Source: a virus
Length of the DNA: 64,000 bases
IMG/VR virus record: IMGVR_UViG_3300025133_000060
Coordinates: 17,531-81,530 of that record
Strand: one strand, 5' to 3'
A program made the translations under genes and the position numbers. A model generated the notes under the pieces. That model worked only from the letters and a program-made list of their open reading frames with translations. It was not told the DNA's origin and made no database searches. How positions within the stretch are numbered: position 1 is the stretch's first letter; every line of letters starts with the position of its first letter. Below, piece by piece: positions 1 to 64,000 of the stretch.

Positions 1-631
1 CGATTTCATCGTGGTTCACGGTCGCAAGCATATCGACTTCGATAGGCAACGCATAACGCCCGCTGCTCTGTCCATGTCTGTCGACATGGCGAGTGAATGG
101 AAATCTGCAAAGTCGCTTTGGGTCGCCCATTGTCTGTGCATCCAATGTATTCAATTCGAGTGTGGTCTTGAGATGAGTCTGGACTTGGTGAACAATCTCT
201 CTCAATGACTCTGCCGAGCCGTCTTTGGGGCTGAACTTGAATCGGGTTGGCTCATGGACTATTTGGAGATGATAGCCCTTAGAGCCGCTGTATTGCACCC
301 AATGAGCAACACCTTGCTCTCGCAAGAACTGACTCAATCGTTGAGCATCAGCAAAGGCATTCTCGGCCTTTGTCTCATGGTCGAAGTCAAAGAAGGTGAG
401 GCCATACAGGATAGAACGAGGCACTTGTCGACCACCTTGCTCCCACACCAGATTGTCATATCCTTGCGTGGAGATGAAGCACGAGTGTTCGCCATTCCAT
501 TTACGGAATGCGGCCCAAGCGTTCTCGGTTGTATATGTGAATTGTTGTCGGGGATTGCCGATGGTGCGAGGCCAATTGCTGAAGCCCAAATGTGTGGATA
601 ACTTATCGAAGTCATCATATCTGGGGAACAT
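1..631 (-). CDS. priS: Archaeo-eukaryotic primase catalytic subunit (PriS-like), 3' end runs off window; absent from the ORF track
   Basis: Manual translation from ATG 631: MFPRYDDFDKLSTHLGFSNWPRTIGNP...LTFFDFD (motif I DxD)...VQYSGSKGYH (motif II)...LDAQTMGDPKRLCRFP (motif III); open to base 1. Confidence 0.88.
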   Translation of the reverse strand, partial: MFPRYDDFDKLSTHLGFSNWPRTIGNPRQQFTYTTENAWAAFRKWNGEHSCFISTQGYDNLVWEQGGRQVPRSILYGLTFFDFDHETKAENAFADAQRLSQFLREQGVAHWVQYSGSKGYHLQIVHEPTRFKFSPKDGSAESLREIVHQVQTHLKTTLELNTLDAQTMGDPKRLCRFPFTRHVDRHGQSSGRYALPIEVDMLATVNHDEI

Positions 632-643
632 CAGACATCACTC

Positions 644-898
644 TCACGACTCCGACTCGAATCCTTCTCCAACGAGTGAACTCAACGAAGCGGCGGCATC
701 GGACACATCATTCTTGACTCTCTCGGCATACGCCTTCAACACCTGTTCTTCTGTGATTCCAGCGTGAGCCAGCAAGAGGTCGATGGCCACCGCCATTCGG
801 ATTTTCTGTCGTTGATTCTCATCAATTCCAAGCATGGCTTCGGCGGCTTGAAGGTCAAACCTGCCTTTGTTTGGGTCATATAATCCACTCATGTTCAA
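644..898 (-). CDS. Hypothetical protein (84 aa)
   Basis: ORF coupled to the upstream gene by overlap; helical composition. Confidence 0.65.
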   Translation of the reverse strand: MNMSGLYDPNKGRFDLQAAEAMLGIDENQRQKIRMAVAIDLLLAHAGITEEQVLKAYAERVKNDVSDAAASLSSLVGEGFESES

Positions 899-1695
899 GC
901 CTCACGGATTGCTTCTGTGGCGACAATGGTTGTGGTCAATCCTTCGATAACGGCGAAGCCGCCCTTCTCATGTTTTTGTAGCGTGATGGAATCACCATCA
1001 ATCGCTTTGAGAATTGTGGTCAAATTACTGGTGAAGCAAACGGATGCTTCGCCTTTCACATCGGCCTTGATTGGTGATGTTGACTGATTGGATTTTGCAC
1101 CCCATTGTCCAGATGAACATGATGACTCTCCATCCTTGAAATTGAACACCACATACGGTGCTTTGGCCACTTGCATATCGACCAGCCCACGCTGGAGTTC
1201 AGAGCGATTGAGTCGAACTTGGAGTGTTGACAATTCGCCATCAAACATCGGGAACTTGCAGATGCCAGCAGGGTTCTTTTTGAGAATCCAATGGTCAGGA
1301 ACAGTATGGCATTCATCCTCATCGGCGGCGTGATAAACAGCAGATGCACCACTTCTTGACTTGACGGTGATTGGCTTGGCGGCTTCGGTTTGAATGCGAA
1401 CTTGTTCTCCACCGAACTTGGTCGATAGCAATTCCGAGAACGCCTTTGGTTCAATCAGAAGAATGCAATCCTCTTTGACTTTGAGGCCAGTCAATTCACG
1501 CTCGTTGACCAATACTTGGAGTGTCTTGGCATTGTCGTGGGTCCACACACTCAATCCATCGTTGGTGAACATCACCCGCACAGGGGCAGGTGGGTTGTCT
1601 GTAATGATGCTTGAGAGTGCATCGGCAAGGTCAGTCGCAGACACCTTGATGTCGGCGGTTCGTTCAAGGTCGGTCGAGTTCGGAGTGAGGCTCAT
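895..1695 (-). CDS. DNA sliding clamp (PCNA-like)
   Basis: 266 aa; N-terminal pattern LADALSSII..VRVMFTNDGLSVWTHD resembles PCNA; next to primase; start moved to ATG 1695, 22 nt after TATA TTCATAAG. Confidence 0.65.
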   Translation of the reverse strand: MSLTPNSTDLERTADIKVSATDLADALSSIITDNPPAPVRVMFTNDGLSVWTHDNAKTLQVLVNERELTGLKVKEDCILLIEPKAFSELLSTKFGGEQVRIQTEAAKPITVKSRSGASAVYHAADEDECHTVPDHWILKKNPAGICKFPMFDGELSTLQVRLNRSELQRGLVDMQVAKAPYVVFNFKDGESSCSSGQWGAKSNQSTSPIKADVKGEASVCFTSNLTTILKAIDGDSITLQKHEKGGFAVIEGLTTTIVATEAIREA

Positions 1696-1762
1696 AGATA
1701 CGGAGCCGAGCCCCACCCTTATGAACCCGAAGGGAGCCACTCATCCTCAATCGAGTCGAGTA

Positions 1763-2200
1763 TCAAAACCACATTGGAACATTACGGCCAAGTGCCAGTT
1801 CTGCCTTTGCTCGGTCTCGCATGAGTTCCGCCGAACGGCGGCGGATGAATCGTGCGGATGCTTCACCATCACACGAGATGTTCTCTGGACTCAATTGACA
1901 ATCAATGCCTTCGATAATATCCAAGAGTTCGGATTCGGTTTTGCCTTCAAATTGATTCGTCTGTGGGCGAGGGGTGCTGGTCATTGTGGCGTTAATAGTG
2001 TTGACACCATCCTCGATAACTTTGCATAGCGAGCGAGGCACAGTCCAGACGGTTCCTTCACGGTGCGACTTCTGTCGACCACGAGTGCCTATCTGCTTCA
2101 CCTTGAGTTTCTTCGGGTTCACCTTTACAATTACACCCTGCGTCTTTTCACCGTGAGTTCGACCGAACTCAACAATCATTCCAATTTTCCAATCTGTCAT
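1763..2200 (-). CDS. Hypothetical protein with N-terminal SH3/KOW-like beta domain
   Basis: MTDWKIGMIVEF..GVIVKVNPKKLKV..WTVPRSLC; GGTGA SD before ATG 2200. Confidence 0.6.
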   Translation of the reverse strand: MTDWKIGMIVEFGRTHGEKTQGVIVKVNPKKLKVKQIGTRGRQKSHREGTVWTVPRSLCKVIEDGVNTINATMTSTPRPQTNQFEGKTESELLDIIEGIDCQLSPENISCDGEASARFIRRRSAELMRDRAKAELALGRNVPMWF

Positions 2201-2205
2201 TCTAT

Positions 2206-2322
2206 TCACCTTATCTCTATGACTCCAGCAATCATCAACGGCAACCAGATGAAAGTCAAGGGCATCAATGGCAAAACCATGACGCACCAAAGCCCAGCCG
2301 GTATGCGGATTAGTGGGGTCAT
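2206..2322 (-). CDS. Small hydrophobic peptide (38 aa)
   Basis: MTPLIRIPAGLWCVMVLPLMPLTFIWLPLMIAGVIEIR; ATG about 22 nt after cassette-type promoter at 2344-2370. Confidence 0.55.
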   Translation of the reverse strand: MTPLIRIPAGLWCVMVLPLMPLTFIWLPLMIAGVIEIR

Positions 2323-2495
2323 GTTTATCGCACCACTATCCGCCTTATCAATGCTTCGGTATCTCAACCCTTTCAACCCCTATACCCATCACAAGTTTCT
2401 CTGTTGACAAGATATTGAGTTCGATATGAAGTCCTCGAACGAGTGAGGAACGAGGTTTGTGTAAATTATTACGGGTTTTAACTGGATGAAATGAA

Positions 2496-2843
2496 TCATT
2501 CGGTCGGCGGGTCAAACGCATCGGGATGAGCCAACCAAGTCGATTGGTCATATGATGTGCGGCCATCAATGCCAGCGACTTTCACTCGACCATCCTCGTG
2601 GAACAGGTATGGTTTATTCGCCAAGTGGTTGGTCAAGGCATTCATAGAGAATGGTTGATTGGGGAGATTGAGAACTTCTGTCGATGACAATGGTTTGCCA
2701 TCAGGGAACACCGCACCGGCTTGAATCATGGCTTTCCATAACCGCTTGATATTGCGACCATCGTGGCGACCAAGACGGCCAAACCTGCGAGTCCCATACT
2801 TGGATGATGGAACTTCACGGTCAGGCTTCTCTTCGTCTCCCAC
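2496..2843 (-). CDS. Hypothetical protein, possible winged-helix DNA-binding protein
   Basis: 115-aa ORF with GTG start and TATA-like element upstream; basic N-terminus. Confidence 0.5.
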   Translation of the reverse strand: MGDEEKPDREVPSSKYGTRRFGRLGRHDGRNIKRLWKAMIQAGAVFPDGKPLSSTEVLNLPNQPFSMNALTNHLANKPYLFHEDGRVKVAGIDGRTSYDQSTWLAHPDAFDPPTE

Positions 2844-2915
2844 AATAGGCGGCAGACCTGCCGCATCAATAAGGGTTGGGTTGATTAGTCAGTTAAATGA
2901 GTCGGTTGCCCATGT

Positions 2916-4100
2916 TCACTTCTTCTTCACCTTCATGGCATTGTATGGCTTCTTGATAGCAGATTCCTGCACTTGCTTCGCCATATCCTCTGGGAGAATG
3001 GGCAACACTCGTTCCACCGCCGCCTTCGTCAATCCGACCATCTGGCCGAACACCGCCGGTGGCACGATGCGTTGAACTTCGGATGGAATGAACTCGGTGC
3101 GTTCGCCTTGTTGATATTCAACAGTCCATCCATCGGTCTCGATTTTCAATTCTTTGTTCATTGGGTCGAGTCGTGAACGCAAGTCCTTCTCGATGTTCTT
3201 GCGGCGAGATGTCAGGATTCCCTGTGCCGCCTTGATTTTAGCGAGTGCATCCAATTGCTCATCATCGGTGTCGAACTCCGATGCAACGAGGTCGAATGAG
3301 CCTTTGTGAATGAGAGTCTGAACCTTTGGGCAGATTGATTGATATGCACACCACTTGCACGAATCTCCGAGCGATGGTTTGCCTTCTTTGAGTGTCTTGA
3401 TGGATTCATACTTGGCCTTGAGCCATAACTTGAACTCTTCGATTTGCTCATCAGTCCAGACCGTTGACACCGGACCCCATCGAATCATATCGAATGTGAA
3501 TCGAAGTGGCCTGTCGGGGAACATTTGCTTCGCCCATGCCAGATAGATTCCGGCTTGAACATCGTTGTCGGCTTCGGCTTGCGACTTCGGCATCCTGTTG
3601 GTTTTGTAGTCAATGAGTTCTATCGTGCCGTCTTTGTGTTCCAGTATCAAATCAATGAATCCGAATATGGGAACTTCACCACCATCGACTTGTAATTTGA
3701 ATGGTGCGTGATGGCCACCACCCATTCGTTGTTCAGTAGCATAGACTCGCACAGGAGTCTTGCCACGCCTATCGAACCAACGGCGAAGCATCTGCTTGCC
3801 GTCTTGATAGAAGTCGAAGTCGACCGTATATTGTGGGTCAGCCGCCCATCGCTCATAGTGCTTCATCAACGCACCGAACTTGGGCTTGGGTGTTGACCCG
3901 TCTTTGTTGGGCTTGCGCCAATCCTCAAGCGCACCGTGAACAACATTCCCCAGCCGAGCCGCTTGCATCGAGGATGGGTGATTCGACATCTCTTTGAGAA
4001 TGCGCTCTGATTCGGAATCTGGGTCATACTGGAACTGATAAGCGAGGGTGCAATCCTTTGCCATTCGGAGTCGAGTGGCCGAGATGTATGGAACTTTCAT
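2916..4100 (-). CDS. PD-(D/E)XK nuclease, Cas4/AddB-like with predicted Fe-S cluster
   Basis: GNVVHGALE, GFIDLIL...IDYKT, QAGIY, N-terminal Cys plus CKWCAYQSIC. Confidence 0.85.
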   Translation of the reverse strand: MKVPYISATRLRMAKDCTLAYQFQYDPDSESERILKEMSNHPSSMQAARLGNVVHGALEDWRKPNKDGSTPKPKFGALMKHYERWAADPQYTVDFDFYQDGKQMLRRWFDRRGKTPVRVYATEQRMGGGHHAPFKLQVDGGEVPIFGFIDLILEHKDGTIELIDYKTNRMPKSQAEADNDVQAGIYLAWAKQMFPDRPLRFTFDMIRWGPVSTVWTDEQIEEFKLWLKAKYESIKTLKEGKPSLGDSCKWCAYQSICPKVQTLIHKGSFDLVASEFDTDDEQLDALAKIKAAQGILTSRRKNIEKDLRSRLDPMNKELKIETDGWTVEYQQGERTEFIPSEVQRIVPPAVFGQMVGLTKAAVERVLPILPEDMAKQVQESAIKKPYNAMKVKKK

Positions 4101-4149
4101 AGTGTATCACCTACAACCCCACCCATATCAAGGGTGTGGCAGATGCCGA

Positions 4150-5031
4150 TTAAATGGCTGACTTCTCCACCGCTTTGTTGAAGCGGGGTTGGGTCGGGTT
4201 ATCCAAGACGAACGGTGGGCAAGCACGAGACTTCTTGACTTGAGCCAAGTAGCGAACCTGCAAATCTCCCTTCTTGATTCGTTGTTGTGAAGTGAACTCC
4301 ACAATCCAGTCGAAGAGAGGGTCGGTGATGTCGGGGCGACCTGCGCTCACGACAATCTCCTTTGCGTCTGGTGTGCCGAATCCTTCGGTGCGACTCTTCA
4401 TCAAAGTAGTCGAGATGAAGTGTGCGCCATACAGTTCTGCACCCATTTTGAGTCGCTCAAATGGTTGAACGAACAATCGGTTGATGACTTTGTATGAGTG
4501 CATCTGGCCTTCGGCGAATGTTGGGAGTGTCTTTTTGCCTTCACGCAGGGCTTGTTGTTGGCGGGATAGAAGCAAGTCTGCTTCGCTCATACCGTGAACG
4601 GATTCTGCGTAGTGGTTGCGGCATCCCAGATAGAATGCGCCTTCGTTCTCCAAGACCATCACTCGAACACCGGCTGGATGATTCTCTTTGTGCTGGCGGT
4701 GAAGGTCGATGAATGCAAGAGTCATGTCGTTGACTTCATCTGGAGTGGTGCAAACCTTTCGCAGAATGCTCGGTCGCAAATCCTCACGGATGATTGAATC
4801 ACGAGCGATGAGGTCAGCCTGACCTTCAAGGTCGCAATCAATGATGGTCAACAAACACTCATCTGGTTTTTTGCCATCGGCGAGGTCGTTGAACATCGTG
4901 AGATAGAAGTTCGTCTTTCCAGAACCGCTGAATCCTTGTAATTTCATGTGTCGGGTGCGGTTCTGAATCATGCTATCGCCAGTATCACAACCGGCGATGA
5001 GTGCTGAATAGTCAGTCTTTTTTCGTGCCAT
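4150..5031 (-). CDS. P-loop ATPase (RecA/Sak4-like recombination protein)
   Basis: Walker A GFSGSGKT, IIDCD; lies between nuclease and SSB-like gene. Confidence 0.65.
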   Translation of the reverse strand: MARKKTDYSALIAGCDTGDSMIQNRTRHMKLQGFSGSGKTNFYLTMFNDLADGKKPDECLLTIIDCDLEGQADLIARDSIIREDLRPSILRKVCTTPDEVNDMTLAFIDLHRQHKENHPAGVRVMVLENEGAFYLGCRNHYAESVHGMSEADLLLSRQQQALREGKKTLPTFAEGQMHSYKVINRLFVQPFERLKMGAELYGAHFISTTLMKSRTEGFGTPDAKEIVVSAGRPDITDPLFDWIVEFTSQQRIKKGDLQVRYLAQVKKSRACPPFVLDNPTQPRFNKAVEKSAI

Positions 5032-5077
5032 ATCAATCCCTCACATTCACACCTATATCAATCGTGGATTCCCACCA

Positions 5078-6448
5078 TCAGTCCCAGTCATCCCATTCAT
5101 CATCATCATCATCGCCGGAGATGAATCCATCATCATCCTTTGACGCATCAACAACAGTCGGTGCGGAATCGCCGGACAATGCCTCAACGAGTTCCGCCTT
5201 CTTCATAGTGGAGTAGCCTTCGATGCCTTCTGCCTTGCACATGGCCTTGAGAGCCTTGACAGGGAGAATGGTGAGGTCAATATCGTCATCATCATCGTCA
5301 TCATCATCATCATCCGATTCTTCGACCACAGGGGGTGCTTCTGGGGCTTCTTCGGGTTCAGATGGTGTTGGAGTAGTATCGACTGATTCGGTGGCTTCTG
5401 ATGCACCGGAATCGTCATCATCGTCATCATCGTCATCATCAAGGTTGATGGCCTTTGCAGATTGCTTGTTGAAGTAATCAGCCGCATCATCCTCTTTGGA
5501 TTCAACGGTGGCAACCTTAGCCACAATCGGTGCGACCAGAATGACAGGGAGAGCGACAACGATGTTGCCGGACAATCCGTATTCGCCTTGCACCTTAGTG
5601 GTGATGAGAGCGAGGATTTTGGAGTATTTGCCAAAGCGAGTAGCGATGTCGGTCGAACACAATGCGTTCAACATGAGTGATTCACCAGATTCGATTGCTT
5701 CGAGAGTCATAGTGGAATCATCCTTGAGAAGTAATTTGCCGAACTGGTTTCCTGCACGACTGTTTTGAACACCGGCGTATGATACAGTAGCCTCAATCAA
5801 ACGGTAATCGTTGCGACCACGACTGACATCATCCTCAAGGTCGGCTATATCCACGACTTCATAGGTGTCCTTGAGCAAATCGACAGCAGATTCATGTGTG
5901 TATTCTTCGGAGTGAAATGTGGTCAAGCCGGAGAGTGGGCGTAGGTCAAGAGTAGGCGCATCCAGATTGCGGCATGACACCGACACTTCATAGATTCCAT
6001 CTCGTTCGACATCATCGCCGATTGCCGCATCATCATCCCAAAGAGACATTGAGAACATAGCCGCATCCATAGCATCATCGCCATCCTCAACAACGGCTTG
6101 GCCGAATATGTTGCATACTGGTCGAGGGTTGCCTGATGCCGCACCAACGGTGTTGTGTGATACAGACCATATTTGAACATGGGCGGTGTATCGCTTTTGA
6201 CGAAGAATACTGGTGAGGTCGGTGAGAACGATGTCGGTCAAGAATGCTTGGGCGACTTCACTTGCTACGCCGCCGAGTGAATCAACGGTCTCTTTCAATG
6301 AAGCGTCTTGTGCTTTGTTATTGAACATCGCAACCACAGGAGTGGCATCCTTGAAGATTCCATTGGCGATGCCTCGCTCGATGAACGGAGCGAGTCGCTT
6401 TGCGGCGGTCGGTGGCAGGGCTAAATTATCGGCTTTCTTGGCTGACAT
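5078..6448 (-). CDS. ssDNA-binding protein (RPA/OB-fold-like) with acidic tail and Rho-N/HeH-like motif
   Basis: Beta-rich core (FSMSLWDD, KLLLKDDS), poly-Asp tracts, LPVKALKAMCKAEGIEGYSTMKKAELVEAL, C-terminal EWDDWD; replication context. Confidence 0.55.
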   Translation of the reverse strand: MSAKKADNLALPPTAAKRLAPFIERGIANGIFKDATPVVAMFNNKAQDASLKETVDSLGGVASEVAQAFLTDIVLTDLTSILRQKRYTAHVQIWSVSHNTVGAASGNPRPVCNIFGQAVVEDGDDAMDAAMFSMSLWDDDAAIGDDVERDGIYEVSVSCRNLDAPTLDLRPLSGLTTFHSEEYTHESAVDLLKDTYEVVDIADLEDDVSRGRNDYRLIEATVSYAGVQNSRAGNQFGKLLLKDDSTMTLEAIESGESLMLNALCSTDIATRFGKYSKILALITTKVQGEYGLSGNIVVALPVILVAPIVAKVATVESKEDDAADYFNKQSAKAINLDDDDDDDDDDSGASEATESVDTTPTPSEPEEAPEAPPVVEESDDDDDDDDDDDIDLTILPVKALKAMCKAEGIEGYSTMKKAELVEALSGDSAPTVVDASKDDDGFISGDDDDDEWDDWD

Positions 6449-6464
6449 ATTTCACCCAGAGATT

Positions 6465-6479
6465 CCCCACCCTTATGAA
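6465..6479 (-). promoter_or_regulatory. Representative replication-class promoter TT(C/G)ATAAGGGTGGG
   Basis: Related copies about 22 nt before ATGs at 1695, 4100, 5031, 6448, 8485, 13148, 43761, 52961, 55404, 56638, 61953, 62873. Confidence 0.8.
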
Positions 6480-8485
6480 GCCGAATAGTCAGTATCGAGA
6501 GTGTCGAGGTGTGCATTTGCTATCTGTTCCCAGAAGTCATCATCGCTGGACTCAACGGCAGTTTGCGCCAGTTTTTGAACCTTCTTTCGCACTTCTCGCT
6601 TGGCTTCAAGAGCATCCGTTGAAGCCGATTCTGTCGTTCCATCCATCCATGCACATCGAGAACCAAAGAGGGTTGGTCGGTGTGGGCTATCACCCACGAT
6701 GTCATAGAATGCACCACGCACACCGGAATGCAGATACTTCGGCAAAACCAAAGACCGCCAGATGAGGGATTCTGATTTTGTTGAGCAACCAATTGACTTG
6801 AGAAGGGCGGCATCTGTGCCAGTTAATTTCATACTGGACACCGGCTTTTCACAATCAACAAGAATATCGGAGAAGTCGGACATCGTTGTCGACAATGAAG
6901 AACGACAGGATTCAATGAATAGTGGAGCCAGCGCATAAGTGTCCATCAATCCAGTTCGGGTCTTGACGATGTTCCATGTCTTTCGACCACCACCACGACC
7001 ACCACCACGCTTCTTGACTTCAATCAATCCCGAATCCTCAAGGGTCGGCAGATGCTTCTCCTTGAGTGCATTCTTAGAACAAGTGAATGCGTGAATGTGA
7101 AGCCATTGGAGAATCCCATCTTCTGTTAATGCTCGACTGGACTCGACCATCTTTTTCATTTCATTGAATACAAGCCAAGAATCTTCGGGAACACCAGATA
7201 GTGAGGCTCGCAAAACCAAGTCGCAGAGAATCAATCCCAACACATTATCTTCTATCGAACTCAATATGAATGTGTTCTCTTCGATTTGGTGTGTCGGTCG
7301 TTGTTCCTGATGCAGAAGTGTAATTGTGTCGATGATGGAGAGAACTTTGGTGATGTCTCGTTGGTGTTGTGCTGACTTTGCTGGAAAGAAGTCGGCCATC
7401 ATTGGGGCGAATATGTTGCGAACTCGATACTTCTTCGCCTTGAGCATCGCCGCTTGAAGTAAATATAAATCGGGATGGATGAACAAATCCTCTGGTCGGG
7501 CTTTGGCCATGAGAGTATTCGAGACCACCGCTTCAACCTTATCAGGAGTAGTGTCGGGAGTCATCAATAACTGGCGAGTAATTTGTTCCGCTTCGCTTGG
7601 GTTGCGAGTGGTGAGAGTGATGAATGATGGTTGGCCACGAATGATGAAATCACGAGTCTCAATCTCACCAGTCATCTCATTCTTGATTGGAGTTTTCCAG
7701 ACCAGTTCTTTGTCGTCTCCAGACATCAACGGCTTCATCCGGCGCATGAATGCGTATGACTCATCCTTCTCCAGAATGACGATGCAACGATTGGCCACAT
7801 TGACAATGAACTCACCATCATCGCTGACTTCATCATAGTCATACTTGAGTGCTTCTTTGGATGCACCAGCAAGAACCATGCACATTGACTTCGGGAATCC
7901 ATTCCGAGCCGTGAGAGTGAGATATGTTTTACCAGATGCCGATGAACCAATCAATTCCAGATTGAGGGGGTGTTCAGTTTTGCAGGATAAGAATACCAAA
8001 AAGGTCAACAGGAGATTTGCATCATCTCCAACAAATGGAGATTCTCGACTGTTGTGGAGAATATCATTGATTCTGTCGAGCAGGTCAGGCTGGCTAAGGA
8101 ACTTGGAGATAGTATCGGCTTCGATATATCCGAACGATGAGTTTCGACCCTCATATTCGCTGACTTCAATTTCAATCCGGTCAGGGATTGGCGCTGGAAC
8201 ATAATCACCATCTCGCAGTTTGATTCCAACCGTCAATGCTTCGGCGATGAATTGCTCCTTCTGGTCATCGGCGACTTTCATCGACTTCGCCAAGCGAGCG
8301 AGAGAATGTTGTGAGAGAACATTGAACTTGCCAAGTGGCTTGCCATCATGTTCGGCGGTGAAGTCCATCCGACCTTTCGCAGATGATAGGAATATGAAGG
8401 CGATGTCCTTCTCACAAAGCGTGGTCTCATATCGACTCGCCGACTGTGCGGATTGTTTGACTTCGATAGCATCGCCGCTGGACAT
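6473..8485 (-). CDS. AAA+ ATPase, probable replicative helicase (MCM-related) with C-terminal wHTH
   Basis: NLELIGSSASGKT Walker A, IVILEKDE Walker B-like, FITLTT sensor, LPTLEDSGLIEV wHTH-like. Confidence 0.65.
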   Translation of the reverse strand: MSSGDAIEVKQSAQSASRYETTLCEKDIAFIFLSSAKGRMDFTAEHDGKPLGKFNVLSQHSLARLAKSMKVADDQKEQFIAEALTVGIKLRDGDYVPAPIPDRIEIEVSEYEGRNSSFGYIEADTISKFLSQPDLLDRINDILHNSRESPFVGDDANLLLTFLVFLSCKTEHPLNLELIGSSASGKTYLTLTARNGFPKSMCMVLAGASKEALKYDYDEVSDDGEFIVNVANRCIVILEKDESYAFMRRMKPLMSGDDKELVWKTPIKNEMTGEIETRDFIIRGQPSFITLTTRNPSEAEQITRQLLMTPDTTPDKVEAVVSNTLMAKARPEDLFIHPDLYLLQAAMLKAKKYRVRNIFAPMMADFFPAKSAQHQRDITKVLSIIDTITLLHQEQRPTHQIEENTFILSSIEDNVLGLILCDLVLRASLSGVPEDSWLVFNEMKKMVESSRALTEDGILQWLHIHAFTCSKNALKEKHLPTLEDSGLIEVKKRGGGRGGGRKTWNIVKTRTGLMDTYALAPLFIESCRSSLSTTMSDFSDILVDCEKPVSSMKLTGTDAALLKSIGCSTKSESLIWRSLVLPKYLHSGVRGAFYDIVGDSPHRPTLFGSRCAWMDGTTESASTDALEAKREVRKKVQKLAQTAVESSDDDFWEQIANAHLDTLDTDYSAS

Positions 8486-8530
8486 GACTCAAGGGAATCC
8501 CCCCACCGTTATGAAGGTGGACAACCCACT

Positions 8531-8941
8531 TCAACAAATCATTGTGAGATTGTCGGTCGAGGTTGATGACCAATAAGTGTCTCTGACTTTATCATGTGGC
8601 TTCATCCAAGAGTGTGAACCAACGAAGAGGACACCATCGTCATTGTGAGCGAAGTGAACTCCGGTCTTGTCGGTGAAGTCTTGAAGAGTCTTGATTGAAG
8701 TCTTGGCTTTGCTCGCAACCATCCAAAGGTCGGTGCGGGTCGATGTGATTCCGCCGCCGATGAATGATTGTCCAGCATTCCAAGACTTGGATATGTTCGC
8801 AAGAAGAATGGAATCCCAATCCCACTTGCCACCAAGACGGATGCCATACATTTGACCCTTATGGGATGAGCATTTGTCGCTCACGATATGCAGACGGGTG
8901 TCTGGTGTTGGGATTTCAAGGTCGCCGATTAGGTTGCTCAT
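8531..8941 (-). CDS. Hypothetical protein (136 aa)
   Basis: ORF with cassette-type promoter at 8965-8990. Confidence 0.65.
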   Translation of the reverse strand: MSNLIGDLEIPTPDTRLHIVSDKCSSHKGQMYGIRLGGKWDWDSILLANISKSWNAGQSFIGGGITSTRTDLWMVASKAKTSIKTLQDFTDKTGVHFAHNDDGVLFVGSHSWMKPHDKVRDTYWSSTSTDNLTMIC

Positions 8942-8989
8942 GCCCTTTGAGGGGAGCCACCACTATATTAACTCATCGGAATATCAATG

Positions 8990-9289
8990 CTATTGTTCTT
9001 TAATTACCCATGAATCCATATCCAACGGGTCGATTGTCGCCGCTCTGAATCCACAGGAATGTTCGCCTCGATGAACGAACAGATAGTTTGGATGCTGGGT
9101 CAACGGGTATAATTTGAACTCCCATATCTCGGCGTTCATCCTATTGCATTTGCGACATTCCTGTTGATTCACTCTCGCCGAGTGAACTTTTCGCCGTTGG
9201 TCTTGGCCTTCAAATGAAAACACCATTTCATCTGGAATGAACTCCGATGTGAGTTCTCGACCCGTATCGGGTTCGATAGTCATATACAT
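8990..9289 (-). CDS. Hypothetical Zn-ribbon-like protein
   Basis: CRKC...HSCG; overlapping operon arrangement. Confidence 0.6.
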   Translation of the reverse strand: MYMTIEPDTGRELTSEFIPDEMVFSFEGQDQRRKVHSARVNQQECRKCNRMNAEIWEFKLYPLTQHPNYLFVHRGEHSCGFRAATIDPLDMDSWVIKEQ

Positions 9290-9507
9290 TCACTCTCGGT
9301 GATTGGGAATCTGATTGATGAAAGGATTTTGGATATACTCGGTCGAGAATCTCCCATCGCAATTAGAGCATATCCATTCATATCGCAATAGTCGGAGAGA
9401 ATTGATAATGACGCACTCCCGCTTGGTAATCTCACCAGTTCGGGATAGCAACCGGCTCGTTGAAAGTCAAGCACGAAGTATGTCATGTTGTGCAATCTCA
9501 CACTCAT
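9280..9507 (-). CDS. Hypothetical protein (75 aa)
   Basis: ATGA overlap with upstream gene; GGTGA SD. Confidence 0.55.
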   Translation of the reverse strand: MSVRLHNMTYFVLDFQRAGCYPELVRLPSGSASLSILSDYCDMNGYALIAMGDSRPSISKILSSIRFPITESECI

Positions 9508-10622
9508 ACATTCACCTTCTTCATGATTTTGTCAACGACTGTTTGTTGACCAGACGATAGCGAACGGCCATTGGCCAATCGACCCATGACCGACTTGACG
9601 AACTCGGATTCCCAATCGTTGAGTGAGCCTGTCGCCATCGCCTTTCGCAGTTCTGTGGCGACCGGCGGGAGTGGAATATCCACTCCATTCGCAATCATGT
9701 GGCGAGCGATGAGTTCTTCACGGAACCGGAGATAACCCCCACGCAAAGCGGCGACACCAGATTGGCGGATTTTCGACTGGACTCGGCCAACCATCTCCTT
9801 CTCCCAAGCGTTCAATTCATCGGTCAAGTCTGTGCCGATTTCAAGGAACTCTTCTGCTTCGCTCGCCCATTGGTTTCGATTGTTTGCGATTTGTTGAGCG
9901 AACTTTGCGGCTCTCTCGTGGTTCTGTTCGGCTCTTGCACGAGCCTCGATTGCTCGTTGCTCTTTGTATGTGGTATATGCTTTGAACTCCTTCTCCGCAT
10001 CCATCATGAACTCATCATACTGGCGGCGGGTCTTGGGTCCGAGATAGCCATACTTGACCAATCGGTTCATCACCGTCTTGTGGAGTCGCTTGAGAGGCTT
10101 TCGTGAGTGCATCATGGCTTCATACTTCTTGAGGTCTTGGAGAGCCGTTGGGTATGTGATGGCGAACTCTTGGCGGTTGTATAGCATCTTCGCTTCGGTC
10201 ATGTTCTCCTTGAGGAACTCTCGCTTCTCTTCATCACTCAAGACTCGACCTGTGGTTGGGTCTCTTATCTCGATGTATCGGTGAACGCAGGTATTCCCAA
10301 TGAGCAATTGCTGACCATCTCCATCCACCAATACGCAGTTCTCAACGATGGGCGCATGGCCACATAATTGACACTTCTTGGTGTGTCCGAATATCGACTT
10401 CTCATATGTCCAATCCTTGCTGAACTCTTCATATGGGCGGATGCCGCCTTCGGGTGAAATGATGTTCGACACCTTCGCCAGATTGCGAATCACTCGGCGT
10501 TCATACGCCTTCGCTCGGCCAGATGCCAATGCGTCATACAATTCTTCTGGGAGATTCCCTGCGTTGGCTTGGGCTTTCCAGCGTTGTGCTTGACGCACGA
10601 GGATTGCACTCATCTCAAGCAC
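9504..10622 (-). CDS. Hypothetical protein with Zn-finger, coiled coil and two C-terminal LNxWE helical repeats
   Basis: CQLCGHAPI...IGNTCV; LNAWEKEMVGRV and LNDWESEFVKSV repeats. Confidence 0.75.
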   Translation of the reverse strand: MLEMSAILVRQAQRWKAQANAGNLPEELYDALASGRAKAYERRVIRNLAKVSNIISPEGGIRPYEEFSKDWTYEKSIFGHTKKCQLCGHAPIVENCVLVDGDGQQLLIGNTCVHRYIEIRDPTTGRVLSDEEKREFLKENMTEAKMLYNRQEFAITYPTALQDLKKYEAMMHSRKPLKRLHKTVMNRLVKYGYLGPKTRRQYDEFMMDAEKEFKAYTTYKEQRAIEARARAEQNHERAAKFAQQIANNRNQWASEAEEFLEIGTDLTDELNAWEKEMVGRVQSKIRQSGVAALRGGYLRFREELIARHMIANGVDIPLPPVATELRKAMATGSLNDWESEFVKSVMGRLANGRSLSSGQQTVVDKIMKKVNV

Positions 10623-10842
10623 CTTCGTCTTGATGTGTTGCGACCGCTTCGGAGACCATCTCCATCTGCGGAATCATAGAGAATCGAGCGAACAGGTGAG
10701 CGCACTTCAATCGTGGACCCACAATTCGTTGACCATCGGGGAGCCAGCATTCGATAACTGTGTCGAAGTATTGGATGCCTTCGATGACTGTCGACACTTC
10801 TGTGCCGATGTCATCATCTGTGTATGCGACTTCGCTCATCAA
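10615..10842 (-). CDS. Hypothetical protein (75 aa)
   Basis: Coupled ORF in operon. Confidence 0.55.
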   Translation of the reverse strand: MMSEVAYTDDDIGTEVSTVIEGIQYFDTVIECWLPDGQRIVGPRLKCAHLFARFSMIPQMEMVSEAVATHQDEGA

Positions 10843-10979
10843 GAACCACCATTGATGCGAGAGATGCTGACTCGATTGTCATCACTTCGCTTGATGTTCG
10901 CATTTACATATCCGGTGCATTCTTTGAGCGACTCGCTCTTGAATACTTCTTTGCCATTCAATTTTACTGTCCATTCCAT
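10839..10979 (-). CDS. Small hypothetical protein (46 aa)
   Basis: Manual translation MEWTVKLNGKEVFKSESLKECTGYVNANIKRSDDNRVSISRINGGS; fills gap, TGATG coupling, GGAG SD. Confidence 0.55.
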   Translation of the reverse strand: MEWTVKLNGKEVFKSESLKECTGYVNANIKRSDDNRVSISRINGGS

Positions 10980-10980
10980 T

Positions 10981-11298
10981 TCATTCATCTCCTTCATTCT
11001 CACGACCACAACCACAACCGACCTTCACGGTCGATGGTTTTGGTGTTGGGTGGAGTGTGAAAACCGATTGTGGCCTTCGCCACGAGGAACCTGCTTTGGA
11101 GTGATTCATTCGGGTTGGGGTGTTGAATCCCAGATGGGTGATGTGTTCTTTTCCAGATTGGCGAGTGTTGATGAGGTTGTTTTGGAGTGATTCTTGAATC
11201 CAATCACGCTCGTGATTCTTGAAATTGCGGTGGCTCTTATGACGGCTTGCACCGTCAATTCCGCCGACTTCGTTGTGTCGAATTGTTCTGCTCATCAA
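10981..11298 (-). CDS. Hypothetical protein (about 105 aa)
   Basis: ORF downstream of promoter at 11355-11375. Confidence 0.45.
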   Translation of the reverse strand: MMSRTIRHNEVGGIDGASRHKSHRNFKNHERDWIQESLQNNLINTRQSGKEHITHLGFNTPTRMNHSKAGSSWRRPQSVFTLHPTPKPSTVKVGCGCGRENEGDE

Positions 11299-11405
11299 TA
11301 TCCCTCCATGTAATAGGTTCGCTTGACGGTCATGGTTATCGGATAACGCTCACCTTTATCAATACTTCGGTTCTCCACTTATTTCACCAAACCATTCATA
11401 CTTGT

Positions 11406-13148
11406 TCACAACAAATGCCGCTTGAGCCACGCTGGTGCGGGTTGAATTGCTTCTCTAAACCAAGACGGCAGGAGGTGTCCGTTCAACCTGTAATATCTAT
11501 CCCACGACTGGTCGAGGATGAATAGATGACCAACATCGTCAGGTGTTCTGTTGATTCGACCTGCGCCTTGAACCAGTTTGAGAGTAGTGTTCAGATTGAA
11601 CCAACCTTGACAGGGTTTGGGGCAAGTGAACGAGCCACACAATCCATTGGTGTATTTGCTCGGCGGCTCATATGGACACTTCGGTGTTCCCTCATGTTCT
11701 CTTCGCCACTCATGTTCATCCTGCTCCATTCGTTGCTTGACTTGTGGGTCGGGTGTGAATAGATAGGGAACTTTTGAAATCACGAGCCACTCGGCCAATC
11801 TCCCCTTGAAGTCAAATCCCTCGCCGACATAGGTCGAGATGAGAACGAGGTCATCCCTCTTAGATGTGAAGAACTTATCGAGAGCGATGCCACGAGCCAC
11901 GCCGTTGGAATCGTGCGAGATGACTCTATCCCCTAAGCCTTCGGCTTCGAGCCCTTCGACCAATGTCTTGCGTATCGCATGGGTGTGTGGGAGAACCACG
12001 CCTCGTTTGTTCGGCCACTTTCGCATGATGGCGGCGATGGCTTTGACCTGACGAGGGATGGACTTCTCTCGCCGAGCATATGACATCGAGCCGCATGGTG
12101 AATAGTGAACATTGAAGTTCTCCTTCGGGAATGGTGAATCGGTGATTCTCACGAACAGGGTGCGCTGGTCGGCGAGCCCCAAACCTGACAGGAATGTGTC
12201 GATGTCGAGAATTGTTGCTGACATCATGATGCGTTGTCGACTCACGGAATCCAAAATTGCTGGTGCGATTTTGTTGACTCGAACTGGTTTTGCGATGAGG
12301 ATTTTGTTCCCTCGCCGGTCGGTATCGAGTTCAATAACCACATCATTGGGTTCTTCGAGAAGTTCGAGAAGCGTTGTTGTTCTCTGGATGATTGCTCTCA
12401 TGTCATCAATTTTGTTGGAATCCTCATCATCCTCTGCAACGGCCAATGTCTTATTCGCCCCGTCATAGAGTCGTTGAATGTCTGCGACCCAATCGGTTGG
12501 ATGATAGTGCATCGGGAATGTGGTGCGAGCCCCAAAGACTCGGTTGAAATCGGTTTGGGTGATTCGACATTCCATCAGCCCCATGAAGAATTGTTCCATC
12601 TGGTGCGCCTCATCAATGATGGCGAAGTCTCGTTGCCCGAACGATTGGTCGGGCGACTTCACCACTCGGAACAAATATGCTGGATTCGTGAGTGTGATTC
12701 GGGCATCAACGGCGGCGAACTTCTGTGCATAGTATGGGCATGGGTCATCGGCCTTTGTGTGTGAGCATCGCTTCTTGCCAACATAACATGGACCCTTGTC
12801 AGCAGTTCCAGTATTAACCCAACAAGCGAAGTTTGACCGGCCTTTGACTTCTTTCACAACATGGCCATAATCACGCCTGTATTGCTCTGTGAGACCAAGC
12901 GTTGGTGTCAATAGGTATGCGGATTGGAATCGTGCTTGAACAGTCATAGCGACAGCGGATTTGCCTATTCCTGTTGGGGCCTCAAGAACGATGTTGTCGA
13001 AGTTATCATTCTCCATCGCCCAATAGATGACCGACAATGCCTCGCCTTGATATGGTCGGGGGGATGGCATTGGAAAGTCTGGGCGAATCTGCTCCCACTC
13101 GTCTGGGAGTTCGGCACGAGACGGAATGTCAATTCTCACGACCGGCAT
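11406..13148 (-). CDS. DinG/XPD (Rad3)-family SF2 helicase
   Basis: EAPTGIGKS, KGRSNFAC, CPYY, IIDEAH, MSAT, EGFDF, QGAGRINR. Confidence 0.92.
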   Translation of the reverse strand: MPVVRIDIPSRAELPDEWEQIRPDFPMPSPRPYQGEALSVIYWAMENDNFDNIVLEAPTGIGKSAVAMTVQARFQSAYLLTPTLGLTEQYRRDYGHVVKEVKGRSNFACWVNTGTADKGPCYVGKKRCSHTKADDPCPYYAQKFAAVDARITLTNPAYLFRVVKSPDQSFGQRDFAIIDEAHQMEQFFMGLMECRITQTDFNRVFGARTTFPMHYHPTDWVADIQRLYDGANKTLAVAEDDEDSNKIDDMRAIIQRTTTLLELLEEPNDVVIELDTDRRGNKILIAKPVRVNKIAPAILDSVSRQRIMMSATILDIDTFLSGLGLADQRTLFVRITDSPFPKENFNVHYSPCGSMSYARREKSIPRQVKAIAAIMRKWPNKRGVVLPHTHAIRKTLVEGLEAEGLGDRVISHDSNGVARGIALDKFFTSKRDDLVLISTYVGEGFDFKGRLAEWLVISKVPYLFTPDPQVKQRMEQDEHEWRREHEGTPKCPYEPPSKYTNGLCGSFTCPKPCQGWFNLNTTLKLVQGAGRINRTPDDVGHLFILDQSWDRYYRLNGHLLPSWFREAIQPAPAWLKRHLL

Positions 13149-13250
13149 GAACACAAGGGGGGTCTCCCACCTTAATCAATCAAACATACCCCTATATCCA
13201 CACACACACACAATCTCTCATGTATATGTCTATCAGCACCCCTATGGGTT

Positions 13251-13290
13251 TGATTCATTGGCCTATCCCCCCTATGGGGGGATAATGATT
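13251..13290. repeat. 40-bp element with TATCCCCCC-N3-GGGGGGATA palindrome, copy 1; inverted copy at 56742-56781
   Basis: 35/40 identity to reverse complement of copy 2; adjacent (CA)n tract at about 13199-13212. Confidence 0.85.
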
Positions 13291-13352
13291 CAGACGATTT
13301 GAAGCGAGAGCATCAATGGTTGATGACTCTCAAATCACAATCACAATGGTGT

Positions 13353-13826
13353 TCAGTTATACCAACCGAATGATTCCCACAATTGTTGAACATCAGCCTT
13401 TGCCTCATCGGACAGGTCGGAGTTCTCCAGATTGGATTCTGCTTCAGCAATCATTTCATCAACACCGCTGATGAATCTGTGAGGGCGGATTGCATATCCC
13501 TTCTCCATTCCATGTTCGGAATGTTGTGGAACTCCCCATACTGTGCCTGTCCACTTGTTGGTTTGTGGGTCAACGGCTTCACGGAGTTCATTGGTTCGGC
13601 AGATGAATGTCTCGCATCCATCAATTTCATCGCCCCATGCTTGCGACCAATCGGAGAATACGGAGAAGCCACGATAGTGGAAATTGACTTGTCCAATGTC
13701 CTCTTCTGTCGGTCGGTATTCAGTCTCGGTATGCTCTGCATACGGGTCAGGGTTTTCAGGTGTTGCGTTTATTCTTCTATCCATTTTACTCACATTCCAT
13801 TTGGTGTTCAAAGGTCTTGTTCCCAT
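13353..13826 (-). CDS. Hypothetical protein (157 aa)
   Basis: ORF overlapping end of kinase gene. Confidence 0.65.
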   Translation of the reverse strand: MGTRPLNTKWNVSKMDRRINATPENPDPYAEHTETEYRPTEEDIGQVNFHYRGFSVFSDWSQAWGDEIDGCETFICRTNELREAVDPQTNKWTGTVWGVPQHSEHGMEKGYAIRPHRFISGVDEMIAEAESNLENSDLSDEAKADVQQLWESFGWYN

Positions 13827-14299
13827 TCATTCTCAACGACTGTTGTGGTCATGGCCTGCTCTCGGCAGATGTCGAATGCGACTTCGATGTCTTGAGCCTT
13901 CATTCGGATGACTTCTTCGGGAACCACTCGCTCTCGGCGGGAATTGCGGCCAAGAGATGTTTCAAGGTCAACGATAACGAACACAAGTCGAGTGGTCATT
14001 CCTGCCTCTTCAGCCAGAAGCATATATCTGACCATGCGCTCGGAATTGGTTCCTGTGGAGTCATATACTGCATCGGTTGGGTTATCGAATAAGTTCATCA
14101 TGCTCTTGTCGCATTCGTTCTGCGACCATGCGTGGAGTGCTTGTGGGTTCTTTGGGTCATAGTCTGGATGAGTAGCCTTGATTGAATCACAGTCGATGAA
14201 CTGGTGGGTGTCAGCGAACATTTGGTTGCCGATGTGGGATTTACCAGCGGCAGGGAGTCCCATCAAGAGGACAAGTTCGGGTTGGGTGTTGTTCGCCAT
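13808..14299 (-). CDS. P-loop kinase (AAA_33/zeta-toxin-like fold)
   Basis: MGLPAAGKS, IDCDSIK, VYDSTG, RNSRRERVVP; own promoter at 14322-14350. Confidence 0.8.
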   Translation of the reverse strand: MANNTQPELVLLMGLPAAGKSHIGNQMFADTHQFIDCDSIKATHPDYDPKNPQALHAWSQNECDKSMMNLFDNPTDAVYDSTGTNSERMVRYMLLAEEAGMTTRLVFVIVDLETSLGRNSRRERVVPEEVIRMKAQDIEVAFDICREQAMTTTVVENEWEQDL

Positions 14300-14407
14300 G
14301 TTTAATCGTAGCAGTTCCCCCTATATGAAGGCTTCGCAATATCAATGGTTTTAACCCCTCAAAAGGGTGTTTTTTGACTGGCCGACTCATCAAAAAAGGC
14401 TCTGCGA

Positions 14408-14824
14408 TTACCTTTTCCAGAACAAGCCGTGAATGCTTTGAACTGGTCGGCGGTCTCTGACTCGTGGGTCTGTATCAACAACGACTTCACCAGATTTGTT
14501 TAGAAGAAGGACATGGCCTTTTACTGCGACAACAAATCCAACCAAACCTGCTTCAACGGCTCGGTCGGCGATTGCATTCTTGAATTGTGAAACGGACTTT
14601 GCTTTGAACGCAGACTTGCGAGAGCGAACGGAGAACTCGGTCATCAATGCTCTCTTCAAATCTGGGAGAGTGTGAAGGAATCGGACATTATCAGCCACAC
14701 CCATCGCTTCTGCGACTTTCAAAGCGCACCAGTTTTTGTTGGGGTTCTCATCGTTGTTCGAGTTTGCTTTATGCCAATCTCTCTCCGCCTTTGCAGAAGT
14801 GAACCACTTCGGTTGGTTGCTCAT
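14408..14824 (-). CDS. Hypothetical protein, possible papain-like Cys-His-Asp fold
   Basis: NWCALKVA...KGHVLL...VVDTD; own promoter at 14847-14885. Confidence 0.55.
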   Translation of the reverse strand: MSNQPKWFTSAKAERDWHKANSNNDENPNKNWCALKVAEAMGVADNVRFLHTLPDLKRALMTEFSVRSRKSAFKAKSVSQFKNAIADRAVEAGLVGFVVAVKGHVLLLNKSGEVVVDTDPRVRDRRPVQSIHGLFWKR

Positions 14825-14931
14825 ATAACTTCGGTGGGGGTTGACCCTTATAATACCTTCTGAATCTCAATGGTTTTGTTCCGACTCTTCTGGTCGACAC
14901 AGTTATCGAACTCAATATCGGCTCATTCTCC

Positions 14932-14960
14932 AAGTCTAAACCCCTTTGGGGTTTAGACTT
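14932..14960 (-). terminator. Perfect 13-bp hairpin right after the giant tail gene
   Basis: AAGTCTAAACCCC-TTT-GGGGTTTAGACTT. Confidence 0.6.
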
Positions 14961-17900
14961 CAACCTTCAGGATAACCGGCCAAACCTTCGCCGCCACCAT
15001 CAATCGAAGTTCCGAGTTCCATTTGGATTCCGCCAGCAGATGGATAGAATACTTCTGCGCCTTTGGTGTTGGTTCGATACCACGCCAGTTCGTTGGTGAA
15101 CCATCTCAAGTCAATCTCGGATGCGTCATATCCCCAGAACCGTTGGAATCTCAATTGTGGGCTGTGATGTGGAAAGTCCTCTTCACCGGCCATCGTTTGA
15201 GCCGAACCGACTGGACTCCAAGTATTGTTGACTTCATCCCATCGAAGAGAAGGAACAGATAACCATCGAATGTTCACCGACCTAAGAGTGTTGGCGGTAG
15301 TATCGAACTCGATTGATGGAACCCAACAATGCACGAGATGTTGATGTTCACTCCCGACCGAAGAGTCCATGTATGGAGTAATTGGCGGAGTGATACTTTT
15401 TGTCCAGTTCGGGGATTCGGCGGGTTTGATGAACCCACCAATGTATGGAACTTCGGATGCAGCGGTTTCATCCCCTGTTGGTGTTGCCGCCCAAATGAGT
15501 GGGGATAGTGCGGATTGGCGAGCCTTCGGAACTGTCGCATCTCGATAGACTTCTCCGAATCTCCCATCATCCGAGCCAATCATCGTGAATGACATGACAA
15601 TGTGGATATTCCCTTTGCCGTCAGTAGTGAGCGAGATGTCTCGATAATTGGGATTGGTTTTGCGGAGTTCTGACACTCCATCATACACAGGACCCCGCCA
15701 TAGTGTGATGTGCGCTCCAAGACCATCTGTGCTGGTGTATTGTTCCGCAAGGGTCTTGCGAGTATCAAACACCGAGATGAGCGTCTGGCGTGGCGCATAG
15801 GCAACGGGAGAGGACTCCCTATCGTCTTTGATGGACAACACAATTGCCCTATCCCTTTCATCAATGATGGCATCATAATAGACCACATCTTTCGTCTCCA
15901 TTGGATTCTTTGAATCTGGTGGGAGTCCGACCACATGAAAGCACTTGGTTGTATCAAATGCGAATCGACCAGATGGGTCGCTGATTCGATTTGGTGATTG
16001 GCCGATGTTGCAGTATATTGCATCATAGTTTCGACTGGCATCGGCGAACGATTGAATTGGCAATCCACGATAGAACACCACAGGAATGTTGTCGCCTCTC
16101 AACACAACCTTCGGACAATCATTGTATGTTGTATAATGTGGACCCGATGCAGGTTGATTGAGGTCGGTCTCTGCCGCATCCACAATGAGACCATTCACCA
16201 CTTGATACCGATTATCGTCAGGTCGCCCCTGCAATTCTGCGTTGTCGATAGGAGTGAATGTTGGGAATGAATCTTCGCCAGCGAGTTTTGATGTGTAGTA
16301 TATTCGATTGTTCTGTGGCAATCCCGTTGAACCAACATGAGACATTGGTTGAACGAACGACAAATGAAGTCGGTCATTCCCATCTATCACAAGTGATGGG
16401 TGTCGCATATCCCACATTGTTCCACCAGCCTCAAGTCCGGTGTATGTCGCCCCGCCTTGAAGCAACACAGGTGTGTGGATTGACCAGTCCCAATCATAAA
16501 TGGGGTCGGGGTTTTGAGAGGGTGATGTGCGAACCGCTTTGTGATAATAGAATCTGTGCGCTCGATGGTTTGCCGTATCGTCTGGATTCGCATGATATTC
16601 GAGAATTGCATGAATCGTTCCCGCCGAATCCGATGCAAATGCCGCACCCATCACTCGGCCTTTGTGATATTCTGCTGGGGTCGTGAGACCTGCTCCTATC
16701 GAGTTCAATAAGGGGCCGACTTCATCCAATCCTCCGAACACAGCGGATTCATTTTGTGGTTTCATCGCCTTCTTATTCCAAAACAAATCTCCGTGAAGTG
16801 GCTTCTTGATGTGAGTCCATTGTGGCAAATTGTCTGAACCTGATTGGCAAGAACGGCGGATGAAGAATTGATGGAGTGTGCCGTCTGGTGTTCGCAATTG
16901 TCGTTGACCCATTCCGAGATTCTGTGGGCCTGACCCACCGGCCATTACTGCTGGGCCTGACATATCGTTGCCATCCATATTCGATTGCCGTTGAATCATA
17001 TACACCCCCTTCGGGTCTTGGAATCCCATCCCGACCGCCGAAGCGATTGAACCAGAATCCCACATCGGCTTCGCCGTCTGCGACACATGAACATCAACAC
17101 TCGATTGTAATTGCTCGGACAAAGCCAACACATCGAGTTCATGAATCTCGTTGACTCTCGCCAACATCAATGGTGAATATCGACTGGATTCAATCATCGC
17201 CAAGTCATAATCGGAATTGGGGAGAATCGGCATGGCCGAAGCGTGAAAGTGGTCAGTCGGATGGTCAGACCAAAACGCCTCAAGACCGAATGAGCCACTC
17301 ACGATGGGTCCGTGAACTCTTGTTCCAATGGTGTCCATTGGTGCAATTTGCGCCCCTGACACACCACCCGAACCCCAAGTGGGCTTATCCCATAGGTTCG
17401 TTCTCAAGAAGTATTGACCGGCCACAGGTCGAGCCGCATCCGGTGGCGATTCTCCACCGAGTTCAAATCCTGTGTTGAATTGTGATGCTCCCAGCAGATG
17501 AATGTTGTCGGTTCGGTGGAATGGAGTCTCCATCTCAAGTTCAATGGCGTTCTTTCCACCGGCTCTCGCTCGAACACTCACGGCTGGTGGAATTAACAAA
17601 TGAATTGGAATGTTGTAGCCGACTCCACCGTGAACTTGTTTGAATACTCGGTCGACTCGATATGGGTGCATTTTGGTTGAGATTCCATAATGCAGGGGTC
17701 CGTGATGCGACCAACCACCAACCCGACCACGCATCAACCGATGACCTTGAACCTCCGCACTCCCCCAAGAGAACACCCGACCACCGACAGTCAATGATGT
17801 CCATTCCATCGCCCCTATTGCTTCGAGTGGCGGTGGGAGATTTGGGTCCCAAGTCCGAACCAGATAGTTTGTTGGTTCTTCTCGCAAAGCCCTGCCATCA

Positions 17901-20900
17901 GATGCTTGATATTGGCTTTCATAGATGGTTGACCAATCGCTCAATAATGGGTCGAGAATCGCCGCCACAATGTCGGCCACGCTCGACACACTCACAGGTG
18001 CGAAGATGCGTTCGTGGGGTCCAGTTCCCAATTTATACACTATCATCGAATCAAGCGTGGTTGGGAATGATACTCCACGCAAGTCGACAAAGCGACCCAC
18101 ATTTGGAGCCCAGAGATTTGCGCCAGCACTATCCGAATCATCTGCGACATCTCCGAATCCTTTGAAAATTGCTTGCTCGGTAGGAGTAATGACTCCACCA
18201 ACGAGTGGACTTGCATCAAGTGATTCTGGTGCATCGGAGAAGAATGTTTGGTTATCTCCATAGGATATTGGGTCGAATAAGCCTCGTGGGAATGACCAGC
18301 CTGACCAGCCGAGTTCTTGGAATGGATTCGCACCAGAACCAAAGTCAGCAAATCCAATTGTGGTTGGAACGAACCGAGTCAATTTCACATGAGAATTGCG
18401 AATCCCCACCCACGCATCCGTGATTCTGGTGTCGTTGTCAACGAGGTCGGGGGTTGCTTTTGACATTGACTTGGCTGTGATTATCGGTTGGATGGTTGGG
18501 AATCCAGACGAGATGCGAGCCGAGTCGCTTAGAGCAGGTGTTCCATATTCATTGATTAAGAACGGGAGAGAGCGAGGGAGATTTGCATATGACATTCGAC
18601 AATCTGGGTATGAACCATAGGTGATTGGGATTGCTCTTTGACCAGACTCTTGATACCAATATGAGATTCGTGCGCCACTCCACCAAGTATCGCCGTCAGT
18701 CCATGTTTGTCGAGCGATATTTTCAATTGTTCCACCAGTTCCGATTGACACCTTCTCCCATGTGATGTCGAATAATGCTCGACCACGCTTGGCGAACCCC
18801 GTATCGGGGTCGGCTTTCGCATCGGAGAACATGAGGATGAGAGAACGGGCTTGAGTATTCGCCATCAATTTTGACCAAGTGGGATATGCCGAGAAGTTAT
18901 CGCTCTTGGGTGTTGAGCCGCCAGAGCCATTGACCGGAGTGGGAACAGAACTCGATGGTTTAGCATCTCCAGATTGTGGGTCGGGTCCGAAGCCAGCCGG
19001 ATAATCTGCCGACTCACCACCGATGGGAATGCACTTGCCGCCCGATTGATAATATCCGGCAGGACAACCGCCGGTGTCGAGGTCAGGATTCAAAGGATAT
19101 TTGATGTCAACCGCCGGATAATCGTTCTCGGTTTTGATGTAGTCGACATGAACCGCCGCCATAACGAAGCGACCATCATCCATCGCTCTTAGACTGGAAC
19201 AATGAAGCGTTGGGTGATAGATGGGCGCACTACCACCACTCGCCTTTGGATGCTTCACAGCGTTCTTCTCTTCACGACCGAGATAACGCATCATCTCAAT
19301 TTGAGGCATGACCCAATCATGTATCGACCACACCGCACCATATCCCAGCGGAGTATTTGTGAGTTCACCAATTTGAGTTCGAGTGATTGAATCACAAGTC
19401 GCCGCCGAATATGGAATCGACACACCAGAACTTGGAAACCCAGAGAGTATCGGGTTCGATAAGTATGTGCTGGAACGAGTATAGAGTGGGTCGAGAGTCG
19501 GAGAATATCGCCAAACCAACAATTCACAACCTTGCGGAATTGTAGGTGTGCCGACTCCATCTGGCCAAACCTGACCATTCCCCCATATCCCGTAGTGAGG
19601 TTGCCCATCAACGGTTGTCGATGTTTGGCACAATTGCGTTGGGTCTATGACATCTGCACCGATGAATATCTCGCCTTTGTATTCACAAGCATCCCACACA
19701 TGAGAGATGCCACCCCGCTGGAATGAACCACCGCCTTCAACCGCCGCACATAGGTCGGGGATTTTGGTGTTGGTATCAGCCAAAGCAAGTGGTCGGAATG
19801 GTGTTGCTTGGTGCAATCCCCACCCCATGTGAGCCTCACCCTCTTCAATATCAGCCCATGTGTGGCGAGGCATCACAGACATCGGGCATTCATTCTCTAA
19901 TGGGTCAATTCCAAGTGCGGCTCCAGCCGTTGCATCAATGAATATCTGTTCAAGAGATGTTGGGTCGATTCGGAATATGCCGTGATAGATGGTGCATGGA
20001 ATATCAGAGAAGTCGCAGTTCACAGATAGGCGAGTGCCATCGGGGTTATTCCGTTGAGTCGGTGTTCCGGTTGGTGTATTCCCCACGCTTGTGTCTGCTG
20101 TTCCATCTGGCACATGAGATTCTCGCACCACCGAGACAATGACATGATAGTCAACAAGAGGCTTGCGGAATGTTTGACTCGCCGCCGATGGATGGTTGGC
20201 CAATTTTGCGGCTCCTGCCGACACTTCAATGTCAGTATAGCCGGTGATGACGGGAACAATCTGAACTTTGGTTGGAACTCCATCTGCAATCCATCGACCT
20301 GTCGAATATGTGGAGTCGATGAGTTCTGGTGAGTCATCGCCCTTTGTATTGGAGCCGATAATTTTGCCTGTTGTTCCTGCTCCGCCCTGCTTAATCTGGT
20401 TTGAGTTCACCAATTGATGTGGAACTCGACCCAACGGACCCACCATAGTCGGCTGGTCGGGTATGGCCGAAGTGTGCAAATCTCCAGACGAGAAGTTCCT
20501 AAACCAAGTGGCGTTGGCATTGACATCAACACCGAGAGGATGAGTAGCGGCTCGACCTGCGTGGGTTGAGAGCGCATCGAACATTGGGTCAATTCGCCCC
20601 CCATCTGACCCATACAAATATGCTGGTTGTGTTGGTGTTCCTGTTGTATAGCCGTTGCGCCTGACAGGTGTGCCGGAATTGACTTGAATGTTCAACCCCG
20701 CATATCCCTTGCTCGCATCGGCGATAGACACAGGACCCAACACTCCACCAGTATCAGTCGCTTTGGTCGGTGCGAAGAATGCGGTGGCCGTGATGACTCC
20801 TTCATATCCAATTAACCCAACCGAGTCTGCGACAACACTCGCACCCAAGTCGGCTCGACCCAGATTGGTTGCCGTCAACGGGGTCGCTCCTGTTCCATCA

Positions 20901-21916
20901 TCGAATACATCATTCGTGAGAATCTGTTGAATTGTCGACCCGCCAGCAAGCGACCATTCTGAAACGGCTTCTGCCACATCTGTTGCACCCATTGTAATTG
21001 CCCCCGTCATACCATCTGGTGAACTGATGTCCTTGCCGGTCAACAGGAATGGTTGTTGTGTTCTCATGTTCACCGACCAATGCGCCGAGAAGTCAAAAGC
21101 ATCGGCATCGAACTGGATTCCCGCCGCCGTTGTCATGGTGCTTTCGATTGGGGCCGACACAACAGTCGTGAGATAATTGGAATTGTGAGCATCGTGATAA
21201 ATCATTCCGATTCCGTTCGAGGGAATTGCTGGAATCGAATCGTGAACAATCGCCTCAACAATTCCCCCACCAATGAAAGTCGGTTCGGTGCAAAGTCCGA
21301 TGGATGATTTTGCGACCGTAGTTCCATAGATGAAGTCATATTGAGTTCGATATTCTCCTGTGTTGGAATCCGATTCCTTCATCCACGAATGATTCGCTGG
21401 TCGAGGTGAAGCATATCGTTGGTCAGGATGGTCAGTATATTGACCACATTCCGTGATACTCAATCCAGCGAATTGAGCCGAACCTGTCAATTGAGTCGCA
21501 TCCCATCTCCCCATAGACACATCTTGGCCAATCTGACCGAACAACAACGACCCACGAGTGTGGCTCATGACGGGTGCGCTGGTGTTGATTCTCAAGCCTG
21601 TCGCTCGTGCTTCTTGATTCAAACCTGTCGGGTCCACTATCGGCCATTCGTCTTTGGCGAGATTGGTTGCCGAAGGACACACCGCTTTGGGATTGATTGT
21701 CGTTCCAGATGCGGTTGTTGCTTGAGTCGTTCGTGGTGTCCAAATGGCTTCATCAAATAACGCCATGCGAGTGGCTTGAGCATCGGCGATGTTGTCTTTG
21801 ATACTATCGTTGAACACCAGCGTCAATGGGAGTCCACGAGAACCGACCGGTGGAATAGCATCAACGGTGTCCACAGGCATTCCTGTGGCGGGAGTGATTG
21901 CTGGCGCTGGCGACAC
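14960..21916 (-). CDS. Giant virion protein (2318 aa), probable tail fibre/receptor-binding protein
   Basis: G/T/S/P-rich; C-terminal beta-propeller-like repeats (DSAGTIH, IDGNDRLH, TDGKGNIH); end of tail module. Confidence 0.65.
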   Translation of the reverse strand: MSPAPAITPATGMPVDTVDAIPPVGSRGLPLTLVFNDSIKDNIADAQATRMALFDEAIWTPRTTQATTASGTTINPKAVCPSATNLAKDEWPIVDPTGLNQEARATGLRINTSAPVMSHTRGSLLFGQIGQDVSMGRWDATQLTGSAQFAGLSITECGQYTDHPDQRYASPRPANHSWMKESDSNTGEYRTQYDFIYGTTVAKSSIGLCTEPTFIGGGIVEAIVHDSIPAIPSNGIGMIYHDAHNSNYLTTVVSAPIESTMTTAAGIQFDADAFDFSAHWSVNMRTQQPFLLTGKDISSPDGMTGAITMGATDVAEAVSEWSLAGGSTIQQILTNDVFDDGTGATPLTATNLGRADLGASVVADSVGLIGYEGVITATAFFAPTKATDTGGVLGPVSIADASKGYAGLNIQVNSGTPVRRNGYTTGTPTQPAYLYGSDGGRIDPMFDALSTHAGRAATHPLGVDVNANATWFRNFSSGDLHTSAIPDQPTMVGPLGRVPHQLVNSNQIKQGGAGTTGKIIGSNTKGDDSPELIDSTYSTGRWIADGVPTKVQIVPVITGYTDIEVSAGAAKLANHPSAASQTFRKPLVDYHVIVSVVRESHVPDGTADTSVGNTPTGTPTQRNNPDGTRLSVNCDFSDIPCTIYHGIFRIDPTSLEQIFIDATAGAALGIDPLENECPMSVMPRHTWADIEEGEAHMGWGLHQATPFRPLALADTNTKIPDLCAAVEGGGSFQRGGISHVWDACEYKGEIFIGADVIDPTQLCQTSTTVDGQPHYGIWGNGQVWPDGVGTPTIPQGCELLVWRYSPTLDPLYTRSSTYLSNPILSGFPSSGVSIPYSAATCDSITRTQIGELTNTPLGYGAVWSIHDWVMPQIEMMRYLGREEKNAVKHPKASGGSAPIYHPTLHCSSLRAMDDGRFVMAAVHVDYIKTENDYPAVDIKYPLNPDLDTGGCPAGYYQSGGKCIPIGGESADYPAGFGPDPQSGDAKPSSSVPTPVNGSGGSTPKSDNFSAYPTWSKLMANTQARSLILMFSDAKADPDTGFAKRGRALFDITWEKVSIGTGGTIENIARQTWTDGDTWWSGARISYWYQESGQRAIPITYGSYPDCRMSYANLPRSLPFLINEYGTPALSDSARISSGFPTIQPIITAKSMSKATPDLVDNDTRITDAWVGIRNSHVKLTRFVPTTIGFADFGSGANPFQELGWSGWSFPRGLFDPISYGDNQTFFSDAPESLDASPLVGGVITPTEQAIFKGFGDVADDSDSAGANLWAPNVGRFVDLRGVSFPTTLDSMIVYKLGTGPHERIFAPVSVSSVADIVAAILDPLLSDWSTIYESQYQASDGRALREEPTNYLVRTWDPNLPPPLEAIGAMEWTSLTVGGRVFSWGSAEVQGHRLMRGRVGGWSHHGPLHYGISTKMHPYRVDRVFKQVHGGVGYNIPIHLLIPPAVSVRARAGGKNAIELEMETPFHRTDNIHLLGASQFNTGFELGGESPPDAARPVAGQYFLRTNLWDKPTWGSGGVSGAQIAPMDTIGTRVHGPIVSGSFGLEAFWSDHPTDHFHASAMPILPNSDYDLAMIESSRYSPLMLARVNEIHELDVLALSEQLQSSVDVHVSQTAKPMWDSGSIASAVGMGFQDPKGVYMIQRQSNMDGNDMSGPAVMAGGSGPQNLGMGQRQLRTPDGTLHQFFIRRSCQSGSDNLPQWTHIKKPLHGDLFWNKKAMKPQNESAVFGGLDEVGPLLNSIGAGLTTPAEYHKGRVMGAAFASDSAGTIHAILEYHANPDDTANHRAHRFYYHKAVRTSPSQNPDPIYDWDWSIHTPVLLQGGATYTGLEAGGTMWDMRHPSLVIDGNDRLHLSFVQPMSHVGSTGLPQNNRIYYTSKLAGEDSFPTFTPIDNAELQGRPDDNRYQVVNGLIVDAAETDLNQPASGPHYTTYNDCPKVVLRGDNIPVVFYRGLPIQSFADASRNYDAIYCNIGQSPNRISDPSGRFAFDTTKCFHVVGLPPDSKNPMETKDVVYYDAIIDERDRAIVLSIKDDRESSPVAYAPRQTLISVFDTRKTLAEQYTSTDGLGAHITLWRGPVYDGVSELRKTNPNYRDISLTTDGKGNIHIVMSFTMIGSDDGRFGEVYRDATVPKARQSALSPLIWAATPTGDETAASEVPYIGGFIKPAESPNWTKSITPPITPYMDSSVGSEHQHLVHCWVPSIEFDTTANTLRSVNIRWLSVPSLRWDEVNNTWSPVGSAQTMAGEEDFPHHSPQLRFQRFWGYDASEIDLRWFTNELAWYRTNTKGAEVFYPSAGGIQMELGTSIDGGGEGLAGYPEG

Positions 21917-21960
21917 ATCAAATGGTCATTCGTGCCGCTTTAAGTGGTTATTGATGAAAT

Positions 21961-22266
21961 GAAAAAAGACTTCAACCCCCGAAGGAGTATGAAGCGAGTC
22001 GAGATTTAAGGCAGAACAAAACCTTTGGACAGTTTAACCCCCACTCCGGTTCTCGCTCACAAGCGGTGATTTGCTTAGAACTCTGACAGGCCTTCTTGGG
22101 GGAATACGCCGCATTCACGCCTTGATATTTCAACCACCGATATTCCGGTGGCTCTTGGTATTTCAACCCGCAAGGCGATACTCTGTTTGGCGCATCCATG
22201 AATCCTCTCGACTCAATGCCCCCATTCAAAGAAGAGGGGCGGCTTCGGTGGGGGTGTTCTCCCACA
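21961..22266 (-). ncRNA. Candidate structured ncRNA A (about 300 nt)
   Basis: Own promoter at 22289-22316; nested helices GAGUCGAGA/UCUCGACUC, GGAUGCGCC/GGCGUAUUC, CGCCUUG/CAAGGCG, CCACCGG/UCGGUGG, CCCCCA/UGGGGG; UUCG hairpin then U6. Confidence 0.65.
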
Positions 22267-22316
22267 AACCTATCGAGTCAGCATCGACTATATGAACTCT
22301 TCGGAATATCAATGGT

Positions 22317-24128
22317 TTATTGAGATATTCCAAGCGTGAACTTCAATGTCGACATCAAGTCTTGGCCTTGCCGACCCACCGTCAATGTCATTGTCGAACC
22401 TGATGGACTCATGCCCCATGCGATGTTGAATATCCTATGGCGACCAGATAGACTCGCCTCGTTCGATGCGAACTCCATCACATCTCCGACTCTCAAATCG
22501 AATCGCTCTGGAATGCCGTTGACCACCCACTTGGTTCGTTGAAGTCCTTGAGTATTCAAGAAGTATTCGCCAACCAATTTTGCTTGAACTTCATCGGTGA
22601 TTGAATCATCCTCAATTCTCTTCTCCACAGGAATGGATGGGTATCGAGTGGAATCGGTTGCTGGAACTGACACATTTATGTCCAGTTCAGGATTCGACAC
22701 TATCGCAACATTGAATCCTGTGATTTCACCGGATTCTCTCTCAATTCCTGTTGGATAGAAGTCTTGTGGCAACGCACTTCTCGGCATTCGACCGGCGATG
22801 AATGGTTGGACTGTTGCATCATCGACTTCACGCAATTTGCGAAAATTGATGTAGCCATCCGCCGAGCAATATATCTGGTTCAAGGCGGGAGTGCTATTGA
22901 TGATATTCAATATCGTTTGGATTGCCGACAGGCGAGTCTGACCAACGAAGTTCATTCCGGCTGGGAGAACGACATGGGATTGATTTGCCATGCGACCAAC
23001 AGGCGGAGCATAAGTGGAGTTCGCCACAATGTCTTTGATAACGGTTGCCGCATCGGTTTGAAAATATGTCATTGACCCCTTGACCACTTCGAGATTCAAA
23101 TAGCCGAGCGCACACAAACACTTGAATGAAATGTCGCTCGATGATTCGTGAACTTCTGATACAAATCCGGTGAACACAAGTGGTGGACTCGCCCATGTTC
23201 TCGGACTCGCATACACTTGAACTGTATCGCCTCGCTTAATCCAGCCAGTTCTTCTGCCAGATGGATTATTGAGTTCGATATTGACTTCGGTGGGGCCATT
23301 GAAGTTCTGTGTGAGATTCACAGAAGTGATTCCATGCAAATCATTGAGTCCGTTGATAACAACAGTCGGGGATTGTGGTGTTGCTTCATCTCGTGCGAGG
23401 GGTCCATAGAGATTCCTGAACAACACTCTCCGTGAGCGAGCGAAGAATATCTTGTGCGCCCAGCCGTTTCTAAGCCCCCCTAAGCGCATCCTTTTGGGTC
23501 GGTTAGTCCATTGTAGTCCTTCGGGATTCCAACCGCCGTCAGAGAAGCCCAATCGCCCCAAATTGAATACTGGTTGAGGGAGAATGGCGGTGGGATATGC
23601 ACCTTCGGTGGGGCCGGTTGTCATGGAGAATCCACCACGAGGACCCCCGCCTCTTCTGGTGATTATGTCTTGTTGGTCGGGGAATCCTGTTGAACCTTGA
23701 TAATTGTAGCCGAATCCGAGCGCACCCGTTTTGACATCGCCATGCAATTGAGGGTCAAACGGTCTTGGTGTGGTCAGGCTTGTGTAGCCCAGCGTGGTGT
23801 TCCTATCTCGCAACCAAACGCCACTCAAGTCAGATGGGAATGGAATCATATCCAAACCCCAATCCACCGGATAATGTGCCGGTCGATACATGAGTTCCTT
23901 TTCACTATGACTTGCATCGAGTTCGACTCCTGTGCCTTCGCTCATAGATTCGTGGGAATGTTCCAACCAGATTCGTGAAGCCCAACGAGCGATGGCGGTG
24001 CGAGGTCGGCGAGGGTCTTGACCCATCCGTTCGATTTCATCCAACAAGCCCTTCGGCGGAGTGATGATTAGTTCATCATCGCCAGACCTGACCAAGCGGT
24101 GGAATCGCTCGATACTGTCTTTGTCCAT
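22317..24128 (-). CDS. Tail tip/baseplate hub-like protein
   Basis: IKRGDTVQVY..VFTGFVSEV..CALGYL and LRVGDVM..HRIFNIAW..MTLTVG patterns typical of hub proteins; tail module. Confidence 0.65.
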   Translation of the reverse strand: MDKDSIERFHRLVRSGDDELIITPPKGLLDEIERMGQDPRRPRTAIARWASRIWLEHSHESMSEGTGVELDASHSEKELMYRPAHYPVDWGLDMIPFPSDLSGVWLRDRNTTLGYTSLTTPRPFDPQLHGDVKTGALGFGYNYQGSTGFPDQQDIITRRGGGPRGGFSMTTGPTEGAYPTAILPQPVFNLGRLGFSDGGWNPEGLQWTNRPKRMRLGGLRNGWAHKIFFARSRRVLFRNLYGPLARDEATPQSPTVVINGLNDLHGITSVNLTQNFNGPTEVNIELNNPSGRRTGWIKRGDTVQVYASPRTWASPPLVFTGFVSEVHESSSDISFKCLCALGYLNLEVVKGSMTYFQTDAATVIKDIVANSTYAPPVGRMANQSHVVLPAGMNFVGQTRLSAIQTILNIINSTPALNQIYCSADGYINFRKLREVDDATVQPFIAGRMPRSALPQDFYPTGIERESGEITGFNVAIVSNPELDINVSVPATDSTRYPSIPVEKRIEDDSITDEVQAKLVGEYFLNTQGLQRTKWVVNGIPERFDLRVGDVMEFASNEASLSGRHRIFNIAWGMSPSGSTMTLTVGRQGQDLMSTLKFTLGISQ

Positions 24129-24147
24129 ACACTATCGTGCGCCCTTG

Positions 24148-24160
24148 CGGGTTATCACGG
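24148..24160 (-). promoter_or_regulatory. Representative late-class promoter CCGTGATAA(A/C)CC / TTAACCC
   Basis: Copies at 24151, 39834, 48538, 56127, 37643; TTAA variants before portal, protease, HNH and giant tail gene. Confidence 0.7.
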
Positions 24161-24164
24161 TTGT

Positions 24165-24437
24165 TCAAAAGTTCGTTTTGATGTAGCAAGATGCGAGATG
24201 GTCAATGAATCCGTGAATTGCTTCGGGGTTATGCCATTCGATTTCACGAATGGTGTGGCGAATCTGCGCCTGTTCTGGGTATGATGCGACTTCAATAACC
24301 ATGCGGATAACTTCATCAGAGTCGATGTAGTGGCACATCGACTGGTCATCAATGTATTGGATGGTTCGATTTGGCAGGTTGCGCTCTGCGAAGTATGTGG
24401 TCAAGTATTTCTGAACGAGAGTTTCTTGGGTCGCCAT
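24165..24437 (-). CDS. Hypothetical protein (90 aa), self-promoted cassette within tail genes
   Basis: ATG 22 nt after TTCATATA with upstream ATTGAGA/ATTGTGATT boxes. Confidence 0.7.
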   Translation of the reverse strand: MATQETLVQKYLTTYFAERNLPNRTIQYIDDQSMCHYIDSDEVIRMVIEVASYPEQAQIRHTIREIEWHNPEAIHGFIDHLASCYIKTNF

Positions 24438-24576
24438 GTTAAAGACGAGGGGTTTCGCCTATATGAACCCTTTGGTTCTCTCAATGTTTGAGAATCACAA
24501 TTGAATAGTTCTCGATTATTCATAGTTCATAAAGGGTCGAGCAAACCATTGTGATTGATAAGTATCGAAGCGAATA

Positions 24577-27500
24577 TCAAACGCCAAGACCCGCCTCTCG
24601 AACCAGATTGATTGTGTATGGAGTTTCACCATGTCGACCACCTTCTCGATTGTAGTCGAACGATGTGATTCGACCCACGAATGTTTTGCCTGTCGGTGTT
24701 CCTACATAATTGACGGATTCCCACATGAACTCCACGAGCGAACCACTCATCAGCAATTCTTCAACGAACTCAATATCGGCATTGGCGGTTTCAGTCAGGA
24801 ATGAACCGGAGAGAGCGAACTCATCATGTCTTTGACCCATATCCGTCAGTTCTGGATAGACGGCATCGAGAACAGGAGTTTGCGACCATTCTGCGCTTCG
24901 GTTGCGTTGGAATCCCTTTGGCATGATATTGAAAACGAGAGGAACCACGAGCGTTGCTGGCAGAACCTTGATAATCGCCGTTGCGGTTTGTGAGGATGCA
25001 CTATCATTGTCGACAACGACCAATGTGGCTTGGTATTCACCAGCCGCCGCATAGGTGTGTTGGGCGGTTCCAGATGCGTTGGTTGTTGACCCCGACCCAT
25101 CTCCGTATGTGAATGTGTATGAAGAGAGGCTCGCACCCGCATTGATGTCGAATGAATCTGTTCCATCGAGAGTGATGGGTTGCCCTGCTCTGATGAGAGA
25201 TGGAACGGCTCGGAGAACTGCGACTGGTGCGGAGTTCACCACGACAACACTCATGGTCGCCGCATCCGATTCATTCCCCGCATCGTCTTTGGAATACACT
25301 TTCGCATCATAAGTTCCGGCGATGAGATATGAGTGTGCCGTATCATAAGTATTGGTTTGAAGCGTCTGGTCGGTGAATGGCAACCAATCGGTGATGACTC
25401 CATCTCCAAAGTCGAACTTGACTTGTGTGATGATTCGGTCGATGTCAGTCGTGATTCCAGTTCCCCTGAATGACACAATATGACCGACCTTTGTGTCAAT
25501 GGGGGGAGTGATGTCGCCATTGAAGGTGTTGCCTATGCAAGCAATACTGGCGGTTGGTTTGATGTCATACTCAAGCGACCACGAACGAATGATTGGGGTT
25601 GTTGACCAATCCACAGGTTGAAGCGTTGCCATCGAACTTGTTGGAACATAGAATAAGAATCGAATCACGAATCCATTGGTTGTTGCATCGGTTGGGAGAG
25701 TGGTCAAATCAATCGAGCCGAATCCGCCGATGACATTCAAATCCAGAGCATCAAAGTTCTCGTATGGAGTTCCACCTTCGCCTTGACGAAGAACCGTCAA
25801 ATCGGTTGCGATATTGTCATTGACCGGACAGATTGACACCTTGACATTCATGCCCTTTGACACATTGATGTTGTCGACTTCGACACTCAAGCCTGTGTAT
25901 TTGCCAACACCCGCAATTTGTTGCTTGCGAGAGTCCACAGGGAATGGAATCATAGCATCGGATGGAATGTGCCGGATGGTGATTTCATCCATCTGGAACG
26001 CCGCATTCGTTTTGTTGTATGTTGGGTTCGCCATCCACATATCGTTGCCGACTCCATCGTGAAGTGGACTTGCATTTGATTTCAATCCTTGACCACAAGA
26101 CTTCTGAAACAACAATGAGAATCCCCACACAGGGTCGTTGGAGTTCAGGTCTTTGCCCTTGCTCGCACCATCTATGCTCATTGTCATGCCTTCTTCATCG
26201 AATGTCGCTCGCATGGTGTGATAACCTTCGGTCATTGTGAATGGTGTGCCGGTTCCAATGTAGTTCCCCATAGTTCCCCAGCCCACATTATTTCCTCCCA
26301 TAGCGGCATACGGCCACGAGTTCTCCAATGCGACATCAACCCAATCACCGCCCAACGATACATCGGCTTGGTTGTAATTGAACGCTGGCGGTTCACCCCA
26401 CATGGCCGACCCACCCCAGACAAATATCTGGGAATTGTGCGAAGCCAATTTGGTTTGTGATTCGTTTTGAATGTTCATGCTTTTCCAGCCCAAGTCTGTC
26501 GCCGAGCCTTCTCCTGTTCCCCAAGACACTTCGTCATTCAAGCCTTCGATGAGTCCGATTCGAGTGAATCCTTGTGTCCAAGTCAACATCGAACCGTGAT
26601 TGTTGTGAGCATGACGACCGAACTGGATATTATTCACGCCAGTATCGAAGTCGATAATAGTCAACAAATCCTTCTGAACTGGCCACCACGCTTTTATCTG
26701 CAAATCCAACCAGATTGGAGAACACCCGACTTCGGTGAGTCCAGTATTTGTTGTCTCCATTCCGTATGTTCGGTCTCCAACAACGGTTGGGTTGGGTTCG
26801 AGTAATGTCCATGATGTTTGCCCGAATGACCCATAACCACCCTTCGTGGCGACTCGCTCGTGGACTGGCCAGATTCGATTGCGACCATACGGCCACTTCT
26901 CGACACCCGTTCCGGCTGGACAATAATCCCATGCGTGATAGCCGGTTGCTTGGTCATAGAATGAAGTGAATAGAATTGTCATTCCCTTGCTAAACCATCC
27001 TGCGGATTGGGAATTGTATGAGAACTTACTCGCATTCTTCGACAGCACATTCGCAGGGTCGGTTTGACTCATTTCATAGACGGCGTTGTGGCCAACCGAG
27101 AAGTTCGACCATCCCATATCCGCCACCAATTCCATTCCAGAACTCGAAAGACGGTCAACATTTGTGATGCTGAAATACTGACCAGCATGGCCGAATGAGT
27201 TTGGTGCGTTGCACCGTAGCATTCCACCACCATGCCCACCGGCTATCGGGTTCGATATGAACACATCTTGAGTGGGTGATTGGAGAGATATTCCAGCAGG
27301 GGTATTCGCATAATCCCCAAACCATCCACCCATGTCGTTTGACCATAATGCGAGAGGGTCGAGTGTCAATCTGGTCGGGCTGGTGAAATTATGGCCACCG
27401 TATGCAGGAACATTTTGACCACCAATGTATGCGCCACCAATGAATCCGACACCCATTTCAGCATCATAAATGGGGCCTTGTGTGGTGAATATGTTGTATT

Positions 27501-29805
27501 TGTTGGGGGAATAACTGGCTGACCTATCTCTATCTCGGCCTACTGCCGTTCCCGACCCCGCATAGAATCCTGATATTGGGTCGTATGGCCAAGTCCCACC
27601 ATTCCCAATGTCGGTGTCATTGACGGATGCTGAACCATCCCAATAATTGTAGCCGCCCCATGAGAACTCCGCCCCACCCATGATGCCCTGACAGACGAAT
27701 CCTTTGGCACAAGCGTATGTGGTAATGTCTTGGATTGAATTAGATTTGCTCGAAGGTGGGTCGGGCAAAGATATGCTATATCCGGTGTTGATGGTGAAGG
27801 TCAATTTGTGGCCGGTGAATGTGCCTACTGCACCACTCACAATTGTCGACTTGGCTACGCTTGCGAGCGCATCGACAGCCGTGATAATCCACCAACCAGA
27901 ACGAGATGAATAGCCACCCAATGTGTCAGTCGCTCCACCACCAAGCACCACACTCATCCAAGTGTCAGCATCCCATTCCATCCCATATTCTCGACTATTT
28001 GGACCCTGTTGCCATTGATACATCAAAGTTCCATCGGCGGCACGAAGGCCATTCAATACACCATCCATCTCCATGTAAATTGGCATACCTGCTTTCCATT
28101 TGTTCGCCTTGCCCACTTCGGTGTTATTATCCTCAACCCACACCGTCAGAGTTCCTGTGGCAGTTCCCGAAGTGGTATGAGGATTCCCCGACCCATCACC
28201 GCTGGCTTGCCCAACCGCATAAATTGGCGCACGAGTCGGGTTGGGTCGCACCAAACACGAACGAGGTTGTTGTTGAAGGGTTGCGGCAACGGGTGAACTC
28301 AAGGTGTTTGGTGAACTCCCACCATCTCCGGTCGCTCCATTGATGTATGCGTCATTTTGTTGACTATTCCACTCTATGTATGCAGGAAACCATTTGTATT
28401 GCACGACATCATAGTCATAGTTCCATCCTTGACCGGCTGGGCATAAGGGGCCTTGAATGAAATCAAACAAAGGGAATATCTGTGCGGATTGACTTCGTGA
28501 GGTTGTCGGTGTGTCCAGTTCGGCTTGGGTATTGGCGACTCCACCCTTGCCATTCCAAACCGCATAGCAAGTCGTTCCATCCGAGCCGCCAATGGTTCTC
28601 GCTGGGTCATAGATGTAGGGGATAAGTGAGCCACCAGAGAGTGTATATGTGCCGTCTTTCAAGAAGCAAGCGAGTGCAGTTCGCATTCGATATGAGGGTC
28701 CACCATAGGCGGATGATGATGGGTCAATATCCCAATTGACATAATCCCATAGGTTGTCGGGATTCCGAACAGTATCGACCTTTTGAAATGAACCAACCTG
28801 CCCCTCTTTGAAATCTCCAGATGACTTGAACCATTTGAATCGAGCCCCGCTAACCGTCTCAGTTTGTGGATATACTGTGTCGGTTTGAGGTTGTTGATTA
28901 TGACGGGTCATTCCTTCGTCAAAGAAATTGAAATATGTTCCCGAATCACCAATTCCAGATTCGGCTGGTCGGGCTTCTGTCCAGACGCCCCTCACAATGT
29001 CGTTGCTCACCCCCGCAGTCTCATATGATAATTGATTGTTATCATATAGCAACGGTTGGAACATCGTGGCGATGTAAAGGCCGATGTTCGGTAATGGATT
29101 GTTGTGAGCAAGGTCAATGCGTGGGTCGAGATTGGCCGCTGGCCAAGCGGATGATGAGGCGATTGTTCCACCGACACTTGTATCTCCCTTGAGACCCTGT
29201 GGGAGCCAAGCCGATTTAGTGGCCTGTTCGACCGCCATTCCGGTTGTTGCCGCCCAATAGGTATCGAAGGCGAGTTTATCCCACGAATTGGCTAATCCAT
29301 CCATCCAATCAATGAAGTCTTGAAGTGTTGCATATACCGGATAGGGGCCAGCCGAGTTCTTGTGGGGAGTCAATGGTGCGATGTTCTGGTTCATCGAACC
29401 AGCCGCCGCCGAGTCTTGAGCCCCATATCCATTCGATGTGTTCGTATCTGCGCTCGGCGAAACAAATCTCCATTCTGTGCTTGTGCCGTCAGGATGCGTC
29501 AAAATACAACGAGCATTATGAGTTCCAGAGTCGACAATCTCGATGGTCGGAGTTCCGGTTGGCTCACTCCCATCTATGTTCAAACACTCGACTCGAACAC
29601 CTGCCGTATTTGCTTCGTCATTGAATCCTCGACCTTCATCCTCAAGGGTATCTGCACCCAATTGAGTGTGGAACATCACAGGGTCAACGGATAAGCCGTT
29701 CTTGCCATCTCCCTTGATGTATGCTGGCCACCATCGTTGCTTCTCGGCCAAGTCATTGAGAACTCTTGAGAAGCGATATGAGATGATTCGTTTGAATGAT
29801 GCCAA
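24577..29805 (-). CDS. Large tail protein (1742 aa) with two PKD-like Ig domains and C-terminal distal-tail-like domain
   Basis: FDFGDG..HSYLIAGTY and FTYGDG..HTYAAAGEY PKD motifs; follows tape measure; TTG start. Confidence 0.7.
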   Translation of the reverse strand: MASFKRIISYRFSRVLNDLAEKQRWWPAYIKGDGKNGLSVDPVMFHTQLGADTLEDEGRGFNDEANTAGVRVECLNIDGSEPTGTPTIEIVDSGTHNARCILTHPDGTSTEWRFVSPSADTNTSNGYGAQDSAAAGSMNQNIAPLTPHKNSAGPYPVYATLQDFIDWMDGLANSWDKLAFDTYWAATTGMAVEQATKSAWLPQGLKGDTSVGGTIASSSAWPAANLDPRIDLAHNNPLPNIGLYIATMFQPLLYDNNQLSYETAGVSNDIVRGVWTEARPAESGIGDSGTYFNFFDEGMTRHNQQPQTDTVYPQTETVSGARFKWFKSSGDFKEGQVGSFQKVDTVRNPDNLWDYVNWDIDPSSSAYGGPSYRMRTALACFLKDGTYTLSGGSLIPYIYDPARTIGGSDGTTCYAVWNGKGGVANTQAELDTPTTSRSQSAQIFPLFDFIQGPLCPAGQGWNYDYDVVQYKWFPAYIEWNSQQNDAYINGATGDGGSSPNTLSSPVAATLQQQPRSCLVRPNPTRAPIYAVGQASGDGSGNPHTTSGTATGTLTVWVEDNNTEVGKANKWKAGMPIYMEMDGVLNGLRAADGTLMYQWQQGPNSREYGMEWDADTWMSVVLGGGATDTLGGYSSRSGWWIITAVDALASVAKSTIVSGAVGTFTGHKLTFTINTGYSISLPDPPSSKSNSIQDITTYACAKGFVCQGIMGGAEFSWGGYNYWDGSASVNDTDIGNGGTWPYDPISGFYAGSGTAVGRDRDRSASYSPNKYNIFTTQGPIYDAEMGVGFIGGAYIGGQNVPAYGGHNFTSPTRLTLDPLALWSNDMGGWFGDYANTPAGISLQSPTQDVFISNPIAGGHGGGMLRCNAPNSFGHAGQYFSITNVDRLSSSGMELVADMGWSNFSVGHNAVYEMSQTDPANVLSKNASKFSYNSQSAGWFSKGMTILFTSFYDQATGYHAWDYCPAGTGVEKWPYGRNRIWPVHERVATKGGYGSFGQTSWTLLEPNPTVVGDRTYGMETTNTGLTEVGCSPIWLDLQIKAWWPVQKDLLTIIDFDTGVNNIQFGRHAHNNHGSMLTWTQGFTRIGLIEGLNDEVSWGTGEGSATDLGWKSMNIQNESQTKLASHNSQIFVWGGSAMWGEPPAFNYNQADVSLGGDWVDVALENSWPYAAMGGNNVGWGTMGNYIGTGTPFTMTEGYHTMRATFDEEGMTMSIDGASKGKDLNSNDPVWGFSLLFQKSCGQGLKSNASPLHDGVGNDMWMANPTYNKTNAAFQMDEITIRHIPSDAMIPFPVDSRKQQIAGVGKYTGLSVEVDNINVSKGMNVKVSICPVNDNIATDLTVLRQGEGGTPYENFDALDLNVIGGFGSIDLTTLPTDATTNGFVIRFLFYVPTSSMATLQPVDWSTTPIIRSWSLEYDIKPTASIACIGNTFNGDITPPIDTKVGHIVSFRGTGITTDIDRIITQVKFDFGDGVITDWLPFTDQTLQTNTYDTAHSYLIAGTYDAKVYSKDDAGNESDAATMSVVVVNSAPVAVLRAVPSLIRAGQPITLDGTDSFDINAGASLSSYTFTYGDGSGSTTNASGTAQHTYAAAGEYQATLVVVDNDSASSQTATAIIKVLPATLVVPLVFNIMPKGFQRNRSAEWSQTPVLDAVYPELTDMGQRHDEFALSGSFLTETANADIEFVEELLMSGSLVEFMWESVNYVGTPTGKTFVGRITSFDYNREGGRHGETPYTINLVREAGLGV

Positions 29806-32100
29806 TCAAATCACCCCTCGCACACTTTTAACTCGGCCACTCAACGCTCGGATAAGTGCCTTATCAAATGCGTCTTGCACTTCGACCTTATTCACATTAT
29901 TCCCTGCGCCGATGTGGATGCCACCATTCACAACAATCGTTGGCGTATTGGAGCCGATACTCGTTCCGTTCTGCGCTTTCATCATCGAAGATGCGATAAT
30001 TCCGTCAATCTTCTCGATTGGGATGATTGCTTCGGGTCCGGCTTCACCAACGATTCCCATTTGAGGCTCGTTCACGATTCCACCTTCGGCGAAGAATAAT
30101 CCACCGACCGCACCGCCGATGAGCGCACCAACGGGTCCACCCATCATGAATCCAATTCCAGCGCCAGCCGCCGCCGACCCCATACTGAATCCGGTGTCCT
30201 CTTCTAAGTCATTTGAGAATCCCTCCATATCAAATCCAAGCATCTGGGCTATCGCCGACAATACTCGCCAAACCGGATTGATGACTTCAAACCAAGCACC
30301 AAAGGCGGCTCCAAGACCGTCAATGACTCCCTCGAAGTCGAGTTCGATAATCGAATTGATGACCTGTGCAATCGCACCAATCATTCGATAGACCGGCTCC
30401 ATGAAAAAGAACATGAATTGAAGCGCATATCCAACCAATTTGAGAACTGGCGCAAGGAGAATGAGAACATCGGCGAAGGTTTGGAACATCGGAACCAATG
30501 CTTCGAGAAGCGGCGGCAATATCTCTCCGACAGCAACCGCAAGTTCAGCGAATGCTGGAACCATCGGTGCGAGATTCACAATCATCTCCTTGAGAGCAGG
30601 GATGACTTCTTCAACGAGCATGGGTCCGAAGTTCTCGCCGATGTCCAACAAGAACGATTCCCAAGCCGCACCCAGACTTTGGAGAGAGAACAGGGTTGAG
30701 GTCTCCATCACCTTTGTGATTTCAGCCGTCTTTCCAATCCCCTCTTGAGCCTTCTTATTGGCTTCTGTGAGTTCATTCATCCCATCGACATTCGCCAACA
30801 ATGCCATCGCCGCTGTTCCACCACGAACGCCGAATAATTCCAACATTTGATTTGTGGTCGCACCCGAATCTCGCAATTGTAGGAACACATCGCTTAGGCT
30901 GGTGAGTCCGGTTGTCTGTTCCCCAACGGTTTTGTTAAGGTCGGAATATGACTCCTTTTGTGCTTGGATGGTTTCATTGACCCTCTTCTGTTCTGCGCCA
31001 GTAATTTGTTGCTCGATTCTTCGCTCGGCCATCGTGATGTTGAGGTCGGCATTCGCTGATTCGAGTCGACTAATTTGTTCCATCTCACGCTTGTTGAGGT
31101 CTCGCCCCTCTCGTTCGGCTCTGCGCTTGATTTTCATTATCGCCAGACTGTTTTGTTGTTGGTCGATGCTCAAGTCGGAGAGTTCGGCGTTCAACGCCTT
31201 CATCTGTGCATTGGTCGCCGCCGCCGACACCTTGCTTGCTTCAAGTTCTTGAGCAACGGTTCGGAGTGCGGTTTTGGCCGCTTGGCCAGCCGGAGTGAGT
31301 GTGAAGAAGTCGAGCCCCAAGTCTGCCATCATTTTGCGAGCATCATCGGTCGGCTTGAGCAATTTAGTGATGGCCATACGCAAGGCGGTTCCAGCCATCG
31401 AGCCTTGAAGTCCTGCATTCCCCAATTGACCAACGGCGGATGCCGCTTCTTCAAGTGAAATCCCCGCCGCCGAAGCGGTTGGTGCGAGGAACTTCATTGA
31501 TTGTCCAAGACCTTGAATGTCGGTGAAAGTCGAAGTCATTGTATTGAGCAGAATATCGTTGACATTCCGAAGTTCAGAAGTCTCCATTTGCATTCCCTTG
31601 AGGCTTGAGATTGCGACAGACGCCGCTTCGGGAATTGTGATGCCAGCCGCAATTGCGAGATTGTTGAGGTTCTCCAGAGCCTTGCCTTCGACCATCTCTT
31701 CTGAACCCAATCCCGCCAGAGCAAGAATCTGCGCCGCTTCTGCGACTTCGCTGGCGGTGGATTTGGTCGCCATTCCCAGATTGCGAACTTCGGTTGTTAA
31801 TTCGGGAATGTCATCCATTCCCATTTTGCCCATGATTGCCGCCGTCTTAATCATCTTGGCTTCAAAGTCGATGAAGGTCTTGGTTGCCTTAACCGCAAAT
31901 GCCGCCACGATAGCAACACCAGCCGCCGCCGCCGCTACACCCATAGCGATGAATCCGGCTTTGGACATTCCAACGAACTTGGACATCGAGCCGCCAGATG
32001 CCGCAAGTCCGGTTTGAACCGAAGCCATGCCTTGTGAGAACCCTTTGGTGTTCGCACCGACCTTGACATTGATGTTCATATCATTATTGGGCATACTCAT
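29806..32100 (-). CDS. Tail tape measure protein
   Basis: TP901-type core (SEVAEA..LALAG, GLQGSMAGTALR), coiled coil, C-terminal FAEGGIV..GEAGPEAIIP. Confidence 0.92.
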   Translation of the reverse strand: MSMPNNDMNINVKVGANTKGFSQGMASVQTGLAASGGSMSKFVGMSKAGFIAMGVAAAAAGVAIVAAFAVKATKTFIDFEAKMIKTAAIMGKMGMDDIPELTTEVRNLGMATKSTASEVAEAAQILALAGLGSEEMVEGKALENLNNLAIAAGITIPEAASVAISSLKGMQMETSELRNVNDILLNTMTSTFTDIQGLGQSMKFLAPTASAAGISLEEAASAVGQLGNAGLQGSMAGTALRMAITKLLKPTDDARKMMADLGLDFFTLTPAGQAAKTALRTVAQELEASKVSAAATNAQMKALNAELSDLSIDQQQNSLAIMKIKRRAEREGRDLNKREMEQISRLESANADLNITMAERRIEQQITGAEQKRVNETIQAQKESYSDLNKTVGEQTTGLTSLSDVFLQLRDSGATTNQMLELFGVRGGTAAMALLANVDGMNELTEANKKAQEGIGKTAEITKVMETSTLFSLQSLGAAWESFLLDIGENFGPMLVEEVIPALKEMIVNLAPMVPAFAELAVAVGEILPPLLEALVPMFQTFADVLILLAPVLKLVGYALQFMFFFMEPVYRMIGAIAQVINSIIELDFEGVIDGLGAAFGAWFEVINPVWRVLSAIAQMLGFDMEGFSNDLEEDTGFSMGSAAAGAGIGFMMGGPVGALIGGAVGGLFFAEGGIVNEPQMGIVGEAGPEAIIPIEKIDGIIASSMMKAQNGTSIGSNTPTIVVNGGIHIGAGNNVNKVEVQDAFDKALIRALSGRVKSVRGVI

Positions 32101-32291
32101 CGTCTCCTATTCTGCTTCGCTCTCTTCGCATACTTCTCTTCTCGCTTCTTGTGTTCAACGAAAGCATTCGCCAAGAACGCAGTATCACGAGGGTCCATCT
32201 CACGCCAGTCTTGTGGAGTGAGTGAAAAGTCTTTCAGTAAATGAAAATAGAATTGACCCTCATGGGTCTCGGAGAACCTTACGATTCCCCC
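32097..32291 (-). CDS. Tail assembly chaperone C-terminal extension (predicted -1 frameshift product)
   Basis: -1 frame IVRFSETHEGQFYFHLLKDFSLTPQDWREMDPRD...; GGGGGAA at 32285-32291 just before TAC stop. Confidence 0.65.
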   Translation of the reverse strand, partial: GGIVRFSETHEGQFYFHLLKDFSLTPQDWREMDPRDTAFLANAFVEHKKREEKYAKRAKQNRRR

Positions 32292-32644
32292 AGAACACCA
32301 CCACCGTCTGGTGTTGGTGAACCAACCGCCGATACCACCGCTTGAGCGATTGCACCCAATAGTGTCAATGGCAGTTTTTGGAACTCTCCCCATTTGAGAG
32401 ATGAGTCGCACTTCTTGAGCATCTCGAAAGTCATTCGCAATCCGAGATATTCTGTTTTGTCCTCTCCAGACAATTTGAGAACTGCTGGGTCCGACTTGAG
32501 AACTTGATATTCGGCGGCTGAAATTGGTCGAGCGAGAAGGCTCGACACTTCTTTGCCATCCGCCCCAACGAGTCCAACCCCCGTCATGTCGACCTCGATG
32601 TCGGCGTTGGCTTTGTCCAGCGTGGAATCCAACCATTGAGCCAA
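32279..32644 (-). CDS. Tail assembly chaperone
   Basis: Located between tail tube and tape measure genes; 121 aa; GGTGA SD. Confidence 0.7.
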   Translation of the reverse strand: MAQWLDSTLDKANADIEVDMTGVGLVGADGKEVSSLLARPISAAEYQVLKSDPAVLKLSGEDKTEYLGLRMTFEMLKKCDSSLKWGEFQKLPLTLLGAIAQAVVSAVGSPTPDGGGVLGES

Positions 32645-32657
32645 TTCTAATCACCCC

Positions 32658-33053
32658 TCAAGCGTCTCGGTTGAAGGTGAGTCCTTCAAACGATGCGTTC
32701 ACCATCAAAGCACCTTCAGCACCAGCCTCAAGTCCTTCGATAGCAAGGTCGGTCAAAACACAACCAGATACGGTGTATGTGTCAGTTCCGGTTTGTTCTG
32801 CATCGAACTCGATTGTGTATTCTGCGCTGGTGTTGAACCATGTCCACAATTCTTCATCGGAGATTCCCCAAGCCTTCTTGAGAGTTCCGCTGACGGTCTT
32901 GACACCACGAGTGTGTGCAACATTTGTGTTTGTTCCAAGTGTGATGTATTTGCCCGTTGCTTGAGCGAGCGAAAAGTCGCCACTCACAAAGCCAATGATG
33001 GTAGTGTTGGCGGTGATTTTACCTGTGCATCCGGTGTATGAGTGAACGGCCAT
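32658..33053 (-). CDS. Tail tube (major tail) protein
   Basis: 131 aa beta-rich, GVKTVSGTLKK; canonical position. Confidence 0.7.
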   Translation of the reverse strand: MAVHSYTGCTGKITANTTIIGFVSGDFSLAQATGKYITLGTNTNVAHTRGVKTVSGTLKKAWGISDEELWTWFNTSAEYTIEFDAEQTGTDTYTVSGCVLTDLAIEGLEAGAEGALMVNASFEGLTFNRDA

Positions 33054-33100
33054 GTTAATCCCTTGCTTCAAACGGTATTCTTTGGGGTTCTTAACGGTGT

Positions 33101-33490
33101 TTATTCTTCTTCGGTGTTGCCAACCCTGAATCCACCCATATCTAAGCGCATTCTCTCGACTTGAAGTTTATCCAATCCTTCGACTGGTATTTGCTGGTGT
33201 GGGCTATGCTCAAATCGTTCGACCATACACTTCTTGCACCGATGTTCGCTATCTTTGCCATGTGAAGGTGCGCCCATTTTCAAAAGTTCCTTCTTGAATC
33301 GGTGTCGCTCATCCTTAACTGGCCAATCGACTTCGATTGCACATGGATTCCCATGCTTCTCACATCGAGTGTGAAAACGATGCCCACACTTGATTGGCTT
33401 CTTGAGTGGTCGAGGCTTCTTTGCCTTCGATGCCTTCGATGCCTTCTTCGGTCGAGGGATTCGTTTGCGTTGGGGATGCCGCTTGCTCAT
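33101..33490 (-). CDS. Basic Cys/His-rich hypothetical protein
   Basis: K/R-rich N-terminus; CGH..C..H..C and H..H.C..C. Confidence 0.6.
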   Translation of the reverse strand: MSKRHPQRKRIPRPKKASKASKAKKPRPLKKPIKCGHRFHTRCEKHGNPCAIEVDWPVKDERHRFKKELLKMGAPSHGKDSEHRCKKCMVERFEHSPHQQIPVEGLDKLQVERMRLDMGGFRVGNTEEE

Positions 33491-34821
33491 GATTGTTCAC
33501 CATTCCGTTGCGTCATGAGAGTCATTGGATGGTCAGTTCCAGTTCGAGATTCAATCAAGTCGTGGAATTGTTTGGTGATGTTGTCCCAATCCAGATTATC
33601 GACAGCCCATTTGCGAGCCGCTTTGCCTCGCTTCTTGACTTCATTTGGCTTTGTATGGACTTCGACAAGTGCATCTGCGAGCAATTCACAATTGACCAAT
33701 CCCATCTCGACTCCCCAACGGGGTCCGACAATCGACTCTGAACATGGAATCAACCATCCTCGTTCGTTATCGGCTCCAATCAGTTCGGGTCCTGTGCTAT
33801 TGTCAGGGAGAATGATTGGGATTCCACAAGACATCGCTTCGGCAGATGGGATTCCGAATCCCTCGCCGCCGGTCGCCAGCACATGAGCATCGGTGCATCC
33901 ATACAAATTAGCCAAGTCCTCTCGACTAATTCCATGAAGTGGGTTGCTTGACCCATCGGAGAACATGACATTATTCGACAATCCGTAATCTTTGATGAGG
34001 TCGGGTAATTTCCACCCACCCATGTTCATCGAATCAACAGGGTCGCCACAATGAATGACCAATCCCAGAGCATTTGGGTCATCCAATTTATCGAGCGCAA
34101 TACGGAGAGCCTTGAGCAATCGAGGAATCTGCTTTCGATTTGTGTTGCGACCAACAGATGAGAACAATGTCTTGAATCCAAGACCCAATTTGTTCCGCAT
34201 TATCTCTCGTTCTTGAGCAGGCATTGGCTTGAACACATCAATATCGACACCGTGATAAATCATCGGATTCTCATCAATCGGCGTATCGGTGTATCTGTCG
34301 AGGTCGGGGAACTTCAATTGTGGATGGCCATCGCCAACCGAATTGTGTTTGGCTATGAAATCCAACCACACATTCTTGCCGAACTCACTCATCCACAGGT
34401 TGGTGTGTGTGTGGCCGAGAATGCGACTCCATTGGTGTGAGATTGGAACACCATCAATTGGAGTGTATGCGATGTGTGGAATCCCAATACCATTACTGGA
34501 TAAAACCATGTGGCCGGTGAACCAACAATCAATCAACGAGACGAACACATCAGGCTTAATGGTTTGGAGATGATAATCCAAGACTGTGGGGGAATTACCT
34601 TCTCCGCCGCTTTGGAGTTTTTCACCACCGAAGCCACCAAGACCTGCGTGAACGAGAGTCCACCCCTCTTCATGAGTCATACTTTCGCCGTTGTAATCCC
34701 ACCCCATGACATACACTTCATGGCCATAATCCTTGATGAGTCGCTTGATAATTTCACGACTCACTACTGCATAACCTGTTGGTCGAATGGGTTGCTCTGA
34801 ACCCCATAGAATCTTCGCCAT
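33487..34821 (-). CDS. Glycosyltransferase, GT4 (GT-B) family
   Basis: PTGYAVV, IYHGVD, VGRNTNRK, GEGFGIPSAEAMSCG; start at MAKILWG. Confidence 0.9.
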   Translation of the reverse strand: MAKILWGSEQPIRPTGYAVVSREIIKRLIKDYGHEVYVMGWDYNGESMTHEEGWTLVHAGLGGFGGEKLQSGGEGNSPTVLDYHLQTIKPDVFVSLIDCWFTGHMVLSSNGIGIPHIAYTPIDGVPISHQWSRILGHTHTNLWMSEFGKNVWLDFIAKHNSVGDGHPQLKFPDLDRYTDTPIDENPMIYHGVDIDVFKPMPAQEREIMRNKLGLGFKTLFSSVGRNTNRKQIPRLLKALRIALDKLDDPNALGLVIHCGDPVDSMNMGGWKLPDLIKDYGLSNNVMFSDGSSNPLHGISREDLANLYGCTDAHVLATGGEGFGIPSAEAMSCGIPIILPDNSTGPELIGADNERGWLIPCSESIVGPRWGVEMGLVNCELLADALVEVHTKPNEVKKRGKAARKWAVDNLDWDNITKQFHDLIESRTGTDHPMTLMTQRNGEQS

Positions 34822-35077
34822 GAGGATGCGAACCTTTTGCCCTGCTTCAAGGCTTCGGTGAAAACAAAGTGTCAACGACCAAAGAGCGAACATTGGCCGA
34901 TGACGATTTGTCGACCACGACCCCACCTATTTGAATACCCCGAATCACAATATGGTGGGGGTTTGTATGTTTTCAATCGCAATTATTCCATTCGATAACT
35001 GTCATATCGAGGAAAATAAGGGAACAAAACCATTGAGATTCCGAAGCCTTTATAGGGGGAAACCCACAGGCATAGAT

Positions 35078-35431
35078 ATGAGCCGACAAAGCCCGAACCA
35101 ATACGCCGACACAGACGCAACATGGAACACCAATGTTGTCTTGCCCGAAGAAGTAATTGAAGCCTATATGGATATGCAAGCACGAGTGTTCGCAAAGCAC
35201 GAAGGACACCCATCATTCAACCATGCTATGTATTCCCAGACTCCACAAGACTTTCAAGAAGCATATTCCGCTGGATATGAACAAGCAGACCGTTGCCAAG
35301 AAGTATTCGGAACAATGTCAGTCAACAACCGCAACCGCACCGGAATCCGCAACACAACAGGAATCCGCTATGCAACCGGCGTTGCCGCAAAAGCATTCCA
35401 AGCAGGATTCAATGCTCGCACAATGGAGTGA
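35078..35431 (+). CDS. Hypothetical protein (117 aa), inverted self-promoted cassette
   Basis: ATG 22 nt after TTTATAGG; promoter ATTGAGATTCCGAAGCC. Confidence 0.7.
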   Translation: MSRQSPNQYADTDATWNTNVVLPEEVIEAYMDMQARVFAKHEGHPSFNHAMYSQTPQDFQEAYSAGYEQADRCQEVFGTMSVNNRNRTGIRNTTGIRYATGVAAKAFQAGFNARTME

Positions 35432-35436
35432 TTCAA

Positions 35437-35628
35437 ATGACTGAAATGACAATCTCCCAAGCATGGACCCAAGCATCTGAACAATCAGGACTCTCACAGG
35501 TTTCACCGGAGATGGGAGTCGGACTCACCATTCTTCTCGGAATCGCAGAAGTCCTTTGGTGGTTCGGCGTTGCATGGGTCTCTCGCAAGGGCTACAAATT
35601 ATTCCGCCAGAAGCCTCAAGTGAACTGA
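35437..35628 (+). CDS. Small single-pass membrane protein (63 aa)
   Basis: MTEMTISQAW..VGLTILLGIAEVLWWFGVAWV; GGAGTGA SD. Confidence 0.6.
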   Translation: MTEMTISQAWTQASEQSGLSQVSPEMGVGLTILLGIAEVLWWFGVAWVSRKGYKLFRQKPQVN

Positions 35629-35629
35629 A

Positions 35630-36775
35630 TCAAACCTTGCGAGCAAAGGTCGGTCGCAAGACTCTCACTTCTCGTGCGTCTAAGACCCCTTGAAAGGTGT
35701 TCGTGCCGATAGTGGGGTTCGACTCCATGTTCGGTTCTGCAAGCGTTCCAGATGCCGTCAATTGAGGTGTTTGGAGAGGATAGTCCACCGCACCAACAAT
35801 ACTGCTGGAATCGGTCTTGACTCCCCATCCAGTATAGGGATAGGGCAATAACGCCGGAGAAGCCGCCTCAAGGCTCACTCCCGACCCAAGTGCGGTTAAA
35901 CCCCCAACGGTGTCTCCACGACCCCACAGATAGGCCAGTTCGGACAATCTGGTGTATGTGTTGCTTATACTGGCGGGTCTTGACGCAGAGTTCAGGATGG
36001 GGCAGGTTGACAAATTGCCAGACCATTCGAGAGTGGCATCCGTGAATGCTGGCATATTGCCGGATGATTTGGCCGGAGCGAGGAACTTTTGTGTTCCTGT
36101 GTCTGTTCCATCCCAATAAGCGGTTGTAGCGGCTCTCGCTGGATTGATGGGCGCAACAACATTTTGCGACATCGAGAATGCCGCACCGTTGTTGTATATG
36201 GTGGCCGCTTCGGGTGCTGTGGGCATCCAAGTATTGGCGACCCAAATGTCGCTCATCAATCCCTCAAAGAAGTCGCCATCACATTCCCCCAATCGCCATT
36301 CGGTGATGGTCGACAAATCTGGAGCAGAACTCACTTGATAAGTCCAAACGACACCGTTGACCCAGATGTCGAAGTATTGGTCATATTGCGACCACATGAT
36401 ATGATTCCATGTGTTCGGGGTTATCGTTTGGCCGGAGTAGCCAGTCGATGTGCCATGTTGAACGAAGATTTGATTTGTTCCTGATTTGATTTTCAATCCG
36501 ATTGCGTTGTTTGTTCCATCGAAGAATGACATCAATCCATCTGTGGTGTTGACTGTTGGTTTGAACCATCCACCGATGGTGAACTTGTAGCCTGTCGGTG
36601 TCAATGGGAATGTGGATGGGTTGACGGCCACCGCCAGTTTGTAATAATCCGAGCCTGTGATTGCTTTTGTTTTCCATTCTAACGCCGCCGGATTGAACCA
36701 CGACCGAACCTGTTGCTCCCAATCTGGTGCGGTTCTCGAAAACCGAGTCAAAGCGGATGCGCCTGAAATGCTCAT
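35630..36775 (-). CDS. LamG/concanavalin A-like domain virion protein
   Basis: FTIGGWFK..NTWNHIM..IWVNG..FFEGLMSDIWV..IYNNG. Confidence 0.8.
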   Translation of the reverse strand: MSISGASALTRFSRTAPDWEQQVRSWFNPAALEWKTKAITGSDYYKLAVAVNPSTFPLTPTGYKFTIGGWFKPTVNTTDGLMSFFDGTNNAIGLKIKSGTNQIFVQHGTSTGYSGQTITPNTWNHIMWSQYDQYFDIWVNGVVWTYQVSSAPDLSTITEWRLGECDGDFFEGLMSDIWVANTWMPTAPEAATIYNNGAAFSMSQNVVAPINPARAATTAYWDGTDTGTQKFLAPAKSSGNMPAFTDATLEWSGNLSTCPILNSASRPASISNTYTRLSELAYLWGRGDTVGGLTALGSGVSLEAASPALLPYPYTGWGVKTDSSSIVGAVDYPLQTPQLTASGTLAEPNMESNPTIGTNTFQGVLDAREVRVLRPTFARKV

Positions 36776-37506
36776 GATTCACCCTTGCCGTTCCGGTTTA
36801 ACTTTGTATCGAACTCAATATCCGCATCATGGATTTCACCCTCCATCTGCAAATGGTCAGTTCTCGCTCGCTTCAACAATCTCCGCAATCTCGCCGCCTC
36901 CGCCGCATCCAATGTTCCACCGTTCTCCACTTTGTATAGCAAGGAGTCGATGTCATTATCCATCTGTCGAGGTGGACCCGAACGCTTTGAAGTGTCGCCT
37001 TCGAGTTCTTTTTTCGCCGCCCGTTGTCGTTGTTTTCGCCTTTTTCGTCTGCGCTTCTTTTGTCGGGTCAAGGAGTCGTTGCCAAAAGTCGAACTCGCCG
37101 CACCAGCCTCACCAGCCTCAATCCAGATGGACTTCTCACCAGATTCAACGGCTCTGCGATGGTCGGTGTAATGGTCTCGCCGGTGGCAATTGGAACAAAT
37201 GACATCACACTTCTCAATCTCGGTGAGTATTCGCTTCTTGGCTAATCCAGCGGCGACCATTCCAGAGATGAGGTAATCCTTCTCTTCTGGGTTGCGATGA
37301 TGGAACTCCAACGCCCATGCGTTATCCTCTCCAGATAGCCCACACACCGCACAAGAGAGAGTCTCTTTGAGTTTTCGCATCCACTCTCGGATTCCCCTCT
37401 TTCGACTCCGAACCTGCTCAATTCGAGAGCCACGATTTTGTTGATACCATTTGCGATGATACTCCCGTTGATACGCCGCCCGTTTCTCTCGGTCTTTGTG
37501 TGGCAT
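36772..37506 (-). CDS. HNH endonuclease with basic C-terminal extension
   Basis: CAVCG..LEFHH..EIEKCDVICSNCHRRDH. Confidence 0.85.
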   Translation of the reverse strand: MPHKDREKRAAYQREYHRKWYQQNRGSRIEQVRSRKRGIREWMRKLKETLSCAVCGLSGEDNAWALEFHHRNPEEKDYLISGMVAAGLAKKRILTEIEKCDVICSNCHRRDHYTDHRRAVESGEKSIWIEAGEAGAASSTFGNDSLTRQKKRRRKRRKQRQRAAKKELEGDTSKRSGPPRQMDNDIDSLLYKVENGGTLDAAEAARLRRLLKRARTDHLQMEGEIHDADIEFDTKLNRNGKGES

Positions 37507-37565
37507 GAATCGCCATCATACTGTGAGGGTTAAGAAAGAATGGGTGGTGGGAGAATGACGGATTA

Positions 37566-37625
37566 TGGAATGCGGCGACTGGCCGTCATCCCCCCGATGT
37601 TCGGTGGAGGCTCCAGCCGCATCTC
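37566..37625 (-). ncRNA. Candidate small hairpin RNA E
   Basis: Late-type promoter GTGATAAA at 37643-37650 followed by AUGCGGC-UGG..CCG-AACAU-CGG..CCA-GUC-GCCGCAU long hairpin. Confidence 0.35.
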
Positions 37626-37699
37626 AATGTCAGTCTTTGGGGTTTATCACTATTTCACACACCGATACGCCTTTTAACCCCAAAGGAGTCAGCACAACC

Positions 37700-38101
37700 A
37701 TGACTGAACTCGCTGGTCTATCGAAAAAAGAATTGGTCGCTCTGGCCGAAGAACATGAATTGTCCATCAAGGGGTCAAAGGCAGATTTGATTGGTCGCAT
37801 CGAACGACACATCGCTTTGCCGGTCGAAGAAGTGGTCGAAGAAGTCGATGAAATTAGATTCACACCGGAACCAAAGAAGGCGAAGAAGCCGAAGAAGTCG
37901 AAGAAGGCGTCTGGGCTCCCACCTGTTGATGATGACATGGATGCCGAAGAGTTCGTCAAGGCGGCGTATCTATCCATCCTCAAGCGTGAAGCCGATGTAG
38001 GTGGACTACAACACTATTCAACCGCTATCATGATGAAGTCGATGGATAAGCAATCCGTTCTCGATGACCTGTCGGCATCTGCCGAAGCCCAATCACTTTG
38101 A
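37700..38101 (+). CDS. SAP/HeH-domain protein with C-terminal DUF4214-like helices
   Basis: LSKKELVALAEEHELSIKGSKADLIGRI; EEFVKAAYLSILKREADVGGLQHY..SAEA. Confidence 0.7.
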   Translation: MTELAGLSKKELVALAEEHELSIKGSKADLIGRIERHIALPVEEVVEEVDEIRFTPEPKKAKKPKKSKKASGLPPVDDDMDAEEFVKAAYLSILKREADVGGLQHYSTAIMMKSMDKQSVLDDLSASAEAQSL

Positions 38102-38347
38102 TTCAGATTCAGTTTTGGACATCGCAATATCAACCATGATATTGATTCGCCCTGCAACATCAGCGGTATTCCAAAGTGATATGAACTTGGCCAAGTAATC
38201 GCCGGTGGCGTGGTCAAAGAGCCAACGAATCAATCCGTGAGTAGTATAGAGCGAAGCCGATACTCCAACCTCTTCGATGCAAACCACATCGTCAGGAATC
38301 CCGCCCAGAACTTTGTCCAGAGCGGCGACAATCTGTTTGTCGCTCAT
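38093..38347 (-). CDS. Hypothetical protein (84 aa)
   Basis: Second gene of cassette; GGAGTGA SD. Confidence 0.55.
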   Translation of the reverse strand: MSDKQIVAALDKVLGGIPDDVVCIEEVGVSASLYTTHGLIRWLFDHATGDYLAKFISLWNTADVAGRINIMVDIAMSKTESESK

Positions 38348-38352
38348 CTCAT

Positions 38353-38595
38353 TCACTCCGCACATCGACTTCTTAGAGGGTTGTCGAGGCGAGGTAAGTG
38401 TGGCAGACTCAACGCTTCTTCTGCGGTCGTTGGGCATCCCAAAGCATACCAACACTTCTGCATTGATATATTGTCATTCATCGACCATTGGCCATCATAC
38501 ACATAGGTGAAATGTTTCAGATATTGGTCGAGGGTCATACCCAAAAAGTCGTTTGCTCTTTTGGTCAGGCGGCGGATTGCGGTTTCGGTTCGCAT
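38353..38595 (-). CDS. Hypothetical protein (80 aa), self-promoted cassette
   Basis: ATG about 22 nt after ATTGATATTCCGAAGCATTGATATA. Confidence 0.65.
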   Translation of the reverse strand: MRTETAIRRLTKRANDFLGMTLDQYLKHFTYVYDGQWSMNDNISMQKCWYALGCPTTAEEALSLPHLPRLDNPLRSRCAE

Positions 38596-38645
38596 ATTAC
38601 AACCGAGTCGGTAGCAATATATCAATGCTTCGGAATATCAATCTC

Positions 38646-39155
38646 TCATTCGCCCCATCTCAATTGAACTGTGTAGTCGGAGCGATAGCCAACACAATTG
38701 TCGCCCTTGCCACCGGCGGGTCCACAATCGGGTTCTTCAAATCGAACTGGCTTGGATTCATCCGAACGAGTGATTCGACAGTATTGATACGCATTGTTCC
38801 CAGATGGCTCCAAACCCGCTGACGGCTCTGTGAGAGTCCCGTTGTTCATCACGAGCAGGAACTTGGCCATCATACCCCACAGTAGCGAGCGAGATGGAGC
38901 AAATAGTGTGATGCGCCCGAACCAGATTGATGTGCGAGCGACAGTAGTCGAACTTGTGTCGAGATTCGCTTCTTCGGTTAAACCGATTAAAGGTTGGATG
39001 CAAATCTGATATGTCTTTTGTTTTTTGTAAAGCAACCAGTTTGGATTCACGCTCGGAGTCCAAGTTCCATCAGGAGAATCCATATTGGCTTCGATAAGGT
39101 TCTTGAGAGTAGTGTATGGGTCGATTGAAGGTAATCCTGTGTCGACAATGGCCAT
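38646..39155 (-). CDS. Probable tail terminator/neck protein
   Basis: 169 aa; follows head-tail adaptor; TGATG coupling. Confidence 0.5.
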   Translation of the reverse strand: MAIVDTGLPSIDPYTTLKNLIEANMDSPDGTWTPSVNPNWLLYKKQKTYQICIQPLIGLTEEANLDTSSTTVARTSIWFGRITLFAPSRSLLWGMMAKFLLVMNNGTLTEPSAGLEPSGNNAYQYCRITRSDESKPVRFEEPDCGPAGGKGDNCVGYRSDYTVQLRWGE

Positions 39156-39811
39156 CAATTCGACCCCCGATACCAGAATGATGAAGGCATTTTGTATTGA
39201 CCCCATGTTGCGACACCGACTTTGGTATGGCTCTTTACCTTCTCAAGCAATTCTTTGTATTCTCGTTCTGTATCTCGGATGAGTTCTTTCCAGAACTCCT
39301 TGACTCGCTCCATGCAATTCTCATCATTCATGGCGGCACGAGCCGCTGACCTGACCACATGGAGAATTGTAGCCATTTTGACATCGGCTGGCGGCGTTGT
39401 CGCCCCCGCATCATAGATGACTTTGAGTCGACAAGCAAATGACTCGGTGAATGCGTAGTGGAATCTGACCAAGCCGGATTCAGCATCGGCCAGATAGTAA
39501 TCATCATTATTGGGGATTCGACCTTCGTCGAGAAGAGTTTCAGCACCAGATGGGGAGAGGGAGTGGATTGATGTGATACTCACTACCGGTCGTTCGCCAC
39601 AAGTCAGGCTCGCCAGTCCAAATGCGGTGTCAAAGTATTCGGTATGAGTTTCAACACCGGCGAATTGATGTCCGGCATAAGCATCCATCAGTCGAGATGC
39701 GTTGCTTATCATCGTGCCAATCTGAACATCGGTGGGTCCGATGCCTTCGGAGAAGTCAACCCCAGAGTATGCTTCGACTTCGGCGAGTGTGCAGTAGTCG
39801 GTTGCGGCCAT
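39155..39811 (-). CDS. Head-tail adaptor protein
   Basis: YCTLAEV..ASRLMDAY..RPVVSITS..YDAG..PADVKMA; directly after MCP. Confidence 0.8.
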   Translation of the reverse strand: MAATDYCTLAEVEAYSGVDFSEGIGPTDVQIGTMISNASRLMDAYAGHQFAGVETHTEYFDTAFGLASLTCGERPVVSITSIHSLSPSGAETLLDEGRIPNNDDYYLADAESGLVRFHYAFTESFACRLKVIYDAGATTPPADVKMATILHVVRSAARAAMNDENCMERVKEFWKELIRDTEREYKELLEKVKSHTKVGVATWGQYKMPSSFWYRGSN

Positions 39812-39906
39812 GCTTCATCCTTATCCGATACGGTTTATCACGGAGTCGCCCCTCGAAAGGTTTGGCTCACGCTATTCCCTATCAGTCAAGGCGACTCAAG
39901 TCAGTC

Positions 39907-40971
39907 TCAAACGGTTGCGATGCCAGTTAGCAGACATACTGCTTCGGCATAGCGCACATTGAAGGCGATGTCTTGGCGAGGGATGAGAACGAATCTATCC
40001 TTTGTTGGCTCGTCAAGGAATCCCATGTTGAAGCGGCGGTCTGCGTCAGTAGGGTTGCCAATGAGTGGACTACGGTTGTTCACCAGAAGTGCGACAGTCT
40101 TGGTTGTGGTTGTGCCGTCATAGACTCCTGTCCAATCGAGATTGGTTGGGATGACTCCGGTTGCGAATACTCTGATTCCATAGATGCGGCCGAGTTCGCC
40201 GGAGAGGATTGTTGCCCCTGCGCCATACTTGTCGACTGTCTGGAGTTCGGTGAATCCAAGCAATTGAACTTCAAGGTTGCGAGGAACAATCAAAGAGAGT
40301 TCATCACGGTTGTCTGCATAGACTCCAAGATTGTTGATTGCCGAGCGAAGGTGGCTCAAAGCGAATGTTCCGCTAACTGATACTGCGGTTGCGCCAGCCA
40401 GTTTGCGAAGTCCGTTGAGTTCGAGCAAGTAATCGTTCTGCTCTGACCCTGCGGTGGCATTGATTCCGGTTGCGTTGGTCGAACTGTTATAGACACCGTT
40501 GATGTTGCTCGCAAGAGTGGTTTGAGTGTCGCCGTTAATGAGTAGCGACTCTTCGTTGTATGCAAGACGGGATGCGATGTCATCTCGAAGAACTGAAAGT
40601 AATCCTTCGACACCATATGCTATCAAGTAATTGCCGATTGGAATGTTCGCAATCATTGTGGTGAGTGTTAGTTCAACCTCTGTGGTTGCCTGTCGGGATT
40701 CGTCAGATGCAGTTCCGGCTTCGGTCTGGCCAAGTGTTTGGCGGTGAAAGTTCACAGAGCCGTTCAATTTTGGAACTTTGACGGTTCGGGTTGACATCGG
40801 CATAGATGGGAACAGACTACGCATGAAGTTTCGCTCATACACTATCTGGATAATCTCGTCTGCGGTTTCAGTCGGGAACATTGTTGCTCCGGTTGTAGTG
40901 CCAGCACCAGCCAGCGCTGCTTTCACTCTTTCGACCATATCGGTAAATTGAATCTCGTTTTCATCAGTCAT
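39907..40971 (-). CDS. Major capsid protein (HK97 fold)
   Basis: FPTETADEII..VKVP..EESLLINGD..GRIYGIRV; 354 aa after prohead protease. Confidence 0.92.
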   Translation of the reverse strand: MTDENEIQFTDMVERVKAALAGAGTTTGATMFPTETADEIIQIVYERNFMRSLFPSMPMSTRTVKVPKLNGSVNFHRQTLGQTEAGTASDESRQATTEVELTLTTMIANIPIGNYLIAYGVEGLLSVLRDDIASRLAYNEESLLINGDTQTTLASNINGVYNSSTNATGINATAGSEQNDYLLELNGLRKLAGATAVSVSGTFALSHLRSAINNLGVYADNRDELSLIVPRNLEVQLLGFTELQTVDKYGAGATILSGELGRIYGIRVFATGVIPTNLDWTGVYDGTTTTKTVALLVNNRSPLIGNPTDADRRFNMGFLDEPTKDRFVLIPRQDIAFNVRYAEAVCLLTGIATV

Positions 40972-41013
40972 ATTCTTTCACTATCCCTGTTTGTTGTCCT
41001 GTGGACTCTGATT

Positions 41014-42573
41014 TCAATTGCTCCCCCTCAAAGCAATCTGTGATTCCAACCATCCTGCAAGGCCATTCATGCCTTTGCTGACGGTCGGTGTGGGGTCGTG
41101 GCGGTTCGACTTCTTGGTCGATTCCACTACGGTTGAAGCAAGACTCTTCGGGTCTGCTTCGGGTGCTGGAGAAGGTGCATCACCAATGTGTGCTGCGACT
41201 CGCTTTGCGACTTCGGCCTCAATTGCGGCTTCGGATTCTGCGGTCTCCTTCTCGGTCGTGAGTTCTGCGATTTGAGCCTTCAATGCTTCAACCTCATCGC
41301 TCACTTGAATGTGATTCTCGATGTCAGATAATCTCGACTCGACACCAGCCAGAGCCTTGACCACTTCAAACAATACTTCGGTTGTGGTTGGTTCTGGTGT
41401 GGATTCTTCTTCGATTGCTTCAACAACCTCTTCAACAACCTCTTCTTCTGGGGCTGATAGTTCAACGACTTCTTCGACAACCTCTTCGGTTGCCTCTTCT
41501 TCGCTGGAATCTTCATCTGCGCTGGAATCTTCATCTGCGCTCTTAATAGTAGTAATGGGTTCGTCAACGATAACTTCTTCGTCAACAACATCGAGAACGG
41601 TGTCCTCGACTTCTTCTGATTCAATAATGGATTCGTCAGTCATGTCGGTGGTCTCCGGTCTCTGACCCAAACGGTTGTCGAGGGGGGTATTAAGCGAATC
41701 GGTTTCTTCGGATTCCGACTGTTGCGATTCAGATGGAGGTGAAATTGCTTGCAGTAGTGCTTTCAGGTTGTCGACTTCTCCACGAAGTTCTTCGATACTG
41801 GATGGGTTCTCCGTATCGACTTCGATACTGCCACAAGAACACATCGAACTGGCGACCGAGAGATTTTCGACTGGCGATTCCATATCTCCACCTTCGGATG
41901 GTTCTTCGCTCGGAGATTCGGATGGCTCTTTTTCAAACAGGATTGCGATTGCATCTCCCATATCCTCATACCCGATGATGTGCTTCTCAACATTGAATAG
42001 TGCGTTCGGCGATGCCGGAACATCGACCACACTCGTCTCAAGCCAGTCAATCTCGGTGAATGTCAGATAACACACATCATCATCCAAACACTCTTTGACA
42101 GCCGCACGAGCGATGAACCCAATAGAGAACGCACGAAGCAATCCCTTGCGGATTTTCCTGACGATGGCCGTCTCTCCACCATCAATCAATGCTCGGCCAA
42201 TCGGAACTTCACCCTCGATTCCATCCCATTCGCCCATCTCAACATCGAGCATTTTGCCGATGACTCCTGTGTCTTTACTATGATTATACAGGATGACTGG
42301 ATTCTTAGAGTAGCCAGCCCACGCATTGAGGATGGCGGTTGGCGCAACGAGTTCGTTGTGGCGGTCAAGCATATCGGCGTTGCCAACATATACAGGACCC
42401 CGCACGATAACATCATCATCATCGGCGGTTGCTCCCTCTTCTGCTTTCGCTTGGTCGGAGTAATGTTTGGTATCTATCTCGAACGGAATCTGAAAGTCCA
42501 ATTTCACTTCGACTTCACGAGATTCACCTTCACGAGAAGAGAACTCATCTGTGTTCAGCAATACTGCTCGCAT
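41014..42573 (-). CDS. Prohead protease with acidic scaffold domain
   Basis: DRHNELV..NPVILYNH..IGK..AFSIGF..LETSVVDVPASPNA; Glu-rich C-terminus. Confidence 0.9.
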   Translation of the reverse strand: MRAVLLNTDEFSSREGESREVEVKLDFQIPFEIDTKHYSDQAKAEEGATADDDDVIVRGPVYVGNADMLDRHNELVAPTAILNAWAGYSKNPVILYNHSKDTGVIGKMLDVEMGEWDGIEGEVPIGRALIDGGETAIVRKIRKGLLRAFSIGFIARAAVKECLDDDVCYLTFTEIDWLETSVVDVPASPNALFNVEKHIIGYEDMGDAIAILFEKEPSESPSEEPSEGGDMESPVENLSVASSMCSCGSIEVDTENPSSIEELRGEVDNLKALLQAISPPSESQQSESEETDSLNTPLDNRLGQRPETTDMTDESIIESEEVEDTVLDVVDEEVIVDEPITTIKSADEDSSADEDSSEEEATEEVVEEVVELSAPEEEVVEEVVEAIEEESTPEPTTTEVLFEVVKALAGVESRLSDIENHIQVSDEVEALKAQIAELTTEKETAESEAAIEAEVAKRVAAHIGDAPSPAPEADPKSLASTVVESTKKSNRHDPTPTVSKGMNGLAGWLESQIALRGSN

Positions 42574-42624
42574 AACCAAAGCGTTTATCGAGGCGGGTTA
42601 AGAGGGATTCGGTTCGGTATGGAA

Positions 42625-43761
42625 TCAGTTATCATCATCCGTGAATTGACTTAAATCCATACAATCAATCTCTTCATCATCCAGTAAATCTGTTGGATTC
42701 TCGTCAATCATCGGCAAGAACCAAGAGTCGAACTTGGCCGCTTTGATGTGTTCCATATTGGCATGGCTTGGGGGAATCCATTCGACTTTTTCAGCCTCGT
42801 TCAAGTGCTCATATTTTCCTCCACTCTTGGTCTCCGGCAATCTCTCGATTGCCTCACCATCCTCAAAGTCCTCAAATCCCAACACACCAGTATTGACAAA
42901 TGTTATGGCATCACACGACCGACATTCCATTCCCATCCTGCCCTTTGGAATATACCCCTGTTTGAACTTCACCCGCAGTTCGGCGAGTCCAGTTTCACCC
43001 CTATCTCGCAAAGTGAATCCATGACCTGCGATGTTATATGATTCATTATCCCACCACTCGGCCTTCTCATAGAGTTCAGGAAAGTGGAGCCAAAGTGAAT
43101 ACCACGAACGGAATGATTGCTTTGGACAATGATAACACCCAAGTCGATTGAATACTGTGTAAAGTTCCAAAGCGATACCATGATGGTCTAAGAAGGCCAT
43201 GCAATCGGCTTCTGTCCATTCCCATTCGGCGAGGGGGAATCTGACTTGTGGAACGCCGGATTGTAATCGCTTTGGTTCATCAATGGCGATGCCCATATAT
43301 TGGTATGTAATATCCCCTGCATCCATGATTTTATCGAGTGGGTATAATTTGGCTTGTCGGGTCCACCAACATGGGTATAATTTGAGGGGAGCACCTCTTG
43401 GTTTTCCTTCAAATTGTCCTCTTGTTGCATTACCATAAAACCACTCATCCCATGTTCCAATCGGTGCGACCCTCTCAATGACAAGACCCCGTTCGGGATA
43501 ATGCTCGTCAAGGTATGCCTGAACTCTATCTAAGTAATCATACAATTGAGGGAACTCAAAACCTGTGTCAGCAAAAACAATACGAGTTATTGGGTATCTG
43601 ATTGGGTCATCCAGTTCAAGCATTCTCAACAACATGGCCGTTGAATCCTTGCCTCCAGAGAAGCAAACAACACCTGTCGCATCTGGAACTTCAACGAAGT
43701 TCTCCATATTCCGTTTGTGTTCTCCAACAACATACGGCGTGGGTTTAATGCGCTTCACCAT
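42625..43761 (-). CDS. PAPS-reductase-family (PP-loop) protein 1
   Basis: FSGGKDS, FADTGFE, GIAIDE, RLGCYHCP. Confidence 0.85.
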   Translation of the reverse strand: MVKRIKPTPYVVGEHKRNMENFVEVPDATGVVCFSGGKDSTAMLLRMLELDDPIRYPITRIVFADTGFEFPQLYDYLDRVQAYLDEHYPERGLVIERVAPIGTWDEWFYGNATRGQFEGKPRGAPLKLYPCWWTRQAKLYPLDKIMDAGDITYQYMGIAIDEPKRLQSGVPQVRFPLAEWEWTEADCMAFLDHHGIALELYTVFNRLGCYHCPKQSFRSWYSLWLHFPELYEKAEWWDNESYNIAGHGFTLRDRGETGLAELRVKFKQGYIPKGRMGMECRSCDAITFVNTGVLGFEDFEDGEAIERLPETKSGGKYEHLNEAEKVEWIPPSHANMEHIKAAKFDSWFLPMIDENPTDLLDDEEIDCMDLSQFTDDDN

Positions 43762-43870
43762 ACAATCAAACAAATCTCCCACCTTTATCATTGATGGGGT
43801 GTGAATAGGATTGTGATTTAGAGCATTGATATACCGAAGCCTTTATAGGGGGAGACCCCCACGAATGTTT

Positions 43871-44161
43871 ATGAGCAACCGTAGCCCAGACAACACCTTC
43901 GAGACCGGACAGAGATACACCGCAACATCAATCTGCAATTCAGATTGCACTTGGACATTCACTATCGTCAAGCGAACTGCAAAGACCGTTTGGTTCACAA
44001 CCGACTATGGAGTCGGTGCAGAAGCAGAAGTTCAACGCCGAGCAATCAAGACCGATGCAAACATCTGGACTATTGCAGACCGAAACATCTCCGAATACTT
44101 CATGCCCTTTGGGACTTATTCGATGGCGGCTTCTTGCGGCGCTGACTCACGAGTCGCTTGA
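43871..44161 (+). CDS. Hypothetical protein (96 aa), inverted self-promoted cassette
   Basis: ATG 22 nt after TTTATAGG; FETGQRY..FTIVKRTAKTV pattern common in small phage proteins. Confidence 0.7.
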   Translation: MSNRSPDNTFETGQRYTATSICNSDCTWTFTIVKRTAKTVWFTTDYGVGAEAEVQRRAIKTDANIWTIADRNISEYFMPFGTYSMAASCGADSRVA

Positions 44162-44251
44162 GAACCCACGACTTGGATTCCGAACACCAACGATACTCGG
44201 AGTCTCTTGTCATCAAGTTCGACATAAACGAGGGGAGACCCCCCACCGTTA

Positions 44252-44641
44252 TCATTTTGTCGAGCCGCTTCTCGCAATTACTCGCAAGACTCGATTCCCG
44301 TCTTGTTGGAATATCCTTTTGACTGATTTGCGTTGAGCAATCACCGCCGGTTCTAAGAATGGTTGGGGTCGTTGTCGGTGTGTTCCAAGTTCAACGGCTT
44401 GGGCATAATCCACTCCTGTTCCACCGCCGCCAAATTGCACGATGCGTTGATGTTGATTAACTCGCAACACTCGACCCGATGCTCGAAGCGCACCAGTATC
44501 AACAGGGGCTCGCTTCTTCGCTTCTGTGAGGATTCGGTGGGCGACCTTATCGAGCGTCTTTGCGGTCGCTTTGACATACGCTATTTGACCCTGACCAAAG
44601 GCGAGAGATGCTTTGATGAATGGCCATCCACCTTTGCTCAT
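44252..44641 (-). CDS. HK97 gp10-like head/tail completion protein
   Basis: AKKRAPVDTGALRAS..YAQAVELGT..PQPFLEPA. Confidence 0.85.
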   Translation of the reverse strand: MSKGGWPFIKASLAFGQGQIAYVKATAKTLDKVAHRILTEAKKRAPVDTGALRASGRVLRVNQHQRIVQFGGGGTGVDYAQAVELGTHRQRPQPFLEPAVIAQRKSVKRIFQQDGNRVLRVIARSGSTK

Positions 44642-47067
44642 CAGTTTCCACCTTCACGCTCTGGGAGAGTTTCTATCGCCGGAACCAACACATCTTCGGG
44701 TGGAACAATCTGGTCGGGGTCGGGAGTGTCCTCAACGGCCACAAATGTGCATCGACAATTTGGATGCGCTGGAACAACCGACTTCGATTCTTCGATTTTG
44801 TATTTGGCTCCTTCATACGGAGCGCACAATGCTCTGTCGGTTTGGGTGTCGACAACGACCAATCTCTCCACATATTGGAATCCTGCTCGCCGCATTCCAG
44901 AGATGTGTGAGTTCTCAACCACTCGGCGAGTCTCGGTTCGTGCTATGCGTGAGTAGTAGTATGATGGATATTTTGCACCGTTGGGGTCAATCAACGAACG
45001 CATCTCGGCTGAAGCCCATTTCCATGATTCTCCACCAGACACCATTCGCTCAAAGACACCGATGACATTCTTGCGATGTGAGCCGAGTGTGTTGCGGAGA
45101 GCAGGGAGAACCCATCGCCTTCGCCAGAATGCAATCGCCGCAATATCATCGGCCATCAACGCCGAAGCCATTCCGGTTGGTGCAAGTGTGAGAGCGAGTG
45201 AATCCGCATAAGCCGAAGTGAGCATGACTTCTGCTTCGACAATTTGCTTTTCGAGTGTTGCGGCGATATTGGTGTCAATACGGCCAATGGCGACCTCGAT
45301 GTCGTTGAGCGATATTGTGTCTTTTCGTCTGAACATTTTGATGGGAATGTCAAGGTCGACATTTGGAATCTCAACCGCTTCATCGCCACCGGCGAACATC
45401 TGGTTCAATTCTCTCATCACATCGGATGCGAATTGTTCTTGTTGGTCGGCAAACATTTGTTCCATCAGGATTGTATTCTGCCCGATGAGATTGTCATATT
45501 CGTCAGCAGATTTGATTCTCCTGTTCTGTATATCGAGCCGAATATCGGCGGATAATCCAGCCGGTTCGAGTTCATCATTCCAATCTGGAGCCGAACCTGC
45601 TCCATCGCCTTCATCAAGTGGCCGACTTTTTTCAGGGAATAAATCGTTGAGAGATGGGGGAGTCGCTGGATTCTCACCTTCACCGCCGAGCGCATCCGCA
45701 CCAGCATTGATGGATAACTTCGGAGAGAGATAGAATGGGTCGTCTGCTTCGGGTTCGCTCAATCGCTCAAGACCAAGCATCTGGCGAGCCTCGTTGATAC
45801 TGACCACACCTTCTTGGCGCAGATTGCTGATTGCATTCGACTCGGCCTTGCGAGTCTCGGCCAGTTCTTTTTCACGGCTCGGTCGGATGGTCGTGAAATT
45901 GAATATCCATTCGTCAATCCCAAGCAACGGCAACAGGCGATTGTTGATGACGGCTTCGATTCGGCGATGGAATGATTCAATCACATCATACCACGCATCC
46001 AATTGTTGTTCTGGATTTGACATTTTGCCTGTTTGGACCCAACCCAATTTCATTGGTGGGATTCCGAACACAGCGCAAATCTCTTCACGATAGTAATAGA
46101 GCAAATCCAATTGCGCCCCTTCACGAGTCGAATCGAGAACCCTGTGCATATTGAATCCTGTTCCACCATTGACGGCGACCAACCCGAACGGTGATTTACC
46201 ACCAGTCAATTGTTGCTCAAGTAGTGAGAGCATCGCCTTCATCTCGGCGTTGCTGATGTCGCCGACATTGAGGATGGTCTTGGGGAGAGTTCCGGTATAG
46301 AGTTCGTTCAGATAATTCGACAGGTTCAGGTGTCCGGCGATGACATTCAACAAGGCGATGAGTGGTGAAGTTCCATACGCTCGGCCATGCTTGAACTTTG
46401 AAATGTGAATCACTTTGTCGGCGGAGAATTGTCGAGTCTCGCCATTGACCTTCTGCGTATAGGCCATTTTAGGTGGGGCGGGTCTGCGATTCCCTGCGGT
46501 CAATTTCATTTGCTCGGCAGGGATAGGCCACACACTCACGAGTTCGCCACCGAATGTCCACTTCACACCCTTTGAGTCCAGAGATTTATCCGCACTCCCA
46601 TCGAGTTCGAGATAGGCATCTCCAAATAACGCAAGGTCATAGATTAGAGTCTCCAACCACTCGTTGCCGTTGTCATCGGGATTCGGATTCTTGAACCAGT
46701 CTCGTGCCTTCGCCAATTGTGTTGAATCTCCAGATTCCGCACCTTCGGGCAGGATGAATGTGTAGCCATTCCCAAGACAGTCATCAACAGTTCTGCGAAG
46801 GATTGCATTGACCACTTCGGATTTGAGGCTGATGTCTCTCAACAATTGATAGGACACTTTCGTTTCAGTTCCAGAGCCGGATTTGCCTCGACCTTTTTGG
46901 GTTGCTTGGCCAATTTTCGACATGGATGCGAGTGCTTTGCCATCCCAATCGAGTTCCGGTTTGTGTGCTTCATTCACCATCTGGGTGAACTTGGCGACAT
47001 CTGCCGAATCAACAGGTCGATTGCGACCCAGAAGTCGGTCGGTGATGCTACGCTTGCGTTCCGCCAT
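44641..47067 (-). CDS. Portal protein fused to MuF/SPP1 gp7-like head morphogenesis domain
   Basis: PNPDD..DLALFGDAY..YGTSPL..ICAVFGIPP..SINEAR (portal); RIARTET..HPNCRC (MuF). Confidence 0.9.
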   Translation of the reverse strand: MAERKRSITDRLLGRNRPVDSADVAKFTQMVNEAHKPELDWDGKALASMSKIGQATQKGRGKSGSGTETKVSYQLLRDISLKSEVVNAILRRTVDDCLGNGYTFILPEGAESGDSTQLAKARDWFKNPNPDDNGNEWLETLIYDLALFGDAYLELDGSADKSLDSKGVKWTFGGELVSVWPIPAEQMKLTAGNRRPAPPKMAYTQKVNGETRQFSADKVIHISKFKHGRAYGTSPLIALLNVIAGHLNLSNYLNELYTGTLPKTILNVGDISNAEMKAMLSLLEQQLTGGKSPFGLVAVNGGTGFNMHRVLDSTREGAQLDLLYYYREEICAVFGIPPMKLGWVQTGKMSNPEQQLDAWYDVIESFHRRIEAVINNRLLPLLGIDEWIFNFTTIRPSREKELAETRKAESNAISNLRQEGVVSINEARQMLGLERLSEPEADDPFYLSPKLSINAGADALGGEGENPATPPSLNDLFPEKSRPLDEGDGAGSAPDWNDELEPAGLSADIRLDIQNRRIKSADEYDNLIGQNTILMEQMFADQQEQFASDVMRELNQMFAGGDEAVEIPNVDLDIPIKMFRRKDTISLNDIEVAIGRIDTNIAATLEKQIVEAEVMLTSAYADSLALTLAPTGMASALMADDIAAIAFWRRRWVLPALRNTLGSHRKNVIGVFERMVSGGESWKWASAEMRSLIDPNGAKYPSYYYSRIARTETRRVVENSHISGMRRAGFQYVERLVVVDTQTDRALCAPYEGAKYKIEESKSVVPAHPNCRCTFVAVEDTPDPDQIVPPEDVLVPAIETLPEREGGN

Positions 47068-47108
47068 AGATAGCGGGTTGTGTCATGGGGTTTAATTGCA
47101 TTTGTGAT

Positions 47109-47293
47109 AAGAATGAAGAAGAGAGCCACTCCACACCAATCCCTGTGTTCAGCAGGTCTTGTTCCACCGTGTCAATATGTGGAGGCTCGCCCCCGAAGGG
47201 GTTGGCGGGGTTGAACAATCCTGTCCAATCCACGAGTCGCTTCATAGGGGGGAACGCCCCCAACACGCTCGCTTTTTGTCCAAGTCGGCTCAT
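47109..47293 (-). ncRNA. Candidate structured ncRNA B (about 180 nt)
   Basis: TATA-like TTCTTATG about 20 nt upstream; terminal helix GAGCC(G)AC/GUGGCUC; CCCC-UUCG-GGGG, GGGG-CGUU-CCCC, GUUCA/UGAAC, CCAC/GUGG; pyrimidine tail. Confidence 0.5.
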
Positions 47294-47407
47294 GTTGACG
47301 GAGAGGACACTCACATAAGAACCTTTCCATTGTGATTCCACACCATTGTGATGCCGAACTCTTTATAGGGGGGAACTGCCACGACAGGGTATAGGAGACC
47401 GGATAAC

Positions 47408-47836
47408 ATGGGCGATGACAATGTTGGAATGACCACGACTTGGGCTCGCAACGACAAAGGCGATTTCCAAGACGCATACAGGGCTCGTGCTTCTCAAGTC
47501 AGAACCACAGACGCTCGTTCAATCACCGCCGCTTCACAAGTCATGTATGACTGTGTTATGGCCAACGGATGGGCTGACCACATGGGTGATGTTCACCCTA
47601 TGAACTTCAAACAAATGTGGATGAGCGATGTCATGAACTCAATCAACAAAGCCGACTTTGAGAAGAGACGCTTTGCTGGGAACTCCGGCTATTGCAGATT
47701 CATGAGACCATACATGGATGCTCACGATACCGCTTTCATCGCTGGTGCAGATTATGTTGATTCGGCAATCGCTGGATTCAAAGGCATGATGGACTTCTAT
47801 GGTGTTGATGCACCGTTCTGGGCTTGGTGGGTTTGA
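47408..47836 (+). CDS. Hypothetical protein (142 aa), inverted self-promoted cassette
   Basis: Promoter ATTGTGATGCCGAACTCTTTATAGG at about 47345-47369; GGAGA SD. Confidence 0.7.
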   Translation: MGDDNVGMTTTWARNDKGDFQDAYRARASQVRTTDARSITAASQVMYDCVMANGWADHMGDVHPMNFKQMWMSDVMNSINKADFEKRRFAGNSGYCRFMRPYMDAHDTAFIAGADYVDSAIAGFKGMMDFYGVDAPFWAWWV

Positions 47837-47885
47837 GTCGACTTCAGCGAACGGCTCTGGAATCGTGAGCCGACACCGTTGAAGG

Positions 47886-48032
47886 TCATGACCAATCTGG
47901 CTTGTCGTTGGTTTCGATGATACGCATATTCCCGTAGCGTCTGGGGCAATTCACGGCGTTGCACTTGGGTCTTGATGAGCGAGTCCATTTGGTGCGCCCA
48001 CAAGCATCGCATTTGGCGCACCGGAGAGGCAT
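47886..48032 (-). CDS. Small Cys-rich protein (48 aa)
   Basis: Manual translation MPLRCAKCDACGRTKWTRSSRPKCNAVNCPRRYGNMRIIETNDKPDWS; TAATG coupling. Confidence 0.55.
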   Translation of the reverse strand: MPLRCAKCDACGRTKWTRSSRPKCNAVNCPRRYGNMRIIETNDKPDWS

Positions 48033-48325
48033 TAAATCATCCCATCAACGGCCATTGGCGCACCAGTAGCCGCACCGATTCCGATGAGGATTCCAAGCAC
48101 GATGCGACCTGAATAGCGGCGGAGAATCGACAATGCTTCGTTCTTAATCTCCTTGAGTTCCGCCACTTCTCCTTCGATGGTTTTGACATCGTGCTTCAAT
48201 TCGGCGATGTCTGCGCTCATGTGCGCCAGATGATTATCTCGAAGATTAGCCAAATCTCGATGAATGGCTTGGGTCCATTGAAAGTGAACCGCATCACGGT
48301 CGGTGTCATTCGGCATTAGATTCAC
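48032..48325 (-). CDS. Coiled-coil protein with C-terminal TM helix (possible lysis function)
   Basis: LRDNHLAHM..coiled coil..IVLGILIGIGAA. Confidence 0.65.
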   Translation of the reverse strand: MNLMPNDTDRDAVHFQWTQAIHRDLANLRDNHLAHMSADIAELKHDVKTIEGEVAELKEIKNEALSILRRYSGRIVLGILIGIGAATGAPMAVDGMI

Positions 48326-48515
48326 TCTCGGTGATTATCTCGTCAACCACTTCTTTGACTTCTTCGGCTTTCTTTGAAATTGCTTGCGCTTCTTCAATAA
48401 CTTCATCAATCGTTATCGTGCCATCGGCCATGACTCGTTTGTATCGTTCACGAAGCCAAAGGGCTGTGGGGATTGCGGCAACGCCGATAAGCGTGAGGAT
48501 GGTCTCGATGTCCAT
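48306..48515 (-). CDS. Small N-terminal TM protein (holin-like candidate)
   Basis: MDIETILTLIGVAAIPTALWL..ADGTITIDEVIE; late-type promoter 22 nt upstream. Confidence 0.6.
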   Translation of the reverse strand: MDIETILTLIGVAAIPTALWLRERYKRVMADGTITIDEVIEEAQAISKKAEEVKEVVDEIITESESNAE

Positions 48516-48585
48516 ACCGGCTGGTGGGCGGTTGGGGTTTATCACGGATTCGATTCATTCATTCAAAGGTTGACCACATGGTTTT

Positions 48586-49464
48586 ATGATGTTGGGGTTT
48601 GTCGGGATTGTTATGGGAGTGAAAGCATGGCCAATAGGAGACGACATTCCGATTCCAAGTTCGGATGATTTCACATTTGTTGTCATGTGGTCAGGTGGGT
48701 TGTCATCCTATGAAGCGGCAAGGCGTTGTGTTGACCAGTTCGGCAAAGAGCGAGTGGTGTTGTGGTTCGCCGATACTAAGACAGAAGATGCCGACCTGTA
48801 TCGGTTCAACGATGAAGCATCCAAATCACTTGGTTTGCCGATTCGCTCATTTGTTATAATTGGAAAAAGCGGGGAACCGCTGGACTTGTGGTCAATGGCG
48901 AGGGAGCGAAAGTTCATCCCAAATAGTCGTGCTGATATGTGTTCACGAGTGTTCAAACGAGAACCGTTGAGAGCCGCCATGAAAGATGAGTTCACACCGG
49001 ATAATGCAATAGTCGTTATGGGGTTCGATAACATCGAGGATTGCGGTCGCATCGAACGAGGTCGAGCCTCGCAAGCACCATTCCCTGTCTATTTTCCATT
49101 GTTAGAAGGTGCGACCCCATTCAAACGCAAATTGATGCGTGAAGTGAAAGCGTCTGGTATTGACCCACCCCGATTGTATGAATTGGGATTTACACACAAT
49201 AACTGTGGTGGGTTCTGCGTCAAGGCGGGGTTGGGTCAATTTGCTCACTTGCTCAAGACTCTCCCAGATGTGTATGCTCATCACGAAGAACAAGAGCGCA
49301 TCACCAAAGAATTGTTGAAGTCGCCACACACAGCATTGAGTCGAGGTGGCAACCCATTGTCATTGACGGATTTGAGAGAGATGATTGAGGCTGGAAAGAA
49401 GTTCTCATACAAAGAACTCAACACCGATATGTCATGCGATTGCTTCTCGGCTTGGTTCGATTAG
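48586..49464 (+). CDS. PAPS-reductase-family (PP-loop) protein 2
   Basis: WSGGLSS, FADTKTED, CSRVFK, HNNCGGFCVKAG; exact start uncertain. Confidence 0.8.
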   Translation: MMLGFVGIVMGVKAWPIGDDIPIPSSDDFTFVVMWSGGLSSYEAARRCVDQFGKERVVLWFADTKTEDADLYRFNDEASKSLGLPIRSFVIIGKSGEPLDLWSMARERKFIPNSRADMCSRVFKREPLRAAMKDEFTPDNAIVVMGFDNIEDCGRIERGRASQAPFPVYFPLLEGATPFKRKLMREVKASGIDPPRLYELGFTHNNCGGFCVKAGLGQFAHLLKTLPDVYAHHEEQERITKELLKSPHTALSRGGNPLSLTDLREMIEAGKKFSYKELNTDMSCDCFSAWFD

Positions 49465-49467
49465 TGA

Positions 49468-49667
49468 ATAAGAAGGCGCAGGTGCAATCTCTCACCATGA
49501 CGGCAGAACCGACCAAGCGAGGCTTTGGGAATCGGCGGCGAACCCCCGACCCGATTTGATGGTTGGGGAGCGACCCCGCATCCAATACACCATAGAACTC
49601 TCCCCGCCCTCATGCCGCCGAAGCGAGCGTCAGGGGCCACACTCCGCTAAGAGTGGGGTTCTCTGCT
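49468..49667 (-). ncRNA. Candidate structured ncRNA C (about 200 nt)
   Basis: Cassette-type promoter at 49690-49713 with no start codon at +23; helices AGAAC/GUUCU, CACUC/GAGUG, CGC-UUCG-GCG, AUGGU/ACCAU, GGGG/CCCC, AAUCGG/CCGAUU, GGUG/CACC. Confidence 0.65.
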
Positions 49668-49715
49668 AATCAAGACGAGGGGTGTTCAGTATATCAATGT
49701 TTTGATTCTCAATTC

Positions 49716-51251
49716 TCACGCACCAAAGGTTCTCATGGTCGGCAACCCACCACCTTCGTCAAGCATATCGAGCGCAATAGTCGCATACAGCAGAGCGTGA
49801 AAAGCGTGGTCATCTCCATCTCGACCATACTTCGTCAGGGTTTGCGACCGGCGTTTTCGACTCGTTTTCATATCATCCTCAACAGATGAATTGATGGCAC
49901 ACCATTCGTGGAGAACCCATTCCAGTTCCCTGTCCTTGAACGGCAAAGAGATTTCCTGTTTTTTGATTTTCTCCAAAGTGCGTTCGATGTATGTGGTTCT
50001 GTCGACAATGGCCATGTTGATGATATTGCGGTTGTTATCTCGCTTCTTGAACTCATATGGAGTCATAGGCCGAGATGAGTAATAGCACGAGCAGACTCGC
50101 TCGCCGAACTCCTTCTGGAGTTCCTTGACTTGTCGTGCGCCGTAGCCAATATCACAAACGACCTTTCGAGAATTGTATCGGAGAATGAGTTCCTTGACTC
50201 GTGCGACTTCATCTAAGTCTCCATCGCCACGAGCCTCGACTTGAAGTGCGTTCAATATCCGTTTGCCATCTGCGCTCATGATGACAATTGTCGTTGTCAA
50301 TCCCCAATCAATTCCCATCACCGATTCTTCTGGGATTTTCACGCTCTCGGTCGGAAACATATCGGAGTCGATAACTCCCAAAGCCACATCGAATGTGAGG
50401 GGTTTTGCCGAACCAGCAAAGAACTCACCGAGAACTTCATTTTGAAATCGGCGAGGTGTGTATGTTCCACGCTTCTGTTCAATGTCATCATCGCTCACAT
50501 CGGGGTGCATTGGTTGAGTGATGTGATAGCCAATGATGTGGTCAACCTGTGTGTCGTGGCCATGCTGATGCACCCATTGTTCACCATCCCACTCGCCCTT
50601 CGTGCTGGTCTCCCAGAGCCGCCAGAACTCCGAGCCTTGCTCACGAGCCGTTCCACTCACGAGAACAATTTTGAAGTTCGATTGAGTCAGCATCTCGATT
50701 AGCATTGGGAGAACATCTGGGTCGGAATCCTGATATTCATCTATGCAACACATATCGGCGGCGATACCGAGCAAACCGTGAGCATCGCCCCAGTTCGAGT
50801 AGGCATAGAAGTGGTTCAACGACTTTGCACCGACATCGAATGTCTGGTGGCTCACGGATGCTTTGATGCGTTGCTTGAGAAGGCATCCACCGTTGATGCT
50901 TGACATCATAGCCCCATTGAACCGTTCTTCAACGAATCTGGACACCTGTGGTTGTCTTGGTGCGGTATAGACGGCATTGAAGTATGGAATGTTCAATAAC
51001 CCATACAAGAGCAGGTTGCAGATGGTCTCGGTCTTTTCGACCTTGCGTGAACATTTGAGAACAATCACCTTCGTGATGTCATTCCGTTCAGTCGCACCGA
51101 AGTGCCGATAGATGTCGATGAGATATGGTCGTTCGTGAAGCATGAAGGGCTTGCCTTCGATGGTTCTGAAGTATTGCGCCCAACGGTCAGGATAAAGGGC
51201 TATTTCACGAGCCTGTTGACTCGTGAGGGTCAATCCACCACCCTCGCTCAT
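49716..51251 (-). CDS. terL: Terminase large subunit
   Basis: KCSRKVEKTE variant Walker A, CIDEYQD Walker B, SGTA, MGIDWG, VCDIG, DDHAFHA nuclease motifs. Confidence 0.9.
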   Translation of the reverse strand: MSEGGGLTLTSQQAREIALYPDRWAQYFRTIEGKPFMLHERPYLIDIYRHFGATERNDITKVIVLKCSRKVEKTETICNLLLYGLLNIPYFNAVYTAPRQPQVSRFVEERFNGAMMSSINGGCLLKQRIKASVSHQTFDVGAKSLNHFYAYSNWGDAHGLLGIAADMCCIDEYQDSDPDVLPMLIEMLTQSNFKIVLVSGTAREQGSEFWRLWETSTKGEWDGEQWVHQHGHDTQVDHIIGYHITQPMHPDVSDDDIEQKRGTYTPRRFQNEVLGEFFAGSAKPLTFDVALGVIDSDMFPTESVKIPEESVMGIDWGLTTTIVIMSADGKRILNALQVEARGDGDLDEVARVKELILRYNSRKVVCDIGYGARQVKELQKEFGERVCSCYYSSRPMTPYEFKKRDNNRNIINMAIVDRTTYIERTLEKIKKQEISLPFKDRELEWVLHEWCAINSSVEDDMKTSRKRRSQTLTKYGRDGDDHAFHALLYATIALDMLDEGGGLPTMRTFGA

Positions 51252-51290
51252 AGAGCAAGGGAGTGAACCCCTATTCGTCAACCTATCGGT

Positions 51291-52412
51291 TCAAACCTTC
51301 TCAACGATTGAGAATTGGTCTGCGTATTCGTTTGCCGCTTGGCGACTGGTGAATGTGCAGATGGTCTCTCCGGTCTTGTGGTCTTTCACGGCGAAGTTCC
51401 CCTCATCATCACGCATGATAATGACTTCAAGAACCTTTGATTCAATCTCGCCTTCGATGACCATAGCGGTGGCCTTTGAGTATGGCAAGCGGTAATGCTT
51501 TGCACAGATGGGTCCGTAGCCATGTGCGGTTGAACGATAGTCAGTCAATGGCAAGGAGCAGAAGCAACATCGGCCAGATTTGCGACCCATGTCCATCACA
51601 GTTCCAAGTGGGTCATCACGAAGTAGTGTCATAACCCTGTGAACTTCGGCGTTGGTTGCTGGAGTGAAGTTCCATCCTGCGGTTGCTTTGTTGATGTGTC
51701 CATATTGAGCATCACGGTCGTTGTAATCAGCACCGTGATTGTGAACATAGAGAACCTCGTTGGTCTCTTTGTGTCGGCGGTTGGAACGAACAACGACTTC
51801 ACGGCCATCGTCAGTTATCAAGTGGATTTTAGTGCGAGTCAATGTTGCACCGGCGGCATCGAATAGTTCCAGAACTGCCTCAAATCCATCCATAGCATCG
51901 GAGTCGCTCACAGGTGTGGTTGCGATGCGATGTGCTTCACGAGCCGCCGCACGAGCCGCACGAGCCGCATCCCTGCTTGCTTTATCGGCGATTCCCTTTG
52001 CCTGTGCATCTGTTCCCTCGTCAATCATTTTGTGAACATACGGCAATTGCTTGGCGGATAGATAACCCTTGTTGCGACCTTGACGAATCAAGGATTGAGC
52101 GAAGGTCTGACTTCGGTGTGAAAGGTATGGTCTGACTTCATCGAGTTTGTCGCATAGTTCCGAGAGGTTCTCGGTTGCCGGTGGAGTCGATACTGGTGCG
52201 CCGCCGGACACAGGTGTTGCCGGTGGAGTCGAGGATGGTGTTGCCTCTGCGGTGATTCGCTTCACCCAATACATTTGCTTCTCACTTAGCGAATACTTCT
52301 GACCCTTATTCACGAGGTCGCTTGCGAAGGATTTGCTTCGGTCTATTACATCGTCAAGCACACTTTCAAGTGCGCTGACGGCTTCAATTTGCTCTGGACT
52401 AATGGTTGCCAT
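51291..52412 (-). CDS. Hypothetical protein with two LSxKQ helical repeats and C-terminal DUF6011-like Zn finger
   Basis: SFASDL..LSEKQ and TFAQSL..LSAKQ; GRCCFCSLPLTDYRSTAHGYGPICAKH; cassette promoter at 52435-52460. Confidence 0.75.
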   Translation of the reverse strand: MATISPEQIEAVSALESVLDDVIDRSKSFASDLVNKGQKYSLSEKQMYWVKRITAEATPSSTPPATPVSGGAPVSTPPATENLSELCDKLDEVRPYLSHRSQTFAQSLIRQGRNKGYLSAKQLPYVHKMIDEGTDAQAKGIADKASRDAARAARAAAREAHRIATTPVSDSDAMDGFEAVLELFDAAGATLTRTKIHLITDDGREVVVRSNRRHKETNEVLYVHNHGADYNDRDAQYGHINKATAGWNFTPATNAEVHRVMTLLRDDPLGTVMDMGRKSGRCCFCSLPLTDYRSTAHGYGPICAKHYRLPYSKATAMVIEGEIESKVLEVIIMRDDEGNFAVKDHKTGETICTFTSRQAANEYADQFSIVEKV

Positions 52413-52434
52413 GTTTATACCGAACAGGTTGCCA

Positions 52435-52460
52435 CTTATCAATGCTTCGGAATATCAATA
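52435..52460 (-). promoter_or_regulatory. Representative cassette (early-type) promoter: ATTG(A/T)(T/G)AT box, CCGAAG, TATA
   Basis: ATTGATATTCCGAAGCATTGATAAG + 22 nt + ATG; related copies near 2344, 8965, 11355, 14322, 14847, 22289, 24460, 35032(+), 38617, 43825(+), 47345(+), 49690, 54522, 57983. Confidence 0.8.
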
Positions 52461-52466
52461 GTCAAT

Positions 52467-52961
52467 TCAAACACTTGAATCGTCTTTCCAATCACGCTTG
52501 CGTTCGGCCATCTTGGCCTGACGGACTTCTCTCTCGGCGGCTCGGCGGTCATCATCCGCCCTGCGCTTGAGAGTCTTGTTGAGTCGGTTGGTTCCAGCAG
52601 ATACGGTTGCGCTCACACACACAGGAATCAATTCTGATGTCGGTGCATCAAAGTGAACCGCCCATTGGAATCCTCTGCGGAACATAGCAACATCTTCGAC
52701 AACGGTGTCTGATGGGAGATTCGGCTTTGCCTCTTGGAATGCGGCTTCTTTCATCCATAGAGATGCACAACCCTTGATTGAGCCATAGATAGCGGCGACA
52801 ATCTGGTTCGGTTCATGTGGGAATCTGGCGACCGTATAGGTGATTGAACCTGCTTGCATATCCTCACATTCAAGTCCATGTTCCAGTAGTTTCGCTTTCA
52901 GATTCTCTCTTGTCATACGCTTCAATTCTCTCTTGCCAATGGCAGGTCGCTTTCTGGGCAT
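52467..52961 (-). CDS. Hypothetical protein (164 aa)
   Basis: ORF with TTGATATAGGTGGG promoter. Confidence 0.65.
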   Translation of the reverse strand: MPRKRPAIGKRELKRMTRENLKAKLLEHGLECEDMQAGSITYTVARFPHEPNQIVAAIYGSIKGCASLWMKEAAFQEAKPNLPSDTVVEDVAMFRRGFQWAVHFDAPTSELIPVCVSATVSAGTNRLNKTLKRRADDDRRAAEREVRQAKMAERKRDWKDDSSV

Positions 52962-52988
52962 ATTACCACCGAGCCAGCCCCACCTATA

Positions 52989-53570
52989 TCAATCGTTCCG
53001 TTCTATCAACACAAAAGATTCACACCAGACTCCACCGTTATTCGCTTTGCAGCAATCCCGACAAGCCGATTCGGGAGCCATCCGGCGAGTTCTGAACAGA
53101 ACTTTGTGGCATTTTGGACATTCATACTTGAACAGTCGACCCTTATCTCGCTCGATACGCTCGATTGCTCGAACGAACTTCGCTCGTTGATAGCGATATT
53201 CGTCAAATTGTTCCCAGCCTGATTCCAATTTGGTGAACATCTGGCCATGTCCTGCTTCGCTCCCACATACAATGTGAAGCAGTTCGTGATGAATCAATCC
53301 TTTGAGCAGGAGTGGCTCCATCAAGTGATACTTGTCGAATGAATAGCGATTGAGAGAGATGGTGAAATCATCATCCTTGAATCTGACCTGCGCCAGTAGG
53401 CGGATTGTTCCCTCACGGAGATACCGCCAGCGCAACCACGATGTTCCGCTTGGCAACCCACCGAGAACATCTGGTCGGTCGGCTCGCAATTCTCGATAGA
53501 GATTCCGAACCAACAGGAGATGCTCAACAGATAGTGGGTTGGTCAATCTGGATTTCCGACTCGTTCCCAT
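52989..53570 (-). CDS. SprT-like zinc metalloprotease with Zn ribbon
   Basis: HHELLH..GHGQMF; YECPKC..CRDC. Confidence 0.8.
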   Translation of the reverse strand: MGTSRKSRLTNPLSVEHLLLVRNLYRELRADRPDVLGGLPSGTSWLRWRYLREGTIRLLAQVRFKDDDFTISLNRYSFDKYHLMEPLLLKGLIHHELLHIVCGSEAGHGQMFTKLESGWEQFDEYRYQRAKFVRAIERIERDKGRLFKYECPKCHKVLFRTRRMAPESACRDCCKANNGGVWCESFVLIERND

Positions 53571-53803
53571 TGTTCACCCTCAACGGCGGTGATGAAAATA
53601 ATATCGTCTGCTCGGAACAAGCGGAATACTTGTTGGGGATTTGTCAATGTCAACATGAGAACCTTCTCGCCAATCGCCGTTGGCGATGTGTTGGCGTTTA
53701 TCTCCCATGAGTGAGTCTTGAGTCCGTTGACTTCGATTTCATCGTGCTCCATTTCATCGTTCACTTCTTCGACCACTTCTCGTATGTCATCCTCAAGACT
53801 CAT
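53543..53803 (-). CDS. Hypothetical protein (86 aa)
   Basis: Coupled ORF. Confidence 0.55.
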   Translation of the reverse strand: MSLEDDIREVVEEVNDEMEHDEIEVNGLKTHSWEINANTSPTAIGEKVLMLTLTNPQQVFRLFRADDIIFITAVEGEQWERVGNPD

Positions 53804-54318
53804 TGAGAATCACTCTCCTGCCCCAAGAATAGATTGACGACACCATTCTCGACCTTCACCAAGAATTGTCGACCATCACGAGTCCATGACACTTCGCCAT
53901 TCGAACGGTCTCCGATAATTGCGTGGATGAACTGGTTGATGTCGGTGAGATTCAATCGAATCATATCGACAGTCGGTTGATGAGGATTGGTGATACACTT
54001 CTTTGAACTGGCATCTGGATTGACTCTGGAATGCCTCATGGCATCTCCATCATACGCTTCTCGAACTTTGTCTTGAGTTATCGACTTGACAACCCACGAG
54101 ATTCCCTCGCCGGTCGCCAACCATCGGCGACTGTTCTTCGGATGCTTCTGGATGAAGCCCGACACCTTCAACGAATGAATGGTATGATTGTATGACTTCG
54201 CTTGTAGCGGTGCATCGTTGATTATTCCAGTTTTGTTTGTTGGTTCGTTTGAGTTCGTGATGAACATTTTGAGAACACTCATCATTCTCACTCTGGTCTT
54301 GTCGCCGATTCCGGTCAT
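53800..54318 (-). CDS. Winged-helix DNA-binding protein candidate
   Basis: TIHSLKVSGFIQK..WLATGEG. Confidence 0.55.
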   Translation of the reverse strand: MTGIGDKTRVRMMSVLKMFITNSNEPTNKTGIINDAPLQAKSYNHTIHSLKVSGFIQKHPKNSRRWLATGEGISWVVKSITQDKVREAYDGDAMRHSRVNPDASSKKCITNPHQPTVDMIRLNLTDINQFIHAIIGDRSNGEVSWTRDGRQFLVKVENGVVNLFLGQESDSQ

Positions 54319-54374
54319 AATTCATTCATGGATTGCACACCATTATGAACTCGCCGGTATTGATATAGTGGGGT

Positions 54375-54499
54375 AAAGGAAAAGGATTGGTGGGGGATGC
54401 CACTTCGACTATACATTTGTTGGCCGACCACTCGTTGTGGCCGTTTAAGGGATTACTCTCCCACTTGCGGTCTCGTTCCGCATCCCAAGTCGCTTGGGT
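54375..54499 (-). ncRNA. Candidate multi-hairpin small RNA D (about 125 nt)
   Basis: Promoter at 54522-54545 with no start codon at +23; consecutive hairpins CCCAAG-CGA-CUUGGG, UGCGG-AACGAGA-CCGCA, GGGA-GAGUAA-UCCC, GGCCAC-AACGA-GUGGUC; CCUUUUCCUUU tail. Confidence 0.65.
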
Positions 54500-54540
54500 A
54501 TTTGATGCGAGGGTGTTGGTGTATATCAATGCTTTGGTTC

Positions 54541-55404
54541 TCAAGCCTCAAATGATACGGTTCCACTCATGTCGCCATCTCGGTCGAGAGCCAAGAACTG
54601 TTGAGTAGTCTTGAGCATCATCATTTTCGCCCTGTCGATATTCCGCTGGGTCTGGTCGCCATGCTCCATCCAGTTATCGGAGTCAATATCCCCTCGAACA
54701 CAGTATGCAATTTGACCTTGCTTACGAAGTAATTTGGGAGATGAGATTGCGATGAGTTCCTGCTCAAGTGATTTGATAGCGAACAAATCCGCACCGGCAT
54801 CAGGATGCGGAGTTCCATCGGCCAAGTTTCTCGGCCAACAAACCAAGTCTTGATATGAATCTGGCAACGGTTGGAATGCCACCGATGGAATCACAACCGT
54901 CTTAGACGAATGGAGTCCTTTGTGTGGGCGATTGAATTGAAGTGCGGTGGCATCGAGAACGAATCCTTTCGCCGCACAAACCACATGGCCATCATAGCCA
55001 TCACCATCGACAACCTGTTCGTGGAATATCCCCAGATAATATGGCACAAGGTCGGGTCGGGTTTTGGGTTTGTTCCTATTCCCGCCACGCTGGTTGCGAG
55101 CCTTTGCTCTGGCTTGCCACGAGTCATGTTTGGATGGTTTGGGTGCTTTGATAGGCATCCCACCGGCGAATCGAACATAGTCATAATTCCACCCATACAC
55201 ATCACAAGCAATCGCTTTGGCTTCTGCATCGAACCCCACTTCTCTAAGAGTGTGAGCCATAGCCTCGCTGATTTGATAGCAACAATCTGGGAACATCTTG
55301 GAGTCTTGGAGCATAATGGCGGCATTCAAGACGGCTTCAATCTCATGTGGAAAGTCGGGCATCCTGTGATATGTGAGGTCGACTTGGACTTCTTGGTCGC
55401 TCAT
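54541..55404 (-). CDS. Hypothetical protein, possible transglutaminase/papain-like Cys-His-Asp enzyme
   Basis: DCCYQIS...YDGHVV...VLDATALQF. Confidence 0.6.
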   Translation of the reverse strand: MSDQEVQVDLTYHRMPDFPHEIEAVLNAAIMLQDSKMFPDCCYQISEAMAHTLREVGFDAEAKAIACDVYGWNYDYVRFAGGMPIKAPKPSKHDSWQARAKARNQRGGNRNKPKTRPDLVPYYLGIFHEQVVDGDGYDGHVVCAAKGFVLDATALQFNRPHKGLHSSKTVVIPSVAFQPLPDSYQDLVCWPRNLADGTPHPDAGADLFAIKSLEQELIAISSPKLLRKQGQIAYCVRGDIDSDNWMEHGDQTQRNIDRAKMMMLKTTQQFLALDRDGDMSGTVSFEA

Positions 55405-55430
55405 GTCAATGAAGAGAGGCCACACCCTTA

Positions 55431-55817
55431 TCAATTCTTTGGAATCACAATGGTCGTTGGTTCTTGACAGGTGTATGAGATAATCACGGCGTTCCGGTCG
55501 GCATCGAGAGTGTTGTGGTCGAACACCCACTTCTTGACGGCATCATCTGGATTCTTCAAGCAAGTGTATTGCGAGCGAAGAATTGGCCGAATCGCATCAT
55601 CCGTTCGGTATTTGTTCCAGACGGATTGCTCACATATTCTCAAAGCGGGGTCGAATGAATCTCCATCGACTTCGCCGATTTTGACTTTATTCTCATCCCA
55701 AGTGTGAATCCAGATTTTGCCGTTCCCAGATTGAACGAGAAGAAGTATCGGCTCCAATATCTCTTCGGCAAGTATGTTCTCCAGAGCCGATTCCATCATT
55801 TCACTCCCATTCAACAT
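55431..55817 (-). CDS. Hypothetical protein (about 122 aa)
   Basis: ORF; real start probably MMESALE. Confidence 0.55.
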   Translation of the reverse strand: MLNGSEMMESALENILAEEILEPILLLVQSGNGKIWIHTWDENKVKIGEVDGDSFDPALRICEQSVWNKYRTDDAIRPILRSQYTCLKNPDDAVKKWVFDHNTLDADRNAVIISYTCQEPTTIVIPKN

Positions 55818-56103
55818 TCAAGTTCAAGGGTCCGGCCACACCAAGCGTTGCGACCACGACTAATCCTTTGAGGAACATGACTTCATCGAAGTCAAATGAA
55901 AACACTCCCGTCTGGGCGGATAGAATATATTTAGCAACGAGGTTCGTGGATGCCACATCTCCGACTTCGGCACAATCATGAATCTCCAAAGTGCAATCAT
56001 CCATCCCCAATGAGCCAGTCAAACGGAGCATCATGACTGGTGCTGGACTTGGAACAAGACTTGTGGTAGTCGATGTCAACGAGAGGTTTGTGATGTTCCC
56101 CAT
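55801..56103 (-). CDS. Small beta-rich protein, probably structural
   Basis: Late-type promoter CCGTGATAACC; LEIHD..FLKGLVV. Confidence 0.55.
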   Translation of the reverse strand: MGNITNLSLTSTTTSLVPSPAPVMMLRLTGSLGMDDCTLEIHDCAEVGDVASTNLVAKYILSAQTGVFSFDFDEVMFLKGLVVVATLGVAGPLNLNVEWE

Positions 56104-56143
56104 ACGCAATTCGTTCTTCATGGGGGGTTATCACGGTATTGGG

Positions 56144-56290
56144 TCATTCTTCTTCATCAGGAGTGGCTTCTCCACTCTTTCGATTCTTCAAGAACTGTTT
56201 CATGGCGGTTCTCGCACTTTGATGGTTATAGCACAATCGGAATCCTCTCGATGCGCTGTTCCGGCATCCTCGTTTTGCACATAGCCGCAT
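56144..56290 (-). CDS. Small Cys/His protein (48 aa)
   Basis: Manual translation MRLCAKRGCRNSASRGFRLCYNH...; GGTGA SD. Confidence 0.45.
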   Translation of the reverse strand: MRLCAKRGCRNSASRGFRLCYNHQSARTAMKQFLKNRKSGEATPDEEE

Positions 56291-56383
56291 TCTTAATCAC
56301 CACGAGCCATGAACCACAACCAGATAGACACCCATATCAAAAAGAACCAATCGCTGATTGCATCCTTCATTGAATCGACCCCA

Positions 56384-56638
56384 TCATTCTCCACCCGTTG
56401 TTTCCAAGACTTTGGCGAGAACTTCATATTGAGTTATACTGGTCTGGCCGAACGACACATCACAAGCCACTTGCTCACGCTCGTTGACCATTCCAATCCC
56501 TTGTGCAAGGAACATCGCAATATCCGCCGCAGACATATTCATGTCAGGTGGGAGATTCCCTTTGGCTCGGAACTGAATCACGATGGTCGGGTATGATTCT
56601 TCAATCGGTTGGCTTGGCTTTGCAGACTTCTTCGGCAT
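56384..56638 (-). CDS. Hypothetical protein (84 aa)
   Basis: ATG 22 nt after TTGATAAG. Confidence 0.6.
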   Translation of the reverse strand: MPKKSAKPSQPIEESYPTIVIQFRAKGNLPPDMNMSAADIAMFLAQGIGMVNEREQVACDVSFGQTSITQYEVLAKVLETTGGE

Positions 56639-56741
56639 GACCAACCCTCGCAATCCCACCCTTATCAATGAAGCGGAATCACAATGAGAACAATGATTGG
56701 GAATGATTGGAACCGGATTCAAACCGATTGACGGCGGTGTC

Positions 56742-56781
56742 AATCATTATCCCCCCTATGGGGGGATAGTCCAAAGAATCA
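56742..56781. repeat. 40-bp G-string palindromic element, copy 2 (inverted relative to 13251-13290)
   Basis: AATCATTATCCCCCC-TAT-GGGGGGATAGTCCAAAGAATCA; followed by (GT)n at about 56859-56870 and an A-rich tract. Confidence 0.85.
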
Positions 56782-57406
56782 GATGAGACCCCCTCTTGAC
56801 ACACATACACACCCAATCTGGTGTGGTTGGGCGCAGTATATCATTCTCCCATTTTGTAGTGTGTGTGTGTCCCATACACCCCCTTCGTTTGTTTAATTGA
56901 TTTGATGGAACATAAGTAGTAATATAGCGAAAAAAAATAATGAAAAAACGAGAATTCTATTTTGAGAGGATATTCAAGCGAAAACGAAAAACCAAATGCT
57001 TCTCGACCGACAGGCGGGGGGTCATGGCTCCGGCAGATTGTCGACCATCAGGCTATCTGGAGCGAATGACATTCTCATCCCCCCCACGATGCTGAATATA
57101 TTCCAGTTCCCGAAGTCGAATCATCATCGACAATTCTCTGGGAGCGAGAGCGAGGCATCATGCACCCGCACACCTATCGCACACCCTTCACATCATTCGA
57201 TGATTCGGCGAACGCACAGATTGGTCAAAGCATTCCGAACTGGCACATCTATCTGTCAGATGGCCGGTCGTGTTGTTGACCATGTGCATCCCACCAGATG
57301 GTGGCACACCCATGCACACCCTTCGATGAAGGCGGTGATGATTGAACACCCCCCACACCCCGAAGGATGCAGGGAGTGAACCATCGTTGGTTGACTGACT
57401 TGGGAT

Positions 57407-57946
57407 TCAAGCGGTGCGAGCAGTGAACTGCTGGCGACCTGCTTTCATTCCACGAGTCTCGTTGGTGATGGACTTTAGAAGTGCTTCAGCAGCGGCGAAC
57501 TTCTCGGAGTCGAAGTCGAGTCCAAGTATTCGTGCTTGTGTTGCGACATCTCCATTGATGAGTGATTCTTTCATCTGACTGGTGATGTTCTCTGCGGTGA
57601 TGGTGTTGTTGTTCATCAAGAGTAATAGTGCAAGACTCTTTGTTCCAAGTTTCTGTGTGATTACTGCATCTGGGTTGTCAAGTCCGACTGTTGCATCGCC
57701 GGTGATTTGGCTGGTTGCTCCGGTGTTGTTGTCAACGATTGTGAGGTCAACGCTGTTGGTCTGCTTCTCGGCAGGTGCGTCATTCACGGTTGTGCGGTCA
57801 ATCTTTTTCTGCTTTGTTGCCCACGAAGCAACGGCGCATCCTGCGCCTGTTGACATAACGGCAGAGGAATCCACAAGGGTTCCTGTTGCCCTGTCAAGGG
57901 TTAATTCGGTGGTCTGGCTTTCGGTTTCGGTTTCGGTTTGGCTCAT
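57407..57946 (-). CDS. Hypothetical protein (179 aa), self-promoted cassette
   Basis: Promoter ATTGATATAACCGAAGCATTGATAAG at about 57983-58008; GGAGAG SD. Confidence 0.7.
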   Translation of the reverse strand: MSQTETETESQTTELTLDRATGTLVDSSAVMSTGAGCAVASWATKQKKIDRTTVNDAPAEKQTNSVDLTIVDNNTGATSQITGDATVGLDNPDAVITQKLGTKSLALLLLMNNNTITAENITSQMKESLINGDVATQARILGLDFDSEKFAAAEALLKSITNETRGMKAGRQQFTARTA

Positions 57947-58312
57947 TTTGGCTCTCTCCTTGTATTGGCGTAGGTGTTCCACCTTATCAATGCTTCGGTT
58001 ATATCAATGCTTTTTGGCCATAATACTTCAATTTTAACTGGGCCGAACGAGCCTCAACAAACCTCGATTCGATATTGAACCGAATAACTTCGGCAGAATG
58101 ATGTCGACCAGTCGTTCGGATTGCAGGATGGAGCATATTTGGGGATTTCACAGGCTCGCAGTATAGCGGTTTTCTAAGTTCGTTTTTTTCGTCTTTTTTG
58201 TAATTGTCTGGAAAACACTCGAAGGAACTTTTGGCCATATCGGATTCGATATATCATCCAGTTCGCCAGTTCTGGTTGCTGGAATCGAATCGAATCGAAT
58301 CCGACCGCAGAT

Positions 58313-58909
58313 TCATTCTTCGGATGAAATGGTTTCAACGACTTCTTCAATATCCTCATCAACCAGTTCGGCATCCAATTCAATATCTATGACCTGAATC
58401 TCTTTTTGAATCACATCTCGGAACTGTTGTAATGGGTCATAGCCAACATTGACCACAACCTGTGGTGCGGCTTCTTGCGCTCCTGTGAACTTATCCATTG
58501 ATTCCTGTGCCTTGAGCAATCCACCCACCATGAATGACACCGAGTTCAGTTTGCTCACCGAGTCGGCCTGTTGATGTGCGCTCTCGATGATGGCTTCGAG
58601 TCGACCCATCGCTCGCCGCCTTCGAGCATATGAATCCAATCGTTGATGCTCAACATCATCCATCTCGGCTTTCGCCACGACCATCCACTTGATGTCGTCT
58701 GCAACAATCTGGCTCTGTCGAATAAGAGTTCTCCACTTTGCTGGCGAGGCGTGAGAGTCAAAGAGGCTATTTTCAACCAATGACCTTCTCACTTCGGCTT
58801 CGGTTTTACCACGAATCAACAGATGTGCAACGAACCGAATCAATGCCTCATCATGTTTGCTCGGCAGTAATTCATCAACATCATCTATACTCTCAATGGA
58901 ATCATCCAT
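58313..58909 (-). CDS. Terminase small subunit-like helical protein
   Basis: N-terminal HTH-like segment, central helices, C-terminal VVVNVG..IDIE; next to long non-coding region. Confidence 0.45.
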   Translation of the reverse strand: MDDSIESIDDVDELLPSKHDEALIRFVAHLLIRGKTEAEVRRSLVENSLFDSHASPAKWRTLIRQSQIVADDIKWMVVAKAEMDDVEHQRLDSYARRRRAMGRLEAIIESAHQQADSVSKLNSVSFMVGGLLKAQESMDKFTGAQEAAPQVVVNVGYDPLQQFRDVIQKEIQVIDIELDAELVDEDIEEVVETISSEE

Positions 58910-58964
58910 ATTGTTATCCTATGTCTATGTGGTTATTCACACTTGCGGAGAATTGTGATTCAGA

Positions 58965-59261
58965 CTATTCGAGCAATTTCACGACTCGATAGTGCGCTAT
59001 CGTTCGGGTTGTCGTCTGTTCTCGGTCAAGGAATCCTTGAACCACATACTCGGTCAGAATCATCGCCACTCGTTGGATTGGTTGGCGTTGAAGAAGTTTG
59101 CTTTTGGTCAATCCTCTCGGCGTTCTAATCTCTTCGATAAACCAATCCAACGAGAACGAATCATCTATCTCCATCAATAGTAAAGCGTCTCTAATTTGTT
59201 TGCGACATTTTGGATTCTTGGTCATCATTCTCACCTCTGGGTTCTCGCTCAAAGAGTGCAT
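58965..59261 (-). CDS. Hypothetical protein (wHTH-like)
   Basis: ILTEYVVQGFLDRE..HYRVVK. Confidence 0.45.
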   Translation of the reverse strand: MHSLSENPEVRMMTKNPKCRKQIRDALLLMEIDDSFSLDWFIEEIRTPRGLTKSKLLQRQPIQRVAMILTEYVVQGFLDREQTTTRTIAHYRVVKLLE

Positions 59262-59535
59262 CGAGTATCACATTCGCCACCCTCACTTTGTTTTCAATCG
59301 AAGCCAGATTGGGTTCCAGTCGCCACGAATCCATCACCCGCATAATTGAATCAATATCTAATCCAGACTTCTCGACAATCTCATCCAATCCCGCTTTAGC
59401 ATTCATTACATTGAGAGCCAAGACTCGGATTCCCTTCTCATGTTTGGAGTCATTGTCAATCGTTTGAATGACCCAAGCCCGAACATCGACATCATTCAAC
59501 CCCACAAGGAATTGCATCAGACTCACGAGAACCAC
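59191..59535 (-). CDS. Hypothetical protein (114 aa)
   Basis: ORF overlapping the MTase end. Confidence 0.5.
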   Translation of the reverse strand: MVLVSLMQFLVGLNDVDVRAWVIQTIDNDSKHEKGIRVLALNVMNAKAGLDEIVEKSGLDIDSIMRVMDSWRLEPNLASIENKVRVANVILDALFEREPRGENDDQESKMSQTN

Positions 59536-61553
59536 TCATCCATTGTGTCTTGAGATATGGCGACACCATCCTTGAAGCCGGTCAATACCCGATTCTTCTC
59601 TTCGGGCAGGTCGACATGAGGAACATGACAATCAACGGCTTCAATTCTCTCACCGAGCCAACGAATGACCGGAACTGCCATCGAGTTCCCACAGGCTTTG
59701 TAGCGATGTCCATCTGGACACTCGGATTCGGGTTTGCCTTTCCATTCGATGCGAGTCCAGTTATCGGGGAATCCCTGCAATCGCTCACACTCCAATGGAG
59801 TCAATCTGCGAACTATCATCTCCCTGCGAATCGCCGGATAACCTTGACCAGCCTGACCACCTTGAGATGATGAGAGTGTTGGGTGCATATCGGCTTCAAA
59901 GACCGCCCCATCTCCCTTCGTTGTGAATGCCTTGACATCGGTGGGTTGACCGACTCCAGCACTCCCACGCACACCCAATGCGTATGATTGGCCATCCTGT
60001 CGATACCCCTTTCCAGCCAACGGCGACTTCTTGTTGTATTGTTCAACATCTTGAAGCGACACAACATCATCCGGTTGAGCAACCAATGTCGCAGCGTTGC
60101 GAGGGTTGGTCTCTTTGGTGATTGTTGGAGTTATCGAACCATCGTTGGGTCCTAATTTGACATAGTGGCTCAAATCCCCATCCTTCGAGCGACTCATATT
60201 TGCTTGGAATGACACCGCATCATCCTCTTGAACAATCGCCAGCCCACCTTGATTGAGAGCAGGATTGGGTTGCATTGTGTCGAGAGTCGGTGCAATCTCC
60301 ACGCCAGATTGTAATCCCGAATCTGGATTTGACGATTTCATGGAGTTCGAGGATTGTGAATCGAACTTGAATATCTCCACATTGGGTTCTTGAGCAATCA
60401 TCGTCTGACCTTTGCCATCGCTCGTGAGAAGTGTTCCAGTCTTTTGACCATCATCGTCAATCAATCGAACTTCATCTCGTGAATTGACAGCCCATGCACC
60501 AGCGGTTGGTGTAGCAACCAATGGTCGCTCATTCCCTGCCATCACGGTCGGTTGGGTGTTCTCCATACAATTCCCCATCTGGGCTGGCATATTCCCTTCA
60601 ATGCCGATGGGCAAGTCGCCATTCATCTCTTGTGTATGTGCAACGAGCGAACAGTCAGATTGACAATGAAGAGTCGGTGCGAGGTTTTTGACAACCGCAC
60701 CCCATTGGTCGGCTTGACTCCCACCAATCCCCCACACTTCATCGTCAATCTCGACTCCAACCAATGCTTTATCGTCTTGACAATTCAATGTCGGTGCGAG
60801 GTCATCGCCGAATGTCGCTCGTGCTTGGCCACCTTCGATTCCGATGGCCTTCACTCTTCTTCGGTCGAGGTCGGTGGATGATTCAAACCATCCTTGCCCC
60901 TCTCCAATGCTCTCTGGAGAACCTTCGGCATTCGCTTGGCGTTTGATTCCAGATGCCTTCGGAGAATCCCCTGACAGGCTATTGGGCTCAAATAATACCG
61001 CTGCGGAATGTCGCCAATCGGCTCCAAGATGTCCAACAACGAACACCCTTCTGCGTCTTTGTGGGACTCCGAAATGTTGAGAGTCAAGAATCCTGTATGA
61101 GACCCCATACCCGCATTCCCCCATGAGTGCGAGTAGGGCTCCAAAATCCCTCCCTCCGTCAGATGACAGGAGTCCTGCCACATTTTCGAGAATGAACCAT
61201 GTTGGTCGAACTGTGTCAACAATCCGGCAGAACTCGATGGCCAAGTTCCCACGAGGGTCATCCAATCCAAGACGCTTTCCTGCAACAGAAAACGATTGAC
61301 ATGGTGAGCCTCCGATAATAAGGTCGATGTCTTTGTCTTTCCACTCATCCCAATTCACCTTTGTAATATCTCCGAGATTCGGAACATCTGGGAATCGTTG
61401 AGCGAGAACCGCCGATGGGAATGGTTCGATTTCACAGAACAATTGTGGCTCCCAACCGAGTGGATGCCAAGCGACTGATGCGGCTTCGATACCGGCGAAT
61501 AGTGAGATGTATTTGAACGGCTTCTTAGGCGTTGAGATGGGTTGGTCGGACAC
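59523..61553 (-). CDS. C5-cytosine DNA methyltransferase with expanded repetitive variable region
   Basis: SLFAGI, GGSPCQSFS, ENV, QRRRRVF, RRLTPLECERLQGFPD, YKACGNS; about 8 PTL-type repeats; GTG start with SD. Confidence 0.93.
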   Translation of the reverse strand: MSDQPISTPKKPFKYISLFAGIEAASVAWHPLGWEPQLFCEIEPFPSAVLAQRFPDVPNLGDITKVNWDEWKDKDIDLIIGGSPCQSFSVAGKRLGLDDPRGNLAIEFCRIVDTVRPTWFILENVAGLLSSDGGRDFGALLALMGECGYGVSYRILDSQHFGVPQRRRRVFVVGHLGADWRHSAAVLFEPNSLSGDSPKASGIKRQANAEGSPESIGEGQGWFESSTDLDRRRVKAIGIEGGQARATFGDDLAPTLNCQDDKALVGVEIDDEVWGIGGSQADQWGAVVKNLAPTLHCQSDCSLVAHTQEMNGDLPIGIEGNMPAQMGNCMENTQPTVMAGNERPLVATPTAGAWAVNSRDEVRLIDDDGQKTGTLLTSDGKGQTMIAQEPNVEIFKFDSQSSNSMKSSNPDSGLQSGVEIAPTLDTMQPNPALNQGGLAIVQEDDAVSFQANMSRSKDGDLSHYVKLGPNDGSITPTITKETNPRNAATLVAQPDDVVSLQDVEQYNKKSPLAGKGYRQDGQSYALGVRGSAGVGQPTDVKAFTTKGDGAVFEADMHPTLSSSQGGQAGQGYPAIRREMIVRRLTPLECERLQGFPDNWTRIEWKGKPESECPDGHRYKACGNSMAVPVIRWLGERIEAVDCHVPHVDLPEEKNRVLTGFKDGVAISQDTMDEWFS
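60851..61348 (-). CDS. Nested +1-frame ORF inside the C5 MTase (165 aa)
   Basis: TLNISESHKDAEGCSLLDILE..IPQRYYLSPIACQGILRR..MPKVLQRAL. Confidence 0.5.
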   Translation of the reverse strand: MSGKTKTSTLLSEAHHVNRFLLQESVLDWMTLVGTWPSSSAGLLTQFDQHGSFSKMWQDSCHLTEGGILEPYSHSWGNAGMGSHTGFLTLNISESHKDAEGCSLLDILEPIGDIPQRYYLSPIACQGILRRHLESNAKRMPKVLQRALERGKDGLNHPPTSTEEE

Positions 61554-61557
61554 AATT

Positions 61558-61953
61558 TCACTCCCCCTTCTTTGTCGTTGTGTGTGTTGGTTTATCAGGC
61601 TTATGCTCCAGCAATTGAATAACTGCTTCGAGATTGTATTCCGAATCGACCAATCCGTTGACAATTGGCGTGAGAACTGATTGCACAATGATTTGTTGCT
61701 CGCCACCCGCACAGATGTTGCGAATCGTCTTGATGTATTCACCCGCAAGAACGCATTCATCCTTGATGGTTTGATTCAAATCGTTGGCTTCTTTGTAGTG
61801 TGGAATCCGACCCAGAACTTCGAGGATTTGATTCATCTCTTGCTTCGCTTGCTCAAGGCAATCTCGCTCATGTTCTTCGGCCAGTTCAGCCAAGTGCGCT
61901 TGCTCTTGTTGCCAGATGGCGTATTCGGTTGGACAATCTGTAATGAATCCCAT
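61558..61953 (-). CDS. Hypothetical coiled-coil protein
   Basis: ATG 22 nt after TTGATAAG. Confidence 0.6.
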   Translation of the reverse strand: MGFITDCPTEYAIWQQEQAHLAELAEEHERDCLEQAKQEMNQILEVLGRIPHYKEANDLNQTIKDECVLAGEYIKTIRNICAGGEQQIIVQSVLTPIVNGLVDSEYNLEAVIQLLEHKPDKPTHTTTKKGE

Positions 61954-61979
61954 AAGTGTCGAGTCGATTCCCACCCTTA

Positions 61980-62873
61980 TCAAATGAACCACTCACCAAA
62001 GGTGGGTGTGTGGGGAATCTGCTCATCGGCTTGAACCAGATGGCCGACAATTTGACTGACTCGCTTCGGAATCAGTTCTGCATATTCACTATTGAGTTCG
62101 ATACCGATGGCGTTGCGACCATGTTTGACGGCGACTCCGAGCGTTGTTCCAGAGCCGGCGAACGGGTCGAGAACCATTCCACCGACCGGAGAACCCGCAA
62201 GAACGCATGGCTCAATCAATTGTGGAGGGAATGTTGCGAAGTGTGCGCCCTTGAATGGCACGACAGGAATCCACCAGACGCTACGCTTGCGGCGAAAAGG
62301 TGTGCCAGTCTTGTGGAACTTTTTTTTCCACTCCAAGAGTCCGGCGTTGCCACCATTCCCTGCACCATAGTGTTGCGTTGTTTTCATGTTGGGTCCTGCA
62401 ACCTTCTTGTTGATGGACTTCTCCTTGATGGCATCAAAGTCAAAGTAATACTTCTTGGACTTGGCCAACAGATAGATGACTTCGTGATTCCGAGAACACC
62501 TATCTCTCGATGGTTCGGGCATGGGGTTGGGCTTCGCCCAGATAATCTCTTGACGCAAGAACCACCCATCCTCTTGGAGTGCCATAGCGACTCGTGCCGG
62601 TATCATCTGCAATTGCTTCTTCACATAGGTGTCGCCGATGTTCAACCAAAGTGTGCCTTCGGGCTTGAGAACTCGTTTGACTGCTCGAAGAATCAGAACA
62701 AGTGAATCAATGAAGTCCTGTGGATTCGATTCGATGCCGAGTTCATCATCACCATCGGTGTATTCACGGAGACCCCAATATGGTGGCGATGTGATGCAAG
62801 TGTCAACCGATTCGGGTTCTATATCGTCAAGTCTATCGAGAGCATCACCAACCAACACCGAGAACTCACTCAT
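61980..62873 (-). CDS. N4-cytosine/N6-adenine DNA methyltransferase (beta class)
   Basis: TSPPY catalytic motif precedes HFATFP and LDPFAGSGTT. Confidence 0.92.
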   Translation of the reverse strand: MSEFSVLVGDALDRLDDIEPESVDTCITSPPYWGLREYTDGDDELGIESNPQDFIDSLVLILRAVKRVLKPEGTLWLNIGDTYVKKQLQMIPARVAMALQEDGWFLRQEIIWAKPNPMPEPSRDRCSRNHEVIYLLAKSKKYYFDFDAIKEKSINKKVAGPNMKTTQHYGAGNGGNAGLLEWKKKFHKTGTPFRRKRSVWWIPVVPFKGAHFATFPPQLIEPCVLAGSPVGGMVLDPFAGSGTTLGVAVKHGRNAIGIELNSEYAELIPKRVSQIVGHLVQADEQIPHTPTFGEWFI

Positions 62874-62899
62874 ACTTTATGAGAGCCAGCCCACCGTTA

Positions 62900-63133
62900 T
62901 CAAACGAGTGGATGGTCAACGGATTTGTCGCCCAACACCCATTTGAGAGTCTTGACCACTCCTTGAAGTGCTTTGAACTGGCGAGCATCATGAACCCATT
63001 CCTTCGACTTGGTGGGATATTGTTGCATCGCCGTTTGATGATAATTCAATTTGAGTTCGGCCTTGCTCAACATCTCTTCGATTTCAATCCAAGTTCGGTC
63101 GTAGGTTCGTTGAGGCTCGGAGCGAATTGTCAT
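62900..63133 (-). CDS. Hypothetical protein (77 aa)
   Basis: Helical ORF ending ALQGVVKTLKWVLGD. Confidence 0.65.
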   Translation of the reverse strand: MTIRSEPQRTYDRTWIEIEEMLSKAELKLNYHQTAMQQYPTKSKEWVHDARQFKALQGVVKTLKWVLGDKSVDHPLV

Positions 63134-63365
63134 CGTTCCAGAGCGGGCTCATACTCATATTTGAATATCGGGTTCGATAGGTATCACTTCAAACCCTTTT
63201 TCGCTCGCTTTTCGGCTTGGTTTTTCAGATAACATTTGCCGCAAATAACACTCATGGCCGTGATTGTGTTATGGCGAGTGATTGGTAGGCGACATTGAGC
63301 GCATTCGTTAGGCATGGGTCATTGACCAGAGGATTCTCATATATGACAATTGGGGATTGAACCAA

Positions 63366-64000
63366 TCAAGTGATGTCAAAAGACAGTCCACCGACATTCT
63401 TTGAGAATCCTGAAATGTAGTATCGAGGTTGACCCATGCCATCATCCAAGACGAACAACAAATCGACAGTAGCACCGGCATGAATAGTCAACATCGTGCC
63501 TTCAACCAATAACACACCGTTGTGATATGTGAAAGGACATGGAACGAGATTCGCATCAATCAGGAATGATGGTGCATCAGTCGGGATGAGTGTGATAGAT
63601 AAATCGGAATCTGGGAGTGTGAGAATTGGGATGGGTCCACCCATCGCAAGCGTCATGATGACATGAGTCAAAGTGTTCGGGAGTGGCATTCCACCCGCAA
63701 CCGAACCCCACACCACATTCGCACCATCTCGACCCGCCGGACCCGCCGGACCCTGTGGGCCTGTTGCTCCCGCCGGACCCGTTGCGCCGGTGGCTCCGGT
63801 GGCTCCATCCGTTCCATCTGTGCCATCGGCTCCATCTGTGCCATCCGTTCCATCTGTGCCATCGGCTCCATCTGCTCCCGCCGCACCAGTAGCCCCTGTT
63901 GCTCCCGTTGCTCCGGCTTCGCCTTGAATGCCTTGACTACCTGTCGCACCTGTCGCTCCATCTGCACCAGCCGAGCCGGTCGCACCAGTAGCACCTGTCG
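63366..64000 (-). CDS. Collagen-like (Gly-X-Y) protein, 5' end outside window
   Basis: In-frame GAT/GAD/GTD/GPA tripeptides from 63998 continue into the 63366-63716 ORF. Confidence 0.85.

Follow-up and report, generated by a model that had tools for sequence, protein, structure and literature searches.

A probable new family of structured, promoter-driven RNAs in a marine tailed virus with a probable archaeal host

GOLLD (RF01998) and ROOL (RF03087) are large, ornate non-coding RNAs found in bacteria and in the phages that infect them, phi29 prohead RNA (pRNA, RF00044) is a structured RNA encoded by a virus under its own promoter, and the manA RNA motif (RF01745) is an orphan structured RNA from marine viral sequence. 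The RNA family described here resembles GOLLD and ROOL in its length of several hundred nucleotides, its multiple helices, its GC-rich composition and its frequent occurrence in viral genomes, in varying by inserted modules, and in forming independent transcription units with a function assigned in neither case. With pRNA it shares an own promoter and, for some copies, a position beside packaging genes, and with manA its orphan status and its marine viral origin.

The window analysed is a 64,000-nt stretch of an 81.5-kb marine tailed virus, an ocean virus whose host is probably an archaeon. A preliminary description had proposed a suite of unrelated viral RNAs at five loci (A to E, Table 1), all of which are intergenic and share their strand with one or more neighbouring genes. 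Part of this proposal stands: the virus appears to carry folded-RNA genes, at least one (A) and probably a second (D, for which the RNA reading is more weakly supported than for A). The notion of five unrelated RNAs is wrong, since A and D appear to be modules of one family and B and E are unsupported. Judged from sequence comparison, the five loci are probably not equivalent, with A and D as modules of a mosaic family, C as a slot of that family, and B and E unproven, which leaves real support for just one or two of the five.

Table 1 Predicted features of the five loci (window coordinates)
Feature	Position	Strand	Description
Promoter of RNA A	22289..22314	-	Upstream element CATTGATAT (22314-22306) and TATA-like 8-mer TTCATATA (22296-22289)
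RNA A, ~305 nt, very probable module 1 of the family	21962..22267	-	Model R1, covariation, fold, no coding signal
RNA A 5' domain	22273-22215	-	Hairpin 1, CCGAAG, hairpin 2
RNA A closing helix		-	GAGUCGAGA (22214-22206) pairs with UCUCGACUC (22004-21996)
RNA A terminator hairpin	21994-21970	-	U6 tract 21967-21962
Locus B	37515..37650	-	Weak promoter, 19-codon frame, 13-bp hairpin with two G-U pairs
Locus C	47100..47321	-	Promoter TTCTTATG (47321-47314), then RNA or 81-codon leaderless frame from ATG 47293
Promoter of locus D	49690..49710	-	TATA-like 8-mer TTGATATA (49697-49690); paralogue of the 24.4 kb and 54.5 kb promoters (repeat family D12)
RNA D, ~200 nt, probable module 2	49466..49668	-	Colinear motifs shared with relatives
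RNA D motif GCAGAGAACC	49666-49657	-	At predicted 5' end
RNA D motif GAGAGUUCUAUGGU	49602-49589	-	
Locus E	54371..54531	-	Promoter TTGATATA (54529-54522), ~130 nt of short hairpins, CCUUUUCCUUU tract at end

Promoters of this virus are archaeal-type and leaderless, with a TATA-like 8-mer in the variants TTGATAAG, TTCATATA, TTTATAGG, and TTGATATA. At more than 20 long ORFs, the ATG lies 29-31 nt past the first base of the 8-mer, i.e. ~22 nt past the 8-mer itself, close to the ~23 nt reported previously. As also reported, the D and E promoters at 49697(-) and 54529(-) have no start codon at the expected distance; both are paralogous to the promoter at 24.4 kb that serves a real 90-aa gene, but the position of the start codon is mutated in them. 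In many promoters of the virus, the spacer directly upstream of the proximal TATA box is CCGAAG(C), letters found as well in the 5' domain of the RNA family.

None of the loci corresponds to a known RNA class, in line with the earlier inspection by eye. Rfam 15 covariance models, including those for tRNA, RNase P, SRP, C/D box, hammerhead, twister, manA, GOLLD, ROOL, HEARO, and pRNA, gave no match at the gathering threshold and nothing overlapping loci A-E at E values up to 5-10, and ARAGORN found none. The sole Rfam match on a family RNA was P11 on the related locus L244 (26 bits, against a gathering threshold of 70). Neither CRISPR-type direct repeats nor repeat-spacer organisation was found in the loci. 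On the protein side, no small frame matched PHROG and no tblastx match backed one, the single weak match at C being on the opposite strand; A and D failed as small-protein cassettes, and no small frame is conserved in relatives. Folding energy was a poor discriminator: against dinucleotide shuffles, z-scores were -2.52 for A, -1.73 for C, -1.61 for E, -0.84 for B, and +0.75 for D, so that the loci as a set do not fold clearly better than shuffles. The U- or pyrimidine-tract ends noted previously were recovered as a hairpin followed by U6 at A and as pyrimidine tracts at D and E.

Related viruses provide the context in which these loci can be read. The family RNA begins with a 5' domain composed of hairpin 1, an invariant CCGAAG linker, and hairpin 2, and further includes a closing long-range helix that encloses variable inserted hairpins, as well as a hairpin with the loop (U)GUUCGCC. 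nhmmer joins the members G001, L223, G003, and the L275 group at E values of 1e-15 to 1e-47. In G001 and G002, the slot flanked by the 603-aa and giant tail genes is led by a promoter and contains no ORF; in L223 and the L277 lineage, nhmmer and model R1 place a family RNA there. At locus A and in all members compared for architecture, a TATA-like 8-mer stands ~23 nt upstream of AUAG(A/G)UU, which places the transcription start at the foot of hairpin 1. Locus A and most members sit among tail genes. Across viruses, the RNA is found at varied genomic sites and on either strand (opposite to its neighbours in the L275 group, at other sites in G003), and hence behaves as a self-contained unit.

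Base pairing within this family is maintained across divergent sequences. In the 5' domain, 98.8% of alignment cells are paired and 7 of 15 pairs show compensatory changes, in an alignment that was fitted to model R1 and includes many close relatives; none of 500 shuffles scored as high, and slid controls were far lower. Both hairpins were formed independently by 10 of 11 divergent members, each folded alone, different lineages have stems of quite different sequence at the same position, and the G-U pairs in the helices work on the transcribed strand only. The closing helix was not significant in an automatic search over 1-kb windows. Fold z-scores were -2.5 for A in the window, -3.3 for G003, and -1.7 for L277. 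A scan of cellular genomes for the 5' domain pattern detected no host RNA of this kind; it returned one related contig of viral origin, which had been assigned to a Legionellales MAG. The pattern also appeared in two unrelated bacterial genomes, presumably by chance (~4 expected).

Within this framework, locus A is very probably a gene for a ~305-nt structured non-coding RNA, a reading supported by its homologues, by covariation, and by the lack of a coding signal. Model R1 matches 22215-22273(-) with 17.5 bits (E 0.005-0.02), a score that would be marginal if taken alone; it is the third-best R1 match in 470 kb and the best outside the training set. nhmmer likewise connects the locus to the family (E 0.004-0.007), and its promoter architecture and distance to the 5' domain are the same in relatives. 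The minus strand, favoured in the preliminary description, indeed folds better (MFE -111.8 kcal/mol, z -2.52) than the plus strand (-95.7 kcal/mol, z -1.3). A GTG frame alone begins at 22296(-), and its codon score of 0.004 is spurious-like (spurious frames, -0.07 ± 0.07; real small genes, 0.09-0.23) and bears out the earlier doubts about an ORF at 22.0 kb. At A, pairs covary among frameless homologues; for B and E no relatives were found.

Beyond A, R1 matched none of loci B, C, D, or E, and at D and E the family-type promoter is present with the 5' domain absent. Searches by blastn, tblastx, and nhmmer across ~140 related loci and five whole relatives returned nothing but promoter matches for B, D, and E, and weak, non-significant colinear matches for C. 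Locus D shares motifs with A and with relatives, contrary to the earlier impression that the loci do not resemble each other, and these motifs suggest that D is, on balance, the second module of the same family. Its two exact motifs, a 10-mer and a 14-mer, are common to the 3' half of the longer G001 RNA, where they are colinear (G001 71410/71497); G005 has the second motif only (74278). A putative module 2 would have GCAGAGAACC toward its 5' terminus and, after another 50-80 nt, GAGAGUUCUAUGG, the two being predicted to close a junction of several helices; both motifs were found together only in D and the G001 lineage, a small sequence set for covariation. D also contains a GGUUCGCCG motif, and a pyrimidine tract (49476-49466) marks its end. 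Its local alignment score was 32, against 20.5 ± 2.9 in shuffles, and with the whole G001 RNA as target 6 of 300 shuffles equalled it. Frames within D have coding scores of -0.13 and -0.06, and its fold is no better than that of shuffles. In G001, module 2 is fused behind an A-type module, and another lineage has a similar-looking unit in tandem after an A-type module, with its own internal TATA box. Across viral and metagenome collections, the two-motif pattern was recovered in the G001 lineage only; an exact scan for the 14-mer GAGAGTTCTATGGT gave mostly chance matches, and one for the D/E promoter pattern a single chance match. Contigs from four DNA runs carried an identical strain across D and E, and hence no variation for a pairing test. 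Two further candidates were discarded: the GAGAAC/GUUCU pair common to A and D is too frequent (44 instances in the genome) to count as a family signature, and a kink-turn reading of the GAGAA/GUUCU internal loop was rejected by eye.

Locus C lies in a slot upstream of the portal gene where alignment places a family RNA in L003, L005, and G003 (at 5356-5845 in G003; with a weak R1 match in L003). The ORF at 47.2 kb, dismissed previously as unconvincing, is an 81-codon frame whose ATG stands 28 nt after the TATA box, at the predicted transcription start, with a coding score of 0.096 that is borderline and exceeds the 95th percentile of spurious frames; the doubt was not confirmed. C could encode an RNA, and a small protein is just as plausible, neither reading reaching an even chance. 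Locus E is an insertion relative to the closest relatives, in which the corresponding gaps measure only 65-110 nt; a plus-strand TTGATATAG at 54360, similar to a promoter, points toward it. The locus holds frames of 72 and 34 codons, and the E frame, with a borderline coding score of 0.079, has its start on the upstream side of the promoter. The locus may represent an emptied cassette or a small RNA specific to this strain. Locus B immediately precedes an HNH endonuclease gene (36772-37506); the corresponding gap in G001 holds protein cassettes, and a leader or a divergent promoter region is the most probable reading of B. Here, the ORF doubted at 37.6 kb is a 117-codon frame, antisense to a SAP-domain gene on the plus strand that is itself real.

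How else might these loci be explained? They could be accessory cassettes that have lost their frame or encode very small proteins (81 codons at C, 72 and 34 at E, 19 at B), with incidental hairpins. This is unlikely overall. In its favour are the D and E promoters derived from the same source as that of a real gene, the frame and ATG at C, the insertion at E missing from relatives, and the weak fold z-scores. It fits poorly with the covarying helices and frameless homologues of A, the spurious-like scores of the A and D frames, the PHROG and tblastx searches in which nothing supported a small frame, and the C-slot RNAs of relatives, which have no ATG at the start site. Less probable still is that the structured stretches belong to the mRNAs of adjacent genes and act in cis rather than as separate RNAs in trans, for instance as long leaders, as terminator or insulator hairpins between cassettes, or as processing sites. 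The shared strand with at least one neighbour at every locus and the positions of B and C upstream of the HNH and portal genes would suit such a role, but A has its own terminator, after which comes a separate promoter for the giant gene, and D is transcribed toward the 3' end of a convergent plus-strand gene and so leads into no gene. The members of the L275 group opposite to their neighbours and the different sites in G003 point the same way.

Conservation could instead act on DNA, in promoter arrays, binding sites, or recombination hot spots for cassette exchange, with hairpins as by-products. The dual use of CCGAAG(C) and the location of the loci at hypervariable slots are compatible with this possibility, which we regard as very unlikely in view of pairing maintained via compensatory changes, G-U pairs that function on the transcribed strand only, and stems that differ in sequence at the same position across lineages. 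A morphogenesis factor comparable to phi29 prohead RNA, acting with portal or terminase, appears slightly more remote: copies do lie beside terminase (D) or portal (G003, L003, and locus C), but A and most members are among tail genes, Rfam gave no prohead-RNA match, and, inspected by eye in four members, the loops of hairpin 1 and of the GUUCGCC hairpin were not consistently complementary.

Under the preferred reading of A and D as modules of one RNA family, RNA A would be transcribed from a standard archaeal-type promoter, starting ~30 nt past the first base of the TATA box and ending at the hairpin and U6 tract, while module 2 would have moved beside the terminase gene under its own promoter. 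The product would be a stable, independently transcribed RNA acting in trans, whose conserved single-stranded motifs, displayed on a helical scaffold, would bind a viral or host protein. If it is an RNA, a protein-binding scaffold or decoy, two of the roles suggested earlier alongside that of a guide, is our tentative best guess for its function. A bolder and rather improbable scheme is a bipartite or multi-module RNA machine, in which A and D would be parts of one functional particle whose modules can be specified as a fusion, in tandem, or at distant sites; in this virus they would come together in trans, either directly or on a protein, in the manner of a split ribozyme or two-piece tmRNA. 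Such a machine, if real, would be the first described case of a large functional RNA system in archaeal viruses.

The hosts of magroviruses are among the most abundant uncultured archaea in surface waters of the ocean, and the portion of the magrovirus literature that was searched contained no description of structured RNA genes. Among known systems, some family members recall solitary CRISPR-repeat RNAs or viral mini-arrays (RNA anti-CRISPRs) in having a promoter-driven hairpin followed by AUUGAAAG-like letters, but differ in lacking repeat-spacer organisation. These letters resemble an archaeal crRNA handle. The handle reading was rejected because they are apparently the 5' strand of a long-range helix, replaced in the window by unrelated sequence still able to pair. 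For manA, neither the window nor eight related loci gave a match, lax thresholds included. From pRNA the family is set apart by its missing Rfam match, its usual place among tail genes, and its other size and architecture. GOLLD and ROOL, to which no sequence or structure match was obtained (cmscan, E up to 5-10), differ as well in host, apparently archaeal here, in the leaderless-type promoter, and in that the family is not found beside tRNA genes. Set against these systems, the family is new: conserved, promoter-driven, modular, moving between genomic slots, and missing from Rfam, it offers RNA biologists a covariance model and sequence set to extend, and virologists a candidate factor in host takeover or assembly that can be sought in metatranscriptomes.

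Locus A (22.0-22.3 kb), one of five proposed minus-strand RNA loci, belongs to an RNA family present in related viruses. The slot between a 603-aa gene and a 2318-aa gene is hypervariable among these relatives, and in two of their genomes (G001 and G002) it is occupied by a frame-free stretch of 760-880 nt, headed in either case by the same promoter. Aligned to each other, G001 and the closest relative (L223) consist of ~95%-identity blocks interrupted by unalignable stretches and indels, a pattern that fits RNA rather than protein. Searches with nhmmer related RNAs of this type to one upstream of the portal gene in a further genome, G003 (E 1e-15), and to others in the L275, L244, L250, L247 lineage, in the same slot but on the opposite strand; they also linked a segment of locus A to related-virus RNAs at E 0.004-0.007. 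A is homologous to the G003 RNA. All of these RNAs share a 5′ domain whose spacing from the TATA box is constant; it comprises AUAGAUUGUU, hairpin 1, an invariant CCGAAG, and hairpin 2. Across 470 kb, the top match outside the training set for R1, a covariance model of this domain built from eight family members, was locus A (17.5 bits); R1 further recovered L306, L277, and L279, and L003 weakly. In a 12-member alignment, itself fitted to R1, 98.8% of cells are paired, with compensatory changes in 7 of 15 pairs. None of 500 shuffles of this fitted alignment matched that pairing and covariation, and sliding the partners by 1-3 columns lowered its pairing to 44-69%. Folded alone, 10 of 11 divergent members form both hairpins, with at least six distinct hairpin-2 stems.

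Further downstream, A and G001 share colinear short motifs, namely GGCGUGAA, GUUAAACYG, and a hairpin with UUGUUC in its loop. In A, G003, G001, and L223, letters directly 3′ of hairpin 2 are able to pair with sequence beyond the UUGUUC-loop hairpin, in what looks like a covarying closing helix; an automatic search for this helix in 1-kb windows gave no significant result. Family members terminate in U-rich tracts, beyond which lies the promoter of the next gene, and the transcription start and stop points are, like the closing helix, predicted. In the G003 member of the family (L015, 5439-5490), a 22-nt unit is repeated 2.3 times in tandem, every copy folding into a small CAACG-loop hairpin.

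Coding potential was assessed with a per-codon log-odds score trained on 31 long genes, which ranged from 0.09 to 0.23 for real small genes and averaged -0.07 ± 0.07 for spurious frames (n = 222, 95th percentile 0.046). Neither the 97-codon frame of locus A (0.004) nor the frames inside locus D (-0.13 and -0.06) carries a coding signal; the 81-codon frame of locus C, from the ATG at 47293, scored 0.096, and the 72-codon frame spanning locus E 0.079. None of the small frames at A, C, D, and E had a PHROG match or was supported by tblastx against relatives. By the criterion of the preliminary description, comparison with dinucleotide shuffles, folding energy alone favours A, and that weakly (z -2.52; opposite strand -1.26 and 16 kcal/mol less stable), but not C (-1.73), E (-1.61), B (-0.84), or D (+0.75). 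Family members tend towards better folding than shuffles (G003, z -3.3; L277, z -1.7). From the comparative evidence, i.e., homology, the R1 match, covariation, and independent folds, we conclude that a genuine RNA gene of ~305 nt lies at locus A. The proposal of structured RNA genes is supported for A, with its homology, covarying hairpins, and lack of coding signal; for B and E, no homologues were found in the relatives searched, and their RNAs are unproven candidates.

The five loci had also been considered mutually unlike, yet A and D (49.6 kb) both carry motifs of the G001 family RNA. D is predicted to have its 5′ end at 49668, two to three bases ahead of GCAGAGAACC, and GAGAGUUCUAUGGU comes 53 nt after this motif. 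G001 carries both motifs in this order with a spacing of 74 nt, beginning right after its A-type module (module 1) closes, and a further relative, G005, shares with D 19 nt around GAGAGUUCUAUGGU within an 800-nt frame-free region. D also contains GGUUCGCCG, which resembles the family's loop motif. Local alignment of D to the 3′ part of G001 scored 32; shuffles gave 20.5 ± 2.9, and none of 300 scored that high. With the full G001 RNA as target, 6 of 300 shuffles reached 32. In the L275 lineage, behind the A-type module come an internal TATA-like box and then another frame-free unit with a similar beginning, and nhmmer indicates that modules are common to different lineages in mosaic fashion. 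Viral and metagenome collections yielded no other homologues of D. Based on these sequence resemblances, D is probably the family's second module, relocated behind its own promoter. D abuts a strain-specific insertion, placed between the portal and terminase genes, that carries two genes (for a 142-aa protein and a second PAPS-reductase-like protein), neither of which occurs there in any of ~60 relatives.

Locus C (47.2 kb) has promoter GTTCTTAT and the portal promoter in common with L003 and L005, in which the 200-280 nt between the two are frame-free; in L003 this stretch opens with a family-like 5′ domain, and G003 holds a full family RNA at the equivalent site. Since the window's version is diverged and contains a leaderless 81-codon frame, it is about as likely to encode a small protein as to be an RNA. 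Locus E (54.4 kb) is an insertion of ~150 nt that sets this virus apart from all relatives. At 54360, a well-formed plus-strand promoter, TTGATATAG, opposes the minus-strand promoter of E, so that ~110 nt would be transcribed from both strands. At locus B (37.6 kb), a genuine SAP/DUF4214 gene on the plus strand lies antisense to a 117-codon frame, an HNH endonuclease gene lies directly downstream, and the syntenic gap in G001 is occupied by protein cassettes.

The promoter rule on which these loci were proposed, a start codon at a set distance after a TATA-like 8-mer (TTGATAAG, TTCATAAG, TTCATATA, TTTATAGG, TTGATATA), proved real: at >20 long ORFs, all without a Shine-Dalgarno sequence, an ATG lies 29-31 nt past the first base of the 8-mer. 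This geometry is that of archaeal leaderless mRNAs. Upstream of the 8-mer there is often another CATTGATAT element, together with a CCGAAGC spacer. The start codons reported missing at D and E are indeed absent, and both promoters are paralogues of the one in front of a genuine 90-aa gene at 24.4 kb.

Promoter exceptions and other features of the window
Feature	Position	Strand	Remarks
Promoter exception, locus A	22296	-	Intergenic; GTG frame only
Promoter exception, locus D	49697	-	Intergenic; no start codon
Promoter exception, locus E	54529	-	Intergenic; no start codon
Fourth promoter exception, beyond loci A-E	56340	-	Intergenic; TTGATATG, then at canonical distance an ATG and only five codons
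Region of the 56340 promoter (sixth without gene)	56122-56347	-	~170 nt frame-free before next gene, including GAGAAC/GUUCUU hairpin
Segment linked by nhmmer	22205-22318	-	
Strain-specific insertion	47408-49464	+	
Opposing promoter in E	54353-54367	+	
45-nt inverted repeat pair	13251-13295, 56737-56781		43 kb apart; 84% complementary; centre is palindrome TATCCCCCCTATGGGGGGATA
AT-rich element	56750-57000		Between GT/CA-rich inverted repeats (GGGACACACAC ... GUGUGUGUC, then AAGAGGGGGTCTC)
Nine-base periodic repeats	63715-64000	-	GCNCCNGTN type; window end

The window, which spans bases 17531-81530 of a viral IMG/VR contig 81.5 kb long, encodes on its minus strand a tailed-virus module of large terminase, portal (fused to a Mu-F-like domain), prohead protease/major capsid protein, and tape measure. 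The remaining genome includes a family-B DNA polymerase, an RFC-like clamp loader, CobT/MoxR-like ATPases, a helicase, and a C5 methylase. The AT-rich element resembles a replication origin or the end of a genome, and G005 has a similar one (73800-74000) after its 800-nt frame-free region; the nine-base repeats could specify a collagen-like (Gly-X-Y) stretch of protein. Marine metagenomes hold dozens of ~80-kb relatives, and one related terminase lies in a MAG labelled Euryarchaeota archaeon. Bearing on host assignment, a 55.5-kb related contig with the family 5′-domain pattern (L315, PBLX01000067.1) was deposited within a Legionellales MAG, probably through a binning error. Taken together, promoter grammar, gene content, and relatives, including the Euryarchaeota MAG terminase, are best read as those of a magrovirus-like virus of marine archaea, although the host is not proven.

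The magrovirus papers searched for such terms mention neither promoters nor non-coding RNA. As the preliminary description had claimed, known RNAs are not matched: across the window and eight related loci, Rfam 15 gave no match at gathering thresholds and noise only at E up to 10, with no signal for manA, and ARAGORN found no tRNA in the window. Speculatively, the family might act as a trans-acting scaffold or decoy, presenting invariant single-stranded CCGAAG, GUUCGCC, and AGUUCUAUGG to a protein.

Follow-up and report, generated by a model that had tools for sequence, protein, structure and literature searches.

A probable stand-alone gene for a structured non-coding RNA upstream of a giant gene in a marine head-tailed virus

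The question raised by this locus is whether some 300 nt of DNA between two long minus-strand genes of a marine virus encode an RNA, a small protein or nothing at all. The DNA analysed, hereafter the window, is a stretch of 64,000 nucleotides (positions 17,531 to 81,530) of IMG/VR record IMGVR_UViG_3300025133_000060, the whole virus record being 81,530 bp (81.5 kb). An earlier note on the window had described a multi-domain RNA at 21961-22316, lying between two tail genes. The intergenic placement of this RNA, here termed RNA A, was upheld, between a gene for a 603-aa protein upstream and a giant gene for a 2318-aa protein downstream, the label 'tail' being by synteny only. Its interval contracts to 21962-22265, the 5' 50 nt (22266-22316) being promoter and spacer rather than RNA. 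The 603-aa protein gave no match in a search of named phages and viruses; in marine metagenomes 87 relatives were identified, a good number of them on contigs of 76-84 kb, and some of these relatives match a YqbQ-like family weakly. The closest relative by protein, P0002 (ENA), is 81% identical. A scan of genome contigs added a single relative locus, catalogued as part of a Legionellales MAG, and nothing closer.

The 81.5-kb genome encodes portal, prohead protease, terminase and tape-measure proteins, together with a family B DNA polymerase (PolB) and an RFC-like clamp loader. When PolB was compared with named viruses, its best full-length matches were in tailed viruses of haloarchaea, at approximately 23% identity. 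Magroviruses, which are associated with marine group II archaea, are described as dsDNA viruses of 65-100 kb that combine a head-tail module with replication genes of archaeal type (PMC5434244). The size of 81.5 kb, the head-tail module and the replication genes all fit this published description, and the virus is, judged indirectly from its sequence, most likely a marine head-tailed, magrovirus-like virus with archaea as hosts. The RNA A stretch recurs with zero differences in contigs from four other marine DNA metagenomes belonging to different studies. ARAGORN detected neither tRNA nor tmRNA in the window, and no reverse transcriptase was present among the ORFs scanned, a result bearing on the idea of a DGR template. 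A 74-aa ORF on the plus strand had a codon score of -0.17, indicating that it is spurious.

Transcription signals were considered in terms of an archaeal unit, that is a TATA element (with or without a BRE) approximately 22-27 nt upstream of the start and an oligo-U terminator at the 3' end. TATA-like 8-mers of the form TT(G/C)ATA(A/T)(A/G) were observed 21-23 nt before the ATG of more than 20 genes of the genome. This spacing implies an arrangement of archaeal type in which the predicted mRNAs would be leaderless, and leaderless transcripts are dominant in some archaea, for example Haloferax (PMC4983044). The box upstream of RNA A constitutes the last eight bases of a 24-nt motif, TTGATATTCCGAAGnnTTnATATA, found in 9-12 copies in the 81.5-kb genome and in none with a reversed-pattern control, every copy pointing along the direction of the following gene. 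The promoter of RNA A would be of the accessory-cassette class rather than the structural-gene class. The distance from the TATA box to the G of GUGGG is 23 nt, and as this spacing lands on the first base of the 5' hairpin the start of RNA A was placed at approximately 22265. In the homologous locus L087, described below, the box TTGATATA precedes GUGGG by 21 nt, and the sequence GUGGG...CCCAC-CGAAGCC runs on from that point.

At the other end, RNA A is predicted to stop at a tract of six U residues. Runs of at least six T are rare in the sense orientation, with six on the strand carrying most genes versus 13 on the opposite one. Of the six, at least two besides that of RNA A are in stretches free of genes (14392-14397 and 56930-56948), the former directly after the stop codon of a gene. 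No U-tract follows the homologous UUCG hairpin of L087, and no run of five T occurs within the L087 gap. Downstream of the U-tract the 2318-aa gene has a TATA-like box of its own, AACCACTTAAAG, which is kept in L007 and L087 and is similar to the TTAAAC/GATAAC boxes found upstream of other structural genes. Since the giant gene is furnished with its own box, RNA A is considered to form its own transcription unit. Two other promoter types were tried at this site. A sigma-70 promoter was rejected, TTGATA and TATAGT lying 14 nt apart where 16-18 are needed and a consensus scan of the site being empty. A promoter for a T7-like phage RNA polymerase, prompted by TATAG-G ends, was dropped once the archaeal spacing rule had emerged; PF00940 (phage RNA polymerase) was not found in the genome, the control for that search being uninformative.

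The earlier note had proposed a structured minus-strand RNA, and most of its helices were reproduced when 21962-22265(-) was folded with RNAfold. The minimum free energy (MFE) was -111.8 kcal/mol (z = -2.95), none of 100 dinucleotide shuffles was as good, and the MFE and centroid structures agree. The plus strand of the same region gave z = -1.19, indicating a strand-specific fold, and after regression on G+C the RNA A stretch ranked eighth among 956 windows of the 81.5-kb genome. The 5' hairpin, the GCCCC/GGGGC hairpin, the closing helix spanning about 220 nt, the outer helices of both domains and the terminal UUCG hairpin with its U6 were all recovered where the note had drawn them (Table 1). 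A GUUCU/AGAAC helix assigned to domain 2 was not supported: RNAfold pairs GUUCUAAGC with GCUUGUGAGC, and L087 keeps GUUC/GAGC without AGAAC. The direct repeat GGUUGAAAUA(C/U)CAAG is present in two copies (nt 98-112 and 131-145), as had been noticed, but its suggested role as a duplicated protein-binding site is not borne out by conservation. The first copy of UUGAAAUA, in the GGU/ACC hairpin, is invariant, and the second reads GAGAAAAUAGAG in L087, where the leading U has been lost. An interdigitated double T-loop of the RNase P, T-box or L1-stalk type, which calls for two conserved U-N-N-R-A pentanucleotides in a fixed arrangement, is accordingly not supported.

Table 1. Features of RNA A and its surroundings. 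Positions are those of the window, all on the minus strand; nucleotide n of RNA A corresponds to window position 22266-n.
Feature	Window position	Strand	RNA A nt	Basis or remark
603-aa gene, upstream flank of RNA A	22317-24128	minus
Cassette-type promoter repeat, upstream half (TTGATATTCCGAAGAG); perhaps a BRE or a site for a regulator	22297..22312	minus		24-nt motif repeats
TATA box of RNA A, TTCATATA	22289..22296	minus		TATA 8-mer spacing rule
RNA A, predicted transcript of ~304 nt	21962..22265	minus		both ends inferred
H1, 5'-terminal hairpin GUGGG/CCCAC	22248..22265	minus	1-5/14-18	seven divergent slot RNAs
Linker CCGAAGCC, single-stranded in MFE structure	22241..22248	minus		CCGAAG invariant after H1
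H2, hairpin GCCCCU.../...GGGGGC	22218..22240	minus	26-48	a single compensatory pair in L087 (C-G to A-U)
Closing helix P3, 5' strand (GAGUCGAGAGGAU)	22202..22214	minus	52-60	pairs with 21996-22004; P3 = GAGUCGAGA/UCUCGACUC, 9 bp, span ~219 nt (RNAfold)
Domain 1: outer helix GAUGCGCC/GGCGUAUU, P4, two hairpins, both UUGAAAUA copies	22103..22196	minus	outer helix 70-77/156-163; P4 89-95/142-148	outer helix from RNAfold; inside it, P4 = CGCCUUG/CAAGGCG; hairpins CCACCG/CGGUGG (nt 113-134) and GGU-UGAAAU-ACC
Domain 2: outer helix CCCCCA/UGGGGG enclosing GCCUGU/ACCGG and GUUC/GAGC; blocks CAGAGUUCUA, UGUGAGCGAG	22038..22102	minus	outer helix 164-169/223-228
Unpaired GUUAAAC	22032..22038	minus		identical in window and L087
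Closing helix P3, 3' strand (UCUCGACUC)	21996..22004	minus	262-270	RNAfold and L087 comparison
3'-terminal hairpin GCUUCAUACUCC-UUCG-GGGGUUGAAGU	21969..21995	minus	271-297	CUCC-UUCG-GGGG, then U6 (RNAfold); UUCG-capped hairpin kept in L087
U6 tract, predicted archaeal-type terminator	21962..21967	minus	299-304	rarity of sense-strand T runs
TATA-like box of 2318-aa gene, AACCACTTAAAG, outside RNA A	21938..21950	minus		21 nt before GTG at 21916
2318-aa giant gene, downstream flank of RNA A	14960-21916	minus		start apparently GTG at 21916

Homologues of RNA A were sought in several collections. A blastn search against named phages returned none, and when the gap was compared by blastn with approximately 60 related IMG/VR loci having usable downstream sequence, only the promoter/H1 region and the giant-gene flank were matched, the core remaining unmatched. 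Pattern scans of IMG/VR for the core found no homologue, and two loci from another pattern scan proved on alignment to be chance matches. The sole true homologue of the core is L087 (JAAHTG010000106.1), obtained from a metagenome scan, whose flanking protein is 79% identical. Its homologous stretch runs from 2699 to approximately 3175, is approximately 73% identical over the aligned part including the flanks, and is lengthened by an insertion of 170 nt ahead of the 3' strand of P3. Blocks identical in the window and L087 include UGCGGGUUGAAAUACCAAG (19 nt), CAGAGUUCUA, UGUGAGCGAG and GUUAAAC, with 19- and 10-nt blocks among them.

Covariation was assessed by placing the MFE structure of the window sequence alone on a structure-blind MAFFT alignment of these two sequences. 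In L087, 84% of cells were paired, compared with 38-43% when the 3' partners were slid, and 11 pairs had changed on both sides as against 0-2 in the slid controls; none of 500 shuffles reached the observed value. Among 44 pairs in a curated set of helices, chosen by eye, 33 were unchanged, one was changed on one side, 10 were compensatory and none was broken. From window to L087, P3 changes from GAGUCG/CGACUC to GAUACG/CGUAUC with two compensatory pairs, and P4 from CGCCUU/AAGGCG to AUCCAU/AUGGAU with three. Single C-G to A-U and A-U to C-G replacements are present in H2 and the CCACC hairpin, respectively, the outer helix of domain 2 exchanges C-G for U-A, and the inner helix of domain 2 has two compensatory pairs (G-C to C-G and U-A to C-G). 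Stem positions of the terminal UUCG hairpin are also altered in L087 with pairing retained. An independent fold of L087 recovered H1, H2, P3, the UGAAAU hairpin and the domain 2 helix; its 492-nt stretch taken as a whole gave z = -0.57, no better than shuffles. The comparison with L087 supports the predicted fold of RNA A in six helices and the terminal hairpin.

The position occupied by RNA A was then compared among relatives of the locus. A gap is present at this slot in all 80 relatives fetched and measures 286-1140 nt wherever the downstream gene could be located, its contents falling into many unrelated sequence clusters. In L079 and L071 the slot holds evident protein genes, and in other relatives different structured RNAs. 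The RNA type shared by L007, L010 and L012 has both-side changes in 24 of 129 predicted pairs, and that of L046 and L047 in 10 of 61; the latter includes a long helix, and its pairing reaches the start region of the giant gene. A 5' module consisting of H1 followed by CCGAAG is common to seven slot RNAs, those of the window, L087, L007, L012, L053, L064 and L067. Across these seven the third pair of H1 appears as G-C, U-G, U-A and A-U with one A.C mismatch, and CCGAAG is invariant. Two further candidate common elements were rejected: a UGAAAUA motif, k-mer enrichment yielding only TATA elements and G5/C5 runs, and a pairing of 5' CCGAAG with 3' CUUCGG across RNA types, the occurrences of which fit ordinary UUCG loops and are uninformative. 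It is tentatively proposed, with more doubt than confidence, that throughout this family of marine archaeal viruses the gap preceding the giant gene serves as an exchange slot for interchangeable structured RNA genes with unrelated bodies, among them RNA A, the approximately 450-700-nt L007/L012 type and the pseudoknotted L046/L047 type. The shared H1-CCGAAG handle might then dock to, or be stabilised by, one common viral or host factor, the bodies might form a repertoire of accessory RNAs, such as host-takeover RNAs or decoys that counter host defence, and RNA A might be one of four or five such genes in the genome.

The element is always found directly upstream of the giant gene, and RNA A could accordingly be read as a cis-acting leader, insulator or attenuator of the 2318-aa gene. 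The cassette promoter would then feed the giant gene, and the hairpin with U6 would act as a gate, with GAAGC (nt 20-24) competing with the terminator stem for GCUUC (21995-21991, nt 271-275), a possible switch raised in the earlier note. Transcripts would indeed run into the giant gene in L087, which lacks a U-tract, and in L007, where none was seen, and the pairing of the L046/L047 RNA up to the start region of that gene is in keeping with a leader. Both GAAGC and GCUUC are conserved in sequence in L087, but being invariant they offer no covariation for the alternative pairing. In archaea termination needs the U-tract alone, and masking a stem would not obviously switch it. The giant gene is moreover preceded, at the usual distance of 21 nt, by a conserved TATA-like box of its own, and the unrelated protein genes at the slot in L079 and L071 argue against an obligatory leader. 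A cis-acting role of this kind, though the strongest of the competing readings, is considered unlikely.

The remaining coding possibility is that RNA A is the leaderless mRNA of an orphan 97-aa protein, an accessory gene equipped with both a promoter and a terminator, whose RNA structure is incidental or secondary, or else a dual-function RNA. A 97-codon GTG ORF does occupy 21972-22265(-), opening with a start-type codon at the predicted transcript start and staying free of stops as far as the terminator hairpin, at most 10 nt short of the U-tract. A frame open for 97 codons from the predicted start was obtained in 1.8% of dinucleotide shuffles, and one in any sense frame in 6.3%. The small protein cassettes of the genome have exactly this layout, and real protein genes occupy the slot in some relatives. 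The giant gene also apparently starts with GTG, and 6-9% of leaderless mRNAs in Haloferax start with GUG (PMC4983044); against this, every other ORF-preceding promoter of this TATA type in the genome is followed by ATG. The composition of the ORF is not that of a gene. Its codon score was 0.007 compared with 0.204 +/- 0.084 for genes, a score of 0.007 or less being found in 0.9% of 97-codon windows of real genes (leave-one-out) and one that high in 17% of stop-free wrong frames, and its GC by codon position is flat (0.51/0.52/0.56) where genes have 0.55/0.43/0.51. A HMMER search of 1.84 billion representatives gave no protein relative of the 97-aa product other than one marginal repetitive match (E 3e-4).

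Comparison with L087 bears most directly on this reading. There the GTG frame ends after 35 codons, at a UGA inside GGUUGAAAU, and none of the sense frames runs through the core without a stop. Indels of -2, -1, +8, +12, +12 and +4 nt relative to the window place the conserved blocks in differing frames. In the lone block that shares a frame in both viruses all substitutions are non-synonymous, and these same substitutions are the compensatory helix partners. The earlier note had named a protein conserved at the expense of its helices as the outcome that would overturn an RNA; in L087 the reverse is seen, the frame being lost and the helices kept. The broken frame together with the compensatory helices argues that RNA A acts as RNA and not as mRNA of the 97-codon ORF, and a coding function is judged very unlikely. 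That the stretch is a non-functional spacer or decayed cassette folded by chance, as might be read from a core with only one homologue and a slot so variable in length and content, is highly improbable given the compensatory changes in six helices as well as in the terminal hairpin, the absence of broken pairs from the curated set, the 19- and 10-nt identical blocks against a background of approximately 73% identity, the unchanged sequence in four further marine metagenomes from different studies and the strand-specific fold.

RNA A is thus very probably a stand-alone gene for a structured non-coding RNA, and a likely course for its expression and action as a whole can be outlined. Transcription would begin at the cassette-type promoter, approximately 23 nt beyond TTCATATA, the position being drawn from the genome-wide spacing, and would stop at U6 right after the UUCG-capped hairpin, the 2318-aa gene then using its own box. 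The transcript is predicted to fold into H1, the CCGAAGCC linker, H2 and the long-range P3 enclosing two multi-helix domains, and the hairpins at either end would stabilise it. The L087 comparison indicates that the product works as RNA and not as mRNA for the 97 codons, and it may represent accessory cargo in a swap-prone slot ahead of a giant tail-region gene. If RNA A is such a gene, a role as a trans-acting binder or decoy is the favoured guess, at something under an even chance. It might act in trans on a protein or RNA partner via the invariant unpaired blocks GAGUAU, the UUGAAAUA loop, CAGAG, GUUAAAC and CCGAAGCC, and could serve as a decoy or scaffold during infection.

No gathering-level match to Rfam 15, including manA, GOLLD, ROOL, HEARO, RNase P, pRNA, riboswitches and small ribozymes, was obtained in the window or in the related loci L001 and L002. 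At E values up to 10 the sole hits were at noise level, to SNORD27 (17.7 bits, plus strand) and, in L087, to bxd_5 (11 bits); RNA A alone gave nothing. RNA A and its L087 homologue are a new two-member family of orphan structured viral RNAs. Like the orphan phage and marine RNAs GOLLD (RF01998), ROOL (RF03087), manA (RF01745) and IMES, they are virus-borne multi-helix RNAs of a few hundred nucleotides with conserved loops, known mostly from uncultivated marine or phage sequence; RNA A differs from these in having no Rfam match, a probably archaeal host, a TATA promoter with an oligo-U end and two members. Phage 'morons' are likewise independent transcription units between conserved tail-region genes with cargo differing among close relatives, but here an RNA takes the place of a protein as cargo, under signals of archaeal instead of bacterial type. 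The phi29 pRNA (RF00044), which functions in virion assembly, resembles RNA A in being a structured viral RNA of comparable size whose gene lies with or close to structural genes; RNA A does not match its model, however, and the unrelated slot cargo in relatives argues against an essential assembly part.

No published account of structured non-coding RNAs from viruses of marine archaea was found, and the words promoter, non-coding and intergenic are absent from the founding magrovirus paper (PMC5434244). RNA A offers a clean case, with predicted start and stop signals, a fold with compensatory changes and a competing ORF that the homologue speaks against. The points likely to interest specialists are its setting in a probable archaeal virus, the proposed exchange of cargo at the slot and the 5' handle that several slot RNAs share. 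The different slot RNAs, together with the 5' hairpin-CCGAAG module that they share, suggest that in viruses infecting the abundant marine group II archaea RNA genes serve as accessory cargo that can be swapped.

The RNA A slot, the gap between the gene for the 603-aa protein and the giant gene, was compared across related loci that encode relatives of the 603-aa protein. RNAs that are otherwise unrelated in sequence were found to have a common 5' module, made up of a terminal GU(N)GGG...CCC(N)AC hairpin with CCGAAG after it; the third pair of the stem covaries as G-C, U-G, U-A and A-U. Three related loci (L007, L012 and L010), whose flanking proteins are 63-79% identical, contain a structured RNA of another kind at the slot. 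This RNA is approximately 450-700 nt long, much larger than RNA A, and shows several compensatory pairs; testing it in L001 (L001 and L007 being one contig) gave no Rfam match. More distant relatives (L046 and L047) contain yet another structured RNA with a long helix, GACAGACU.../...GAGACUGUCUG, the loop of which pairs with a stretch adjoining the start of the giant gene, and 10 of its 61 predicted pairs show compensatory changes.

Features identified at the slot, in related loci and elsewhere in the window
Feature	Location	Strand	Remarks
5' module	window 22241-22265	-	
5' module	L087:2699; L007:4891; L012:2379; L053:4010; L064:2734; L067:4872		related loci
L007-type RNA	L007:4891-5360; L012:2379-2875; L010:4120-4605		at slot
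L046/L047 RNA	L046:4915-5160; L047:4850-5070		at slot
RNA C, candidate	49468-49713	-	TATA box TTGATATA at 49697-49690, directly past terminase gene
RNA D, candidate	54355-54545	-	TATA box TTGATATA at 54529-54522
TATA 8-mer/ATG rule, examples	4131, 5061, 6479, 8971, 14329, 24467, 52992	-	
90-aa ORF	24168-24437	-	gap upstream of 603-aa gene

In the L087 homologue of RNA A, approximately 170 nt are inserted (L087:2966-3125), with GUUAAAC on one side and the closing helix's 3' strand on the other, and a 129-codon TTG frame (L087:2852-3241) crosses the insertion, which may represent either an extra RNA domain or coding sequence. In the L007-type RNA, the second hairpin (L001:5927-5957; UCGAUGCGAGUCGAGGGG) is similar to the window spacer that separates the start of RNA A from its TATA box (window 22266-22288, minus strand; UCGAUGCUGACUCGAUAGG), a resemblance hinting that slot cassettes may have recombined with each other. 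The contig L098 (PBLX01000067.1; 55.5 kb) encodes a copy of the 603-aa protein with 52% identity; it is assigned to a 'Legionellales bacterium' MAG, into which the contig of a related virus was most likely wrongly binned.

Across the whole window, and as a rule throughout the genome, more than 20 genes have the TATA 8-mer TT(G/C)ATA(A/T)(A/G) positioned 21-23 nt before the ATG, a spacing which implies leaderless mRNAs. Structural genes have a different box type, GATAAC, CTTAAC or TTAAAC then CC. T runs six or more residues long are depleted on the majority-gene strand (6 versus 13 on the other strand). No start codon is present 21-23 nt downstream of the TATA box of RNA C, where the sequence is G+C-rich and helix-forming in appearance, making this region a candidate second RNA gene besides RNA A. 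Similarly, the TATA box of RNA D, a candidate third, lacks a start codon at this spacing and is followed by short hairpins and a CCUUUUCCUUU stretch. At 57990 (minus strand) there is another TATA box that lacks a start codon. Three minus-strand segments (13001-13340, 57031-57540 and 60431-60940) fold better relative to G+C than RNA A, ranking top of 956 windows.

The 90-aa ORF is preceded by a TTCATATA box of its own, located 22 nt ahead of the ATG, and its codon-usage score (0.22) is gene-like; these sequence features mark it as a real small cassette gene, providing a useful contrast to the ORF overlapping RNA A.
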